Shown piece by piece: positions 1 through 64,000 of a stretch of DNA of 64,000 nucleotides (the first letter of the stretch is position 1; the number at the start of each line of letters is the position of its first letter). A model generated the notes under the pieces. The model was not told where the DNA came from and searched no databases. It saw nothing but the letters and a program-made list of their open reading frames with translations. Made by a program: the position numbers and the translations under genes. This DNA comes from an uncultured Verrucomicrobiae bacterium. Its GTDB lineage: Bacteria > Verrucomicrobiota > Verrucomicrobiia > Palsa-1439. The stretch covers positions 192,001-256,000 of the forward strand of contig CAWEWF010000006.1 in NCBI GenBank assembly GCA_963812605.1, read 5' to 3'.

Positions 1-1
1 T

Positions 2-544
2 CTCGCCGAGCAGAAAATTGCGTGGCCGGATTTTGGCTGGCGAAAGCCTGTGTTGATGGCCGCGGCGGCAGCGATCATTGTGTTGGGTGTCGTTTCTGTG
101 TGGGTATCCCGGCAAACTGCCCGGAATGGATTGGAAGCCTATCGTGCGGAAATGGTGCGGTACGTGTCCAGCAGTTATAGCAGCGCGTTCATCAAGGCCA
201 CGAGTTTCGACGAATTGCGCCAGGTCCTCGCCAGGAAAAATTGGCCGTCTGATTTCATCGTTCCCGACCGTCTCCGGTCCGTCACCGTCATCGGCGGCAG
301 CGCGGTGGAATGGAACGGCCACAAAGTTGCCCTCGCCTGCATGAAGGAAGGCCGTCATGGCCTCTGGCTGTTCGTCATCGAGAAGTCCGCCTTACGCGAT
401 GCTCCCGAGACCGAATCGCCGCGGCTCAAGGAGGTCGAAAGCGAACCCACCGCCGTCTGGAGCCAGGATGGCAAGGCCTATCTTTTCACTGTCCAAGGTG
501 ACGAGGCCTTTCTCAGAAAGTATCTCCCGCCGCTGCCGTCCTAA
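2..544 (+). CDS. Membrane-anchored hypothetical protein, possibly anti-sigma-factor-like (5' truncated by window edge)
   Basis: Frame open from the window start; single TM segment (AAAAAIIVLGVVSVWV) followed by a soluble domain. Confidence 0.6.
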   Translation, partial: LAEQKIAWPDFGWRKPVLMAAAAAIIVLGVVSVWVSRQTARNGLEAYRAEMVRYVSSSYSSAFIKATSFDELRQVLARKNWPSDFIVPDRLRSVTVIGGSAVEWNGHKVALACMKEGRHGLWLFVIEKSALRDAPETESPRLKEVESEPTAVWSQDGKAYLFTVQGDEAFLRKYLPPLPS

Positions 545-555
545 AGAGCGGGTAA

Positions 556-1095
556 TTACTGCGCGGCAGACTTTTTAGGGGTCTTCGGGACGCCAGCGGA
601 AAGATCGACGAATTCCAAGAGCAGCGCATTGGCCTGTTTATCCGATAGGCCAAGCATGTTGTCTGTCACAATTCCGGTCACAAATTTTCCACTTGGCGCT
701 TGAAACGCGTACTTGCTGTCCACCAGCTTGATCTTGAAGACGCCGGCCTCAGAGCCGCGCTTGATCCCGTCGGCGGTTTCGCGCCAATAACTGGTCTTCG
801 TTGTATCCCCTGCAAGCCCCCCCGGAATATAGCGGATCTTCACCGGGTCTCCATCCGCCGGATTGGTGCCGTTCAGATCAATGATGGTGAAGATCTGCTT
901 GGACCCGATTTTTTCCCCGCTCAAGTTGAGAAAGCCGCCCGTAACCGTCGTGACGTATTTATTGTCCGCCGTCCGAAATGCGACCGGCTTCTCTAGCGGT
1001 TCCGGCGCCGCAGTTACGCGAACACCCGCCTGCACGGGAGGAGCGGCAAGAATCCCGATGGCGGCAGTCGCAAGTGCAAGCAGTGCCTTTTTCAT
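556..1095 (-). CDS. Secreted hypothetical protein, possibly fascin/beta-trefoil-like
   Basis: Signal peptide MKKALLALATAAIGILAAPPVQA; repeated AFRTADNKYV / AFQAPSGKFV motifs. Confidence 0.65.
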   Translation of the reverse strand: MKKALLALATAAIGILAAPPVQAGVRVTAAPEPLEKPVAFRTADNKYVTTVTGGFLNLSGEKIGSKQIFTIIDLNGTNPADGDPVKIRYIPGGLAGDTTKTSYWRETADGIKRGSEAGVFKIKLVDSKYAFQAPSGKFVTGIVTDNMLGLSDKQANALLLEFVDLSAGVPKTPKKSAAQ

Positions 1096-1263
1096 ATTCT
1101 CAGCTATCCCGTATTATCCGACGCTGCTTCTGTAAAGTTATTCATCGCCCATGTCAAGTTCAACGAATCCCTGATGTTCCAACAATCTGCCGATTGTCAC
1201 AGACGGCGAGCTTCTTTTGTGGTAGGGTGTCCGCGCAATTCAACATAAGAAAGACTCATTACT

Positions 1264-1656
1264 ATGTATCGACCAAAAGAAGGACCGCGCTTCGATTATC
1301 GCGCGCAAGAAAGCCAGCGGGTCGGCAGTTCCCCCACCCTGACGGACAAATTTCCCCAATTGAAATCCCTGATCGTGAACCTGGGCTATTTCAATTCCAA
1401 GGGCGTCACCAAGAACAGCCAGATCAAATATTCGCCCAATCTCGACCGCGCCAAATCTGTCTTCCGTGTGGATTGTCCCAACGCCGGTTGTATCCGCGGT
1501 GATTTTGACCTGTCGGAGCAACTCGCCAAAGCGGTTCGCGAGCACCGCACCACGGTTACCGCCGAAATGTGCTGTCAGGGCTGGCAAAGCAAGACCACCA
1601 TCGATACGGTCCCCTGCCACAACATTCTGCGCTTTACGCTCAGCCTGGGTTATTGA
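1264..1656 (+). CDS. Hypothetical Cys-rich (putative Zn-binding) protein
   Basis: 130 aa ORF with CPNAGC, CCQG and PCH motifs; fills the gap between flanking genes. Confidence 0.7.
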   Translation: MYRPKEGPRFDYRAQESQRVGSSPTLTDKFPQLKSLIVNLGYFNSKGVTKNSQIKYSPNLDRAKSVFRVDCPNAGCIRGDFDLSEQLAKAVREHRTTVTAEMCCQGWQSKTTIDTVPCHNILRFTLSLGY

Positions 1657-1703
1657 AGAAACGGGTGGATCGCTCAACTCAGGGATCGTGTCCGTCGAAG
1701 CCA

Positions 1704-2996
1704 TTATCGACCCCATCGTGACCTGGATCGCGAACCTCGATGACCGCCACGGTGGCCCTGGCCCGAACCACCATGCTCCGAGTGCCCTTGCGCCTGACCC
1801 TGTAGCTTGGACCGATACAATCGCTCATCACCCTCGCCGCCTTGTCCCAGCGGCGCGACGGTTTGATAGTCAAACCCCTCCGCCTTTTTCCGGATGATGC
1901 CGCGACCGATAAATCGCTCCAGCGCCCGCAACGCGCCGTAGTCCGCCCCCGTGACGAAGCTGATCGCGTCTCCCACCGCGTGCGCCCGACCCGTCCGACC
2001 AATGCGATGGACGTAATCCTCGGAGTGCATCGGAAAATCGTAGTTCACCACGTGCGAAATTCCATCCACGTCAATGCCCCGCGCCGCGATATCCGTCGCC
2101 ACCAGCACCCGCACCGCCCCCGACTTGAAATCCTTCAACGCGCGCAAGCGTTGCCCCTGGGAACGGTTCGAGTGGATCGTCGCCGTCCGGATCCCTTTAT
2201 GTTTCAGGTTGTCCGCGAGGCGATCGGCCCCGTGCTTCATGCGCACAAAAATCAGCACCATGTTCATCTGCGGTTCCTTGAGCAAATGCACCAGCAGCGA
2301 CGACTTCAAATGCTTCGGCACTTCATAGACGAACTGCGTCACTGTCTCGGCGGGATTCGCGCGCCGGCCGATCTGCACAATCTTCGGGGCGTGCTGGAAT
2401 TCCCGCGTCACCTGCTCGATGTCGCGCGACAGTGACGCCGAGAAGAGCAGTGTCTGCCGTTTCGTCGGCAGCGCCTTCACGATCCGTCGGATGTCCGGCA
2501 AAAAACCCATGTCGAGCATCCGGTCCGCTTCATCGAGCACCAGGAACTGTAATCCCGAAAAATCCCCGTTCTTCCGCCCCATCAAATCCAGCAATCGCCC
2601 CGGCGTCGCCACCACGATGTCCACTCCGGACCGAAGCGCTTGGATCTGCGGATGTTCGCCTACTCCCCCGTAGACCGTCGCCATGCGCAACGACAAATAC
2701 CGCCCGTAAGCGCGCACGTTCTCCTCGATCTGCACCACCAGTTCGCGCGTCGGCGCCAACACCAGCACGCGGATCCCCCGCCGCTGTCCCGCGCCGATCA
2801 GCCCCGCCAACTTCCCCAAAATCGGCAACACAAACGCCGCCGTCTTCCCCGTCCCCGTCTGCGCGATGCCGATCACATCATGCCCTGCCAAAATCAACGG
2901 GATTGCCGCCGTCTGGATGGGTGTGGGTTCCGTGTACCCCGCAGCTGTAACAGCTTTCAGAATGTTGGCATCAAGACCAAGCGCGCGAAATGGCAT
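1704..2996 (-). CDS. rhlE: DEAD-box RNA helicase, RhlE-like
   Basis: Q motif PTPIQ, AQTGTGKT, PTRELV, DEAD, HRIGRTGRA, G/R-rich tail. Confidence 0.92.
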   Translation of the reverse strand: MPFRALGLDANILKAVTAAGYTEPTPIQTAAIPLILAGHDVIGIAQTGTGKTAAFVLPILGKLAGLIGAGQRRGIRVLVLAPTRELVVQIEENVRAYGRYLSLRMATVYGGVGEHPQIQALRSGVDIVVATPGRLLDLMGRKNGDFSGLQFLVLDEADRMLDMGFLPDIRRIVKALPTKRQTLLFSASLSRDIEQVTREFQHAPKIVQIGRRANPAETVTQFVYEVPKHLKSSLLVHLLKEPQMNMVLIFVRMKHGADRLADNLKHKGIRTATIHSNRSQGQRLRALKDFKSGAVRVLVATDIAARGIDVDGISHVVNYDFPMHSEDYVHRIGRTGRAHAVGDAISFVTGADYGALRALERFIGRGIIRKKAEGFDYQTVAPLGQGGEGDERLYRSKLQGQAQGHSEHGGSGQGHRGGHRGSRSRSRWGR

Positions 2997-3062
2997 AGCC
3001 CCTCATTATATGACCCCGCCACCCCAATAGCACGCCGTTAATATGGGCATGGCACGACGCAT

Positions 3063-3245
3063 TGTAGGGCGACCCTCCCGGTGGCCGTCGTTCACGGCGC
3101 GACCGCTTTACCCCGACTCTGAGGTCGAGGCGGACGCGCCGTTCTTCCCGCTGTTGTCGCCAGGCTTTAGCCTGCGCTGTAGCCACGCCGCCCTGTCGGC
3201 GGGCTGTCTCCGAGTTGTAGGGCGACCGTCCCGGTTGCCGTAGTT
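3063..3245. repeat. Cluster of GTAG-type REP-like hairpins
   Basis: tgtagggcgaccctcccggtggccgt (3063) and tgtagggcgaccgtcccggttgccgt (3216), plus tgtagcc-led GC hairpin at 3178. Confidence 0.7.
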
Positions 3246-3300
3246 CAGGTATCAAAACCGCGCGAAAAACCACCAAATATCCCCTTAAAACCCCTCCAAT

Positions 3301-3423
3301 TTGGGTTCGTTTCCGAAAACGAACCCACCGTTTCCGCTCATCATTTTCCGACATAAGCACTTGTTGACGTGTATGATAGATGTAGTTTTTCCCTCCGCAA
3401 AGTTTGGGTTCGTTTCGCAGAAA
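3301..3423. repeat. ~110-120 bp inverted-repeat element (gaaaacgaaccca ... gggttcgtttcgcagaaa), copy 1
   Basis: Same terminal motifs with near-identical spacing recur at 58719-58825. Confidence 0.65.
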
Positions 3424-3869
3424 CGTATATATAGGCCCCGAGCTGCACACAGCAGCGAGTCGCGCCGAAGCCTCGGCGAAGGCAGAATTGTTGTAGCATA
3501 GCGTCCTCGCGACAACCAGTATGCCGTAGTGGCGCGGGCGTCTCGCCCGTGTCTTTCCGCCTTCGAGTTGAACAGGCGTCCCGCCTGTACCCTTTCATAA
3601 TTCACGCCCCGACTATACCCCGCCGTAGGATTGTGTCCAGCAAAATATCGATTTACGATAGGCAGTAGACTACCTCACCTGCCAGTGTAGCTGCACTTCC
3701 GTAAAGGGTGGATTGGTTGCTGTAAGCGAAGCGGTGCCAAGAAGCGCTTCTGTCGCACGAAGCACAATGGTCTCACAACGCGGCGCGCCCTACGGACAAC
3801 GCCCTACCACCTTTCTTCTTTTGTACGTCTGGCATTTGCGCTAGACTTTACTGTGAACAAGGACACGCA

Positions 3870-4583
3870 ATGAAGAAAAGGGTTTTCATTCTGGCGAACT
3901 CTATCAAACACCATCCGATGAGGTGCATCGCGGGTCGGGAGGTCATCCAAAATGAGAAGGGAGAAATTCAATGGGGTGGTTGGGTTCGACCCGTAACCGA
4001 CCACGACGAAGGCGCGCTCGGATTGGATGAGTGCTGCTATTCGGATGGTAGCAACCCAAAACCGTTGGATGTAGCTGACATTTCTCTTGGTGCTCCCGAG
4101 AATGATCAAATTCAACCCGAGAACTGGTTCATTCAACCGAACTACCGATGGACGAAGGCCAACGAATGGCGAGCAAGCGTCGCGGCACAGCTCGTCGAAG
4201 AGCCAAGAGATCTGTGGCTTGACCCTGATGAGAAAACAGACCGCGTATCCCCCGACTTTCTTAATGACATGTCTCGACGACATTCACTGTATCTTATAAA
4301 ACCGGAGTCGTTTCATTTGAGGGTCGAGACAAAAACTTGGCAAGGAAAGAAGAAGAAGCGAGTTCGCGGTATTGTCTCCTACCGTGGTCAGATGTATGAT
4401 CTCAGCGTGACTGACCCACTCATTGAGAAGAAGTACTGTCCCGATTTTCGCAATGTGCAGGATGGAGATATCCACCTGAAGCACGAAAACCAAAACATAT
4501 TGTGCGTAAGTCTGACACCTGAGTTTGTGGATCAAAAGATGCACTACAAAGTCGTCGCCACCGTCTTGGAGTTGATGCCATGA
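3870..4583 (+). CDS. Dual OB-fold domain-containing protein
   Basis: ILANSIKH..RCIAGRE...WVRPV, QPENW, YDLSVTDP and LCVSL motifs typical of this family; translationally coupled to DUF488 genes. Confidence 0.75.
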   Translation: MKKRVFILANSIKHHPMRCIAGREVIQNEKGEIQWGGWVRPVTDHDEGALGLDECCYSDGSNPKPLDVADISLGAPENDQIQPENWFIQPNYRWTKANEWRASVAAQLVEEPRDLWLDPDEKTDRVSPDFLNDMSRRHSLYLIKPESFHLRVETKTWQGKKKKRVRGIVSYRGQMYDLSVTDPLIEKKYCPDFRNVQDGDIHLKHENQNILCVSLTPEFVDQKMHYKVVATVLELMP

Positions 4584-5191
4584 CAACTACTTGTTCCAAG
4601 CCGACGATTTTTACCGTGGGACACTCCACGCTTGAGATTAAAGCATTCATGTCGCTGCTGCAGCAACACGGGATTAAAGCAGTGGCTGACGTTCGGTCGT
4701 CGCCGTACAGCCAGCACAATCCGCAGTTTAACCGCGAGGCTCTGCAAGCGAGTTTACGCACGGCTGCTATCCATTACGTTTTTCTCGGTGACGAACTGGG
4801 AGCGCGACGTTCCGAATCTGACTGCTACGTAAACGGTCAGGCTGAGTATGACCGAATTGCCGGTACGCCTGCATTTAAGCGCGGGCTTAAACGATTGTCT
4901 GACGGCGCAACTCGGATGCGAGTGGCCTTGGTGTGCGCGGAAAAAGACCCCCTTGAATGTCATCGCGCCATTCTAATCTGCAGGCACCTGAAAAGATCTA
5001 TCCCGTCTATCTCTCACATTTTGAGTGGCGGGTCTCTTGAGACTCACGAACAGATGGAAGATCGGCTGTTAGGGCAGTTCAAATTGGCAAGTGGCGACCT
5101 TTTCCGTAACGGCGAGGAAATGCTAAATGCCGCCTACGAACGACAAGGGAAACGCATTGCCCATAAAGAGGAGATTATTCTCCAACGATGA
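4580..5191 (+). CDS. DUF488 family protein
   Basis: IFTVGHS, DVRSSPYS, ELGARR, CAEKDPLECHR motifs; ATGA overlap with upstream gene. Confidence 0.88.
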   Translation: MTTTCSKPTIFTVGHSTLEIKAFMSLLQQHGIKAVADVRSSPYSQHNPQFNREALQASLRTAAIHYVFLGDELGARRSESDCYVNGQAEYDRIAGTPAFKRGLKRLSDGATRMRVALVCAEKDPLECHRAILICRHLKRSIPSISHILSGGSLETHEQMEDRLLGQFKLASGDLFRNGEEMLNAAYERQGKRIAHKEEIILQR

Positions 5192-5652
5192 GCACACAAG
5201 TCGCAACGAGCGTGATTGAGTTGTTTACGATTGGCTTCACAAAAAAATCGGCTCGTGAGTTCTTCACGAAACTGAAGGAGACCGGCGTTCAACGACTGGT
5301 TGATATTCGTCTCAATAACACATCACAGCTAGCTGGCTTCGCAAAAAAGGAAGACCTTGCCTACTTTCTCCACGAAATTGGCGGCATCGAATACGTGCAT
5401 TTTCCGGACTTGGCGCCCACGCAGGATATCCTCGACGCTTATAAGAAGCGGAAGGGCGACTGGCAGACATACGAAACTCAGTTCCTAAAGTTAATGGTTG
5501 AGAGGCAAGTCGAGAATACCGTGCCTAAGGGGCTACTTGATCGAGGCTGCCTTCTCTGTAGCGAGGAAAAACCACATCATTGTCATCGTCGCTTAGTGGC
5601 CGAATATTTGGCGGCCAAGTGGGGGAATGTCCGGATTACACATCTTGTGTGA
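5188..5652 (+). CDS. DUF488 family protein (second subtype)
   Basis: LFTIGFTKKSA, DIRLNNTSQLAGFAK, LLCSEEKPHHCHRRLVAEYL; ATGA overlap. Confidence 0.88.
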   Translation: MSTQVATSVIELFTIGFTKKSAREFFTKLKETGVQRLVDIRLNNTSQLAGFAKKEDLAYFLHEIGGIEYVHFPDLAPTQDILDAYKKRKGDWQTYETQFLKLMVERQVENTVPKGLLDRGCLLCSEEKPHHCHRRLVAEYLAAKWGNVRITHLV

Positions 5653-6040
5653 CTTTGCCTCCAGACCAGCATCTATTTCGTGTGTCTTATACGATCCTGC
5701 GAAGCAGTCTCATTCGCACTCAGGAAACTTTCTAACGGAAGAATCTTGTCGAGTTCATTATGCGCATATGTTTCCGAATTCCTTTGAAGCACATCAGAGA
5801 GGGTGGCAGAGAGGGCGACAATGGAGTCAGGTCTCAACATCAAACAAATCGGTCTCTAGCTCGCCGACCACCCGCCTCAGCTTCTGGTCATGTCGCGTTC
5901 GCCAACCCGCGCATCCGCCAAAGAGAATTTCCACCGATTCACCCGCCCCAAAAACAAACAGAGAGGCCAGATTGGCCTCTCCGTTCTCCGGGCCTTCGTG
6001 AGCAACGAAGCCCGTGTCTGTTGGATCGCCCTCTATCGAA

Positions 6041-6340
6041 TTAGCGGGCGGCAACGTGTTCTTGCGCGTGTTCCGGCAAACCGAACGCGTGTTCTGTGTT
6101 GATCTGGAAGTACTCGTTCTTGGCTGCCTTCGACGTTAGCGGTTCGAGAAACCGCTTCAGGTTGTCCAGCGAGTCCGCTTCCCACACGCAATCGGCCCGG
6201 CGACCGTCCATGCTGGGCAAATAGTAAAGCGGCTTCAATCCTTTCGGCAACCTCCCCTGTTCGACCATCGGGCCGATCTGGCTCGTGGTCTCCTCCCACT
6301 TTTTGGGATCCGTGATGCTGTGATGAATCGCGACAAACAT
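6041..6340 (-). CDS. Hypothetical small protein
   Basis: 99 aa ORF with an aaaggag RBS just upstream; ADCVWEADS motif. Confidence 0.7.
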   Translation of the reverse strand: MFVAIHHSITDPKKWEETTSQIGPMVEQGRLPKGLKPLYYLPSMDGRRADCVWEADSLDNLKRFLEPLTSKAAKNEYFQINTEHAFGLPEHAQEHVAAR

Positions 6341-6509
6341 GACCCATACTCCTTTCGGTTAGAGTTAACTGCCTTTCGCCATCGCGGTACGATTCCTACC
6401 GCTCCCCTGGCATTCTAAAAAAATGCTAGCACACCTCGCGGTGATTGCAAAAAATAATTTGTGAAATCTCCCGGCGATATTTCGCCGGCCTCCCCCATTC
6501 AACAGCCCG

Positions 6510-8090
6510 TCAGGGAATCGCAAACACCTGATACTCGGCAAAAGAATATTGGCCACTGAACGGGATGGATTTAATCAACCGGGCATTGGGCGGGATCGGC
6601 ATGACGTTGGGTCTGGCGACCAATCCAGCGCCGTCTGGGGACCTGAAATAATAGTTGCTGCTCCTTAATAACAAACCGGGCTTGAGCGGATGGCCGTCAT
6701 ACAATCGCACGGTGTCCGCTGGAAGGCCCGTTCGTTGATAGATCCGGGGATCGATTTTCCCGAAGAACAGCGGGTAAACATACAATTGCGGTTTGAGCTC
6801 TTTTGTTGATCAGCTCGCCATAGGGCGTATAGGTCGAACCGGAGATGTATAAAACCTGATGGGCGTCGAGGTGCGCAAAGCAGTATTCGAACGCGTCAGT
6901 CAATTCGGTTTGGAATACCTGGGGATCCCGGGTCTGGTACGCGCCAAAGTAATCCCGCATGTACACGGCCATCTCCAGCGCCCCGGCGCAAACAATGAAG
7001 AGCAGCAGCTTTCGCCAGGGTCCTCGACGCTGCCAAAGCCACTGGGCCCCGAGGACGGCCAGCAGCAACCAAAAGATCACGGCATACACGCAGCGAGTGC
7101 TGTGCATTCGATCCACGGTAAGCGCGGCGGATACCGGCGAAACCAGAACGCCAGTCAATATGATTCGGTGGAATGCGCGCTGTCGCCAGTAACGAATCGC
7201 GACGTAGAGTCCGGTGAGAATCAAAGGCGCGAGGCACCAGTATAATTCTCCCCCATGCCCGGTATGGTGGCGCACTTCCTGGTCGCCGGAAATGAAAAGA
7301 AACTGGGGACTGAAGTAGTCCCGGTAATGGCTGGTCACACTCACCATCGTCTCCCGCCAGGAAGTGGCTCCGCTGGTGACGCTTACTTGATGAAACCGCG
7401 CCGTCAGGCCCTCCGGATGTCGCAGGACATAGGCCATGAGCGGCAATAAGACGATGATCGCGGAAACCATCATTACCGCGATCACTCGCCAACGCTGGAC
7501 CAACGGACGCCATAGTCCAATGACGCAACCAATTGCCAGCAGCACAAAAACCGGTTGGAAGCTCTGGTGCGTGTAAAAGGTGAGCGCCCAAATAGTGCCT
7601 GCCAGCATCGCTCTCCCATTGGATCGTCGACGCAACGCGGAACTGGTCAGTAGCAGACCCGTTATCAATCCCAGCAATGCGGCGATATGTCCCGCAAACG
7701 AGCCACCCCGACTCAGGGGAAAGACCCAGGGAATAACCGACAAGAGGAAGCCTCCGGCCAGGGCAAAGGACGCTTCAAAACGCCAGTGGCGAAGCAACAT
7801 TGAAAAAGCGGCGCACGCCAGCAGGCAATACAAGATGGTCGGCAACCGAGCCGCCCACTTTTCGAGACCAAATAGCTGGATGGGAAGCACCGCCGAATAA
7901 ACGTCTGCGGGGTCGCAATAGACATCCCAACTCCGGAAAAACAGCGGCCAGGAAGTTCCGTACTCGTCGGCGCCCGTTTGTGAAATGCAGTAGGCATTGT
8001 ACGCGATAGAACACTCATCCACAGTGAAGCCGCGTGGCGCCGTTTCGATCCTCCAGAAATGCAAAAACGCGCCGTACCGATCGTTACCAC
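6510..8090 (-). CDS. ArnT/PMT-like (GT39/GT83) membrane glycosyltransferase, frameshifted near 6790 and 8065; start uncertain
   Basis: PRGFTVDECSIAYNAY...DEYG..WPLFF N-terminal motif and many TM segments; the C-terminus continues in ORF 6510..6785. Confidence 0.75.
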
Positions 8091-8234
8091 AAGCGCGAAA
8101 ACAAAGAGGCGCTCGCTAATCAGGGTCTGTCGGCATCGGCACTTTTCTCAAACGGATGGGAGGTTGTCGGGTCGGCGTTTTCTATCGCGAACGCTCCCTC
8201 TCGGCCCCTTGCATCTTCCGATCCCCATCCACTC

Positions 8235-8287
8235 CGTCACACCCACACCTGCCGATCCAGCGTACGATACTGGATGGCTTCGGAAAT
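8235..8287 (-). repeat. Orphan duplicate of the comM 3' end ([16 protein letters not shown])
   Basis: 53 bp matching 8793-8845 with 3 mismatches. Confidence 0.9.
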
Positions 8288-8350
8288 CCTGGTTTCGGGT
8301 TTGAGGCTGCATTTTGCCTGCCATTGATTGACACTTTCAACGGCTCACTC

Positions 8351-8708
8351 CTACCTCGCCGGCCATGTGTGTCCCACAATGATTGCGGCACAAAACGAAA
8401 TTAGCGTTAGCCCAAACAGAGTAAAGTATCCGACGTAGTACCATTTCATGATTACACATATGGACGTTATTGCACTGTCATTTATGGCAATATAACGCCC
8501 AGACAATACAAATCTTACTATGCTCCAACCATGGTGAAATACAGACGGATAAGCCAATTCCCTCCACGTCTGAAGGTGACGCCGCCGTAAGGTATGCAAA
8601 AAATACTCCGGTTAGAATGACCCCCACGATCCACGCCACGGAATTCAGTACGATACCAACAACCGTTGATAGTATAAGCAAGTCGGCAACGTGCAGACTA
8701 GCTACCAT
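8351..8708 (-). CDS. Small AT-rich membrane protein, frameshifted (ORFs 8478..8708 and 8351..8599)
   Basis: Hydrophobic segments in two overlapping frames; lies between the two comM 3' ends. Confidence 0.4.
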
Positions 8709-8794
8709 ACGTCCTCATCTGTTGGTGTTGCTGATTTGGGGTCATGCTGAAATGGGGTCACGCCCTAATCATTGCAACAATTGTCCTTCCATCG

Positions 8795-10315
8795 TCACAC
8801 CCACAACTGCCGATCCAGCGTGCGGTACTGGATGGCTTCGGAAATATGCTGGGATTGAATGCGCTCGGAACCATCCAGGTCCGCCACCGTCCGGGACACC
8901 TTCAAAATGCGGTCGTAGGCGCGGGCGCTCAAATTCAGTTCCGTCATCGCCATCTTCAGCAATTGCTGGCTTTCCTCGTCGAGTTTGCAGAATTCCTTGA
9001 TTTCTTTCGGCGACATACGTGAGTTCGTCTTCTTAAAACGCTCGCGCTGGATGACTCGCGCCGACTCGACGCGCGCGCGGATTTTCTCCGAATGTTCGCC
9101 CGTCCCCTCGCCCGCCATCTCCTTGTACTTCACGGCTGGAACCTCCACGTGGATGTCAATGCGGTCGAGCAGCGGCCCGGAAATCTTGTTGCGATATTTC
9201 GTAATCATGTTCGGTGAGCACCGGCATTCGCGCTTCGGATCGCCGTAGAATCCACAGGGACACGGATTCATGGCGGCCACCAGCATCACGTTCGCGGGAA
9301 AGGTCATCGTGCCGCTGGCGCGCGAGATCACGACGCGGCCTTCTTCCAGCGGCTCGCGCAACGCCTCGAGCACGTCGCGGTGGAATTCCGGCAATTCATC
9401 GAGGAACAGCACGCCGTTGTGCGCGAGGCTGATCTCGCCGGGCGTCAGGTTCGCCGTTCCGCCGAGCAGGCCCGCATTGCTCGTCGTGTGGTGGGGCGAA
9501 CGGAACGGACGCGTGGCGACCAGCGCCTGTCCCTTCGGCAACAACCCGAGAATGCTGTGGATCTTCGTCGTCTCCAGCGCTTCGTCGAGATTCGAATTGG
9601 GAAGAACGGTCGGAACGCGTCTGGCCAGCAACGTCTTGCCGCTGCCCGGCGGACCGATCATCAAAATATTGTGGCCGCCCGCCGCCGCGACTTCCAGCGC
9701 GCGTTTCACATGTTCCTGCCCTTTGACATCGACAAAATCAACGTCGTAGCTGCGCTGTTCCTGGAAAATCTTCTTGGGATCTTCGCGAAACGGATGCAGT
9801 TCCCGTTTGCCGGCCAGGAACTCCGCGACCTCGCGCAGATTTTTTGCCGGATACACGTCGATGCCCTGGACCACTGCCGCTTCGGGCGCGTTGTCGGCGG
9901 GAACGATCAGCCCACGCTTCTTCTGTTCGCGCGCGCAAAGCGCAATCGGCAGCACACCGTTGACGCTGCGGACTTCGCCGCTGAGCGCGAGTTCACCCAC
10001 GATGGTATAATCGTCGAGGTCTTTGGCCACGATCTGCTCGCTCACCGCAAGAATTCCCACGGCAATCGGCAGATCAAAACTCGGCCCTTCCTTTTTCACA
10101 TCCGCCGGAGCGAGGTTGATCGTCGTCCGGCCCATGACGTACTTGAACCCGCTGTTCTCGATGGCGGTCTTCACGCGGTCGCGCGACTCCTTCACCGCCG
10201 CATCCGGCAACCCGACGATGATGACCGCCGGCTGCCCCCAACCCGCGTTCACCTCAATTTCAATGGGATAGGAATCGATGCCGAGGACCGCCGCGGAATG
10301 AACTTTGGCAAGCAT
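8795..10315 (-). CDS. comM: ComM/YifB Mg-chelatase-like AAA+ ATPase
   Basis: [79 protein letters not shown]. Confidence 0.95.
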
Positions 10316-10362
10316 GACCGCAAGTAATAGTCGAATGCCCGGTCGTAAGTCGAACGAGTTTT
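10316..10362 (-). promoter_or_regulatory. Putative comM promoter (TCGACT-N18-TATTAC, 8 nt before ATG; possibly leaderless)
   Basis: Hexamers and 17-18 bp spacing are conserved in four other copies while the spacers diverge. Confidence 0.55.
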
Positions 10363-10377
10363 GTGAGGAAGCCTGTA

Positions 10378-12334
10378 CTACGGCACCAGCCGCACACGGT
10401 AGTAGCGGGAGGGGTTGTTGGTCGCGCCGCCCACATCAAGGAAGTTGGTGATGGCGCCGGGCATGGAATTATTCGTAACAACGAAGATGTTGGTGAATCC
10501 GTTCGTGGTATAACCGCCACCGGGTCCACCCGAGGTGGCCTGCAAGGCGTTCGTCTGTCCCGGGCCCATCATCCAGGTAAGGAGCAGATCGTTGCCTTGC
10601 CGTGTGATCGATATGATCCGGAATGCGTTCGTATTGAAGACAACGCTGCCGGCGATGAGCATGCCGCCCGTGTGGATGAATTGGCCACAAGCATTCGTCA
10701 AAATGAGTGAGTCGGTCTGCAGCACGCCTCCACTCAGAATCAATTGTCCGCCACGCACATCGATGAACGCGTTGTGCGCCGCGTTGGTGGCAATGAGGCT
10801 GCCACTGTCCAACTCAACCAGATTGTCGCAGGTGGGCGATTCCAGTCCCACCGTAAGGTTCGTGGCGAAAACCGACCCGCCATCGATCACCAATGAATTG
10901 CTCGACCCCCGATCACCGATCGTCAGCGCGCCATTCTGCCAAAGGCCCCCGCCAACCACTCGCACGCGGTTACTGCTGCCGCCAAGCTGGGAACCCACGA
11001 CACCCGAAGCGTCGAATACCTGGCCACCATTGCTAATCACCAGGCTGTTCCCTGCGCCCAATGACCCGACAGTGAGGGTGGAGGCGTTGCTCCACACCGA
11101 GCCGCTGCCGCTCACCACGGCATTGTTATTGGTCCCGCCGTTGTACCCGATGTAGGAGTTGTCAGTGACGACTTCGCCGCTGTTGCTGATAGTTAATGAG
11201 TTCCCAGAGCCGGAATCGCCGACATGAAGTTCCGCTGTGATCCATGATGACCCGCTGCCCTTCACAACCACTTTGTTATTGTCGGAAATCGGGCTGCCGG
11301 TGCCGATGCGACCATCACCGCTAATGACAGCGCCGCCGTTGTCGATGACCAGCGTGTTTCCACCCCCGTTACCACCGCTATAGCCAATGCCAAGCTCACC
11401 CCCCGTATTCCAGACTGATCCGCTACCAGTGACAAAAACCTCATTCCTCATGCCGCCGACAAGACCGTTGCCATCGATGGCAACGCCTCCATTGCTGACG
11501 GTCAGCGAGTTGCCGACATTGAAGTCTTCCAACCCGACAGTCAGTGTGTTCAGGTTGCTCCAGACCGACCGGAACCAGTCACAACAACGCTATTGTTGCT
11601 CCCGTAATTACCTCCAATGGCGGCACCGCCAATCCAGCCACCATCGCTGGCTATCGAGCCGCCGTTGCTGATCACCAACGAATTGCCACTGCCTGAATTG
11701 CCGATAATGAGGTCGCCAGTATTCGTCCACACGGATCCGCTGCCGGTGACCACCATGCGATTGCCGTCGCTGCCGGGGAGTTGGCCCGCTGCGGAATCCG
11801 ATGCCCGCCGTCGATCGCACCACCGCCGCTGATCACCAGTGAGTTGGCACTGCCGTAATCGCCGGTTTCCCAATCAAAAGTGATGCTCAAGACCGATCCG
11901 GTGCCGGTGACCACCACGCTGTTGTTATTGGCCCCCGGCTGGGCGCCGGCATTGAGGGCAGCGATTACTTCCGCCCCGCTACTAACGGTGAGCGAATTGC
12001 TGCTGCCGTAGTAGCCGACGAACAAACCACCAGAGTTCAGCTGGATCCACGCCGACCCGCTGCCGCTGACCACCAGGCTGTTGCCGTCAGCGCTCGCCAC
12101 ATACCCGATGTAGGCGTCATATCCGTTTGTTACAAACTGGACGCCGTCGTTGACGATTTGGAGCTGGTCACCGGAATTCGTGTCGCCGATATAGAAAAAC
12201 TGTGCGGCCCAGCCGTTGCTCACGCCGCTGATGGTAATAGTCTGGTTATCACCAGAGAATTGCGCGCGGGCAGAATTGCCGGACAAACATCCGAACAATG
12301 TGCACACAGCGACCGTCAAATGCCGTTTTATCAT
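10378..12334 (-). CDS. Secreted Gly/Ser/Asn-rich beta-strand repeat protein (T5SS/PEP-CTERM-associated repeat type) with C-terminal RYYRVRLVP domain; several frameshifts
   Basis: Signal peptide at 12334; repeats of VTGSGSVW...GxGNSLxISNGG across ORFs 11672..12448, 11550..11873 and 10378..11532. Confidence 0.75.
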
Positions 12335-12486
12335 CACCGCGCCCCTTCCCCACGCCCAGAGTGAATCTCGCCTTGTGACACCGGCACACAGTCGAACAGA
12401 AGTTACCGCAGAAGTCAAGAAAACGCTGGGCCGGACGGTATGCCCCACCCCTTCTTCGCGTAGAGCCGGCCCTTCCTACCGTGTGG

Positions 12487-12751
12487 ACATCCGCCGGCGC
12501 CAGGTTAATGGTCGTCCGCCCCATGACGTACTTGAACCCGCTGTTCCCAATGGCCGTCTTCACCCGGTCGCGCGACTCCTTCACCGCCGCGTCCGGCAAG
12601 CCCACGATAATGACCGCCGGTCTGCCTCCACCCCGCGTTCACCTCAATCTCAATGGGATAGGAATCAATGCCCAGAACCGCCGCAGAGTGAACTTTCGCG
12701 AGCATGATTGTCTCTTGTAACCGAAACGCCACCGCAAGTCGAACGAGTTTT
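12487..12751 (-). pseudogene. comM: comM 5' fragment (~73 codons, one indel) plus promoter copy
   Basis: [26 protein letters not shown].../[39 protein letters not shown]; ATG at 12705. Confidence 0.92.
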
Positions 12752-12766
12752 GCCGGAAAAGCGGGC

Positions 12767-13786
12767 TCAGCGGTCGACCGGCCCCCTGCTCTCACTATTT
12801 TCCTGGCGGTGGAGCTGCTCGAAACCGAAATCGAAAAGCGCCGTGGCATCCGTCCATTTGTTCGCGCTATGCAACAGGACCAGATACAGCTCATGGCCGT
12901 CGCGGGTGGCAGACGCGGCAAAGGTGTGTCGGGAGCGGTGCGTCCAGCCCGTCTTGGCTGGCCCCATGCCGGGATACACGCCCAGGAGCTTGTTGTGATT
13001 CTTCAGCGTTTGCGGACCGGCCGCCGTCTTCAGCGCGAGGCTGGGCGTGCAACAAATTTCGCGCAGGTCCGGCACCGCCATCGCGGCCCGAAATATTCTT
13101 AACAAATCCTCGGCGGTGGTCACCTGGCCGGGCGCGGGCAGGCCGTTCGGGTTTTTGAACAGGCTGTTGGTGCAGCCCAGTTCGCGGGCGCGGGCGTTCA
13201 TCAGCGCCACAAACTTTTCCACCGAGCCGCCCGTGTGCCGCGCCAGCGCCAGGGCGGAATCGTTGTCCGAGCCGATGAGCAGGGATTGCACCAGGGTTTT
13301 GACCGGGACAGTCTCCCCGGTTCGCAACGGAATCCGGCTGGGTTCGACGAGCGTGTCTGCCTGCTCGATGACAACTTCGCCTTCGAGGTGCGTCCTCTCA
13401 TACACCAGCAGCGCCGTTAGCAATTTGAGAGTGCTCGCCGGCGGGAAGGCCTTGACGGGATTCCGGCTGAAGAGAACCTTGCCGCTCGCGGCATCCACCA
13501 GAAGCGCGCTGCGAGCCTGCACTTTTGGATTGAGTGGCGTCAGGGCATTGGTCTGAACCGCTGCCCCAGCCAGCGGCAATTGCAGGAACAGCAGCGCGCC
13601 TACAAGAATGCGGCGAAGGTGGCACTCGGCAGCAACAGTTTTCACCCGATCACGGGATTCTTTGGCGACCGCATCGGGAGGACCAACAAGCATCACTTGT
13701 GGTTGTCCGCAAACGGAGCTGACTTCGATTTCTATCGGATAAGCGTCGATCCCGAGAACCGCGGCAGAATGAACTTTGGGCAGCAT
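12767..13786 (-). CDS. D-alanyl-D-alanine carboxypeptidase (peptidase S11) with an N-terminal ~51 aa ComM-derived segment
   Basis: STLK (SxxK), SDN and KTG motifs; begins [22 protein letters not shown]...KESRDRVKT. Confidence 0.85.
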   Translation of the reverse strand: MLPKVHSAAVLGIDAYPIEIEVSSVCGQPQVMLVGPPDAVAKESRDRVKTVAAECHLRRILVGALLFLQLPLAGAAVQTNALTPLNPKVQARSALLVDAASGKVLFSRNPVKAFPPASTLKLLTALLVYERTHLEGEVVIEQADTLVEPSRIPLRTGETVPVKTLVQSLLIGSDNDSALALARHTGGSVEKFVALMNARARELGCTNSLFKNPNGLPAPGQVTTAEDLLRIFRAAMAVPDLREICCTPSLALKTAAGPQTLKNHNKLLGVYPGMGPAKTGWTHRSRHTFAASATRDGHELYLVLLHSANKWTDATALFDFGFEQLHRQENSESRGPVDR

Positions 13787-13853
13787 CTGAAGAGTAATAG
13801 TGGAAAGCCTCGCCCAAGTCGAACGAGTTTTCTGCGATTTGACTCTGCCGCTT

Positions 13854-13883
13854 CTACGGCAAAACGTCAAAATGATGGAACCC
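13854..13883 (-). repeat. Remnant of the 3' end of the GloVer-repeat gene (GFHHFDVLP* vs GFYRFDITP*)
   Basis: 24/30 nt match to 33462-33491; both lie just upstream of a comM promoter copy. Confidence 0.6.
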
Positions 13884-14074
13884 AAATAAAGGCGGTTGGA
13901 ATATCGAGCGCCACGCTATCGGGCTTTCATACAAAGCAGCGTCTCATCGCCTTTCGCCTCGATAAGGCCATGGGCAAGGCCACCGATAATCTTCTGGCGG
14001 CCCTGCCCATACCTCTAATACCAAGGCTCGGATGAAAACACGCGCGTATCACCGCGTGCTGCCGGCCTCAACGA

Positions 14075-14785
14075 CTATGAATTGCGCCGACGACGCAGAC
14101 CGAACAATCCCGCCAAACCGGCTCCGATGACGACGAGCGACACGCTGGCAGGCTCCGGAATCAACTGGATGCTGTTGAACGTTATATCGTAATTGCCCCC
14201 GGGCATATTAGGAAGAACGGACGGATCCAGGTCAAGGTTGAACGAGTAGATGTGATCGTTTCCACCCGCAATTTTGGACATCTGCCCCGCCATGAGAGGC
14301 TCCGTCATCGTGCCCACGTTGCCATTCCATACACACTGCGGAGGACCGGTGGGATTATTGTTTGGGCCACTGTACGGCATGTTGTAATTGAATTGCGTTG
14401 GCGGAGGCAAGTCATCATTGAGCACCAACTGGCCGGGTGAGAAGTAAACCCAATTATTGATGTTTCCGTTCACCGTGATCGTGAGCTGAACTGACGTGTC
14501 AGCCGCATTCAAGGTTTGAACACCGGAGTTGATGACAAAATTGCAACCACCATAACCTCCGTTGGTCGGGGCCACAACCTCGATACCGGTCGATGTGAAA
14601 CTAATCGCGGCGCCGCCGCCGGGTGCCCAATCGCCGTAGGAACCATTCGATGAAACGTTGCTCAAATACTGACCTCCGGTGACGTATTGGGCCTGCGTCG
14701 AGCCGGCCAAGGTCAACCCAGTCACCACGGCAAGCATGGTGATCAGTTGTTTCGTTGGGGCTTTGTACTTCATAGAATACCTCAT
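14075..14785 (-). CDS. PEP-CTERM sorting domain protein
   Basis: Signal peptide; C-terminal IPEPASVSLVVIGAGLAGLFGLRRRRNS. Confidence 0.9.
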   Translation of the reverse strand: MRYSMKYKAPTKQLITMLAVVTGLTLAGSTQAQYVTGGQYLSNVSSNGSYGDWAPGGGAAISFTSTGIEVVAPTNGGYGGCNFVINSGVQTLNAADTSVQLTITVNGNINNWVYFSPGQLVLNDDLPPPTQFNYNMPYSGPNNNPTGPPQCVWNGNVGTMTEPLMAGQMSKIAGGNDHIYSFNLDLDPSVLPNMPGGNYDITFNSIQLIPEPASVSLVVIGAGLAGLFGLRRRRNS

Positions 14786-14939
14786 GTTAATCCCTTTCTC
14801 GCATTTCTCCCGTCGTTTCCAGAGAGCACACGTGCTGCGATTGTTTCCCCGCCGCACGGCTATCTGGGTTTCTCCACACTCGTCTCGCTTCGAGTGCAAA
14901 TCATACCTGAACTTGTGTCTAAAGGAACAACAACCTTAC

Positions 14940-14949
14940 TTTACGTAAA
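14940..14949. promoter_or_regulatory. Putative LacI-family operator TTTACGTAAA
   Basis: Perfect palindrome; one of six intergenic copies in the locus. Confidence 0.75.
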
Positions 14950-15102
14950 CTTGCCGACTTTTCGGCGGTTTTTCGCTTGTTTTGACATCTCCCAAAAGCC
15001 GCGGAGCGCAGCCGTTCGATAGGCTCACCGAGTCGTGAACGCAGGCTCTTGTTACTTGGTTTCCTGTCATCGTCTCGACTGTGCTCCACAGAATGTTCCA
15101 AC

Positions 15103-17691
15103 CTACGGCACCAGCACGCGCACTCGATAGTAGCGCGTCGGCCCGGTCACTACATTGGTTTCGATGAAACTCGTCACCATACCCAGGCCGCTGCCCCCGC
15201 TCAGAATGTTGGTCTGACCGGTGCTGATAAAGTTATTCGAGGAATAGCTGCCGTTGGCCGTGCCGGTGGTGAACTCCAGCACGTTGGTGCGCGAAGCGAG
15301 GCCGGGCGACCACGTGCTGTCGCCACTGGCGCCGAGATACGTGATCACCAGGTTGGCCGGGTTCGCCTTCGCAATACTAATAATGTGCGGGTAGGCCGCG
15401 CTATTGGTCGGATTGAACCCGGCCAGGAATTGGTTGGTATTGCTGATGCCCTTGCCCAGCGGATCGGCATTAGGTCCGCTGTAGGCGGGATTCCCCAGTT
15501 CAGCCATGCTGAAATAATTGCTCTGCCATGTCGCGAACGGATCTGGCGTCGCCGCACTCGCCGTCACGTCCACGATCTGCATGTCGTTCAGGAAGCCTCG
15601 ATTCCCCTGACCACCACCAAAGCCCGAACCCATGAAATCGATGTACATGGCTCCGCTGGCCGATGGAGAAATCGGGCCAATGACCGCCAGCCGGTCCACA
15701 TTAAAAGCCCCGAGGACATTACCGCCGACACAAAGGTTGGTCGAAGCGATCAGCGATGTATAATTCGTGTCACTGTACACGTTGTAGACCGTCAGGACAT
15801 CGGCGTCCGGAGGGGCATTGTAGCCATGCGAGCCGAAGAAGGTCAGCGTGTATTGGTGCGACGGATTCATGTTCTGCAGAATGAAGTGCGCATTGACATA
15901 ATACTGGCAGACGGCCGTATCGATGCCCAGGTAGCCGAGCGCGTTGGTGTTAATGATGGCGTTGGTCGGGCTACTGACGGTCCCAACCCCAAGAGGAACG
16001 GCAGCGGGGCTATTGTAAGAGTCCGCTCCAAATCGAGTGGGAACGTTCGCATTGGTGTACGCGGGTTTGCTGGTGTCGAACTTGACGGTCATCGCTGTCG
16101 CCGCGCCGGCGGCATTGGTGAGAGCAACCGGATTGCCGTAATAATTCGTGTCCATGCTGTTCCAGTAATGCCCCAAGGTATCCGGACTCGGGTTGGCGAA
16201 GCCGCGGTCGGTGGGGGGTGTGCTAGTGGAGTTAAAATTGAGCAACCAGGTCGCATTGACGGGCGGCGCCGTGGCGGCGGGGTACGGGTCCAGATCGACA
16301 AGTGACATCGTGTTTAGGTAGCCAGCATACTGCGGAGGGCCATTAGTGCAATTGCCTACGCTATTCGTTCCAAAGAATAAAATGTAGAGGACGGTGTCAG
16401 CTGGCCCCGTGATTCCGCTCGCTGTCGCCAGCCGGTCCTCATTGTTGAATTGTCCACTGCCGACTTTGAGCGTGGGCGAGGCAAGTGTGGAACCCCCACT
16501 GTTCTGGATATAGTAGGTTGTGAGTTCACTCGCCGGATACTTTATCGACCCGAAGAAGTTGAGCGCGTATTGATGCGTCGGATCCAAGTTGTCGAATACG
16601 AGTTCTTGGGATACGTAGTAGTCGGAGACGGCTGTCGGGACGCCCAGATAGCCGAGGGCGTTGGTCGCAATGTTAGAGAAGGCGTTCGTGCGAGTAGTTC
16701 CATCCGGATCGGAATCCGGCCCGTTGTAAGAGTCAAACCCGCCGCACAACCCCCCAACCGGTTCCGCAGAATACGCCACGGAGTTGATCTGGTTGACCGC
16801 GTTCGTCATGGGGAACAAAACAGCGGGGCTCACACTGTTCCAGTAATGCCCCTGGACATCCGGATTCGGCGTGACAAAGCCGTGGGTGGTGTTCGTGTTC
16901 CCCATTTGGATGAGAGTAGTCTTCGTTACGACCGAGGCGGGTGGCGGCGTATTCGTGCTCGGACCCTGCGTGAGCTGCATACAGTTGAGATAACCACCGG
17001 CTCCGTTGGTGCCGATTCCTCCATTGACGGTGTTCGTTCCCAAGAATTGGACGTAGAGGGTGCCATTCTGCGGCGGCAGGACGGTAGCGCTCACCACCAT
17101 GTTCGAGTTGGGGACTGATGGATTGGCGGGGTACTGTGCATACTCGGCAACCGCAGTTTCCAGCATGGTGTAGGCGCTGTTCGTAAAAATGGAATAGACC
17201 GTGTAATCACTTGGGCTGGCGCTATGCGACCCAAAAAAGGTGAGGGTGTACGTCCGCGATGGATACAGGTTTTGGAGTTCAAATTCGGAATTGACGTAAT
17301 AGTTATACACCGCCTGCTGAATGCCCAGGTTGCCGAGCGCATTCGTGTCGATGACGCAGTTGGCGGGGGTCCCCGGCGGAACCGGTCCGGCGGGCCCGTT
17401 GTTGGCGTCCGTATTGCCGACCTTGCCAACTTCAAATCCAAACGCCGCGGCCCAAGTTCTTCCCACCGTGCCGTCAATGTTTGTCAGAACAGGGAAGAAC
17501 TGGCTACTATCGACGCTATTCCAGTAATGCCCGTGGATGTCCGGACTGGGCGCGTTGGTGCCGTTCAAAGTCTGGTTGTCACCCATCTTGATCAAGACGG
17601 TTTGACTTTGGGCGGGCAGAACGAATCCCAGGACGAGCGTCAGCAGAGCCGCGACAAAACTGAAATTAGCTGTTACCTTGCGAATCCTCAT
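15103..17691 (-). CDS. Large secreted protein with three tandem ~200 aa repeats and a C-terminal RYYRVRVLVP domain
   Basis: Signal peptide; 3x PDxxGHYWNS...NALGxLG...YxLxFFGS...G[YF]LNxM. Confidence 0.85.
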   Translation of the reverse strand: MRIRKVTANFSFVAALLTLVLGFVLPAQSQTVLIKMGDNQTLNGTNAPSPDIHGHYWNSVDSSQFFPVLTNIDGTVGRTWAAAFGFEVGKVGNTDANNGPAGPVPPGTPANCVIDTNALGNLGIQQAVYNYYVNSEFELQNLYPSRTYTLTFFGSHSASPSDYTVYSIFTNSAYTMLETAVAEYAQYPANPSVPNSNMVVSATVLPPQNGTLYVQFLGTNTVNGGIGTNGAGGYLNCMQLTQGPSTNTPPPASVVTKTTLIQMGNTNTTHGFVTPNPDVQGHYWNSVSPAVLFPMTNAVNQINSVAYSAEPVGGLCGGFDSYNGPDSDPDGTTRTNAFSNIATNALGYLGVPTAVSDYYVSQELVFDNLDPTHQYALNFFGSIKYPASELTTYYIQNSGGSTLASPTLKVGSGQFNNEDRLATASGITGPADTVLYILFFGTNSVGNCTNGPPQYAGYLNTMSLVDLDPYPAATAPPVNATWLLNFNSTSTPPTDRGFANPSPDTLGHYWNSMDTNYYGNPVALTNAAGAATAMTVKFDTSKPAYTNANVPTRFGADSYNSPAAVPLGVGTVSSPTNAIINTNALGYLGIDTAVCQYYVNAHFILQNMNPSHQYTLTFFGSHGYNAPPDADVLTVYNVYSDTNYTSLIASTNLCVGGNVLGAFNVDRLAVIGPISPSASGAMYIDFMGSGFGGGQGNRGFLNDMQIVDVTASAATPDPFATWQSNYFSMAELGNPAYSGPNADPLGKGISNTNQFLAGFNPTNSAAYPHIISIAKANPANLVITYLGASGDSTWSPGLASRTNVLEFTTGTANGSYSSNNFISTGQTNILSGGSGLGMVTSFIETNVVTGPTRYYRVRVLVP

Positions 17692-17829
17692 GGTTTTCCC
17701 CTTCTGTTGTGCCGGCTGCAAATAATCTTCTGCCACGCCTTACCTGATCCCATCTCGCCTTGTACTTTGGAATCTACTCGTTACGAATTATCAACCCGCC
17801 TCTTTCCCGTCGCAGCTGTCCCATAATCC

Positions 17830-18633
17830 TCAGGGCAAACTATCGAAGCTGTTGAGGGCATCGCAAAATGTTTGGCTGGTGCCTTGCGCTGTGGTGATTA
17901 GTCCCACATGGCCATCCAGGTAAAGCCCCAAGGCCGCATCGCCGTATGCATAATTGAGATACTTCCAACCGTTTACTCCATCTGGCACGGGATTGGCAGT
18001 ATAGGTACCCCACTCGACCAGATCGTAGGTGCCGAAATCCGGCGAGAGCGCCCCGCCCGTCCCGACCGACCCCGTCATGATGATTGGCTCAATGTTCCCG
18101 ACCATCGCCGCGTCGCCATCGCGCCGATACTTGCACCCGCCGCCGATCAGCGCATTACAGGTATATGAGATCTGAAAGAACTTGGCCATGGCATAACTGC
18201 CGCGACCAACCAAGTGCTCTTGTTGACCGTATTTTCGAACCATGAGCGGGCACCACATCGTTTCGGCGTAGCTTGGTTTGCCCATGGTCGATATGTATGT
18301 ACCCGTTGGGTCGATAGGGATCACGCCGTAGGTGTGTTCCCAGACATTGCGCCGCCACGTGTAATCGGTGTTCCCATTGGGATTGGGAAGGTTGCCCAAC
18401 GGCTTGGGCCAATACCCGTCGAAATCGTCGACATACATACGCACCGCCAAAAAGATTTGCTTCAGATTGCTGATGGATTTCGCGGTCATCGCCTTGTCGC
18501 GGGCTTTGTTCAAAGCCGGAAGCAGCATGGCCGCCAGGATGCCGATAATCGCAATGACAACGAGCAGTTCAATGAGCGTAAACGCGCTTCTCGGCGCACG
18601 TTCTTTGAAACGAAAGCTGTTTTTATTGGTCAT
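17830..18633 (-). CDS. Prepilin-type N-terminal cleavage/methylation protein (DUF1559/H-X9-DG type)
   Basis: [25 protein letters not shown]; C-terminal LYLDGHV. Confidence 0.9.
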
Positions 18634-18761
18634 GAGTCCGCTTCCTCTGTTCCAAATCGGGAACGTGACGCTTCCCGTTCCCATCTCAAGCTTAGAAATC
18701 CCGCACTCTTCAACGATGCCCAGTCTCGCAGGTGTATCTTCCACGCGCAACGAGAAGCATA

Positions 18762-18773
18762 CTTTACGTAAAG
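18762..18773. promoter_or_regulatory. Putative LacI-family operator CTTTACGTAAAG
   Basis: 12 bp palindrome upstream of the prepilin-like gene. Confidence 0.75.
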
Positions 18774-18872
18774 CCCCCGTATTGGCAGCCTTTACCGGGC
18801 TCCCTGCCAGCTAGGCCAATCCGCCCGTCCGCCCAGGTGGCAACCAACACCGTCGATGGTTTTCTGATCCAT

Positions 18873-19538
18873 TTAGCCACAGATACTTTCCATCAAAATC
18901 AACTCGTCGGGGGAAATACCGGACAAATTCGCCGCGGACCGGGTCGCCCGCGGGTGACCCATGGCGGCGCCGACCGCCAACACACTCATACCGGCGGCCA
19001 ACGCCGCCTCGACACCGGCTCCTGCGTCTTCCACCACCAAACATTCCTCCGGAGAAATACCGAGCCGCATTGCCGTGATCGCAAATACCTCGGGATTCGG
19101 TTTCGACCGGGTTATATGGTTGCCGTCGGTAATGATATCGAACTTATCTTCCAGACCGAGGGCCCGCAGGGTCGCGTGGGCATTCTTGCTTGAGGAACCA
19201 ATCGCGATTTTCACCCGCCGGTCCTTCAGGGCCTTGATCACATCGGCGACTCCGGGCAAAATGTCAGCCGGCGATAATGCCTTCAACAACTCGCGATAAT
19301 GGACATTCTTGCGCTCGGCCATTTCGCGTTTCTCATCCAGCGAATACCGCCTGGTTGATTTCTCCAACAGGATCTCCAGGGACTCCATTCGACTGACGCC
19401 ACGCAGGCGGTCGTTCGATTCGCGGCCAAACGGAATCCCCAGGGAATCGGCCAGTCGCTTCCACGCTTGGAAGTGGTACTCATCCGTCGAAACGATGACT
19501 CCATCGAGATCAAAGATAACGGCTTTGATTGTTCTCAT
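18873..19538 (-). CDS. pgmB: Beta-phosphoglucomutase
   Basis: FDLDGVI, HFQAWKRLA, LRGVSRMESL, SSSKNA, KPNPEVF, VEDA. Confidence 0.93.
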   Translation of the reverse strand: MRTIKAVIFDLDGVIVSTDEYHFQAWKRLADSLGIPFGRESNDRLRGVSRMESLEILLEKSTRRYSLDEKREMAERKNVHYRELLKALSPADILPGVADVIKALKDRRVKIAIGSSSKNAHATLRALGLEDKFDIITDGNHITRSKPNPEVFAITAMRLGISPEECLVVEDAGAGVEAALAAGMSVLAVGAAMGHPRATRSAANLSGISPDELILMESICG

Positions 19539-19568
19539 TCGCTGGCGTGCTCTGTGGAAACTACCGGT

Positions 19569-21895
19569 TTAGTCCAGCACTTTGAGAGAGGTTGAGGTCA
19601 CGCTCAGTTCATCTCGAAGAACATGCGTTTCGCCATTAAGAATTACGCGCGCCGGCTCCTGTCCTTCTGATCCCTCAACCTCCAATCGATGAACGTCGTG
19701 TGTCAGGGTCAGGTTCAATCGGTATCCCCGGTAGGCGATCCGAAGTGACACGGATTTCCAAGCCTCTGGGAGGCATGGTTCAAACGCGATGCCCTTGGAA
19801 AGAAGACGCATGCCCAGAAACCCATAGACGAGCGTCTGCCAGGTGCCGCCCAGGGCCGCGGCGTGGAGCCCGTCGTCGATCGTCCCTCGCCCGTCATCGA
19901 GATCCAATCCCGCCGCCTTACAGAAGTAATCGTAGGCCTGTTGTTCCCGGCCGATCTTGGTTGCCAGGATGGAATGCGTGTTGTAACTCAACGACGAGAA
20001 GTGGAGAGTCATCGGTTCGTAGAAGTCGTAAGCTTCCCGCATTTGCTCCGCGGTAAATTCCTCCTGCAGCAAATACATGGCGACGATGATGTCCGCCTGT
20101 TTCACTACCCGATGCGTGTGTCGCAGCGCGTACGCTTCGTCAGCGCTCAGCCCCTTGAAATCGAGTGTTTTCTTGCCGAGCAGAAATTCGTCCTGCAGCG
20201 GGAAGTTGCGGCCGGGAACCAAGGGGACTGCCATCCGTTGGGCCGCATTCGTCCAGCTCGCGATCTCCCCGGCTCCAATCTCCAGTTTTTCGGTCAGCGC
20301 CTTCGCGGCCCGCGGTTCCGCGGCCTTGATGCTCTTGAGCCAACGCGCGGCGAGTTGAAGATGACGGCGCGCCATCAGACTTGTATAGCCGTTGTCCTTG
20401 CCGTGCTTGTCGAGCTCGTCCGGCCCCACGGTATTATGCAGATGCACGACACCCGCCCTGTCCTCTTCCAGGCGCGACATCCAAAAGCGCGCGGTATCCA
20501 CGAGCATCTCCAGCCCCTTGTCTCGCATGAACTCGTAATCACCGGTAGCCTGCGCGTATTGATCGATCGCATACGCGATGTCCGCGTTCTGATGCCACAC
20601 ATAATCACCGATACTCCACGGCGCTTGTTCGGTCCCATCCTCGGAATCCGTCATCCACGGGAAACAAGCGCCCGGGGACTTCAAACGACGGGCGTTGCGG
20701 CGCGCGCCCTCCAAGGTGCGATAGCGAAAATTCAGCAGATTTTTTGCCGCCTCGGGGTACGTGTGCACGTAATACGGCAGCAAGAAGGTTTCACTGTCCC
20801 AGTAATACAATCCGTGATAGCGGTTAAAGGCATACGCGCGCGCCGGTACGCTGATTTTGTCCGTATGAAATGGCGCCATCTGCAGCATGCTGAAGGAGCT
20901 GAACCGAAGGTACGTTTGATCTCTTGCCGGACCATCGATCGTCACATCCGCCATTGCCCAGCGGCGCCGCCAGACTTTTTCCGATTCTGCCAACGAATCG
21001 TGATAGCCAACTTTCAAGGCTTCACGCGCGATCGTAGTGGCCACTTCGGGAACGCGCGAGGGCTCCACTTCGTCCCGGGAACTGACTACCGCCACGCTGT
21101 GAAGGACGCTGGCTGATTCGCGTTTCTTGAGCGCAAGTACGACCTCTTGTTTCAGCACCGTTGAGTTTCGCGCGGACATGGCGCACGGACCGCCGGCGAC
21201 ATTGGAGGCAATATTCACGGTATGTCCTGTGCCCTTTACACAAAATGTCAGGTTCGCTTCCCCGGCGGCGCCCATGGTGACTTGCTGGTCCTCGAGAAGA
21301 TCCTCGCGCAGGTGAGGCAGGGACCGGTCCCGCACCGGAAATAGGTCGGATATGCTCCATCGAGTTTGAACGTCACGACGGCCTTGCCGTTCCAATTCTC
21401 CGGCAAAATGGTGATTTGTTGCAGGCCCAGATGCGGCTCAGCCGCCGAAAGGAACCGCTCGAAGAGCAGCCGGGTGCGCAACCCGGTCGGACTGACCCAC
21501 GACACGTGTCGGGACAATACGCCATTGTACATGTTCAACGATCGACTAAAAAAGTCGATCGTCCCTTCGGAAAGACTGAAGGGTTCTCCTTCCAAAGTGA
21601 TCTCGCAAGCGAACAGCTCGGGCAGCGTTATCATGGCCACCATGGGCCACCCATAATCGACGCGGACCTGTTTTAGCGCCGGCCCGTCAATCTGGCCAAA
21701 AACCCCGGCCAGATATCCCTCGCGAAAACTCTTAACCCCGGGGTTGGCCTCCTCGGTATAACCCCGGACACCCATATAGCCGTTGGACTGGGTGAAGATG
21801 GTTTCGAAGTAGATGCTCTTCTCCGGAGTCCACACGGATTGCGTCAAAAACCACGGGTCACCCGTAGCATACCAAGGCGACGTTATTGATTTCAT
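19569..21895 (-). CDS. GH65 glycoside phosphorylase (frameshift near 21340)
   Basis: SNGYMGVRG, YYWDSETF, GPDE, KQAD, SSLS, GLHAAALGG; adjacent to pgmB. Confidence 0.88.
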
Positions 21896-22060
21896 TTGGT
21901 TCTATTCAAAAAATGACACCGCCAAGCTTTTCCTCTCCACGACGGCATTGCACCATAGGTTCTCGCATTTGCCAAGATCACCAAGCCGGCGGCGGTTACA
22001 GTTATATCACTTCTCACATGCAATCGCCTAAAATGACAAAAACAACAACCCACTTTGGAC

Positions 22061-22070
22061 TTTACGTAAA
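22061..22070. promoter_or_regulatory. Putative LacI-family operator TTTACGTAAA
   Basis: Lies in the divergent GH65/GH87 intergenic region. Confidence 0.75.
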
Positions 22071-22229
22071 TCAAGCACTTGGTTGCCGACATTGAAGTCA
22101 TCGGCTTTTATACTTAAAGTTGAAGTACACACGCATGAAAGCCAAGATGCTTCGCGGACGTCCTCAATACTGCCTGTCTCCAAAAATGGCACCGTGGTTG
22201 CGCGCTGCCGGAATATCAAGAAAGTAAGC

Positions 22230-25200
22230 ATGATAAAAGCATGTAGAGTAGTGGATGGTTTCCGACTTGTCGCGGCGGGGGCCCTGGCGCTCATCTTGGG
22301 TTTCACTCTTCCTGCTCAAGGCCAGGAATGGCTGATTGCCATGGGAAACCCCAATAGCTTCCGCGGCGCCACCGTGCCGAGCCCGGATCCAAACGGGCAT
22401 TACTGGAACGCCGTTGATGCCGGCCATTTCTTCCCCAGCCTGACGAACATAAACGGTCAAGCGACAAGCCTGGCACTGAGTTTTGACGCCTCGAATGGCA
22501 ACGACTTTTACAATGGTCCTGCCGGGACGACCCAGAATCCTACTGCCGTAGTCATCAACGCCACTGCGCTTGGCGATCTGGGCTACAAAAACGGTGTGTA
22601 TCATTATTACGTTAACACGGATTTCGAAATCCAGGGTCTGGACCCGGCTAAGCAGTACAACCTGACCTTCTTCGGCTCGCATGCCTACAGCACCGACACC
22701 GCGACAACGTATTCACTCTACACCGACAACGGCTATTCCAACGCGTTACAGTCCGTTAGTCTCAATGTGCAGGATCCAAGTAACGCAGGCCAGTGGAACA
22801 CAAACCAGGTGGCTGTCCTCAACAACGTATCGCCACAGGCCAGCGGCATCCTGTACATCGGGTTCATCGGAGCCCAGGGCGATCTTGGCTATCTGAACGC
22901 CATGGAAATTCAGCTCGTTCCGGTAATCATTACGAACTCTGCTTCGGTGTCTCGAGGTGCGACCGTACCGTGGACCACCTACGAAGCCGAGAACATGGTG
23001 AACACCGGCACGATCCTCGGCCCCTCGTACGCTGGAAATAACGTCGCGTCGGAATCGTCGGGGCGCCAATGCGTCCAGCTCAATGCTACCAACCAGTACG
23101 TACAGTTCACCGCCCTGACAAACGCCAATGCCATCGTCGTGCGCTACAGTGTGCCCGACACCGCGAACGGCGTCGGGACCAATTATACCCTCAGCCTCTA
23201 CACCAACGGCGTATTTGCTGCCAAATTGCCGATGACCTCCCTGTATTCCTGGCTGTATGGGGTTTACAGCAATGGAACTCCCGCGTTCGGCAACAATCCC
23301 GCCAACGGCAACCCAAGGAACTTCTATGATGAGGTGCGCACCAATGGGTGGTCGATCAGCCCCGGCGACGTAATCAAACTCGAGAAGGACACCAACGACA
23401 CGGCTTCCTTTTACGACATTGATCTTGTTGACCTGGAAAATGTTCCCGCCGCCATCACGCAAGCCGTCGGTTCGGTCTCCATCAAGAGCGCCCCGTACAA
23501 CGCGGTCGGCGACGGAATAAACGACGACACTTCCGCCCTGCAGAATTGCATTAACGCGAACACCAGCGTGTACCTGCCGCCCGGCAATTACAAAATCACC
23601 GGCTCCATCAACCTTCCTTCCAACCGGGCAATTCAAGGCGCGGGCATGTGGTATACCACGCTGGTCGGCGATCCCACTCTGTACACCACCTCTTCCCGGC
23701 GGGTCACGTTGAACGGGAACGGAAGCAACATTCACCTGTCGGACTTGGCGATTTTAGGAAAGTTGAACTACCGAAATGACAACGAACCCAATGACGGCCT
23801 GGGTGGGGCGTACGGCACGGGGTCAACCATCTCCCGTATCTGGGTGGAGCACACCAAGACGGGCGCCTGGCTTGTGAATTCCCAGGGTTTGGTCGTGGAT
23901 AGCTGCCGCTTCCGTGACACGATCGCGGACGGGATCAACCTCGTTGTGGGGATGCGTAGCTGCACGGTCACGAACTGCACAGCGCGCGGGACGGGTGATG
24001 ATTGTTTTCCCATCTGGCCGGCAACCTACATGTCGCAGACCTATACGCCCGGTCTTAACGTCATCACCCACTGCACAGGACAGACCCCGTTTCTGGCCAA
24101 TGGCGGGGCGATCTATGGTGGCGTCAGCAACACCATCGAGGATTGCGTGTTCCAGGATATTCCCTACGACTGTGGTATCCTGATCAGCACCACCTTTGCC
24201 GTGGGCGGTAATGTTTTCAGCGGGACCACGGTTGTGCAGCGATGCGACCTGATTCGCTGCGGGGGCACGGGCGTGGGCGCGGGCCTGCAGATCTGCCTGC
24301 AAGGCGCTGGCATCTCAGGCGTCAATCTCAACAATCTGAATATTACCAACAGTGCTTCCGATGGATTGAGCATCATCAACGGCGCGGGCTCGCTCAGCAG
24401 CGCGATCATGTCCTATGTGAACATCCCCAATTACGGCCTTGGGGGCGGCAGCCATAATGGGTTGTGGGCGCGCTTCGATGCCGTTGGCAGCATGACGGTA
24501 AGCAATTGCACCCTGGCGGAATATCGAGACGACACATCCAACTTTACTTTCATTTTTGTCACCTCCAACGTTCCGGTCACGGTGCAGACCAGTCCGCCGG
24601 GCCTTTCGTTCACGGTGGACGGCACGAACTACAGCAGCGCCCAAGCTTTGAATTGGCTTTATGGATCGAGCCACACCCTCGCGACAACTTCGCCGCAGAG
24701 CGGCGGAACGGGCGTTCAATACGTCTGGAGTTCGTGGAACGACGGTGGAGCGCTGTCGCATGCGGCCACCGCAACCACCAACATGACCTACACGGCGAAT
24801 TTCACGACACAGTATTTCCTGACGATGAACGCCGGGCTGGGAGGAAGCGCGAGTCCGAGCAGCGGCTGGAACAACAGCAATGCGGTGGTGAACATCAGTG
24901 CCACCACGTCCAACGGCTATGCTTTCAGCGCCTGGGCTGGTAGCGGCAGCGGTTCGTATTCGGGAACCAATGGCTCCGCTTCCGTCACGATGAACGGGCC
25001 AATCACGCAGACAGCCAACTTCGACTTCCTGGCGGCGATTACGGGAATCACGATTGGCGGCGATGGCTCCGTGACGATCAATTACTCCACCACGTCGGGC
25101 CTTACCTATCACGTCGAAACCACAACCAACCTGACCTCGTCCCCGTGGACGACGCTACCGGGAAGCACGACCAACGCCACGGGGAGTTCCATTATTTTCA

Positions 25201-25256
25201 TCGATCCCAACGCCGTGGGCGACCCTCAGCGCTTCTATCGGGTGGGGTCGCCGTAG
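22230..25256 (+). CDS. Secreted GH87-like alpha-1,3-glucanase/mycodextranase with an N-terminal repeat-type module, divergent InlB-B-like repeats and an RFYRV tail
   Basis: GATVPWTTYEAE, SGRQCVQL, VRYSVPD, YSWLYG, FYDE, GAGMWYT, WVEHTKTGAW, ADGIN, GDD. Confidence 0.85.
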   Translation: MIKACRVVDGFRLVAAGALALILGFTLPAQGQEWLIAMGNPNSFRGATVPSPDPNGHYWNAVDAGHFFPSLTNINGQATSLALSFDASNGNDFYNGPAGTTQNPTAVVINATALGDLGYKNGVYHYYVNTDFEIQGLDPAKQYNLTFFGSHAYSTDTATTYSLYTDNGYSNALQSVSLNVQDPSNAGQWNTNQVAVLNNVSPQASGILYIGFIGAQGDLGYLNAMEIQLVPVIITNSASVSRGATVPWTTYEAENMVNTGTILGPSYAGNNVASESSGRQCVQLNATNQYVQFTALTNANAIVVRYSVPDTANGVGTNYTLSLYTNGVFAAKLPMTSLYSWLYGVYSNGTPAFGNNPANGNPRNFYDEVRTNGWSISPGDVIKLEKDTNDTASFYDIDLVDLENVPAAITQAVGSVSIKSAPYNAVGDGINDDTSALQNCINANTSVYLPPGNYKITGSINLPSNRAIQGAGMWYTTLVGDPTLYTTSSRRVTLNGNGSNIHLSDLAILGKLNYRNDNEPNDGLGGAYGTGSTISRIWVEHTKTGAWLVNSQGLVVDSCRFRDTIADGINLVVGMRSCTVTNCTARGTGDDCFPIWPATYMSQTYTPGLNVITHCTGQTPFLANGGAIYGGVSNTIEDCVFQDIPYDCGILISTTFAVGGNVFSGTTVVQRCDLIRCGGTGVGAGLQICLQGAGISGVNLNNLNITNSASDGLSIINGAGSLSSAIMSYVNIPNYGLGGGSHNGLWARFDAVGSMTVSNCTLAEYRDDTSNFTFIFVTSNVPVTVQTSPPGLSFTVDGTNYSSAQALNWLYGSSHTLATTSPQSGGTGVQYVWSSWNDGGALSHAATATTNMTYTANFTTQYFLTMNAGLGGSASPSSGWNNSNAVVNISATTSNGYAFSAWAGSGSGSYSGTNGSASVTMNGPITQTANFDFLAAITGITIGGDGSVTINYSTTSGLTYHVETTTNLTSSPWTTLPGSTTNATGSSIIFIDPNAVGDPQRFYRVGSP

Positions 25257-25334
25257 GAAGTTGGCAAGGCTCCGCCGATCCGGTCATTCGATTCAGAGTC
25301 AGCGCTGGCTGGTAACGGCGGCGGGCCTGATCCA

Positions 25335-25344
25335 TTTACGTAAA
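25335..25344. promoter_or_regulatory. Putative LacI-family operator TTTACGTAAA
   Basis: Upstream of the second GH87 gene. Confidence 0.75.
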
Positions 25345-25411
25345 GCACGCATTGCTTTGCTGGCTCCGGACAATTGTTGTTTATGGTAGGCGTTTCATTT
25401 CCGGTTCAGCT

Positions 25412-28400
25412 ATGAATGCCAAGACGCTTCTCCTCGGGCTCATCCTCACACTTCTCGTTTCGCTGAACTCCGCATTCGCGTCTACTGGCGCGACCGTGCC
25501 GTGGACCACCTATGAAGCGGAAGCGATGACCATCAACGGTGGCACGATCCTTGGCCCTCCTCCGGTGTCCGTGGACAAGAACGCCGTGGTCACTAATACG
25601 GTCGCAGGAGAAGCCTCAGGCAGGCAGTGTGTCAGCCTGACCGGTACGGGGCAATACGTGCAGTTCGCGGCGCAGGCGGCGGCCAACACGTTGGTCGTGC
25701 GCTACAGCGTGCCGGATACGGCGGACGGGGTCGGGGCTGATTACACCATCAGTCTTTATCTTAACGGAACTTTCGTTCAGAAAATTCCCGTGACTTCCAG
25801 GTATTCGTGGCTCTACGGTGGTTACACGTTTTCCAACAATCCGGGCGATGGTAACGCGCGAAACTTCTTCGACGAAGCGCGAGTGATGAACTTGACGATT
25901 AACCCGGGGGATCTTGTCCGCCTGCAGATTGACGCGAATGATACGGCCGCGTTTTACATCATTGACCTCGTTGACCTTGAACTCATCGGCCCGCCGCTCA
26001 CTCAACCGCCAGGCTCACAGTCGGTCATGGCCTGCGGGGCGGTCGGCAACGGCGTTGCCGACGACACGACCGCCATCAACAACTGCGTCAGCCAAGGGGG
26101 CACCATCTGGTTTCCTCCTGGCAACTATCTGGTCGACGCTGACATCGTTGTTCCCCCCGGCACAACCATCCAGGGCGCCGGCATGTGGTACACGACGTTC
26201 GTTGGCAATCCCGCCGTGTATAATAGCAATTCGGAAGCGCGGGTTCGGTTCGACGGCGAGGGCAGTAACACCCACTTCGCCGACTTCGCGATCCTCGGGA
26301 AATTGAATTACCGCAATGACAGTGAGGCGAACGATGGGTTCAGCGAAGTGTTCGGCACCAACTCGAGCATCGCGCGAGTCTGGGTCGAGCACACCAAAAC
26401 CGGCGCCTGGCTTGCCAATGCCCTGGGCATGCTGATCACGGATTGCCGGTTTCGCAATACAATCGCGGATGGCATCAACATCGACGTGGGCATGCAGGGT
26501 TGCATCGTGAGCAACTGCACCGCGCGCGGCACGGGCGATGATTCCTTTGCCATCTGGCCCGCCACGTATCGTACGGCGGCCTATCAACCCGGGTACAACG
26601 TCTTCACTCACTGCACCGCCCAGTCCCCCTGGTTCGCCAACGCCTGCGGAATCTATGGCGGGGTCAGCAACCGGGTTGAGAACTGCCGGTTCGTCGACAC
26701 TCCCGACGGTTGCGGCATCCTGATTGCCGGGACATTTCCCATCGGCTCGAATGTGTTCGCGGGAATCACCGTCGCCCAAAACTGTGATTTGGTTCGCTGC
26801 GGCGGTTTTGATCCCGGCTGGCAATGGCGCGGAGCACTCACGCTCTGTCCGCAAAACATCGACATCAATGGCGTCCAAATCAATAACCTGAATATTTCCA
26901 ACAGCCTTTCCTACGCGGTGCAAATTGTCGATCCGGGTGGCGGTGTGGTCACCAACGCAACCATGAGCAGTGTGAATGCTTCCGGCTACGCTCTCCAGGT
27001 TCACGAGTTTCACCCGCAGAACAATTGTTGTTCCAACGTTTTTGTCGACGGCGTATTCGGCGTGCTCGCCCGCAGCGACGCCAAGGGCAGCATCAACGTC
27101 ACCGACCTCGTCGTTAGCAACACGCCCATCATTTCCCAGCAGACGCCAGGAACCATTTTTACCAACCAGTCCAACGGCCAGTTCACCTTCAATTTTCTCA
27201 CGCAACCAATCAGCGTGACGGTCCAGGCCAATCCGGCCGGACATTCATTCGTCGTGGATAGCGTGACTTACACCAACACCCAAACATTCAATTGGACGCA
27301 GGGCTCGATCCACACCATCGCCACCACCACACCCCAGAACGGCGGAACCGGCGTGCAGGACGTCTGGACTTCGTGGAGCGACGGCGGGGCAATATCGCAT
27401 ACAGTGGCGCCCACGACCGGGACAACCTACACCGCGAACTTCACGACGCAGTATTACCTGACGATGGACGCGGGCACGGGCGGCAGCGTGAGCCCGGTCA
27501 GCGGTTGGCAAAACAGCAACGCCGTGGTGAACATCAGCGCCACACCGTCGCTCGGCTTCCAGTTGGATGGTTGGAGCGGAACCGGCAATGGCTCATATTC
27601 GGGGACCAACAGTTCGGCCTCCGTCACGATGAACGCGCCGATTGCTCAGACTGCCTTCTTCAGCAGCCCGCAAGTGCAGTCGATGAGCTTTGCGCAACAG
27701 CCCGGCAATGTGCTTCAGGGCGCGATTATCGCTCCGGAGGTCCAGGTGCAAGCCATCGACACCAATGGCTCGCCGGTGGCGGGCGCGGCGATCACCCTGT
27801 CGCTGGGCAGCGGCACCGGGACGTTGGCAGGCACGCTGACCCGTGTAACCGACGGTAGCGGCCTGGCCCATTTCGGGGATTTGAGTGTGAATCAGCCCGG
27901 TCCGAAAACGCTGACCGCAACCGCCGGCAGCGGCCCCGCCCCGCCGACCAACAGCAGTTCCTTCATGGTAATCGGATCGGTAGCGGCGCTGGCGTTCACG
28001 ACGCAGCCCGGGTTGGCCGTGCCGGGCCAGCCATTCGGCCAGCAACCGGTCGTCAAGACGGTGGACGCCTTCGGCACTCCGACCATAGTGGGCTTGCCAT
28101 CGAGCCTGATTGTCTACGTCTCGCTCACCAACGGCGTCGGCACTCTCTCCGGCACGACCAGTTTGGACATCGGTACCAGTGCCGGCAATGGAGCGGTGGC
28201 GTTTGGCAATCTGTCAATTGATACTGCCGGCACCAATGACCAGCTCGTGGCTTCGGTGGTGCCGGTTGCGACGGGCAACCCGGTATCCGGCGCCGTGCTC
28301 TGGCTGGATGCCAACGACCCGAGCACGATCACGACGAACGGAACACGAGTCCAGGCATGGAAGAACAAAGGCACCGGCGGGACGACGGGTGCGAATCTCT

Positions 28401-29805
28401 GGTTCACGCAGAACACGACCGGGCTGCAGCCGTGGATGACCAACCGGATAGGTGGCAAGACGGTGCTCACGTTCAGCAAGAATGGGAACGGTTATAGCGC
28501 CGGCTGCACTTACCTCGGCAACATCGGCCTGAACTCCTACACCAACAGCGGCAACCAGATGAGCTATTTCCTTGTCGCGCGCCAAACGAGCAACACCTAC
28601 GGCTGGCAAGGTCCCGTCAGCTTCAGCAGGTCGGGACAAACCGACGGGCAAGGCACAAGCGGCGTGGTGATCCTGACGGATGGCAGTCAGTCTGCGCCGT
28701 ACCCGTTTGGCATTCAACGCAATCACCCCGCCACCCCGATGCAGGCGAATGTCGCATCGGCGGCTCTGAATACTGCGTTTATGTTGACCTTCGTGGACAA
28801 CGGCGGCACGGCCACTTTGCGGTTGACCGATTCTACCGGTTCCTCCCGAAGCAACAGCGCGAACATCGTCAACGGAATCAGCCCCTACAAGTACAACATC
28901 ACCGATGTCACGATTGGCGGCCGGCTGGAGCCGTCGCCTTCAACGATTGACAACGGATGGGATGGTGATGTGGCCGAGGTGCTGGTTTACAACACCGCGC
29001 TGAGTGCCGCTGATCGCAGTTCCGTGGAAGCATATCTGAGCAACAAGTGGTTTGTGTCCAGTGTCGCGCTTTCTCTGAGCAACACCATCAGCGCGCCATT
29101 CACCGTGCAGTCCACGGTGAGCGTGATGGTTCAGCCCAATCCATCGGGACTTTCATTCACGGTAGATGGCACTAACTACAGCAGCGCCCAAACTTTGAAT
29201 TGGCTTTATGGATCGAGCCACACCCTCGCGACCACTTCGCCGCAGAGCGGAGGAACCGGCGTTCAATACGTCTGGAGTTCCTGGAGCGATGGCGGAGGGT
29301 TGTCGCACATGGTCACCACGACCACCAACATGACCTACACGGCGAATTTCACGACGCAGTATTTTCTGACAATGAACGCCGGGCCGGGAGGCGGCGTGAG
29401 TCCAGTCAGTGACTGGTACAACAGCGGAACGAATGCGAATATCAACGCCACCGCGTTGAGCGGTTATGCTTTCAGCGCGTGGACAGGCACCGGCAGCGGC
29501 TCGTATTCCGGAACCAACAACTCCGGCATTCCGTCACGATCAACGGGCCAATCACGCAGACAGCCAACTTCGACTTCCTGGCGGCGATTACGGGAATCAC
29601 GATCGGCGGCGATGGGTCAGTGACCATCAGCTACGCCACCATGTCGGGCCTTACCTATCATGTCGAAACCACAACCAACCTGACTTCGTCCCCATGGACG
29701 ACGGTGCCGGGGAGCACGACCAACGCCGCGGGGAGCACCATCATCTTCATCGATCCCAACGCCAGGGGCGACCTGCAGCGCTTCTATCGGGTGGGGTCGC
29801 CGTAG
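25412..29805 (+). CDS. Second secreted GH87-like glucanase with Ig-like, LamG-like and InlB-B-like modules and an RFYRV tail (frameshift near 29530)
   Basis: Same catalytic motifs as 22230..25256; WLDAND...GDVAEVLVYNTALS LamG-like block; tail is in ORF 29479..29805. Confidence 0.85.
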
Positions 29806-29821
29806 CGCGAAAATCCTCTGG

Positions 29822-29835
29822 ACTTTACGTAAAGT
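29822..29835. promoter_or_regulatory. Putative LacI-family operator ACTTTACGTAAAGT (autoregulatory)
   Basis: 14 bp palindrome directly upstream of the LacI-family gene. Confidence 0.8.
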
Positions 29836-29852
29836 TCGCGCATGATAGTCGC

Positions 29853-30920
29853 GTGACAACCAAGTTTCGAGTCCTGCTCCGCGAAATCGCCGACAAGACC
29901 GGCATCTCTCGCATGGCCGTTTCACTCGCCCTCCGGGGCAAGTCCGGCGTCTCGGAAGGGACTCGCAAGAAGGTTCTGAAGGTCGCCAAGGAACTCGGTT
30001 ATGAACCGGATCCGGAAGTTGCCAAGCTCCTCTCGCACATCCGCGCCAAGCGGTCTCTCGATACCAAAGCGTGCCTGGCATTGTTGACTTCGGGAGCGAC
30101 GCTGCAGGATTGGAAACGTTACTCGACGGAGCGCAAGTACGTGGAAGGCGCCCACGCTCGCGCGAAAGAATACGGTTATCACATCGAAGAGTTTTGGATA
30201 AACGAACCCGGCATGACGCTTTCCCGCCTCAGCAACATCATCTGGAGCCGGGGAATTGAAGGCGTGATCATCGCTCCGCTCCAAACCAGGCTTTCGGGAA
30301 AAGTAGCGCGCTCGATCCGGCTTGATTTCAACTTGTTCTCGGCCGTGGAAATCAGCGAAACGGTCGAGTGGCCGGATTTGGACCGCGCGGTTCACGATCA
30401 ATACACCTCCATGCTCAAGGCGCTCGATGAACTTTCCGGCCTGAACTACCAGACCATCGGACTGGTGCTCGAGGAAGCGTTGGATTTGCGTGTCAACGGC
30501 AAATGGACGGCGGCCTACCTGCGTTATCGAAATCAGTGGGACGCCAAAAGATTGCCCCCTCCCTTGATCCTGGATTTTCCAAGACAAGCGGCCTTTGACC
30601 GCTGGTTCGACCGCTATCGCCCGAATGCGATCATCAGTGTTGATCGTTTCGGATTACAGTTGCTTATCAAAAGAGGGCTGGATGTGCCCGGGGATCTCGG
30701 CTACGCGTCGCTGGATGTGGACGGGGATGCGGATGTCTATCCGGATGTGAGCGGAATTGACCAAAACTCGGAAATCGTCGGCGCTGCGGCCGTCGATATG
30801 CTGGTCGCTGCAATTCATCGAGGTCACCGCGGGATACCATCCCATCCAGTGCGCGTCGAGGTGGAAGGCTCTTGGAAACCGGGCAAGAGTACCGTCAAGA
30901 AACGCAACGCCAGGCCCTGA
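29853..30920 (+). CDS. LacI-family transcriptional regulator
   Basis: HTH LREIADKTGISRMAVSLALR...ELGYEPD; sugar-binding-like C-domain; GTG start inferred. Confidence 0.9.
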   Translation: MTTKFRVLLREIADKTGISRMAVSLALRGKSGVSEGTRKKVLKVAKELGYEPDPEVAKLLSHIRAKRSLDTKACLALLTSGATLQDWKRYSTERKYVEGAHARAKEYGYHIEEFWINEPGMTLSRLSNIIWSRGIEGVIIAPLQTRLSGKVARSIRLDFNLFSAVEISETVEWPDLDRAVHDQYTSMLKALDELSGLNYQTIGLVLEEALDLRVNGKWTAAYLRYRNQWDAKRLPPPLILDFPRQAAFDRWFDRYRPNAIISVDRFGLQLLIKRGLDVPGDLGYASLDVDGDADVYPDVSGIDQNSEIVGAAAVDMLVAAIHRGHRGIPSHPVRVEVEGSWKPGKSTVKKRNARP

Positions 30921-30922
30921 CC

Positions 30923-30932
30923 TTTACGTAAA
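30923..30932. promoter_or_regulatory. Putative LacI-family operator TTTACGTAAA
   Basis: Upstream of the GH99-like gene. Confidence 0.75.
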
Positions 30933-31019
30933 CCGGAATCGATCGTCGGTTCGTCCATTCGGCTTGATACTGTAACCTCCAGTGAACTCTCCAAACTTTC
31001 CGAAAGCCGACTCGCGCCC

Positions 31020-32264
31020 ATGAATCGCGGGCTCGAACAAATACGGTGGCTGCTCGTGCTTGTCGCCGGCTTGGCGTTGACGTCTTGCGGTCAGCGAGAA
31101 CAAGCCGCGCCCGCCGCTCCAACCGGCCACAAACTCCTCATGATGCACTACATGACCTGGTACACCACGCCCGCGATCAGCGGAGAATGGGGCGGTCATT
31201 GGACGGGTTATGAAACCAGGCATCACCCGGACCAAAACACCACGAACGGCTTGCCGGATATCTGGTCGAATTATCACCCGCTCATCGGCTTGTACGATTC
31301 ATCCGACCCGGACCTCCTGGAGTGTCACCTCCTGCAAATGAAGTTGGCGGGAATTGATGGGGTGATCCCGGACTGGTACGGGATTGGCGCGACGGCGGAC
31401 TACCCGACCATTCACAAGGCCACTCGCGCCCTGTTTGACGCCTGCGGAAAATTCGGGATGAAGTTCGCGGTTTGCTACGAAGATCGCTCGATCCAACTCA
31501 TGGTCGATCGGAATGAACTCCAGCGGGACCAGATCACCAACCACCTCGCCGAGACGATGCAGTGGTTGCAGAAGGAGTGGTTCACGAAACCGCAGTATCT
31601 CCAATACCGCGACCGGCCGCTGCTGCTGAACTTCGGGCCGATTTATCTCACCGATAGGGCCGTATGGGATGCCGCGTTCAAAACCATCCCGACCCGGCCG
31701 TCGTTCTACGCCCTGCATCATCTTTGGAAGAAAGCCGGGGGCGACGGCGGTTTCACGTGGATTCACTGGGACCCTTGGGAAGGCACGCCAACGGAAGCGA
31801 CGATCCGGGAACGGATCCGGGGGGTCTTCACGTATTTTTCCACGAACCGCGACGAGGTCATCGTCTCCGCCTACCCCGGCTTCGATGACGTCTATGCACA
31901 GCACCAACGGCCTCTCGATTATCGCGGCGGCAAGACGCTGCAGGAAACCCTGGAAGTGGGCATGGAAGGTCCGTGGCCCCTCATCCAGTTGGTCACCTGG
32001 AACGATTACGGCGAAGGAACAATGATCGAGCCGACCCATGAGTTTGGTTACACCTTCCTGGAGATTATCCAGCAAGCCCGCCGCAAAGAGTTGGGTCCGG
32101 TTTTCACCTTCACCGCCGAAGACCTGCGGCTGCCCGCCCGCCTCTACGCGCTCCGCAAGAAAGGAAGCGTCCCGGCCGCGCAATTGGATCGGATCTCTCA
32201 ACTATTGAACCAGGGAGCATGTTCCGAAGCCCGCAAGCTGCTCGACGCCCGGGAAAAGACCTAG
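31020..32264 (+). CDS. GH71/GH99-like glycoside hydrolase lipoprotein
   Basis: Lipobox LTSC; HYMTWY, PLIGLYDSSD, AGIDGVIPDWYG, TWNDYGEGTMIEP. Confidence 0.85.
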   Translation: MNRGLEQIRWLLVLVAGLALTSCGQREQAAPAAPTGHKLLMMHYMTWYTTPAISGEWGGHWTGYETRHHPDQNTTNGLPDIWSNYHPLIGLYDSSDPDLLECHLLQMKLAGIDGVIPDWYGIGATADYPTIHKATRALFDACGKFGMKFAVCYEDRSIQLMVDRNELQRDQITNHLAETMQWLQKEWFTKPQYLQYRDRPLLLNFGPIYLTDRAVWDAAFKTIPTRPSFYALHHLWKKAGGDGGFTWIHWDPWEGTPTEATIRERIRGVFTYFSTNRDEVIVSAYPGFDDVYAQHQRPLDYRGGKTLQETLEVGMEGPWPLIQLVTWNDYGEGTMIEPTHEFGYTFLEIIQQARRKELGPVFTFTAEDLRLPARLYALRKKGSVPAAQLDRISQLLNQGACSEARKLLDAREKT

Positions 32265-32310
32265 CTCTTGGCTCAACGGTTAACCCGACCTCTGCTCTCC
32301 AACCGGAGTT

Positions 32311-33216
32311 TCATTGACTGGTCTGATTGCGCTGCGTTCCAGCGCCTGCCACCGAACCATTTTCTTCGCGGCGGAGTTGCTCGAAACCGAAATCGAAAAG
32401 CGCTGTGGCATCCGTCCATTTGTCCGCGCTATGCAACAGGATCAGATACAGTTCGTGGCCGTCACGGGTGGCGGACGCGGCAAAGGTGTGTCGGGAGCGG
32501 TTTGTCCAGCCCGTCTTGGCCGGCCCCATGCCGGGATACACACCCAGCAGCTTGTTGTGGTTCTTCAGTGTTTGCAGACCGGCCGCCGTCTTCAGCGTGA
32601 GGCTGGGCGTGCAACAAATTTCGCGCAGGTCCAGCACCGCCATTGCCGCGCGAAATATTCGCAACAAATCATCGGCGGTCGTCACCTGGCCGGGCGCGGG
32701 CAGACCGTTCGGGTTTTTGAACAAGCTGTTGGCGCACCCCAATTCGCGGGCGCGGGTGTTCATCAGCGCCACAAACTTCTCCACCGACCCGCCCGTGTGC
32801 CGCGCCAGCGCTAGGGTGGAATCATTGTCCGAGCCGATGAGCAGGGATTGCACCAGGGTTTTGACCGGGACAGTCTCCCCGGTTCGCAAAGGAATCCGGC
32901 TGGGTTTGACGAGCGTGTCTGCCTGCTCGATGACAACTTCGCCTTCGAGGTGCGTCCGCTCGTACACCAGCAGCGCGGTCAGCAGTTTGAGAGTGCTCGC
33001 CGGTGGGAAGGCTTTGACGGGATTCCGGCTGAAGAGAACTTTACCGCTCGCGGCCTCGACCAGAAGCGCGCTGCGAGCCCGCACTTTTGGATTGGGTGCC
33101 GCCGGGGCATTGGTTCGGGCCGCTGCCCCAGCCAGCGGCAATTGCAGGAACAGCAGCGCACCGACAACAAAACGGCGCAGGTGACACGTGCCATCCTCGG
33201 GAGCAACTCCGTTCAA
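32311..33216 (-). CDS. D-alanyl-D-alanine carboxypeptidase (S11), near-identical paralog of 12767..13786
   Basis: STLK, SDN, KTG; protein nearly identical to the first copy; start uncertain. Confidence 0.85.
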   Translation of the reverse strand: MNGVAPEDGTCHLRRFVVGALLFLQLPLAGAAARTNAPAAPNPKVRARSALLVEAASGKVLFSRNPVKAFPPASTLKLLTALLVYERTHLEGEVVIEQADTLVKPSRIPLRTGETVPVKTLVQSLLIGSDNDSTLALARHTGGSVEKFVALMNTRARELGCANSLFKNPNGLPAPGQVTTADDLLRIFRAAMAVLDLREICCTPSLTLKTAAGLQTLKNHNKLLGVYPGMGPAKTGWTNRSRHTFAASATRDGHELYLILLHSADKWTDATALFDFGFEQLRREENGSVAGAGTQRNQTSQ

Positions 33217-33239
33217 ACACGCACCCCCGTGAACGCGAC

Positions 33240-33309
33240 CGCGCAGTGAACTTTCGCCAGCATGACGGCAAGTAATAGTCGAATGCGCCCCGCAAGTCGA
33301 ACGAGTTTT
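33240..33309 (-). repeat. comM promoter and first codons (MLAKVHCA)
   Basis: Closely matches 10292-10362; ATG at 33263. Confidence 0.85.
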
Positions 33310-33354
33310 CGGCGATCAGTCCCGGCAGCGTCCATCTTGGCATTATTACCGGAT

Positions 33355-33413
33355 TGTAGCCGCGAATCGCATTCGCGGCCTCCTCCCCGCCGCGAAAAGG
33401 TTTCGCGGCTACA
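33355..33413. repeat. REPIN-like doublet (tgtagccgcgaa...ttcgcggctaca)
   Basis: Two inverted GTAG-led hairpins; related singlets at 55926 and 58632. Confidence 0.8.
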
Positions 33414-33461
33414 AAAGGGCCTGACTCATTGGCGGCAGCAAGATGCACCGCTCCTCGAAAC

Positions 33462-34925
33462 CTACGGCGTAATGTCAAACCGATAGAACCCTTGCGGCTG
33501 CAACGCCCCGCCGAAATTGGTCAACGTCAGCAGAGCCCCAATGCTGTTGGTGACCGATGCGCCAAGGACATTCGACCAAGCACCGGATGTCAGGTCAGTC
33601 GTGAACTGCAATTGATAGGTCTCGTAGGCTACGGACGGGATGTTGACGGCTATATCGTTACCTGCAATTTGGACTGCTGAAATCTGATTGGCGAGAGGGG
33701 AGAGGGGAACTGTCAGTTTGAACACCGTGCCGTTGTCGTTCGCCCCGCCATAGAAGGCCGTGCCGTAGAAATTGCCGTCGCTGCCCTGTACCAGCGCGGC
33801 ATCTGGATTGTTGCCATCGGTGGGGGACGTGCCAAACGAGTAAAGATTCGTGTAGTCGCCGCTGGGGCTGATCCTAAACACGGTGCCACAATTGCAATTG
33901 GTGCTCGTCCCGCCGTAGAAGGCCGTGCCGTAGAAAAAGCCGTCGCTGCCCTGCACCAGCCCATTTGGAGGGGAACCGACAAAGGAGTAAAGATTTGTGT
34001 AGCTGCCGCTCGGACTGATCCGAAACACCGTGCCGTAGTTGTTCGTCCCGCCTCGAATGGTCGTCCCGTAGAAATTGCCGTCACTGCCTTGCACCAGCCC
34101 GGTAGATGGACGCACTCCATCGCTGAGGTGGCTGCCAAACGAGTAAAGATTCGTCTTCGTGCCGCTGGGACTGATCCGAAACACGGTGCCGCAATTGCAA
34201 AAGTTCGTCCGCCGTCTCGGTCCCGCCGTCTCGTCGGTCGTCCCGTAGAAATTGCCGTCGCTGCCCTGCACCAGCCCATTTGGAATGGACCCATCAGTGG
34301 GAAAGCCGCCAAAAGAGTAAAGATTTGTGTAGCTGCCGCTCGGACTGATCCGAAACACCGCGCCGTAGTTGTTCGTCCCGCCTCGAATGGTCGTCCCGTA
34401 GAAATTGCCGTCACTGCCCTGCACCAGCCCATTTGGAATGGACCCATCAGTGGGAAAGCCGCCAAAGGAGTAAAGATTTGTGTAGCTGCCGCTCGGACTG
34501 ATCCGAAACACCGTGCCGCACCCGCCGTTGCAATTGGTGCTCGTCCCGCCTCCATGGGCCGTCCCGTAGAAATTGCCGTCGCTGCCTTGCACCAGCCCGG
34601 CCATTGGAATGGTCCCATCGGTGGGGGAAACGACAAAGGAGGAAAGATTCGTGTAGGTGCCGCTGGGACTGATCCGAAACACGGTGCCGCAACTGCAATT
34701 GGTGCTCGCTGCATAGGCCATCCCGTAGAAATTGCCATCGCTGCCCTGCACCAGCCCAACAAATGGATAGCGTCCATCGTTTGGGGAGCCGACAAAGGAG
34801 TACAGATTCGTCTCCGTCTGGGCGTTGGCGTTGAACGTTCGACTAGCCAAGACCAACAGAATAACTCCGATGATCAAACGGAGACTCTTCTCGGTCGCCA
34901 GCCTGACATTGCTCGGTTTCTTCAT
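33462..34925 (-). CDS. GloVer (Gloeobacter/Verrucomicrobia) tandem-repeat beta-propeller protein with GFYRF tail
   Basis: Seven repeats of LVQGSDGNFYGT...GTVFRISPSGxYTNLYSF; signal peptide. Confidence 0.9.
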   Translation of the reverse strand: MKKPSNVRLATEKSLRLIIGVILLVLASRTFNANAQTETNLYSFVGSPNDGRYPFVGLVQGSDGNFYGMAYAASTNCSCGTVFRISPSGTYTNLSSFVVSPTDGTIPMAGLVQGSDGNFYGTAHGGGTSTNCNGGCGTVFRISPSGSYTNLYSFGGFPTDGSIPNGLVQGSDGNFYGTTIRGGTNNYGAVFRISPSGSYTNLYSFGGFPTDGSIPNGLVQGSDGNFYGTTDETAGPRRRTNFCNCGTVFRISPSGTKTNLYSFGSHLSDGVRPSTGLVQGSDGNFYGTTIRGGTNNYGTVFRISPSGSYTNLYSFVGSPPNGLVQGSDGFFYGTAFYGGTSTNCNCGTVFRISPSGDYTNLYSFGTSPTDGNNPDAALVQGSDGNFYGTAFYGGANDNGTVFKLTVPLSPLANQISAVQIAGNDIAVNIPSVAYETYQLQFTTDLTSGAWSNVLGASVTNSIGALLTLTNFGGALQPQGFYRFDITP

Positions 34926-35037
34926 ACCCGATGCTTCTCTCCAGCCCTTGCCTCACCCGCTCTTGCGGAGAAATCTAGCATCGCGGCAATGGTAAGTCGA
35001 GCCTTTCCAGCCGCCGACCAGGCAACAGTGATCTACT

Positions 35038-36803
35038 TCACAATCTCGGTGGCGCGGGCTTAAGGGGCGCATCCCACGCCTGCGCGCCTTGCGCTTTTAA
35101 CTTACGCTTATAAACCTTGTCGCCACACGTGGCGAACAAGGTGTCGAAACCTTCTCCACCGAAGCAGAGGTTGGATATCCGGCCATTCGGAGTGGGAATG
35201 ATGCATTGGACCGGCCGGCCTGGTCGCAAACCTGGATGCCCATTCGCGTGGCCACGTAAAGCCGGCCCTCGCGGTCAACCCGCATGCCGTCGGCTCCGCT
35301 GTCGTCAGCGCTGTCCGGCTCATGCAGCCAATAGAAGCGTTGCTTGTCGGCCAGCGTGCCGTCCTTTTGGATCTGGTAACTGTAAACCCAATGCGAGCGG
35401 TAGTCGCCGACGTAAAGCAACGTTTGATCCGGCGACAGCGCAATGCCGTCGCGAAACGCAGCCCCGTGTCCACCACATGTTTCTCGCCTCCCGCCTTGAT
35501 CAACCAGACATTGCTCGGCGCGTCAATGTTGTCGGGAGGCGGTTCCGTCACGTAGATGTCGCCAGCATGCGTCACCACCAGATCATCGCCGCGAATGCCC
35601 GTGGCAATAATCGCCGCTTCCCCGACAGCATCGTACGCAATAATTTTTTCGTACGTACCGGCGACCGCATAGAGACGCCCGTCCGGCCCAAAGGCCTGGC
35701 CGGCGCCTTTCCGGGAATCGAACAGGAACTCGCTCACCTTGCCGTCGAGGCCAATCTGGTAGGTCTTGCTGGCGGAAGTGTCGTTGAAGAAAACTTCGCC
35801 CTTCGCGTTGGCGGCCGGACCGTCGGCGGAAACGCAACTTTGCGTTACTAACTGCCAGCCTTCACCGGGAATAAGCAGCGCGGCGAGCGTGGCATTTTTC
35901 GTCTCACCAGTTTTAACCGGTTGCGGCCAGTCGTGCCACAAGCCAACGCATTGCGTCGGGGAAAATGGCTGTGCCCTGCTTGCCGGGATGCCCGCCATCC
36001 CCCCACGCATGGTTGACCTCGTAGCCGGCAAAAACCAGCGCCCGCTCCATGGTCTGGTTGGCCATCCACCAGTCGCCGCCGTAAATGTTCAGGTCACCCG
36101 ACCCATCCTGCAAAAAGACGCGGAGCGGTTTGGGCTCGAACTTGCGGATGAGCGTCGGGTAAATCTCGCCGCCGCGCAGTCCCACATACGTGCCGACGGT
36201 GGTGAAGACGCGGCTGAAAGCGTCCGGCCGTTCCCACGCCACCGTAAACGCCGCAATACCCCCGCTGCTCTCGCCGGCAATGGCGCGGTCGTTGGCGGAC
36301 TTCGACAATTTGATCGAACGCCCGTCGCTGGTGGTCTTTTCTTCCACCGCGGGCAACAACTCATCGAGAAGAAAATTGGCGTAACTGTCGCCAAGCCCGT
36401 CGAATTCGTAGCTCCGATTGAAACGGTCCAGCGCGTTGGTGGAATCATTTGCCGGCAGTCGGCCCGGTGCCACGAAGACACCGATGGTCACGGGCATCTC
36501 GCCCTTCGCAATAAGATTGTCGAACACAACGGGCGCGTTCCACCGCACCCCGTCCTGGTTCACGAACAGGCAGGCGGGTTTCGTGGGATCGTATTGCTTC
36601 GGCACGTAAACCTTCACCGCGCGCGTGGTGCCCGGAAAAATCTTCGAGTTCGCGAAGGTAAACTCCAGCACCTCGCCCTGCGGCACGTTGGTTTGAACGA
36701 CGGAATCAGGTCCCGGCTGGTAATCGTCCGCCGCGCGGACAGAGGTGGCTTCAGAAAGAAAACATGCAATAAAGAACAGGGCCAGTCGGCTCAGGGAATT
36801 CAT
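35038..36803 (-). CDS. Esterase (Fes-like) plus SMP-30/gluconolactonase fusion protein, several frameshifts
   Basis: GESSGG nucleophile elbow, NRSYEFDG; downstream GADGMRVDREGRLYVATRMGIQV and SNLCFGG in successive frames. Confidence 0.8.
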
Positions 36804-36906
36804 GGCTTCGAATCCTGTTCAATACCCGCCGCTCGTTCAAGCCATTTTTGGGCCGCTTACCTACGGCGCCAATCGTACGCCGTCGCTAGCGGGTGCGTGT
36901 TGCCAT

Positions 36907-37695
36907 TCAAAATTTCTGGGTGTGCAGCCAGGCCATGGCCTGACCGGACCAGGCATCGGTAACGCCGAAACCGTGTTTGCCGATGGGCTCCCGCAGGTAA
37001 ACAAATGGGACGTTATTTTTGATAAGGGCGGCAACGTATTGATCGGAATTGGCGACCGGAACGGTGGTGTCGCCGGTGGAATGAACGATAAAAGCCGGTG
37101 GCGTATCCTTGCTCACCTGCTTTTCGTTGCTGAGAAGCTCGATCATTTCCGGGGTGGGATTGTCGCCAAGGAGCCAGGCCCGGGAGTTCGTATGAACATT
37201 CGATCCATCCTCGAGCGTCACGACGGGATACAGCAGGACATGGAGGTCGGGACGAGAACTCACCCGTTCGATCGGGTCGCTGGACGCAGGATCGCCGGCA
37301 TCAAAGTGCGTGGCGGCAGTGCTCGCCAGGTGTCCACCGGCGGAAAAGCCGATGATGCCAATGCGCTGGGGATCCAGGCCCCACGCGGGGGCATTCGCGC
37401 GGACATAACGAATCGCGCGCTGGGCATCGTCCATTTCGGCCGGGTGGTGGTATTTCTTCCCTAGCCGGGACTTGAGAATGAAGCTGGTAATGCCGTTGGA
37501 CGCGAGCCATTGGGCCGTTGGAAGACCCTCGCGCGGGGAAAGATGCGAATAGGCGCCACCGGGCATGATAATCATCGCGGCGCCGCTGGCTTTGCCCGTC
37601 GGGGGAAGAAAAACAGTGAGGGTGGGAATATCGATGGCAGGATTATCGCCTTGCTGGAGCGGCGCCTCGGCGGGCCAAAGCCGGAGGATTTGCAA
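36907..37695 (-). CDS. Alpha/beta hydrolase (acetyl/pectin esterase-like); true start probably upstream
   Basis: PGGAY, GFSAGGHLA, DTTVP, HGFG. Confidence 0.85.
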   Translation of the reverse strand: MQILRLWPAEAPLQQGDNPAIDIPTLTVFLPPTGKASGAAMIIMPGGAYSHLSPREGLPTAQWLASNGITSFILKSRLGKKYHHPAEMDDAQRAIRYVRANAPAWGLDPQRIGIIGFSAGGHLASTAATHFDAGDPASSDPIERVSSRPDLHVLLYPVVTLEDGSNVHTNSRAWLLGDNPTPEMIELLSNEKQVSKDTPPAFIVHSTGDTTVPVANSDQYVAALIKNNVPFVYLREPIGKHGFGVTDAWSGQAMAWLHTQKF

Positions 37696-37919
37696 ATCTT
37701 CCAGCTTCGCGGGGGGATTCGTCAGGATTACGGGATCTCTTCCATCAACCAGAAAAAACAGGGACGCCCATTGATCTGTTTGGGTGTGAGTGAAACCAGC
37801 GCGAAGGGAGCATTCGTAGTCGCCGGCGCGTCAGCTGCCAACGACGCGACCCGAGTTTGGACGGCCAGAAGGATAAACGGCAGTGCGAGTAAACGTGCGC
37901 ATATGATAAAAATGTTCTG

Positions 37920-39299
37920 TCAGGGTGCGTCGCGAGTCGGCATGTTTCCACCGGTTCTTCCGACGGTGTTCGACCCTGTCGCCGGCACGACCGGTGGGCC
38001 AGCCGCGGTGGGCGGAATGGCAACCCCGCCTTCCAGTCCTTGGCCGCTAACATTATTGGTTCCCAGCAGCGGACCACTGAAACCCGTGACCTGGATATTC
38101 CGGAGTTCAGCGCCGGTGATATTGGCGAGGGTTATGCCCTTCGTGCAGGTGCCGGTGATGTCAGCCAGCAAGAGCCCATTGAGCGGCTTCACCGGGGAGA
38201 TCGCCACGGCGTTCACCAGCGTTCCGCAATTCACCCGGACATTGGTGAAACGAAAATTCTTCGCGGTGGGAATGCCCACATCGCCCATAACCGGCTCGGC
38301 GTCCTGCAAGCCGCTGTTGAGAAGGTTGATGCGCAGGAAGCCGTTCGTCCCAGTTTGAATGTCCAGGTCATTTCCGGAAATATCTTCGATAAACGCGCCG
38401 CGGCCGGGCCGGCTCTTGATGTAGATCGCGTAGGTCCTGGCCTGCTTGAAGGTACAGTGCTCGATATGCACGCCGCGAATGCCACCGGAGGTTTCACTGC
38501 CGACGCCGATACACGCAAAAATGTTGTCGGAGAAGGTGCAATCGCGAATGACCACGTCCTCGGTGGGACGCCCTTCGCGGACGGCTTCCATGCCGCGACC
38601 GGATTTGATCGCGATGCAGTCGTCGCCGGACTCGATGTCGCAGCCGTCAATGACGACATGTTTGCAAGAGTCAACGTCCACCCCGTCGCTGTTGCCGCCG
38701 ATGCTGCGAATGGTGACGTTTTTCACCACCACGTTTTCACAGTAGGTCGGATGAATCGTCCACATGCGCTTCTGTTTTGCGGTGAAACCTTCCAGGCGAA
38801 CATCCTGGCATTCGATCGGCTCGATGACGCATGGGCGTCGTGGCATCTGCCGGCCACCGATGGTCAGGTCGCCGGCAATCGTGCCCGGGCCAACGACGGC
38901 GATATGGTTCGCCTGACGCGCGGAAACCAGCGCGCGATGCACATCAATCCAGCGGCCTTCCCAGCGGCCCTTCACAATTGGATAATCGTCGAGATCGGCG
39001 CTGCCGAGCAGCGTCGCGTCCTTTTCAATGCGGAGTGTCGTGCGGGATTTCACATCGAGGCTGCCGGTAAGATAATCGCCGGCGGGCACGACCACGGTGC
39101 CTCCACCCGCCGCGGCGCAACGGTCAAGCGCGGCCTGGATTGCAGCCGTGTCCTTGGTCTTCCCATCGCCCACCGCCCCCGACTCGCGGACATTGAATAG
39201 CGCTTTGGACTGGTTGCTGGAACCAACGCATCCAGACAAGACAACGAACAAGAGCAGCGGAATCAGGCAGAATGGTTTGAGTGCCATTGGATTTTTCAT
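37920..39299 (-). CDS. GH28 polygalacturonase-family protein
   Basis: GDGKTKDTAAIQAA, NSDGVD, GDDCIAIKSG, GSETSGG, IKS; lipobox LSGC. Confidence 0.9.
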   Translation of the reverse strand: MKNPMALKPFCLIPLLLFVVLSGCVGSSNQSKALFNVRESGAVGDGKTKDTAAIQAALDRCAAAGGGTVVVPAGDYLTGSLDVKSRTTLRIEKDATLLGSADLDDYPIVKGRWEGRWIDVHRALVSARQANHIAVVGPGTIAGDLTIGGRQMPRRPCVIEPIECQDVRLEGFTAKQKRMWTIHPTYCENVVVKNVTIRSIGGNSDGVDVDSCKHVVIDGCDIESGDDCIAIKSGRGMEAVREGRPTEDVVIRDCTFSDNIFACIGVGSETSGGIRGVHIEHCTFKQARTYAIYIKSRPGRGAFIEDISGNDLDIQTGTNGFLRINLLNSGLQDAEPVMGDVGIPTAKNFRFTNVRVNCGTLVNAVAISPVKPLNGLLLADITGTCTKGITLANITGAELRNIQVTGFSGPLLGTNNVSGQGLEGGVAIPPTAAGPPVVPATGSNTVGRTGGNMPTRDAP

Positions 39300-39303
39300 C
39301 GAC

Positions 39304-40766
39304 TTATTTTGCCTCAGGTTGTTCTGTCGCCTTGGAAGCCGCGTCCGATGGAAATTGGTCGAATCGCCTTTCGACTTCCTTGCCGCGTAGTTGTTTGTCG
39401 GCAAAGTCCAGCATCGCCTTCAAATCTTCTGGAGTGAACGCATGGCCGTGATTCGCGTAGTTTACGCCGAGACGGTCCGTGGCGTCGAACAGCGCGTAAG
39501 CGGGGCGCGCGCCCAGCCAGGACTGCTTGACCGCGTTCTCCAGGGACACCTGGTCGGTCAAGCCTTCGAGGGCGATGAATGGCCGCGGGGCGACGAGCGC
39601 GAGAAACCAGTGCTCGTCAAACGGCAACTGGTCTACGTGCCCCCAAAATTCGTGAAGGTGCGGCGAAAACCAGTTCGGATACTTCTTCATCATGTCGGCC
39701 AGGCCCTCTTTGCCGCCACGTCCCGCGCCGCTAAAACGGTAGGCGCCAATGCCGCCACCACCGGTTACGCATGGCGCCGCCATGGCCAGTCGGTCATCAA
39801 AAGCCGCGGCAATCATCGCCGATTTACCCGTGCGCGACACACCCGAGACAATCAGCTTGGTCTTGTCCACCAGCGGGTCGGTTTCGAGATAATCCACAAT
39901 GCGGGACACACCCCACGCCCATCCCGCGAGCACTCCCCAGTCATGCCCGGGATACGCGGGATAAAATCGCGTCGTACGAAAAGCCCAGGCACCGTCTTCA
40001 TTGCGCAACGTCGTGTCCTCGGCGCAATCATTGTTGTTGAACACAACGTAGGCATAACCGCGGCGAAACAATTCGCGGTTCCGCCCGGCCACCGCTTCAG
40101 GATCTGCGTTATCCAATCGACCGCGACGCCCGGCGGCGGATTGGTGGAATTCACGGAACTGGCTGCCTCGTTGGTGGATGGCGTGATTGGCACGACCGGC
40201 AACAAGGCGTCAACACCTTTGCCCTGCCCCGGCGGGTGTGCCAATGTCGGCAGGGGCGTGGCTCCGGGGGGTGTTCCGCCCGGCATGATCACCGCCGGGA
40301 ATGGCCCCGGACCGTCCGTGGGTGTGAAGATGCCGATGTCCAACTCCAGTTTCCCTTTTGGCCCGAAGGTGAGGTGAACCAGCCGATATTTCACTTTCCC
40401 ATCCAGCACCAACTGCGATTTGATCTCCTCCCCCTTCACGTTTCCCGGCGGAGGCGGCATCTGGCCAATAGCGTAATACTCAAGGATTCGTTTAATCTCT
40501 TCGCGGCGGTTTTTCCACTGCTTGACCGTCGTGACCTTTTGCCCGCTGTTCATCGTCAGCGCGTCAGGCAAGTCAGCGTGAACCGGCAAATCCTTCACGC
40601 CCGGCAACACGCCCACCCTGGTATTGATCGGGGGCAGCGGAATTTCTCGCGGGTCCGGTCCACTGCTGGAGTTGGTCGATTGGCCTTCGGCCGGGCCCGG
40701 CCAAAGTCCAACCATCACGAAAAACATTACCCCAAGAAGCGCCGCGGAGCGAACTTTCGGGAGCAT
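39304..40766 (-). CDS. CE15/glucuronoyl-esterase-like hydrolase whose N-terminus derives from the comM start (frameshift near 40110)
   Basis: AWGVSRIVDYL, GVSRTGK, LVAPRP; begins MLPKVRSAALLGV. Confidence 0.8.
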
Positions 40767-40813
40767 GGCTGCAACTAATAGACTATTGACTCACGGAAGT
40801 CGATTGGGTTTTT
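40767..40813 (-). promoter_or_regulatory. Degenerate comM-type promoter (TCGACT-N17-TATTAG)
   Basis: Same geometry as the other copies, ahead of an MLPKVRSAA start. Confidence 0.55.
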
Positions 40814-40855
40814 GTTGCCCGAGATGAGCGGATTCTGCGGATAAAAATAAGAAGA

Positions 40856-40879
40856 CCAACCGTGAAACGAAACGGTTGG
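40856..40879. terminator. Hairpin, possible terminator
   Basis: ccaaccgt...acggttgg stem with an A-rich left flank. Confidence 0.35.
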
Positions 40880-41089
40880 CCTTCTTGCTCCAGGTCTGAG
40901 TCAGATCACTATGCCGTGCTGGCTGACGATGAACAATCCGAAGATGCTTAATGACTCGCCAGTCTCTTCTCGCTTCTCCAGTTGGGAGTAAATCAAAAGA
41001 CGGGCTGAAAGTCCAGCAAATTCGGGCCGCAGAGGCCGATCTTTTGCAGGATTGACCGGTGAAACCCGCGCCGCCATGCTACGCGCATC

Positions 41090-42442
41090 TTGAGCTCGCC
41101 TGCAAAATCCGTGCGTCCCCTCTGCGGGCCGAAAGCCTCGTGGCTGACGGGAAACCTGACAGACTTCGGGAAGGACCCGCTCGGTTTCCTGGAGAAATGC
41201 GCGTTGGATTATGGCGATTTTGTCCCGATGCGGTTCCTCCACCAGCGAATCTATCTGCTGAACGATCCGGCGGACATCGAAGACGTGCTGACGACCCAGG
41301 CCCGCAACTTCCGGAAAACCCTCGGGTACCGCACTCCCGTGATGCGGCGGGTTTTTGGGGCGGGCCTCGTGACGAGCGAAGGGGAACACTGGGTCCGCCA
41401 GCGGCGGCTCGCGCAGCCGGCTTTTCATCGGGACCGCATCGCCCTGTATGCAAAGAGCATCGTCGGGTTCACCGAGGAAATGATCGCCAACTGGAACGAC
41501 GGTGAAACCCGTGACATCCACCACGAAATGATGCAAATGACCGTCCGCGTGGTCACCAAGACACTTTTCAATTCCGCGGTGTCCCCGGAACTCAATGAAG
41601 TGATCGCGAGTTCGAGTGTGGTCATGGAACGCTTCACCACGCAATGGAAATGGTATCGGGCGGTCTTTGGCCTGCTGCCCTCAGTGATGTCGTGGCGTTT
41701 TTCGCGGGGGATGCGCCGGCTCGACAATTTCATTTACGGCCTCATCCGCGAACGCCGCGCCAGCGGTGAGGATGCGGGCGATCTGTTGTCGATGCTGTTG
41801 CAGGCCCGCTACGAGGACGGCAGCGGCATGAGCGATGAACAATTACGCGATGAATTGACCACCCTCATGGTCGCCGGGATGGACACGACGGCGTTGGCCT
41901 TGTCATGGGCGTTCTATTTGTTGTCGCAGAACCCCGGGTCCGTGCCGCCGCTCTACGAGGAACTCAAACGCGTGCTCGGTGGCCGCGCCCCCGGCTTTGC
42001 CGACCTGCCGCAGTTGAGCTACACGGAGATGGTGGTGAAAGAGACGATGCGCTTGTATCCCTCGGTCTGGATCATCGGCCGCGAAGCGCTCCAGGACTGT
42101 AAGATTGGCGGCCAGAGCATCAAGGCGGGCGAATCACTGTTCATGAGCCAGTGGCTGAAACATCGCGACCCGCGTTATTTCAAGGAGGCTGCGAGGTTTC
42201 TGCCAGAGCGTTGGCGCGCGGAAGAAATCAAGCAACTGCCAAAGTACGCCTACTTTCCTTTTGGCGGCGGCCCCCGGGTCTGCATCGGCAATTCATTTGC
42301 CATGATGGAAGCCGTCCTCGCTCTTGCCACCGTTTCGCAAAAGTTCCAGTTGACCGCCGCGCCCGGCTACCACGTCGCCCCCTGGCCCGCCATCACTCTG
42401 TACCCCAAGGGTGGAATCCTCTTAAAAACTGTCAGTAGATAA
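41090..42442 (+). CDS. Cytochrome P450
   Basis: AGMDTT, ETMRLYP, PERW, FGGGPRVCIG heme motif. Confidence 0.95.
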   Translation: MSSPAKSVRPLCGPKASWLTGNLTDFGKDPLGFLEKCALDYGDFVPMRFLHQRIYLLNDPADIEDVLTTQARNFRKTLGYRTPVMRRVFGAGLVTSEGEHWVRQRRLAQPAFHRDRIALYAKSIVGFTEEMIANWNDGETRDIHHEMMQMTVRVVTKTLFNSAVSPELNEVIASSSVVMERFTTQWKWYRAVFGLLPSVMSWRFSRGMRRLDNFIYGLIRERRASGEDAGDLLSMLLQARYEDGSGMSDEQLRDELTTLMVAGMDTTALALSWAFYLLSQNPGSVPPLYEELKRVLGGRAPGFADLPQLSYTEMVVKETMRLYPSVWIIGREALQDCKIGGQSIKAGESLFMSQWLKHRDPRYFKEAARFLPERWRAEEIKQLPKYAYFPFGGGPRVCIGNSFAMMEAVLALATVSQKFQLTAAPGYHVAPWPAITLYPKGGILLKTVSR

Positions 42443-42851
42443 ATGGTTCGCTTAGGTCGAAGGCGTTTTGGATGAGGCGGATATCGTCAGGTCTTTTCGA
42501 TCCGTCGGCAATGAGCACTTCGACGATGTCGAAGCGAAAGTGGATCCGCGGGTTGCCAAGCAGGCGCAGGTAATCGAGCGCGGCCTTGCTCAGGTTGCGT
42601 TGCTTGTCGCGGTCGACTGCTTCGCTCGGCGCGCCGAACTGCTCGGTTTCGCGGGTTTTGACTTCAACGAACACGAGCCAGTCCTTGTCCCGGGCAACGA
42701 GATCGACCTCGGCTTTGCCGCTGCGAAAATTCCTCAGGAGAATCTTGTAGCCGCGACGGCGAAGGTATCTTGCGGCGGCCTTTTCGCCGCGCGCGCCAAG
42801 GATCTGGCGGGGCGTGAGATTACTCGCTTTTTTGAACCAGTCGAGAAACAT
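42432..42851 (-). CDS. yraN: YraN (UPF0102) family protein
   Basis: LGARGEKAA, EVDLVA, FVEVKTR, RFDIVEV. Confidence 0.92.
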   Translation of the reverse strand: MFLDWFKKASNLTPRQILGARGEKAAARYLRRRGYKILLRNFRSGKAEVDLVARDKDWLVFVEVKTRETEQFGAPSEAVDRDKQRNLSKAALDYLRLLGNPRIHFRFDIVEVLIADGSKRPDDIRLIQNAFDLSEPFIY

Positions 42852-42853
42852 GG

Positions 42854-43495
42854 TCAGAGCGCGGCAAACTCCACTTGTACGGGTTCCACCGTATGGCGCA
42901 CGGGCGCAAAGGAACGGCGGTGCACAGGGGATGGGCCGTATTGACCAAGCGCGGCAAGGTGCTCGGGCGTGCCGTAACCTTTGTGTTGGGCAAAGTTATA
43001 CTGGGGATATTGTTCGTGAAGTTTCAGCATCAGGCGGTCCCGCGTGACCTTGGCGATAACGCTCGCGGCGGCAATGGAAAAACTCTTGGCGTCGCCTTTG
43101 ACAATGGCGGTCTGTTCCACGCCCATCAGCGGCACACGCAGGCCATCGACAAGGACATGGTCGGGATGAACGTACAGATTGTCCAGAGCCAGCTGCATGG
43201 CGCGCCAGGTCGCGCGGAGGATGTTGTAGTGGTCAATCACCTCCACCTCCGAGATCCCGACCGCCCAGAGAAACTCGGGATTGCCTGTCAACTCGGCGTA
43301 GATCTCCTCGCGCTGTTTCTCGGAGAGTTGCTTCGAGTCGGTGAGCGTCTTGTGTTTGAACTTCGGGGGCAGGATCGCCGCGGCTGCCACAACGGGTCCC
43401 GCCAGCGGCCCGCGGCCGGCCTCGTCGATTCCCGCGATGATTTGCGCTCCGGCCTTGAAAACTTTCTTTTCGTACCGGAGCGATGTCATGGCCAC
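42854..43495 (-). CDS. rnhB: Ribonuclease HII
   Basis: GIDEAGRGPLAGPV, DSKQL, SIAAASVIAKVTRD, HKGYGT. Confidence 0.95.
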   Translation of the reverse strand: MAMTSLRYEKKVFKAGAQIIAGIDEAGRGPLAGPVVAAAAILPPKFKHKTLTDSKQLSEKQREEIYAELTGNPEFLWAVGISEVEVIDHYNILRATWRAMQLALDNLYVHPDHVLVDGLRVPLMGVEQTAIVKGDAKSFSIAAASVIAKVTRDRLMLKLHEQYPQYNFAQHKGYGTPEHLAALGQYGPSPVHRRSFAPVRHTVEPVQVEFAAL

Positions 43496-43852
43496 GGCCG
43501 GGTAGTGTGCTAATTTGGCTTCAAAGAGTCAAGACTGCCTCTATGGTAGCCCAGCCGTAGCGCAACGGGCAACGCTGAAAATTGGGGCAGACCTTTAGGG
43601 CGAACCGATTTTCTGCTTGCGTGGCACGGCAGGGACTTCAACGTGCTATCAGAAAGGCCGCGTGGCGTGACCGGAGATTACCTTCAGGAGATCGCCAGAA
43701 TGATACCATCAAACAACCTTCGGCTTGTCGTGCAGGTTTGAGTCCTGCGTGGGGGGAGCGCGGATTTGCACAATTTTGTGAATGCCTCAGCTTCTGTCTT
43801 GGTTCCGTGAAACTAAACCGATAGACTGGCCGGTGGTTCAGGTGACCTCAGG

Positions 43853-45452
43853 ATGAGCATCCGCTTTGCGTGTGAAGGCTGCGGCCAGCATCTTGCTGCC
43901 GACGAACAATTGAAGAAGTTACCCGTAAACTGCCCTGCGTGCGGCCAACGGGTGACCGTGCCAGAGACTTCAGCCCTCCTATCAGGAGATCGAGACATTC
44001 AATTCCGTTGCGGGACCTGTACTCAAAGCCTCGTCATTGACGTAGCGGGCGCGGGCTTGGCTGTGCAGTGCCCTACGTGTGGGAACGGTGTCAGGGTGCC
44101 GCAACGAGAACGCTCCTACATGGTACCCGTCCCAGATTGGGTCGAGGTGTCCCCGTCGTATCTGCCAACAGCCGCACTGGCAACGAGAGTCTTTTACAAA
44201 TACTGGCGTGGACAAATTGACCAGGGCCATTTCCCCCCTCTCGCGGGGCAAATTCGTTACATCTTTGAGTATCTCTACTCAGCGATCGACGATTTCAGGG
44301 GCGACGGAAACATCGAACATCTCCTAGCCTGCTTCGACCGAATCAGACCGGGGTTATGCCACTATCGAGAAGGTGAGGGAAAAGGTGAGGCGATGGACAT
44401 CCGATGCCTACCTTGCCGTGGGCGACTACGATAATGCTTGGGCATATAGGAAGCCGCCCTCCGTGTACTTTCCGCCCATGCGGTTGTTTGATCTACTTGC
44501 GATACGATCCAAGTGCACGGACACCATAATTGATGGCGAGGGCATTCTGGAGTTGCTCGGTGGCCCCGTTGGTCTTACGCCGTTTGGAACAGCTCGGATG
44601 CCAGAGATTATAACGCGCGCTACCCGCCGTTTGGAAATTCTCCACCAGCAGCACGGCAAGAATTTTGTCGATTACTTCGTTCACCAGTTCGACTTCTCAA
44701 ATCTCACGGAGACTGACATGGAGCACTTGAAGCAGTGCTTCTCCAACGAGAAGGACTTTGAGTTCTGGCGAAAGTTGTATTTCAAAGACAAGGAGCTGCG
44801 CCGGCGTAGAGAGTCAGAACCCTACAAAGTAGGTCCGCCAGCTATTCGGCTATTTGAGAACGTTCCTTCAAAACACAATCAATCGTCTGTGACGCTTACT
44901 ATGCACGTTGGCGGGTCAGGAGGTGAACCCGGAACGATCATCCGCCGCAGCCTCGTGTGGCCGGAAAATGCGCCTGCTACCCACATTGAATACGAGTCCA
45001 TCCCGTCAATCATCGAAGTGGCGTTGCTGAACGAACTAGGACGCATATTGCAGGAATGCGAGAATGCGCTCCGTGAGGAAGCAGGCGTTCCGAGAGTTGG
45101 AGAAGGCTGGTGGAGTGAGACAGAACTTTTCTACAAGTTGCGGCAGGCGTTTCCTGAGGAAACCATCATTCATCATGGGAAGCCAGCTTGGCTTGTACCG
45201 CAACACCTTGATGTGTATTTCCCCAAAAGGAACATTGCCTGTGAATACCAAGGGAAACAGCATCAAACTCCAGTTGAATACTTCGGCGGGGTGGAAGCAT
45301 TCCAAGAACAACAACACCGAGACGCCAAGAAAAAACAACTCTGCGATGAAAATGCCTGCCTGCTGCTGTATGTTTATGAAGGATATGACTTTGAAAGGTT
45401 GAGGAGCGAACTCGTGGAGGCCATGATTAGCAGCCCGTTCAAGAAGGGGTGA
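43853..45452 (+). CDS. Zn-ribbon protein with a C-terminal PD-(D/E)XK/DUF559-like nuclease domain (frameshift near 44370)
   Basis: CEGC/CPAC/CGTC/CPTC pairs; SETELFY, QHLDVYFP..IACEYQGKQH, RDAKKKQLC. Confidence 0.65.
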
Positions 45453-45466
45453 ATTAGGAAAATACC

Positions 45467-46369
45467 ATGGGGATTCCCGAATGCTTTCGGGGCTCGGTTC
45501 TCAAAATGTGGTCTTTCTTAACTGACTACCAAGCGAAGGGCCGCGGGATAATGAATGTCGATCAATGCTACCCGGCGTTGGCGTCCTTGGCAGCTACACA
45601 TGGACGGACGCTGAGCGAGTTGGAGAAGTGCTCGCACTCGAAAGGTGAGAGTTTTTTGAGCTTGGGAGATTGCCTCAGCATGGTAGCAGGAAGGTGGCCA
45701 ACACTTCAGGTTGGTGGACCACACCACTATCTTGCCACGCTGGAGACATGTCTCGGTAGGCTTCCGCCGGAGGCAAGAGATGGTTTCTGGCATAAACTGA
45801 ATACAGCACCAAGCGGCTTCTTGGATACTGTTGTTGAGGCGACGTGGGCGATTTACTTCTGGGATCGTGGCGTACTGGTGGCGGTTGAAGAGCCTTTCGA
45901 CCGATCAAACGGTGATGGGAAAAACGCGGATTTTGTAGTGAGTCGTTTAGGTAAGAAGTATTGGTTAGACGCGAAATGTATTCACCCTTCTCAATCGCAT
46001 AACAGCCCTTCTCGACGGCCTGAGACGAAAGAACGGGTAATCCATTTTCTCGCTACGGAGGCCCGCAGGAGGTACAGGGAGAAATTCTCAGGGGCGGAGA
46101 AGTCGGGGCAGCTCGGAGATTCATCTGCGGGTGTCCTACTATGCGTACATGCTTTCGAGCCTAGTGTTATTCCCCCGTTGCTTTCGGACATTCTTGATGG
46201 CACAAAATTACCGGCTCCGCCATGTTTATTCGATTGGCGGCACCCCAATTTCGGAACCGTTTGTGTGCACACCATTCGCCCGCGCGGCGATTCCCTCCTG
46301 CTGGGGCCTGTGTGCCTCGGCATGTGGACTCGGAGTGAAAGCGACGGGTTGGACTGGCTTCTTAAATAG
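45467..46369 (+). CDS. Hypothetical protein with a PD-(D/E)XK-like motif
   Basis: VVEATWA...NADF...WLDAK; start may be 45551. Confidence 0.55.
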   Translation: MGIPECFRGSVLKMWSFLTDYQAKGRGIMNVDQCYPALASLAATHGRTLSELEKCSHSKGESFLSLGDCLSMVAGRWPTLQVGGPHHYLATLETCLGRLPPEARDGFWHKLNTAPSGFLDTVVEATWAIYFWDRGVLVAVEEPFDRSNGDGKNADFVVSRLGKKYWLDAKCIHPSQSHNSPSRRPETKERVIHFLATEARRRYREKFSGAEKSGQLGDSSAGVLLCVHAFEPSVIPPLLSDILDGTKLPAPPCLFDWRHPNFGTVCVHTIRPRGDSLLLGPVCLGMWTRSESDGLDWLLK

Positions 46370-46703
46370 TTGGGTTGTTTGATGGACGCAGGCGATGATT
46401 CGGTTTCCTTTCAAGCGTGAACAAGCTGTAAGTTGCAAGCGGTGGCTCGCTTGGCCTTGCGCAATTCGACTTGCCTGTGAATATCAGCGGCGATGCGGTC
46501 GGGATGCCCGCCGTTTCTTCCGACTGCATTTGCTTTTGGTCTACGTGAGAGAATACCAGAGCCGCAAGATACAAGGGCGCGGTGGCCCACCCGGTCCGCG
46601 CCAGTGTGGAATCGTGGACGGCTCGGCGAGCCGTCCCTACCAACGACCCTGCAAATGAAGCGTGTCGTGCCGCTAGCAGCGCGACCCTCCGAGCGCAGCT
46701 TTC

Positions 46704-47045
46704 TTACGCGTCGGCGACCTTGGTGGCCGTTTTGCCGATGCGGTCGCGCAGGTAGTAGAGCTTGGCGCGGCGCACTTTGCCGGCGCGCTCGATTTCGATC
46801 TTCTGGATGAAAGGCGAGTGCAACGGGAACACGCGCTCGACGCCCTCGCCGTAGCTGATCCGGCGCACGGTGAATGTCTCGGCAATGCCGCGTCCCTGCA
46901 TGTTGATCACGATGCCGGAAAACGCCTGCACGCGTTCGCGGTCGGCTTCCTTGATGCGCGAGTACACCTTGATGGTGTCGCCCACCTTGAAGGGGACGAG
47001 GTCCTTGCGCAACTGTTCCGACTGGATCTTCTCAATGACATTCAT
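46704..47045 (-). CDS. rplS: 50S ribosomal protein L19
   Basis: [25 protein letters not shown]. Confidence 0.97.
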
Positions 47046-47087
47046 GTTCCAACTCCTTTATCGCGTAATGCGTCTCAAATTGAAATG

Positions 47088-47762
47088 TTAATCTTCCTTC
47101 AATAAATCCGGTCGCCGCTCTTTGGTCCGCTGCCGCGCCGATTCAGCGTGCCACCGGGCGACGGCTTCATGGTCGCCGCTCAGCAGAACTTCCGGCACCT
47201 GCATCCCGCGGAACTCCGGTGGCCGCGTGTACTGCGGTCCTTCCAGCAGCCCGCTGGCAAACGAATCGTCGCCCGCGCTCTGTTCGTCGCCGAGAACCCC
47301 CGGCAACAGCCTCACCACCGCATCCACAAACACCGCTGCGGCGAGCGCGCCATTGGTCAGCACGTAATCGCCGATGCTGACCTCTTCATCGACGAGCGCC
47401 TCGCGCACCCGTTCATCCACGCCCTCGTAATGGCCGCAGATGATGACCAGGTGCGGCTTGCGCGAGAACTCCTGCGCTCGCGCCTGCGTCAGCGGCGCTC
47501 CCTGCGGCGTCATCAACACCACGCAGGATTCATCCCGCCGAATTGTTTCCACGGCTTCAAAGATCGGCTCGGGCTTCATCAGCATGCCCGGCCCACCGCC
47601 GTACGGCTTGTCATCCACGACGCGGTGTTTGTCGTGGGTGAAATCCCGCAAATTATGCACCCGCACGGCAACCAATCCGCTCTTCTGGGCGCGCTTGAGG
47701 ATGCTTTCGTCGAGCGGCCCCTCGAAGATGCGGGGGAACAACGTCAGTACGTCAATTTCCAT
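47088..47762 (-). CDS. trmD: tRNA (guanine-N1)-methyltransferase
   Basis: [35 protein letters not shown]. Confidence 0.97.
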
Positions 47763-47789
47763 TACGACTCCGCGGCCGGCACCGTGTGG

Positions 47790-48071
47790 TCATTCCGTCG
47801 CGTCTGGTGGCGGCGGCGCACCTTCCGTGCGACGGCCCTCAGGCTCGATGATCTCGAGCATGGCCCGTTTGCCCTGCTTGGCGGCGGCGCTGGTCAACAA
47901 GGTGCGAATCGCGGTGATGGTGCGCCCGCTCTTGCCGATGACCTTGCCGATATCGGCCTGGTTCAACCGCAGTTCAAAGATCACGGCGCGTTCGCCGTCG
48001 ATTTCGCGCACATCGACTTCCTCGGGATGATCGACCAGGCCTTTCGCCACGTATTCGATAAACGCTTTCAT
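47790..48071 (-). CDS. khpA: KH-domain RNA-binding protein KhpA
   Basis: LVDHPEEV, DIGKVIGKSGRT; between rpsP and trmD. Confidence 0.9.
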   Translation of the reverse strand: MKAFIEYVAKGLVDHPEEVDVREIDGERAVIFELRLNQADIGKVIGKSGRTITAIRTLLTSAAAKQGKRAMLEIIEPEGRRTEGAPPPPDATE

Positions 48072-48100
48072 GTTGCGCTCCACCCGCTGACGCCATCGCG

Positions 48101-48364
48101 TCAGGCCGCTTTCGGCGCTGCTGCAGCCTTCTGTGCTTTCTTCAAGAAGCTCCGCACTGTGTTGCTGGGCTGCGCCCCTCGCTGCATCCAGTGCTTCACC
48201 CGCTCCAGGTCCACTTTGAAATTTTCGCCCGTCTTGCGGGGATCGTACGTCCCCACGTTCTCAATGAACCGCCCATCGCGCGGACTCCGCCCATCGGCCA
48301 CCACAATGCGGTAGCACGGCACGTTCTTCGTTCCCACTCGTCGTAATCTGATTCTTACCGGCAC
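48101..48364 (-). CDS. rpsP: 30S ribosomal protein S16
   Basis: VRIRLRRVG, YRIVVADGRSPRDGRFIE, GAQPS. Confidence 0.97.
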   Translation of the reverse strand: MPVRIRLRRVGTKNVPCYRIVVADGRSPRDGRFIENVGTYDPRKTGENFKVDLERVKHWMQRGAQPSNTVRSFLKKAQKAAAAPKAA

Positions 48365-48370
48365 TTGTTG

Positions 48371-49714
48371 TCACCTCCCCAATCGCATCTTCGGCAACGC
48401 GCCCTTGCGGGTCATCGCCTTTTGCATTTTGCCCATTTCCTGCATCATTTTTTTCATGGCGTTGAATTGCTTCAATACGTCATTCACTTCAGCGACGCTG
48501 GTACCGCTTCCCGTCGCAATGCGCGTGCGTCGGCCCGCGTTCAAAATCTCGGGACGGCGCCGCTCTGTGGGTGTCATCGACTGAATGACCGCCTCGACGC
48601 GCTTGAGTTGCGACTCACCACCGCTGAGGTCAGGCATTTTACCCATTCCTGGCAGCATGCCAAGTAGATTCTCCAGCGGTCCAAGCTTCTTAAGCTGTTG
48701 CAGTTGCGAGAGAAAATCCTCCAAATTCAGGCTCTGGTCGGCGATTTTTTCCTGCAATTCCTCCGCTTTCCTGGCGTCGAAGGCATCTTGGGCCTTCTCG
48801 ACGAGAGTGACCACATCCCCCATCCCGAGGATTCGCCCTGCCATCCGCCCGGCATGGAACGGCTCCAGGTCATCGAGTTTTTCGCCAACACCCGCGAACC
48901 GTATCGGCTTGCCCGTGACCGCCCGCATCGAAAGCGCCGCTCCACCGCGCGCGTCGCCATCGAGTTTCGTAAGCACAATCCCCGTGATGTTCAGCGCCTT
49001 GTCGAAATGCTCGACGATATTCACCGCTTCCTGCCCCGTCGCCGCGTCCGCCACCAACAGAATTTCCTGCGGGGCCAGTGAATCGCGCATTCGCACCAAT
49101 TCCTGCACCAGGTCCTCGTCAATATGGAAACGGCCCGCCGTGTCAAAAATCACCACGTCGCGGCTTTGCGCCTGCGCGAAAGCAGTCGCTTGCTTCGCAA
49201 TTCTCACAACATCGGTCTCGCCGCGCAGCGAGAACACCGGGATTTCCAGTTGCTTGCCGAGGGTTTCCAGTTGGTCAATCGCCGCGGGACGGTGCACGTC
49301 ACACGCGACTAGCAACGGCTTGCGTCCCTGCTTCGCCAGCAACTTCGCCAGTTTCCCGCACGTGGTGGTCTTGCCGCACCCGTGCAGCCCAACCATCATC
49401 CAATTTCCATTCTTCATTGGTGGCACAGGCGTCCCTGCCTGTGTCGGATCGCTCCCCATCAACGCCACCAGCTCATCATGCACGATCTTGATGATCTGTT
49501 GCCCCGGTGTGATGCTGGTAAGGACCTCCTGCCCCAGCGCGCGTTGCTTCGTGCGCTCGATGAAATCCTTCACCACCTTGTAGTTGACATCGGCCTCGAG
49601 CAACGCCAAACGCACCTCGCGGAGCGCGTCCGCGACGTTTTTCTCGGTCAGCTTGCCGAAGCCGCGCAGGTTCTTGAAAATCCCCTGCAATTTGTCTGAA
49701 AGTGAATCGAACAT
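48371..49714 (-). CDS. ffh: Signal recognition particle protein
   Basis: ALLEADV, GCGKTT, DTAGR, TKLDGDARGGAALS, RILGMGD. Confidence 0.97.
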   Translation of the reverse strand: MFDSLSDKLQGIFKNLRGFGKLTEKNVADALREVRLALLEADVNYKVVKDFIERTKQRALGQEVLTSITPGQQIIKIVHDELVALMGSDPTQAGTPVPPMKNGNWMMVGLHGCGKTTTCGKLAKLLAKQGRKPLLVACDVHRPAAIDQLETLGKQLEIPVFSLRGETDVVRIAKQATAFAQAQSRDVVIFDTAGRFHIDEDLVQELVRMRDSLAPQEILLVADAATGQEAVNIVEHFDKALNITGIVLTKLDGDARGGAALSMRAVTGKPIRFAGVGEKLDDLEPFHAGRMAGRILGMGDVVTLVEKAQDAFDARKAEELQEKIADQSLNLEDFLSQLQQLKKLGPLENLLGMLPGMGKMPDLSGGESQLKRVEAVIQSMTPTERRRPEILNAGRRTRIATGSGTSVAEVNDVLKQFNAMKKMMQEMGKMQKAMTRKGALPKMRLGR

Positions 49715-49814
49715 GGCAATTCTCGCCCGCTGCCAATATCAGCCTTCACCGCGATTGCGCAAGGAAATTAGAGGGTGCGGCCAATTACAAAATATCGCTC
49801 GCACCCAGGGGCGC

Positions 49815-49843
49815 TTGCATCTTCTAAGGGCGGAAAGTATAAT
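49815..49843 (+). promoter_or_regulatory. Sigma70-type promoter TTGCAT-N17-TATAAT
   Basis: Near-consensus hexamers 7 nt upstream of ATG 49851 (leaderless). Confidence 0.75.
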
Positions 49844-49850
49844 GCTTACC

Positions 49851-50063
49851 ATGAGTGCAGTACAGGTCAAACGGGTTATCGACAAAATGAACGGGGAAGA
49901 TCGTTTTTTTGCGCTGGCTTACTTGAAACATCTTGCTCGACGCGATGATCCCAACCATCAGCGGTTGCTCGGCGACCGCATCCGAGAAATGGGTCGCGGA
50001 AAGAAGGTTTCGCTCGCCGCAGTGAAACGCCTGCATAGGCAGTTGGAAGCTGCAGGCCTATGA
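49851..50063 (+). CDS. Putative antitoxin
   Basis: 70 aa ORF overlapping the downstream toxin-like gene (ATGA); EMGRGKKVSL motif. Confidence 0.6.
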   Translation: MSAVQVKRVIDKMNGEDRFFALAYLKHLARRDDPNHQRLLGDRIREMGRGKKVSLAAVKRLHRQLEAAGL

Positions 50064-50332
50064 TACGTGGTTGGAAGGCTACGTATGACGCTAACGCCGT
50101 CGAGTTTTTGCTTCGCCGTTCCTCAAAGGAAAGGCAACGGCTGATTCAATTCGCGGATTTGCTGAGGACCAATCCCACTCTTGCCGGGGATTTCCAGGAG
50201 GTAGATGATGTCGCGCATACCCTCCAAGTTAAACTTGTTGGCCGTTTTCTGATCACCTATTGGGCAGACCATGCCGTCAAGGTAGTCAACATCGTCCGCA
50301 TAGAGAACGTCAGATTGACAGTGATTCTGTAG
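50060..50332 (+). CDS. RelE/ParE-like putative toxin
   Basis: 90 aa; GRFLITYWADHAVKVVNIVRI C-terminal strand pattern. Confidence 0.6.
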   Translation: MIRGWKATYDANAVEFLLRRSSKERQRLIQFADLLRTNPTLAGDFQEVDDVAHTLQVKLVGRFLITYWADHAVKVVNIVRIENVRLTVIL

Positions 50333-50434
50333 CTGGGATTAGACATCTCAATTCAATCGCAAGGAAATTTGCCACAAAGAGAAAGGGCGAGCCCATGCCC
50401 GCCCTCCCCTTCCTAACCAACAACCAACTTGGCG

Positions 50435-50587
50435 CTATTTCTCCTTGTCGAAGTCCCTCAGGGCCTTCTCGCTCGGAGATTTAAGCTTATCCTGATTTCG
50501 CGCGGCTGTGTCCTGCACTTTTTGCAGGTACTTCCAAGCCCCATACGCCAGGCCGGCCAGTACCGCGAGCAGGAGCAGCTTTTTCAT
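50435..50587 (-). CDS. Small membrane-anchored protein (50 aa) not in the ORF track
   Basis: MKKLLLLAVLAGLAYGAWKYLQK...DKEK*; ATG overlaps the murA stop. Confidence 0.7.
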   Translation of the reverse strand: MKKLLLLAVLAGLAYGAWKYLQKVQDTAARNQDKLKSPSEKALRDFDKEK

Positions 50588-51849
50588 TCCGCCACGCGCT
50601 CGATCTTCGCCCCGAGAAGACGGAGCTTCTGGTCAATGCGCTCGTAGCCGCGGTCCACGTGATAAATGCGATTCACTTCCGTCTCGCCGTCGGCGGCCAG
50701 GCCCGCCAACACCAGGCCCGCGCTTGCGCGCAGATCGCTGGCCATCACGGGCGCGCCGCTGAGCTTCTTCACGCCTTTGACAATGGCGCTGGCGCCCTCC
50801 AACGAAACATCGGCGCCGAGCCGCGCCATCTCGCTGATGTGCATAAAGCGATTCGGGAAGACTTTCTCGGTGATCACGCTGATCCCTGGCGTAACCGTCA
50901 TCATGGCACTCATCTGCGCCTGCATGTCCGTCGGGAAGCCGGGATACGGCATGGTGATGACGTCCACGGGTTTGAGGTCGCCGTTGCTGCGAACGCGAAT
51001 CGTGCCGTTGTTGCGCTCGACCGTGACACCGCATTCCTCCAGTTTATCGCGCACGGCGCTGAGATGTTCGGCGCGCGCGCCGTGTATCTCAATGTCACCA
51101 CCCGTAATCGCCGCTGCCGCCATGAACGTGCCGGCCTCGATGCGGTCGGGAATGACAGTGTGCTCCGCGCCGTGCAATTCCTCGACACCTTCAATCTCCA
51201 GCATGTGCCCACCGATGCCTTTGATCTTGGCGCCCATCTTGAGCAGAAAATTCACCAAGTCTTCAATTTCAGGTTCGCAGGCCGCGCCTTCAATCCACGT
51301 CGTCCCCGTGGCCAACACCGCCGCCATCAACACATTGGCCGTCCCGAGCACGGTCGAACCAAAACGCCCGCCCATGAACACGTCGTTGCCGGTCAATTCG
51401 TTGCAGCGCGCGTGAACGTAACCATTCTCAACGACCACGTCTGCGCCGAGCCGTTTGAGGCCTTTGATGTGCTGGTCAATTGGGCGATCGCCAATGACGC
51501 AGCCGCCGGGAAGCGAGACTTTGCAGTTGTGCAGGCGCGCCAGCAACGGCCCGAGCAGACAGACTGACGCGCGCATCTTGCGGACAAGTTCGTACGGCGC
51601 CACGCCTAGCGGATGGCCCGCGCGCACCTCGACGACGCCTTCCGCCTTGTGGTGCTCGACCTTCACGCTCAACCAGCGCAGGATATCACACATGAACTGG
51701 ATGTCGCTGAGATTCGGCACGCCGCGGATGACGCACGGTTCGCTCGTGAGCAGTGTGGCGGCGATAATTGGCAGGGCGGCGTTTTTGGAGCCGCTGATTT
51801 GAACGGTTCCGCGAAGCGGATTCCCCCCACTGATAATAATCTTTTCCAT
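50584..51849 (-). CDS. murA: UDP-N-acetylglucosamine 1-carboxyvinyltransferase
   Basis: GSKNAALP, LPGGCVIGDRP, PDRIEAGT, PYPGFPTDMQ, DLRASA. Confidence 0.97.
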   Translation of the reverse strand: MEKIIISGGNPLRGTVQISGSKNAALPIIAATLLTSEPCVIRGVPNLSDIQFMCDILRWLSVKVEHHKAEGVVEVRAGHPLGVAPYELVRKMRASVCLLGPLLARLHNCKVSLPGGCVIGDRPIDQHIKGLKRLGADVVVENGYVHARCNELTGNDVFMGGRFGSTVLGTANVLMAAVLATGTTWIEGAACEPEIEDLVNFLLKMGAKIKGIGGHMLEIEGVEELHGAEHTVIPDRIEAGTFMAAAAITGGDIEIHGARAEHLSAVRDKLEECGVTVERNNGTIRVRSNGDLKPVDVITMPYPGFPTDMQAQMSAMMTVTPGISVITEKVFPNRFMHISEMARLGADVSLEGASAIVKGVKKLSGAPVMASDLRASAGLVLAGLAADGETEVNRIYHVDRGYERIDQKLRLLGAKIERVAE

Positions 51850-51905
51850 AGCCCCCTCCTTGGTGTGAGCTATTCTGCTGCCGCCGGGCTTCCCAGGGCC
51901 CGACG

Positions 51906-52808
51906 TTACTTCTTGGGCTGAGCCACGATCACGCGCTCATGTCCCTCTAAATCCTTCACTACTTCAACCACTGCAAGGCCTTGCTGGCCGAAAATTTCTT
52001 CGACAACCGCTCGCTGTCCGGCGCCGATTTCCAGCGCCACAAACCCGGAGGGAGACAAAATACGCCTGGCATCCATGACCAAGCGTCGGATAACTTTGAG
52101 TCCATCCTCACCCGCCGCAAGTGCGCGTACGGGCTCAAAGTCTCTAACCTCCCTGGGCAGCTTCGCCAATTCCCCATCAGCGATATACGGCGGATTTGAA
52201 ACAATCGCCTCCGCTACGAAACTATCCGGGAGTGCTTGTAGCAAATCGCTTTCCAGAAAGCGAATGTTTTTTTCGATTTGATGCAACAAAGCGTTCCCGC
52301 GCGCCACCTCCACTGCCTCCGGGCTGACATCCAGTCCATAAATAGTGGCGCAGGCGTCCCTGCCTGCGATCATCAGCCCCTTCGCCAGCGCAATCGCAAT
52401 GCACCCGCTCCCCGTCCCCACATCGACGATCTTCAAATTTTTGTTTGGTGGCACAGGCGTCCCTGCCTGTGGCCCTTCTACTGCCAATCTTTTCACCACC
52501 GCCTCCACCAACAACTCCGTCTCCGGCCTCGGAATCAACACGCGCTTATCCACCAACAATTTCAACCCGCAAAACTCCACCTCGCCCGTAATGTATTGCA
52601 GCGGCTCACCCGCCACCCGCCGCTTCACCATTTCCCGCAACTTCGTCAACGTCGCCTCATCCAACTCCCGCTCAAATTCCAGATACAACCCCATCCGCTT
52701 CTTCTTCAACAAATGCGCCAGCAACAATTCAATGGTCAGCCGCGGACTCTCAATCCCCTGCTTCTCCAGATACGGCGTCGTCTTCGTGATCACGTCCAAA
52801 ATGCGCAC
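51906..52808 (-). CDS. prmC: Release factor glutamine methyltransferase
   Basis: GEPLQYI, VLIPRPETE, DVGTGSGCIA, SNPPY. Confidence 0.95.
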   Translation of the reverse strand: MRILDVITKTTPYLEKQGIESPRLTIELLLAHLLKKKRMGLYLEFERELDEATLTKLREMVKRRVAGEPLQYITGEVEFCGLKLLVDKRVLIPRPETELLVEAVVKRLAVEGPQAGTPVPPNKNLKIVDVGTGSGCIAIALAKGLMIAGRDACATIYGLDVSPEAVEVARGNALLHQIEKNIRFLESDLLQALPDSFVAEAIVSNPPYIADGELAKLPREVRDFEPVRALAAGEDGLKVIRRLVMDARRILSPSGFVALEIGAGQRAVVEEIFGQQGLAVVEVVKDLEGHERVIVAQPKK

Positions 52809-52863
52809 GGCGGGAGAGTACACGAGCAGGCTCACAGACAAAAGGGCGAAACTGCTCTACTAT

Positions 52864-53706
52864 CTAACGTCTGGCTCTTAGCTTCTTCTTGGGTTTGCAC
52901 GCAGCTATTGCTTCATTCAGGAAGGTGGTGAACCGGTGCCTATCAGGGAATTTCCAGTGTTTTCGCATTTTGACTAAAAGTGGATACAGCCTCGAATCGC
53001 AAGCCAGTTCAGCGGCCTCTAGCGACCAAGTTCCTCGAAACCTACGTATCAACTCTTTCCGGAGGGGCTTCAACGCTCGGGGATCTTTTCTCTTTGCGAG
53101 ACCGATCAGGGCTTGGCCACGAATCTCTGTATCTCGTTCTTTGAGCCGAGCAAATAAGGCATCACGAATCGCTTTTGAGTTTCGGTCGTTGAGTTCTCCC
53201 AGGCCAAAAGTTGCGTAATCTCTGACATCACGATTCGGATCTCTAGACAACTCAATCAATGCCTGGATGGCCAGCGGCGTCTGCTGTCTGGCGAGTCCGA
53301 AAGCGACCCCGTAACGAACGCCTGAATTCGGGTGATTTTTAATTGCAACCAAGTGCGGAATGGCTCGCGGATCATGACGGTGCCCCAATCCCACACCGGC
53401 CGCGCTAACGACACGAACCGAACGGTCCTGCAATCGCTCAACCAGCAACGATACAGACTGCCTCAGAAAAACAGGTCTCCATGTTCCAATTTGCGCCAGT
53501 ACGTTGACGCCGACTTCCCGTTCTTTCGCGACCGGGCTTGCACACAGCCTTTTTGCCGTGCTGAAAACCTCGCGCGTCGCCCGCCACCGCAGAACGTCTA
53601 TCGCATTCCACGAATTATTGTTTTCAGATTCCGAGATGGCGACTTGAAAGAGCCTCTTCACAGACCGCCGATCATTTTTATGGGGATTGGCGAAGTGCCG
53701 TTTCAC
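52864..53706 (-). CDS. HEAT-repeat protein
   Basis: Repeated VRxxAxxxLG motifs (VRYGVAFGLA, VRDYATFGLG, IRGQALIGLA). Confidence 0.8.
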   Translation of the reverse strand: MKRHFANPHKNDRRSVKRLFQVAISESENNNSWNAIDVLRWRATREVFSTAKRLCASPVAKEREVGVNVLAQIGTWRPVFLRQSVSLLVERLQDRSVRVVSAAGVGLGHRHDPRAIPHLVAIKNHPNSGVRYGVAFGLARQQTPLAIQALIELSRDPNRDVRDYATFGLGELNDRNSKAIRDALFARLKERDTEIRGQALIGLAKRKDPRALKPLRKELIRRFRGTWSLEAAELACDSRLYPLLVKMRKHWKFPDRHRFTTFLNEAIAACKPKKKLRARR

Positions 53707-53741
53707 TGGTTACTCGCTTCAGCTGGACGTTTGCGGGGGCG

Positions 53742-54353
53742 TTACGTAACAAGCTTCTGCTTCACTTCCTCAACAGCTCGCAGCAACGCCTCGCGCCCTT
53801 CCGTACCGGCCACGTAATAGCCCACGACAGACTCAAAAGCCTGCGAGAGCTTCGGGCCAAGATGCGGGAGAAGCTCGCGGATCATTGCTTTGGCGATACC
53901 TGCAAACGTATTGCCGTTGAAGTTTAGGAATGGTGCAAGCCGATAGCACTTGAAGCAAATGTCCAACGCTTCTTCCAGTGGCATCTCTCGCGTCATGCCT
54001 TGTTCCCAAAGCTGCTTGGCCTGCGCGTAACCGTCCGACGTATGCCCGAACTGCGCCTGACCTCGGGTGCATGCCGACTGATTGATGAACTCGACAACAT
54101 CCCATGGAATCGGTTCCAACCATTTCTTGGGAGCAAGCATTGCCTTGTCATTTTGACCGGCGAATTCTTCCGCGCCAAGACTTTTCATGTAGCCCGCGCC
54201 CGTTGTCTTCAGCCGCGGTTCAGGAACAAACCGATGCTGAATGGCCTGTGTGTCTACATACGCAGCAGCGATTTGCTGCGTCATCTGATTAATGGCCCGT
54301 TCGTCAATCACACTCGTAATATGCACGCATCCGTAGCGAGATTCCAGCAACAA
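53742..54353 (-). CDS. Hypothetical protein with a degenerate Fic/Doc-like motif
   Basis: YRLAPFLNFNGNTF resembles HPFxxGNGR; start uncertain. Confidence 0.55.
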   Translation of the reverse strand: MLLESRYGCVHITSVIDERAINQMTQQIAAAYVDTQAIQHRFVPEPRLKTTGAGYMKSLGAEEFAGQNDKAMLAPKKWLEPIPWDVVEFINQSACTRGQAQFGHTSDGYAQAKQLWEQGMTREMPLEEALDICFKCYRLAPFLNFNGNTFAGIAKAMIRELLPHLGPKLSQAFESVVGYYVAGTEGREALLRAVEEVKQKLVT

Positions 54354-54375
54354 TCTACCAAGAATTAACGCAGGT

Positions 54376-54450
54376 TGTAGAGGCGCTTCTATGAAGCGCC
54401 GCTTTCGTTGACGCCGATCAAAATCTGCGCTTCATAGAAGCGCAGCTACA
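54376..54450. repeat. REPIN-like doublet (tgtagaggcgcttctatgaagcgc...gcgcttcatagaagcgcagctaca)
   Basis: Inverted GTAG-led hairpins. Confidence 0.8.
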
Positions 54451-54477
54451 CCTGACGATCAGGAGAAGCAAAACAGA

Positions 54478-55552
54478 TCACCCCGTCGTCTCGGCGAGCC
54501 GACGGGTGAGATCGTCATTCATCAACGCGCCGATCAAATCTTCCAGGTCGCCCTCCATGATGGCGGGAAGATTCTGGATCGTAATATTGATACGGTGGTC
54601 GGTGACGCGGTTTTGCGGATAATTATACGTGCGAATTTTCTCGCTGCGGTCGGCGGTGCCAATCTGGCTGCGGCGCGCTGCAGTCATTTTAGCCGCCTCT
54701 TCTTCCTGCTTATGTGACCAACAAACGCGACCGCAGCACCCGCAGGGCCTTGGCCTTGTTCTTGATCTGCGAACGCTCATCGGCGCAGCGGACGATCAGG
54801 CCGCTGGGCTTGTGATTGATCTGCACGGCGCTGTCGGTCGTGTTCACACCCTGACCCCCAGGTCCGCTCGCGCGGCAAACGGTGATCTCCATGTCCTCGG
54901 GTCTCAACTGGACATCGACCTCCTCGGCTTCGGGCAACACGGCAACGCTGGCGGTCGAGGTGTGAATACGCCCCTGCGCCTCGGTCGCCGGGACGCGTTG
55001 CACGCGGTGAACCCCGCTCTCGTACCGCATCTTCTTGTAGATGTCCTGGCCCTGGATGGAAAAGACGATTTCCTTGAAACCGCCGCGTTCGCTCGGGCTC
55101 GCGTCCATCACCTCGATCTTCCACCGTTGCGCGTCCGCGTAACGACTGTACATGCGGAAAAGGTCGCCCGCGAACAAGGCCGCTTCATCACCGCCCGTGC
55201 CCGCGCGGATTTCGATAATCGAGTTGCGCGAGTCATTCGGGTCGGGCGGGACAAGCCCCAGTTGGACGTCGCGGTACAGCTTCTCCAGCTTGCGCTGCAA
55301 GTCGTCGAGTTCACCCCGGGCCAGTTCGGCCATCTCCGCGTCGCCGGCCGCAACCAGTTCCTGGTTCTCGGCCATCTGTTTCTGGATCGCCTCGGCGGCA
55401 CTGTAATCGCCAAGAAGCTTCTTGAGGTGCTGGAGTTCGCGCGCCAGCTCGCCGGCCCGGCGTTGATCGGAGTACACCGCCGGATTGGCGAGCTCGGCCT
55501 CCAATTCAGCCGCTCGCTTGCGAAACTTATCGATGTTGGGAAGTGCGTTCAT
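54478..55552 (-). CDS. prfA: Peptide chain release factor 1 (frameshift near 54715, probably an error)
   Basis: [63 protein letters not shown]. Confidence 0.95.
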
Positions 55553-55560
55553 GGGTTTGT

Positions 55561-55625
55561 CGGTGGCATAGGCGTCCGTGCCTGTGACAGAGATGGGAAC
55601 GCAGGCAGAGACGCCTGCGCCACCA
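55561..55625. repeat. REPIN-like doublet of the ggtggcacaggcgtccctgcctgtg family
   Basis: Two inverted copies between rpmE and prfA; same family found inside ffh and prmC. Confidence 0.8.
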
Positions 55626-55640
55626 GAGAGGAAAAACCAG

Positions 55641-55847
55641 CTACTTCGTCTTCTTGGCGTACCGCTTCTGGAAGCGTTCAACGCGGCCCGCGGTATCGAC
55701 GAACTTCTGCGTGCCGGTAAAGAAGGGATGGCACTTCGAGCAGATGCCGATACGCATGTCTTTGCGCGTGGAACGCGTCTTGAGAATGTTCCCACACGCG
55801 CAGTGAATCACTGCGTCAACATATTCTGGATGTATCTTGGCTTTCAT
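55641..55847 (-). CDS. rpmE: 50S ribosomal protein L31 (Zn-binding type)
   Basis: [25 protein letters not shown]. Confidence 0.97.
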
Positions 55848-55925
55848 GGTCAGGGCCGCGAAACCTACACGACCAAGCCGCCCCGTTGCAAGTCGAATCT
55901 GACATGGACCGCATTTCGGGGCCTT

Positions 55926-55951
55926 TGTAGCCGCGAAACTCTTTCGCGGCC
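55926..55951. repeat. REP singlet tgtagccgcgaaactctttcgcggcc
   Basis: Identical 26-mer at 58632-58657. Confidence 0.8.
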
Positions 55952-56034
55952 GCTAAATTGTTCGGCGCAGGTCTCCTGACCGCGCCGCTGTCCCCTATTG
56001 CAATCCTCTCCGGCGTCTGCTACTTTGCAAGGCC

Positions 56035-56325
56035 ATGAGCAAGAAGGGTAAAGCCGTGAAGACCAAGAAGAAAGCGTGGCTGTTGGGCCTCGGCCTCGAC
56101 AACAAAGACGGCCATACCCGTATCACCACCGGCGAAAACTTCAAGCTGGTTGGCGGCAGCGAGGAAACGCATGGTGTGATGCAAGAGAAAGCCGTCAAGG
56201 TGAACGAGCAACTCAAGCGCCGCGGCAAAACCCTCGACTCTGTTTCCCCCGACGAATTTCACGAGATCGCTGACAAGGTCGGCATGCCCCTGCTCGATGC
56301 CCAGCGCGCCCGCCAGAGAAACTGA
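56035..56325 (+). CDS. Hypothetical protein
   Basis: LLGLGLDNKDGHTRITTGENFKLVGGSEETH; host-like codon usage. Confidence 0.8.
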   Translation: MSKKGKAVKTKKKAWLLGLGLDNKDGHTRITTGENFKLVGGSEETHGVMQEKAVKVNEQLKRRGKTLDSVSPDEFHEIADKVGMPLLDAQRARQRN

Positions 56326-56434
56326 AGCGCGTATTTGTTTCGGCTCGCCTGGAGGTTCGCCTTCCAGTTGTTGTCACCCTGAGCTTGTCGAGCCGAGTCC
56401 CACGAGGGTGATGTCTTAATTTGCATCGGCCAAC

Positions 56435-56498
56435 TGTAGCCGAAGCGTAGGCTTCGGTGGAAACAATGCGGATTCCCGAAGCTTACGCTTCGGCTACA
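56435..56498. repeat. REPIN-like doublet (tgtagccgaagc...gcttcggctaca)
   Basis: Inverted GTAG-led hairpins between convergent genes. Confidence 0.8.
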
Positions 56499-56573
56499 AA
56501 ACACGAATGATGAGCGAGGCGGCAAATTAAGACGCTGCCCCTACGAGACGCCGCGTTGTTTGTGGCAGCGGTT

Positions 56574-57005
56574 TTAGCCGCCCTTCCCATCTTTCTTACT
56601 TCGCGGCAGCGGTGTTATATCAGGTTCCATAAACTCGGCCTTCGCCTGCGGTGACGTGAAGCGCTCTTTGGTGTAAAAGAAACGCAGCACCTTCTTTTGT
56701 TGCAACTGGGGACTCTGCTCGTAGAAACTGTCAGCGTTCTCGGCCGGCCCGTACTCGCAGATGGTGAAGTGGACCAGCCGCAGCCACGCCTGGGTCATCG
56801 TCTCGTGATAGCCGCTGGAAAGTCCTTCCGGGACTTTGTGCGCCGTGTTATAGGCCTTGATCCCCTCGCGTATTTTGGCACTCGCCGTCTCGAAGGGATA
56901 ATGGCGCAAGTACAGGTAGGCCACCTTGATGTGCTGCTGATGGTGCCATTCCTCAAGCGGCCAGGCGGCCGTCTCAAACTGCTTTAAAAAATCCTCATCG
57001 TCCAT
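56574..57005 (-). CDS. Hypothetical protein
   Basis: WHHQQHIKVAY and YHETMTQAW motifs. Confidence 0.75.
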   Translation of the reverse strand: MDDEDFLKQFETAAWPLEEWHHQQHIKVAYLYLRHYPFETASAKIREGIKAYNTAHKVPEGLSSGYHETMTQAWLRLVHFTICEYGPAENADSFYEQSPQLQQKKVLRFFYTKERFTSPQAKAEFMEPDITPLPRSKKDGKGG

Positions 57006-57041
57006 CGGGCACAATCCAATTGGGAGGTGGCGTACGATGAC

Positions 57042-58502
57042 CTAATACGTCTTGCGCAGATTGCTCGGCAGGATATTCAACTCGTTGCGGTACTTCGCCA
57101 CGGTGCGGCGGGCGATGGGAATGCCCTGCTCTTTGAGGATGGCGACAATTTCCTGGTCTGACAACGGCTTCATCGGGTCTTCGCGTTCAATGAGCTTCGA
57201 GATTTGCTCCTTCACGCTGGTGTTGCTCATCGCTCCGCCCGACGCGGTCTCGAAACCTGGCGTAAAGAAATACTTCATCTCGAACAACCCCTGCGGCGTC
57301 TGCATGTATTTGTTGGCCACCGCGCGGCTGACCGTCGTTTCATGCACGCCCACCACTTCCGCCACCTGCGCCATCGTCAACGGCTTCAGGCACGAGATCC
57401 CCTTCTCCAAAAATTCCCGCTGCCGTTCCACGATCACCTTCGCAATATTATAAATCGTCTGCTGGCGCTGGTGGATGCTCTTGATGAGAAATTTGCCCGC
57501 GCGAATCTTGTCGCGGATGTAGTCCTTCGCGTCATTGGACTTCTCATTGCTCGCCATCAGTTCCTTGTAGGTATTGCTGATGCGCAAGTGCGGGATCTGC
57601 TCATCATTCAGCAGCACCACGTAATCATCGCCGATCTTCTGCACCACCACGTCCGCCGCGACGTACTGCTGCTGCTCGGTGGTGAACATCCGGCCCGGTT
57701 TCGGCTCGAGCGTGGAAACGAAATTCGCCAATTGCTGGACCTGTTCGACGCTCAGGTTCATCGCCCGCGCAATCTCGGGAAAACGCTTCCGACCCAGGTC
57801 GTCGAGATGCTGGTTGACCAACACCGCCTCAATCGACTCCGATTTCCCGAGCCGATCCAACTGGATCAAGAGGCACTCCTTCAAGTTGCGCGCGCCGACC
57901 CCGACCGGGTGGAAGGTCTGCACCAGTTCCAGCGCTTCCTGCAAGTGGTCCAACGGAATGCCCGAACTGACCGCCAACTCTTCGATTGGTGTCAGCAAAT
58001 ACCCGTCGTCATTGATGCTGCCAACGATCAATTCCGCGACCTTGCGGCGGTCCTCGGGTATGTTCGTGAAATTGAGTTGTTGCAGAAGGTGTTGCTGCAG
58101 CGATTCCTGCTGGACGATGGAATCGAAAAAGTGCTGGCGCTGCTCCTCTTGCTCGGGCGAACGCGAGCGGATGGTGTTGGTCTGCGAAAAATACTCGCGC
58201 CACTCGTCGTCGAGCTTCGAGAGGACCTCGAACTCCTCCTTGAACTCCGCGCGTTCCTCGGCGGTGACCGTCTTCTCCGGTTCCGTCTCGTGGGTCACTT
58301 CGCCGTCCGGCGACTCGATCTCGACCGTCGGCTCGTCCTTGGGAATCTCTTCCAGGAGCGGGTTCTGCTGCAACTCTTCCTGCACGAGCGAACGCAACTC
58401 CAGCGTCGGCACTTGCAGCAAATGCAGGCTCTGCTGCAACTGCGGCGCCAAAATCTGCTGCAGCGACATCCGTTGAACTTGATGTAATCCAGGACCTGCC
58501 AT
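57042..58502 (-). CDS. rpoN: RNA polymerase sigma-54 factor
   Basis: PQLQQSLHLLQ, PVGVGARNLKECLLIQL, HETTVSRA, RpoN box ARRTVAKYR. Confidence 0.97.
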   Translation of the reverse strand: MAGPGLHQVQRMSLQQILAPQLQQSLHLLQVPTLELRSLVQEELQQNPLLEEIPKDEPTVEIESPDGEVTHETEPEKTVTAEERAEFKEEFEVLSKLDDEWREYFSQTNTIRSRSPEQEEQRQHFFDSIVQQESLQQHLLQQLNFTNIPEDRRKVAELIVGSINDDGYLLTPIEELAVSSGIPLDHLQEALELVQTFHPVGVGARNLKECLLIQLDRLGKSESIEAVLVNQHLDDLGRKRFPEIARAMNLSVEQVQQLANFVSTLEPKPGRMFTTEQQQYVAADVVVQKIGDDYVVLLNDEQIPHLRISNTYKELMASNEKSNDAKDYIRDKIRAGKFLIKSIHQRQQTIYNIAKVIVERQREFLEKGISCLKPLTMAQVAEVVGVHETTVSRAVANKYMQTPQGLFEMKYFFTPGFETASGGAMSNTSVKEQISKLIEREDPMKPLSDQEIVAILKEQGIPIARRTVAKYRNELNILPSNLRKTY

Positions 58503-58631
58503 CGTGTATTCCTCTCGGCCCGACGAATCCAACTATAGGCGCGACATGAAACAAGTAAAGGGCAAAGATTACTCGACCGGTCGCCGCGCCTCAACTCCCG
58601 ACCGTCTTCCGCAGCCGCGAAATTTCCGACC

Positions 58632-58657
58632 TGTAGCCGCGAAACTCTTTCGCGGCC
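58632..58657. repeat. REP singlet
   Basis: Identical to 55926-55951. Confidence 0.8.
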
Positions 58658-58718
58658 AGAGAATATCTGGCTTACCCGTTTTCATCCGTGTCGCCCATCG
58701 CCGCAGCACGTTTTTGGG

Positions 58719-58825
58719 GAAAACGAACCCATTTGTAATAATTCGTTTGTGCGTCCCAACTCCCTGCCGTCCTGTCACTTCCGCACAAAATCATGGGCAG
58801 GCAAAACGGGTTCGTTTCGCAGAAA
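58719..58825. repeat. Inverted-repeat element, copy 2
   Basis: gaaaacgaaccca ... gggttcgtttcgcagaaa, as at 3315-3423. Confidence 0.65.
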
Positions 58826-58988
58826 GCATGTATTTTCGTCCCCCCTCCTTGTCCGCCGTAGCCTTGGCGACGGCGAGATTCCATGTCAAAGAACAAGCGG
58901 ATCATACCATTATCGGAATCCGATGTCCAGACCAAGGTATTTTGACCTAGCAGGTTGCTAAAAAAGCGAGTGAATTGACCATCCGTGC

Positions 58989-59054
58989 TGTAGGCCGACT
59001 CTGTGAGTCGGCGAGTTTCCAAAAGATTTCGCCGCTTCGCAGAAGCGGCCTACA
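58989..59054. repeat. REPIN-like doublet (tgtaggccgac...gcggcctaca)
   Basis: Inverted GTAG-led hairpins. Confidence 0.75.
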
Positions 59055-59079
59055 ACCCGCAAGGCTTTTTAGCGACCTG

Positions 59080-60855
59080 CTAGAGCGCCAACCGCACGCG
59101 ATAGTAGCGGGCGGGCTTGTTCGTCGCGCCGCCGACATCGAGGTAGTTGGTGACGGTGCCGGGAGTGACATTGGTTGCAACCACGAAGATGTCGGCGAAT
59201 CCATTCGTCGTATAGCTGCCGCCGCTCCCACCCGCGGTAGCCTGCAAGGCGTTCGTTAATCCCGGGCCCATCATCCACGTGATCAGCAGATCGTTGCCTT
59301 GCGGGTGATCGACGTGATTTGGAATGCGTTCGTGTTGAAAACCACGCTGCCGGCGATGAGCGTGCCTCCCGTATGAATCAATTGGCCGCAGGCATTCGTC
59401 AAAAAGAGCACGTCCGTCTGCAACAAGCCTCCATTCAAATTCAATTGTCCGTCGCGCACATCGATGTAGGCGTTGTGCGCCGCGTTGGTCACATACAAGC
59501 TCCCACCCGCCACATTCACCACGCCGACCCCGCCGGTCGGGCAGTTGCCGAGGATCAGGTTCGAGTACAACGTCGCCGAGCCGCCATCCAGATTAACGGA
59601 GCCCTGTCCCAGTAGGATTGGCATCGTGTTCGTCGCAACGTAGAAATACATACCCAACAGCATCGAATTGCCAGTCCAGTTGCCATTGGAAATGGTGATG
59701 ACGCCGTCGCCCCAGGTCCCAATAAATTCCGGCGAGTTCGTGGCCGCCAGTTGCCCGCTGCGTCATCCATACCATCCCGGTCGCTTCGATACCCGCTCCA
59801 ACAAGCAGCGGCCCCTGGACGTTAACCGTGCTTCCGACCATGGTCAGCGTCCCTTGCGAACCAGCATGCACCACGATGCCGGTCGCCGAACCGATTGAAC
59901 CGCCGTCCGCTCCAATCTCGAGCGTGCCAATAGTGATGGTTGAACCGGACCAGGTCGCCTGCCCGGACCCGCCGCCACCGATGAGCGTCAGGAAACCACT
60001 CGGCACGGTCAATTGCCCGGAGGTGATTTGCACCGCACCTGTCGCGCCGGGATATTCACCCACGATTACGTCTTCACCGGCAATCCACGTACTGCTGTCC
60101 ATCGTGAGCGTGCCTTGTGAACCGGCGCCCAGGCCCACGATCACCGATTGGTCGGACGTCAGCGTCGAGTTGTTGGCAATAATCATCTGGCCCGCGCCAT
60201 ACACCCCAACCCCCGTCGGGCCGTTGGTCAAGGCCAACTGTCCACCCAATAAAAGAACATCGCCAAAGGCATTGGTGTCGAGGCCAACACACAAGTACCC
60301 CGAGAAACTGCTGGATCCGCTGACCGACAGCGATCCCGGCAACCCGGGCTCCGTGCCCACCGCGGCCACGTTGGAAACCAACAGGCTGCCGTTCTCAAGA
60401 TCAACGTCCCCTCCCAGGCTGACCAACACATTCGTCGCTCCATTTACCGCCACCGCCGAATCCGAGATCACCAGATCCCCGCCATTACTGACCGACAGGG
60501 AAAACAGCACCGTAAGCGGCAGGTTCGTCCCCAAGTTGGAAATCAGCAGCGTATTGATCGAACCGTCCAAAGTCCAAAGGCTCAGGTCATTGACGGTCAT
60601 CGCATTGGAGAAGCTACCAGCCGTCGTCGAATCGACGGTCACGATCTTCGAGAGGGAGTTGGTAATATAGATCGACTGCGTGTTGGTCGGCGCCAGCCCG
60701 AGCGACCAGTCGCCGGCGGTTTCCCACTTGTCACTGGCCGAGGTGGCCCACGAATTGGTGTTGGCCCAAGCTGTGGCACGCCCGAGTGCGCCGGCCAAAA
60801 GAACCACGGCGCACGCGATTCGCAACATGGCACGTCGTCCCAAGGTAGTCTGCAT
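59080..60855 (-). CDS. Secreted Gly-rich beta-repeat protein with RYYRVRLAL tail, paralogous at the C-terminus to 10378..12334; several frameshifts
   Basis: Signal peptide; ORFs 59593..60891, 59283..59663 and 59080..59274 form one protein. Confidence 0.75.
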
Positions 60856-61600
60856 CAGTTCTGCTCCGTGTTCGCGCTGGGAAAGAACCACCAGTGATAA
60901 GGTATACCGGCCTTCCAGTCACCGCCGCGAGATGAATCATCCCATTGTATGTTGCTAAGCGGCGGAGGACATAGCGCATCGCCGTTCCTGCAGAAGTTGC
61001 TTAAGGCGATCCATTCCGCATGACCGTCGCCCAAAACAAAATGCGATCCGCCGAAATGGCGCTGTACGGTGTCGTACCGGCCGTTTGTCTCGGGAAAACT
61101 ATCCTCGGGTTCCTCGCAAAAGATAATGGTAGTCGCAGGACTTGCCATTCGGCTTCGCCGCAATCCAACATTGGTTTGATTTTCCACATGCAGGCACGCA
61201 CTGATCGCGTACGTGAAGTACGCTTGCGTCATGGAAATCGATACCGTCGTGTTGGTCGCGCTGGGGCAGATCCAGATGCTTTTCATGCCCGGTCCCGGCG
61301 GTGTATTGGCGTTGTACAAATCACAAAGTTTCGGCTGGTTAATGTACGAAGGAAGGAGATTAAACCAAGCGCGGGTGTTAACCGGCGAACAAGGTGACTG
61401 GTTGGAGTCGCCATCGTAGGGATAGTAATCCTTTTGGTCGGCGACATATAAACTGATGGCCAGGCCCCACTGATGCATGTTGCCTAAACACACCGCCGCC
61501 TTCATCGTATCCTGCGCCGTGTTCAGCGCCGGCAGCATCGCCCCACCAGCATCGCGCCGAGGGAAACGGCCACCAGCAGTTGCGTAAAAGTGAAGCCTCG
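60855..61600 (-). CDS. Prepilin-type H-X9-DG protein (frameshift near 61545)
   Basis: RGFTFTQLLVAV upstream, then MLPALNTAQ...WICPSA...RHFGGSHFVLGDGHA. Confidence 0.75.
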
Positions 61601-61815
61601 CGTTGCGAAATCGGCTCGTTCTTTCATCCTCAGACTCTCACCGGTTACGACGCAAACCGCACCGAATAGAGGATTTCCGAACTGTAGCCTGCAAAGCTTC
61701 TAGCTTATTTCCCAAGCGTCAACAACCCAAAAAGCTTCCAAAACCGCTTTTTTACACAGACGTTACACTGACTTATCTGCCGCGTATCCCTCCAACTCAG
61801 ATCGGGTCTGCATCA

Positions 61816-62035
61816 TCAGTTGCTGCTCATGCTCGCGCAGGGGAAGAACCACCAGTGATAAATGATTTGGGAGTTCCAGTCACCGATGCCCCGCCCCGAT
61901 GCAAACCACGGGACGGTGTTGTTAAAGCCGCTGCAACCGTTGTTGCCCTGCCTGCAGACGTTGCCAAAGGCGATCCACTCCGCATGACTATCACCCATAA
62001 CAAAATTTCCGCCTCCAAAGTGTGCGGGAAGTGGC
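61816..62035 (-). pseudogene. 3' fragment of a second H-X9-DG prepilin-type gene
   Basis: HFGGGNFVMGDSHAEW...YHWWFFP matches the tail of the 60855 gene; 5' part absent. Confidence 0.75.
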
Positions 62036-62037
62036 CG

Positions 62038-62756
62038 TGTCACCGATCTGGCGGACATCATCTCCCGTGGTCACCGACGACAAGGCGATGGAATCGATCT
62101 TCGCGGGCAGAAAGGACAATCTCCTCGTTAACGTGCACGGCAAGGTGTTCGTGAATTGCGCGACGATTTCTCCCGCGACACACGTACGCGTCGAAAAACT
62201 CGCGACGCGCGCGGGCGCCGAGACATTGGAAGCGTGCATGGCCTCCAGCATCACGCAAGCCCGCGACGGCACGCTCTACCTGATGTGCGGTGGCAACGAA
62301 CGCACGTTCCGCAAAATGAAACCGCTCCTCAAGGACCTCGGTCAATCGCTGCGCTATGTCGGCGCCAGCCGGCCGGCGCAGGTCGCAGGTGAACATGGTG
62401 ATGAACATCAACACCGCCGGTCTCGCCGAGGGCCTGGCGCTCGGGGACGCGCTGGGACTGGATTTGACCCTGCTGCGGGAAGTGTTCTCGCAGACGGCGC
62501 GAACTCCCGCGTGTTGCAGACCGATGGCGAGGACATGCAGCGCCGGGAACATTCCTGCTTTTTCAGCGCCGCGCACGCCGCCAAGGACAGCGGCATCGCC
62601 CTCGCGCTTTCCAAAAAGGCGAAGCTCAACCTCCCGCTGGCCGCTGCCACCCATAAACAATTCCGCCGCATGGTCCAGGTCGGCCTCGGAGAACTGGACA
62701 AATCCGGCATCGCCGAACTCACCTTCCGACACCGTCACGCTAGGACAATCGCCTAG
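62038..62756 (+). pseudogene. 3-hydroxyisobutyrate/6-phosphogluconate dehydrogenase-family oxidoreductase lacking its N-terminus; frameshifted
   Basis: NCATISP, ARDGTLYLMCGG, NMVMNINTAGLAEGLAL, AAKDSGIA; no GxGxxG start. Confidence 0.75.
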
Positions 62757-62888
62757 TAAAAAACCGGCTTCTCCGCCAATTGTGGAAACCGCTATCACGC
62801 GCATGCTGCTTTGTGGCTGGAAGCTTAACCCTCGGGCTCGAAGGTCTGCTGAAAAATTGTGAGCCCGAAAAACGTGGAGGATACGTTT

Positions 62889-63014
62889 ATGATGATTGCA
62901 ATGTTTACACCCGTTATTGCCGCCGTCGGATATTCGATACTCTATCTTCTCCTGGGCGGAGGATTTGGCGGCGCAGTCCTTATTTTCATCATCGCAAAAA
63001 TGTTCGGGAAATAG
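62889..63014 (+). CDS. Small membrane protein (41 aa) not in the ORF track
   Basis: GGAGGA RBS; MMIAMFTPVIAAVGYSILYLLLGGGFGGAVLIFIIAKMFGK*. Confidence 0.7.
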   Translation: MMIAMFTPVIAAVGYSILYLLLGGGFGGAVLIFIIAKMFGK

Positions 63015-63027
63015 CGCCGTCGCCGCC

Positions 63028-63101
63028 CTACTTCTTCCGCTTCGTCTCCGCGACAATGATCTGCGAAATCGCCGCGTAGAAGATCGTCGCCTTGATCAGC
63101 G
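63028..63101 (-). repeat. Orphan duplicate of the ygeY-like 3' end (LIKATIFYAAISQIIVAETKRKK*)
   Basis: Codon-for-codon match to ~63815-63882 with mostly synonymous changes. Confidence 0.9.
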
Positions 63102-63437
63102 GGCCCGATATCGGGCGCGTGCTTCGGCAACCATGGAACGCCGACGTGGGAGCGCGGGTTCGAGAATAACGCGCACCTGAACGTGTAGCACCTCGGCGAC
63201 GCGCCGCAGCATGCTCAGCGAATGCCCTTCGTAGGTGGGCGACTCCAGGCGACAAATCTGTTGCTGTGTCGTTCCGGCGCGTTTCGCCAATTCCTTCTGC
63301 GAAAGTCCGGCTTTCTCGCGCAAAGCGGCAAGCTGCAACGCGATGTCCCACGCCTCGCCCGCTTGCCGGAAACGCCCGGCAAAAGCCTCGTCCTTCAGTT
63401 GCCGCTCCAAATAAAGATCGAAGTTCGTCGTTTTCAT
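63096..63437 (-). CDS. higA: HigA-like HTH antitoxin
   Basis: LREKAGLSQKELAKRAGTTQQQICRLES. Confidence 0.85.
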   Translation of the reverse strand: MKTTNFDLYLERQLKDEAFAGRFRQAGEAWDIALQLAALREKAGLSQKELAKRAGTTQQQICRLESPTYEGHSLSMLRRVAEVLHVQVRVILEPALPRRRSMVAEARARYRAR

Positions 63438-63787
63438 CTGTCCTGCCTGCTCAACCAATCACGCATCCGTTCGAGCGCCACAGCCCGGTCCCCCGCGCGG
63501 ATTTCCTGTGCCTTGTTGCGGATGCCGTGCGCGGCTACGATGCGACGACCCTTCATGAAGAAGTAGAGTACCCGCGTATTCAGCTTGCCGACATGACGCA
63601 ATTCAAACAAACCATCACCAACGGCCTTCGACAACGGTAAGCGGTGATACTGCCGGTTGCGCAGCTTCGCCAGTCCCGCCATGATTGCCGCGTAATCGTC
63701 AGGATCACTGGCATTCAACTCATCAAGGAACTCTCGCACGGGACATCGTCCCGTTGCTGACTCGTAGAACTCTACACTGAAGTCCAT
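63434..63787 (-). CDS. higB: HigB/RelE (Gp49-like) toxin
   Basis: VEFYESATGRCPVREFL, GLFELR, RVLYFF, HGIRNK; toxin precedes antitoxin. Confidence 0.85.
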   Translation of the reverse strand: MDFSVEFYESATGRCPVREFLDELNASDPDDYAAIMAGLAKLRNRQYHRLPLSKAVGDGLFELRHVGKLNTRVLYFFMKGRRIVAAHGIRNKAQEIRAGDRAVALERMRDWLSRQDR

Positions 63788-63796
63788 CCTCTTGCA

Positions 63797-63812
63797 ACAT
63801 CAATATTGATGT
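63797..63812. promoter_or_regulatory. 16 bp perfect palindrome ACATCAATATTGATGT, putative HigA operator
   Basis: Directly upstream of the toxin start; contains the stop codon of the upstream gene. Confidence 0.65.
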
Positions 63813-64000
63813 CGGCGCTTTTTCGTCTCGGCCACAATGATCTGTGGAATCGCGGCGTAGAAAATGGTCGCTTTGATGAGCGCATCCACCGGCACAACTT
63901 CGTTGGTCTGGTGCGCGTAGATTTCATGCTGGGGGCCAAAGCCGATGGTGGGGATGTTGTGGCGGCCCGCAGTGGCGACGCCGTTGGTGGAGAATGTCCA
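63800..64000 (-). CDS. YgeY-like M20 hydrolase, 3' end (partial)
   Basis: WTFSTNGV...IPTIGFGP...AHQTNE...IIVAETKKRRHQY*. Confidence 0.85.
   Translation of the reverse strand, partial: WTFSTNGVATAGRHNIPTIGFGPQHEIYAHQTNEVVPVDALIKATIFYAAIPQIIVAETKKRRHQY

Follow-up and report, generated by a model that had tools for sequence, protein, structure and literature searches.

How yraN and comM, neighbouring genes of natural transformation, came to lie 32 kb apart is the question raised by this locus. The window examined is a stretch of 64,000 nucleotides from an uncultured Verrucomicrobiae bacterium, whose 4.17-Mb genome (G000) is assembled in 15 contigs at 90% completeness. A functional pairing of the UPF0102 nuclease YraN with the ComM helicase in transformation has been described (bioRxiv 10.1101/2024.02.06.579203), and in sister genera (G024, G020, and G019) the yraN-comM gap is 10 nt, which supports the first-pass annotation in its assumption that the two genes belong together and that cargo now lies between them. 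The intact comM (506 aa; Pfam ChlI, Mg_chelatase, and Mg_chelatase_C, E 1e-95) occupies 8795-10315 on the minus strand and is 82-95% identical to the intact comM of the family's other genera and of genus members. The complete yraN, the only copy in the genome, lies on the same strand at 42432-42851 (PF02021, E 4e-28) and encodes a C terminus ending in IQNAFDLSEPFIY. About 30 kb of cargo precedes comM, in blocks mostly for sugar degradation. Because each block is bounded by a stranded copy of the gene start that resembles an integrase scar, comM seems to have been cut and restored several times.

Five copies of one unit, all on the minus strand and in direct orientation, were found with start codons at 10315 (intact comM), 12705, 13786, 33263, and 40766. 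These copies had been noted at the outset and are borne out both by alignment and by a blastn search of the whole genome with the comM 5' region, which matched at these five places only (E 0, 7e-80, 2e-17, 2e-16, and 7e-4, respectively). The weakest, at 40766, is supported by counterparts in two genus members (G004, E 1e-12; G006, E 2e-9). As first observed, the copies nearest intact comM keep the most coding sequence, with ~72 codons and one frameshift retained at 12705, ~51-61 at 13786, ~8 at 33263, and 12 at 40766. The repeated unit is the junction of the two genes: ~50 nt from the end of yraN, then a spacer of 10 nt and the opening codons of comM. The upstream block (AAAAC.C.TTCGACTT...TATTA), initially described as a comM promoter, is the 3' coding end of yraN; a consensus scan of 8000-14200 found no sigma-70 promoter at the copies at 10315, 12705, and 13786, with the proviso that verrucomicrobial promoters may differ. 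A further ~60 nt upstream, including a gene end reading '...GFYRFDITP*', is common to many copies.

Proceeding away from comM, copy 1 (10316-10367, minus strand, from alignments) consists of a stranded yraN 3' end of ~50 nt and the spacer, directly upstream of the intact gene. The first cargo block (10378-12448, minus strand) encodes a repeat protein ending in YYRVRLVP*, now divided into two ORFs (10378-11532 and 11672-12448) with no Pfam family, which is read through, with indels, in a relative's contig. Copy 2 (12466-12752, minus strand; referred to here as W12705) is, from alignments, blastn, and motif offsets, an attL-like scar comprising a yraN 3' end (12706-12752), comM codons 1-72 with one frameshift (12487-12705), a core GCGCCGGC at 12493-12500, and a P'-type tail at 12466-12486. 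Next comes an S11 D-Ala-D-Ala carboxypeptidase (paralogue a, 12767-13637, minus strand; Peptidase_S11, E 1e-43), read in frame with copy 3 (13638-13840, minus strand), in which a yraN 3' end and ~51 decayed comM codons are fused to the peptidase gene; upstream of this copy are the decayed remains of a gene end reading '...FDVLP*'. The largest block (14075-32264, assigned to neither strand as a whole) contains, by Pfam, genes for a PEP-CTERM protein, an 877-aa protein, an N_methyl protein, a HAD protein, a split GH65, two alpha-1,3-glucanases, a LacI regulator, and a GH99; it is syntenic with contig C20 of the sister species G012, where it likewise lies between two stranded copies. S11 paralogue b (32311-33216, minus strand, Pfam), 92% identical in nucleotides to paralogue a over 300 nt (repeat family D4), is followed by copy 4 (33239-33316, minus strand), with a yraN 3' end and ~8 comM codons. 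Copies 3 and 4 have the same junction with the paralogous S11 genes and are therefore not independent events, so that the earlier count of five separate events was too high; copy 4 is a deletion derivative of the junction of copy 3 with S11. The distal block (33462-40731, minus strand) carries, by Pfam, genes for a 487-aa repeat protein, a 307-aa ORF, an esterase, a BD-FAE hydrolase, a GH28, and a CE15 glucuronyl esterase (two ORFs), and it adjoins yraN in G004 and G006. Copy 5 (40732-40812, minus strand), with a yraN 3' end, the comM ATG, and 12 codons, now begins the CE15 ORF (MLPKVRSAALLG...), a fusion kept in the same two relatives. Between copy 5 and the real yraN sits a cytochrome P450 gene (41090-42442, plus strand; Pfam p450, E 4e-82), convergent with yraN and reduced in G006 to a 3' remnant of ~100 nt.

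The yraN-comM interval was different in every genus member examined, at 1.4, 4.3, 5.9, 6.3, 8.6, 10.8, 14.5, and 32 kb, and the sets of blocks are nested, in keeping with the variable cargo that had been expected across relatives. Block order was repeated in separate assemblies, namely contig C20 of G012 and a contig of G004; the latter reads yraN-P450-copy::CE15...copy-comM on a single contig. At one further locus (L058), a one-gene unit shows the order tail, flank, gene, unit, comM. The assembly of G012 is fragmented, and its copies may therefore mix strains.

W12705 differs from its own intact comM mostly at synonymous positions, as had been suspected, with 1/1/21 differences at codon positions 1/2/3. 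Similar patterns were seen for G012 fragments against their own intact comM (1/0/7, 1/0/18, 1/2/12, and 2/0/20) and for the fragment of another genome, G002, against the intact comM of G005 (1/1/22), while the copy at 13786 shows decay at every codon position (20/18/53). Identity of the copies to the intact 5' end is 58-89% over the 216 nt compared, and it reaches 100% for one G012 fragment (G012_C22c). The nearest alleles of the stranded fragments are often intact comM genes of other species. Divergence of the stranded 5' ends under purifying selection is supported, as is the younger age of copies closer to comM. Mosaic alleles were found inside the repeat (G012_C20b and G006), and comM of G004 shares 60-76% identity with that of G000 in its first 207 nt, compared with 89-93% from nt 208 on; this discontinuity falls at the putative core and is sharp in this one gene only.

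Breaks in comM codons 69-72 were found in W12705, the best-kept stranded copy, at seven G012 sites, and in two metagenome contigs. At all 10 of these sites comM-derived sequence precedes a conserved tail at a fixed breakpoint, reading ...GCGCCGGCGG(A/G)T(G/C)T, then YCAC-N4/5-TA[AG]GAAGG[AG]CCG[AG]. The tail is ~21-25 nt long, and its conservation is bipartite, on either side of five variable nucleotides; no further occurrence was found in the G000 genome or in the 64 scanned loci. Beyond it the flanks differ and fall at once into six unrelated classes among the 10 sites. In all three intact comM genes examined, the offset of the motif A[AG]GAAGG[AG]CC is 28, compared with 33 in six of six G012 fragments and 32 in W12705, where one nucleotide has been deleted. 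Large serine recombinases (LSRs) use 25-bp half-sites, and their zinc-ribbon motif is described as lying 5 bp closer to the centre of attB than of attP (Rutherford et al. 2013, PMC3783163). A tail motif 5 bp farther out than in comM is the attP-versus-attB signature of LSRs, although the +5 shift counts as one observation, not seven, if every tail descends from one ancestral fragment.

The putative attB in intact comM (10076-10135, minus strand, codons ~61-80; core GCTCCGGC, B' motif AGGAAGGGCC) is the window's sole match to the codon 72-81 pattern. One B' arm is present per locus, always within intact comM, and no attR-type remnant (second B' arm) was found in the window at three or fewer mismatches or in the loci; the blocks have attL-type sites and a regenerated target at their borders. 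That the window holds no recombinase stands as first stated: none of the genome's 12 Phage_integrase (PF00589) matches and neither of its two Resolvase matches lies inside it, and no intI tyrosine integrase was found there. DDE transposases were looked for through Pfam scans of the larger ORFs. Likewise, tblastn and PF00239 searches of the window and of the array loci, those of G012, G004, and G006 among them, turned up neither an LSR gene nor a remnant of one.

A recombinase is present where comM is still broken. In G002 the gene is split, by an LSR insertion, at the same spot as the stranded-copy breakpoints. Contig C161 carries comM codons 1 to ~71 followed by a tail, TGT-T8-GTAGGAGGAGCCGG, homologous to the array tails, and contig C63 has a Resolvase+Recombinase protein, encoded in the direction away from the junction, and then comM from codon ~69; the two halves are thus on separate contigs. 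The recombinase gene lies ~190 nt from the other junction, and attR is present in G002 only. The element arms, which can be compared in this genome only, agree at 17 of 25 positions when aligned as an inverted repeat, the motif offset is 32 versus 28 (a shift of +4), and the attL flank forms a seventh class. The array tail is homologous to the P' arm of this genuine LSR insertion. Among 47 genomes of the order, a search at E<=1e-40 detected the G002 enzyme in only two, and the best tblastn match in G000 is 21% identical, with no close homologue. The description of the array as integrase-free and integron-like is not supported, given the fixed-nucleotide ends, the attP-like tail, and the split comM of G002; the array is integrase-free today only, its recombinase being missing now, not unnecessary. 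The serial-array interpretation as a whole is partly supported: the cargo between yraN and comM and the variable interval stand, whereas the promoter, the integrase-free and integron-like character, and the event count do not.

The reading given most weight, at a probability of roughly 0.55, is that comM was hit serially by LSR elements and rebuilt each time with a foreign 5' end, that the recombinase was lost, and that homologous recombination then reshuffled the locus. A family of LSR mobile elements would integrate in comM at codons ~69-71, and each hit would strand the resident yraN end and comM start as an attL, in which the element's P' half-site follows comM at the crossover. A new yraN-end/comM-start segment, derived from a different lineage, would then restore comM; it would either have arrived with a composite element, the recombinase-bearing core of which was later excised via the inner attL, or have come from recombinational repair with foreign DNA. 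The P'-side cargo would stay and the recombinase end would be lost, and repeated rounds would stack the blocks so that the youngest adjoins comM. Homologous recombination may afterwards have made use of the ~270-nt repeats, giving the S11 module duplication, deletions, and mosaic alleles, and some stranded starts may have been reused, as where CE15 begins at a comM ATG. Canonical LSR integration neither regenerates attB nor stacks, so the rebuilding of comM is reached by inference only, as are its mode and the assignment of each tail to its own integration.

A recombinase-free history is possible, if rather improbable, in which a single ancestral truncated comM fragment, of whatever origin, was copied together with adjacent genes, the ~270-nt repeats acted as portable homology, blocks looped out and re-entered by RecA-dependent (Campbell-type or transformation) recombination, and the tail was kept by descent alone. 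The mosaic alleles, the identity of G012_C22c to the intact 5' end, the copying of the S11 module between two repeats, the one-gene unit of L058, and the ~60 nt shared upstream of many copies all fit such traffic, as do the arrays of G000, G012, G004, and G006 with no recombinase in cis. Random rearrangement does not, however, predict six unrelated flank classes within a few nucleotides of the tail end, and the bipartite tail with its +5 motif shift, the homology to the G002 P' arm, and the G004 discontinuity at the core also speak against it. Still less room is left for static tandem duplication followed by neutral decay, a very unlikely course to which the shared junction at 13786 and 33263 and the decay of the former would be suited; it is contradicted by the codon-position pattern of W12705, by the differing intervals in the genus, and by fragments closer to other species' alleles than to those of their own genome.

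Insertion of cassettes at the conserved AAAACTCGTTCGACTT block, the unit's left end, by a tyrosine recombinase or integron-type integrase acting in trans from elsewhere in the genome draws on that block being the best-conserved part of all five copies and on the twelve PF00589 matches elsewhere in the genome. It carries little probability: the block is yraN C-terminal coding sequence kept upstream of comM in array-free genera, many copies are alike for ~60 nt further left, so that the unit's left edge is not fixed there, and among the matches listed 0 of 81 for PF00589 were on array contigs of five relatives. That coexisting strains were joined at repeats by the assembler is the least probable explanation of all. 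The 15-contig assembly at 90% completeness would allow it, and public soil runs gave only short low-depth contigs, none seen spanning a repeat copy; yet the copies are too diverged to collapse, G012 contig C20 has two copies with the same cargo between them, and G004 shows the arrangement on a single contig.

The preferred history of LSR hits and repairs has parallels in known systems. In LSR elements that split host genes, such as A118-type phage integrases, the crossover is likewise fixed within coding sequence, the recognition motif lies 5 bp farther out on the element side, and a half-site of ~25 bp is conserved; G002 resembles them further in its pseudo-palindromic attP arms and in the recombinase gene beside one junction (PMC3783163). 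Unlike after an ordinary LSR insertion, the host gene here is whole again, several attL-type scars and cargo remain, and the arrays lack attR and a recombinase. The tandem genomic islands at ssrA in Dehalococcoides, associated with CcrB-like serine recombinases, are similar in that islands accumulate serially at one single-copy conserved gene, have the gene's end directly repeated at their boundaries, and lie with the youngest adjoining the gene; some are described as having no integration module and interpreted as cis-mobilisable (PMC3146451). Their repeat is ~20 bp of the 3' end (PMC3146451), whereas here it is ~270 nt of the 5' end plus the neighbour's 3' end. Since the target site lies 70 codons inside comM, a long replacement piece is needed. 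SCCmec and pseudo-SCC composites at rlmH are a case similar to the tandem ssrA islands. In islands of the dusA type, integration occurs in the gene's 5' end and brings a replacement 5' end; as here, the gene stays intact and its displaced old end persists on the far side, but these islands use tyrosine integrases, with one element per site. With integrons the locus shares a polarised array, the newest unit proximal, and one reused expression signal; it differs in having no IntI, repeats that are gene-junction copies and not attC, and many-gene cassettes on both strands.

Tandem accretion and cis-mobilisable elements of ICEs were reportedly treated by Pavlovic et al. in 2004. The recombinase-less blocks with flanking att sites could similarly ride with a competent neighbour, and the composite pick-up and drop-off proposed here is of the same kind, except that known ICE cases use tyrosine recombinases, with attL and attR both staying substrates. 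An LSR attL requires attR and a directionality factor. A bolder and more doubtful proposal is a serine-integrase counterpart of the integron platform, in which composite elements would carry a spare yraN-end/comM-start behind their cargo and, after integration at codon ~70, the core would excise through the inner attL, with cargo kept, comM rebuilt from the donor 5' end, and attB regenerated so that another round can follow. This would amount to cis-mobilisation by an LSR, unforeseen by textbook directionality rules, and would act at the very nuclease/helicase pair, YraN and ComM, with which the host can clear mobile DNA through transformation.

In Acinetobacter, comM is described as a favoured target of mobile elements, AbaR and others, which inactivate it; its loss lowers transformation with heterologous DNA, and recovery by recombination with foreign DNA has been raised as an idea (PMC11472951). 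The present case differs in phylum, recombinase, and site and in its layered repair record. Such a record, built up as comM was hit and repaired again and again in an uncultured soil lineage, would offer dated scars, donor alleles, and retained cargo, and would show a host regaining a competence gene while keeping useful CAZymes, and stranded gene starts turning into expression signals for new genes. If rebuilding was driven by the recombinase, LSR elements can accrete and mobilise their neighbours, which bears on island growth and on how these enzymes are used as tools; if it was simple recombinational repair, the locus is a neat but ordinary hotspot. As a separate observation at the other end of the gene, tblastn found a second copy of the last 16 comM codons and stop at 8235-8287 on the minus strand (repeat family D20, 94%), 558 nt downstream of the real stop, and a similar repeat lies 1.6 kb downstream in G012.

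Intact comM (8795-10315, minus strand) encodes a 506-aa protein with the Pfam domains ChlI, Mg_chelatase, and Mg_chelatase_C. As the first-pass annotation had reported, the ~55 nt upstream of comM and its start codon were found by repeat search and alignment in five direct copies in the window, with ATGs at 10315, 12705, 13786, 33263, and 40766 (position 12705 was re-checked directly on the sequence). When the comM 5' region was searched by blastn against the whole 4.17-Mb genome (GCA_963812605.1, here G000), these five places alone rose above noise (E values of 0, 7e-80, 2e-17, 2e-16, and 7e-4), and the weakest is supported by counterparts in two relatives, G004 and G006. The coding sequence kept was also confirmed to shrink away from the intact gene, being ~72 codons (with one frameshift), ~51-61, ~8, and 12 in order of rising distance.

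In G024, G020, and G019, which represent other genera of the family and have the order p213-yraN-comM, yraN stops 10 nt before the comM ATG, and in G026, from another family of the order, it ends ~58 nt before it. The genome also has a real, complete yraN (42432-42851), after which comes a P450 gene in convergent orientation. Because the hexamer-like block upstream of comM translates as the yraN C-terminus (...IQNAFDLSEPFIY*), the repeated unit is a duplicate of the yraN-comM gene junction. What had been annotated as the -35/-10 hexamers of a comM promoter is therefore yraN coding sequence, and a consensus scan of window 8000-14200 found no sigma-70 site at the three copies in that stretch. 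A promoter embedded within the yraN end is possible, since the two hexamer-like parts are better conserved in stranded copies than the spacer between them. YraN has been described as a nuclease partner of the ComM helicase that resolves transformation D-loops (bioRxiv 10.1101/2024.02.06.579203).

The unit is present in all 18 genomes of the genus, five of which (G000, G012, G004, G006, and G017) carry additional copies containing comM 5' sequence. The second match in G016 and G001 is limited to the yraN-end part, and the sole match in G002 is a stranded 5' fragment. Comparison of the yraN-comM interval among relatives, as suggested at first pass, found it variable, with nested blocks and lengths of 1.4 kb in G005, 4.3 in G013, 5.9 in G004, 6.3 in G006, 8.6 in G003, 10.8 in G014, 14.5 in G009, and 32 kb in G000. 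The blocks are nested among G000, G004, G006, and G012. A single contig of G004 runs yraN-P450-copy::CE15-GH28-BD-FAE-copy-comM; G006 has the same order but with P450 reduced to a ~100-nt remnant; and contig C20 of G012 (CE15...487-aa protein-copy-GH99...PEP-CTERM-copy) matches G000 except that it has no S11 genes. The recurrence of the same block orders in the separate assemblies of G004, G006, and G012 argues against an assembly chimera. Four public soil runs were found, none containing more than 0.17 of the sampled words, and their contigs on window 8000-16000 were short, low-depth pieces, none of which was seen across a repeat copy.

The comM sequence breaks at one nucleotide (...GCGCCGGCGGATGT) in the stranded copy at 12705, at seven G012 sites, and in two metagenome contigs (L058 and L059). 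The breakpoint is followed by a conserved tail, YCAC-N4/5-TA[AG]GAAGG[AG]CCG[AG], often then TAG, past which six unrelated classes of flank are seen. No tail was found in the rest of the G000 genome or of the 64 scanned loci, and a wider scan for the pattern returned only three contigs of one verrucomicrobial assembly (genome_contigs) and two short metagenome contigs. The comM motif A[AG]GAAGG[AG]CC recurs in the tail, shifted five bases outward; all 3 intact comM genes examined have it at offset 28, all 6 G012 fragments at 33, and the 12705 copy, with its 1-nt deletion, at 32. In the sites of large serine recombinases (LSRs), half-sites are 25 bp, and the zinc-ribbon motif lies 5 bp closer to the center in attB (the host site) than in attP (the element site) (Rutherford et al. 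2013, PMC3783163). The reading that best suits the stranded copies is that of attL-type scars, junctions left by LSR elements that would have cut comM at codons 69-71.

An apparent intact attP at G012 C22:9300-9345 was rejected, being a further truncated attL scar with ~20 nt of comM remaining. Integration into extended fragments acting as decoy attB sites was likewise rejected, as a second copy of the host half-site arm B' was absent everywhere searched. No attR remnant was found in the window or the loci. The idea that the tails are followed by a tRNA, whole or fragmentary, was also discarded: ARAGORN detected none beside the tails of 15 loci or anywhere in the window, and relaxed settings yielded a single doubtful call, within the cargo of the 12705 copy.

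In G002, comM is split across two contigs. One (C161) carries the native upstream sequence and comM to ~codon 71, then a homologous tail (TGT-T8-GTAGGAGGAGCCGG); the other (C63) carries the gene of a Resolvase-plus-Recombinase protein pointing away from the junction, ~190 nt, and then comM from ~codon 69. Taken as an inverted repeat, the element arms match at 17 of 25 positions. Among 47 genomes of the order, the G002 enzyme was found in 2 at E<=1e-40, the second just 35% identical, and G000 has no close relative of it. With the G002 and G013 enzymes as queries, tblastn detected no LSR remnants in the arrays. The earlier statement that the window holds no recombinase is correct for Phage_integrase and Resolvase domains, all G000 matches to which lie outside it. 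A tyrosine integrase was rejected as the agent, with none present in the window or on the array contigs.

Canonical LSR integration is not known to regenerate attB. A composite element might have gained a proximal block and a unit copy by excision through an outer attL, entered a new host by integration, and then shed its core via the inner attL; another route would be repair of comM from foreign DNA by recombination. The composite-element and foreign-DNA repair routes are each compatible with the data, and comM recovery of the latter kind has been raised for Acinetobacter (PMC11472951). Serial delivery of donor 5' alleles, as first proposed, survives insofar as both routes would bring a donor allele and strand the old one; the rebuilding step itself is one that we infer. 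Later reshuffling via homologous recombination is directly visible; as the sole process, with no recombinase involved, it is an unlikely, although far from negligible, alternative to scars of LSR elements. The copies at 13786 and 33263 have one common junction with paralogous S11 genes, and the G012_C22c fragment is 100% identical to the intact 5' end across 216 nt. The shortened scar at G012 C22:9300-9345 is another trace of such reshuffling.

ComM residues 1-73 are near-invariant across the family. Differences of each fragment from the intact comM of its own genome (for the G002 fragment, that of G005) were counted at codon positions 1/2/3. The counts are 1/1/21 in the 12705 copy, in agreement with its annotation as differing mainly at synonymous positions; 1/0/7, 1/0/18, 1/2/12, and 2/0/20 in the G012 fragments; 1/1/22 in the G002 fragment; and 20/18/53 in the old copy at 13786. 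Some fragments are nearest to another species' intact comM, as are G012_C20a (95.8% identical to G000) and G012_C20b (93.1% to G006). Because of this third-position bias and these nearest alleles, the fragments would have accrued most of their divergence while inside working genes. Mosaic alleles within the unit are seen in G012_C20b and G006. The G004 comM is 76% identical to that of G000 over nt 1-100, 60% over nt 101-207, and 89-93% thereafter, a step that fits exchange at the codon 69-71 point. A deeply divergent "type II" comM 5' allele is found in G004 (L052, comM nt 1-207), in G012 C22a, C23a, and C18, and at window 13638-13786. At residues ~60-67, just left of the putative crossover, G004 and G012_C22a read ASKKLVLN, whereas other alleles read VMGRTTIN.

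By Pfam, the cargo comprises two S11 carboxypeptidase paralogues, a PEP-CTERM protein, an N_methyl protein, HAD, GH65, two alpha-1,3-glucanases, LacI, GH99, esterases, GH28, and a CE15 glucuronyl esterase. The CE15 ORF begins with the comM ATG and first 12 comM codons, a fusion preserved in G004 and G006; the gene (39304-40766) is probably frameshifted, as its reading is divided between ORFs 39304-40116 and 39852-40766, which overlap. In the GH65 phosphorylase (19569-21895), an N-domain ORF (21248-21895) overlaps the catalytic ORF (19569-21395), a split that is likely a frameshift. The repeat protein between the 12705 copy and comM (10378-12448) is read as two ORFs and is probably a single broken gene, since a relative's metagenome contig spans both, with indels. 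The alpha-1,3-glucanase genes (24576-29805) are recent paralogues, because they have internal repeats in common at 73-91% identity (families D1, D5, and D16). In a small G012:C22 block (L031 575-3324), a Peptidase_S74 (endosialidase chaperone) domain is found in a 612-aa protein, and a 304-aa protein ends in KFYRVDISLP*; the terminal gene of most blocks has a "...FYR....P*" C-terminus. The short interval of G005 (L042 16943-18310) holds three tandem cysteine-rich small ORFs of ~80 aa.

The nearest counterparts described are, in Dehalococcoides, tandem ssrA islands associated with CcrB-like serine recombinases, some of which are without the integration module (PMC3146451); LSR insertions that split host genes are similar too. 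Unlike those systems, the comM locus has its site 70 codons inside a gene, has a replacement 5' end of ~270 nt with the neighboring gene's tail included, and stacks without any resident recombinase. No prior account of stacked comM 5' fragments was found in the portion of the literature that the searches covered.

After residue 354 (...VAAMNP), the comM of G013 (L047, G013:C20, 1-1995) gives way to a 514-aa Resolvase, Recombinase, and Zn-ribbon protein; this break is a second LSR target within comM. An enzyme with 50% identity is encoded on contig C3 of G000. Stray comM pieces 354-506 lie next to pyruvate-dehydrogenase genes in G015 and G011 (L049 14286-14792 and L050 4860-5366). In G012:C23 (L032 1410-3100 and 9538-9777), a third LSR type lies ~6.5 kb from a tail-less comM fragment cut at codon ~81, with tRNA-His and tRNA-Arg adjoining. 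Another, second insertion site lies at the comM 3' end, where the final 16 codons plus stop have a 94% duplicate 558 nt downstream (window 8235-8287 and 8793-8845); between the two is an insert of ~505 nt that contains a small hydrophobic ORF. A similar comM-end repeat is found 1.6 kb downstream in G012 (L036 1516-1564 and 3145-3193).
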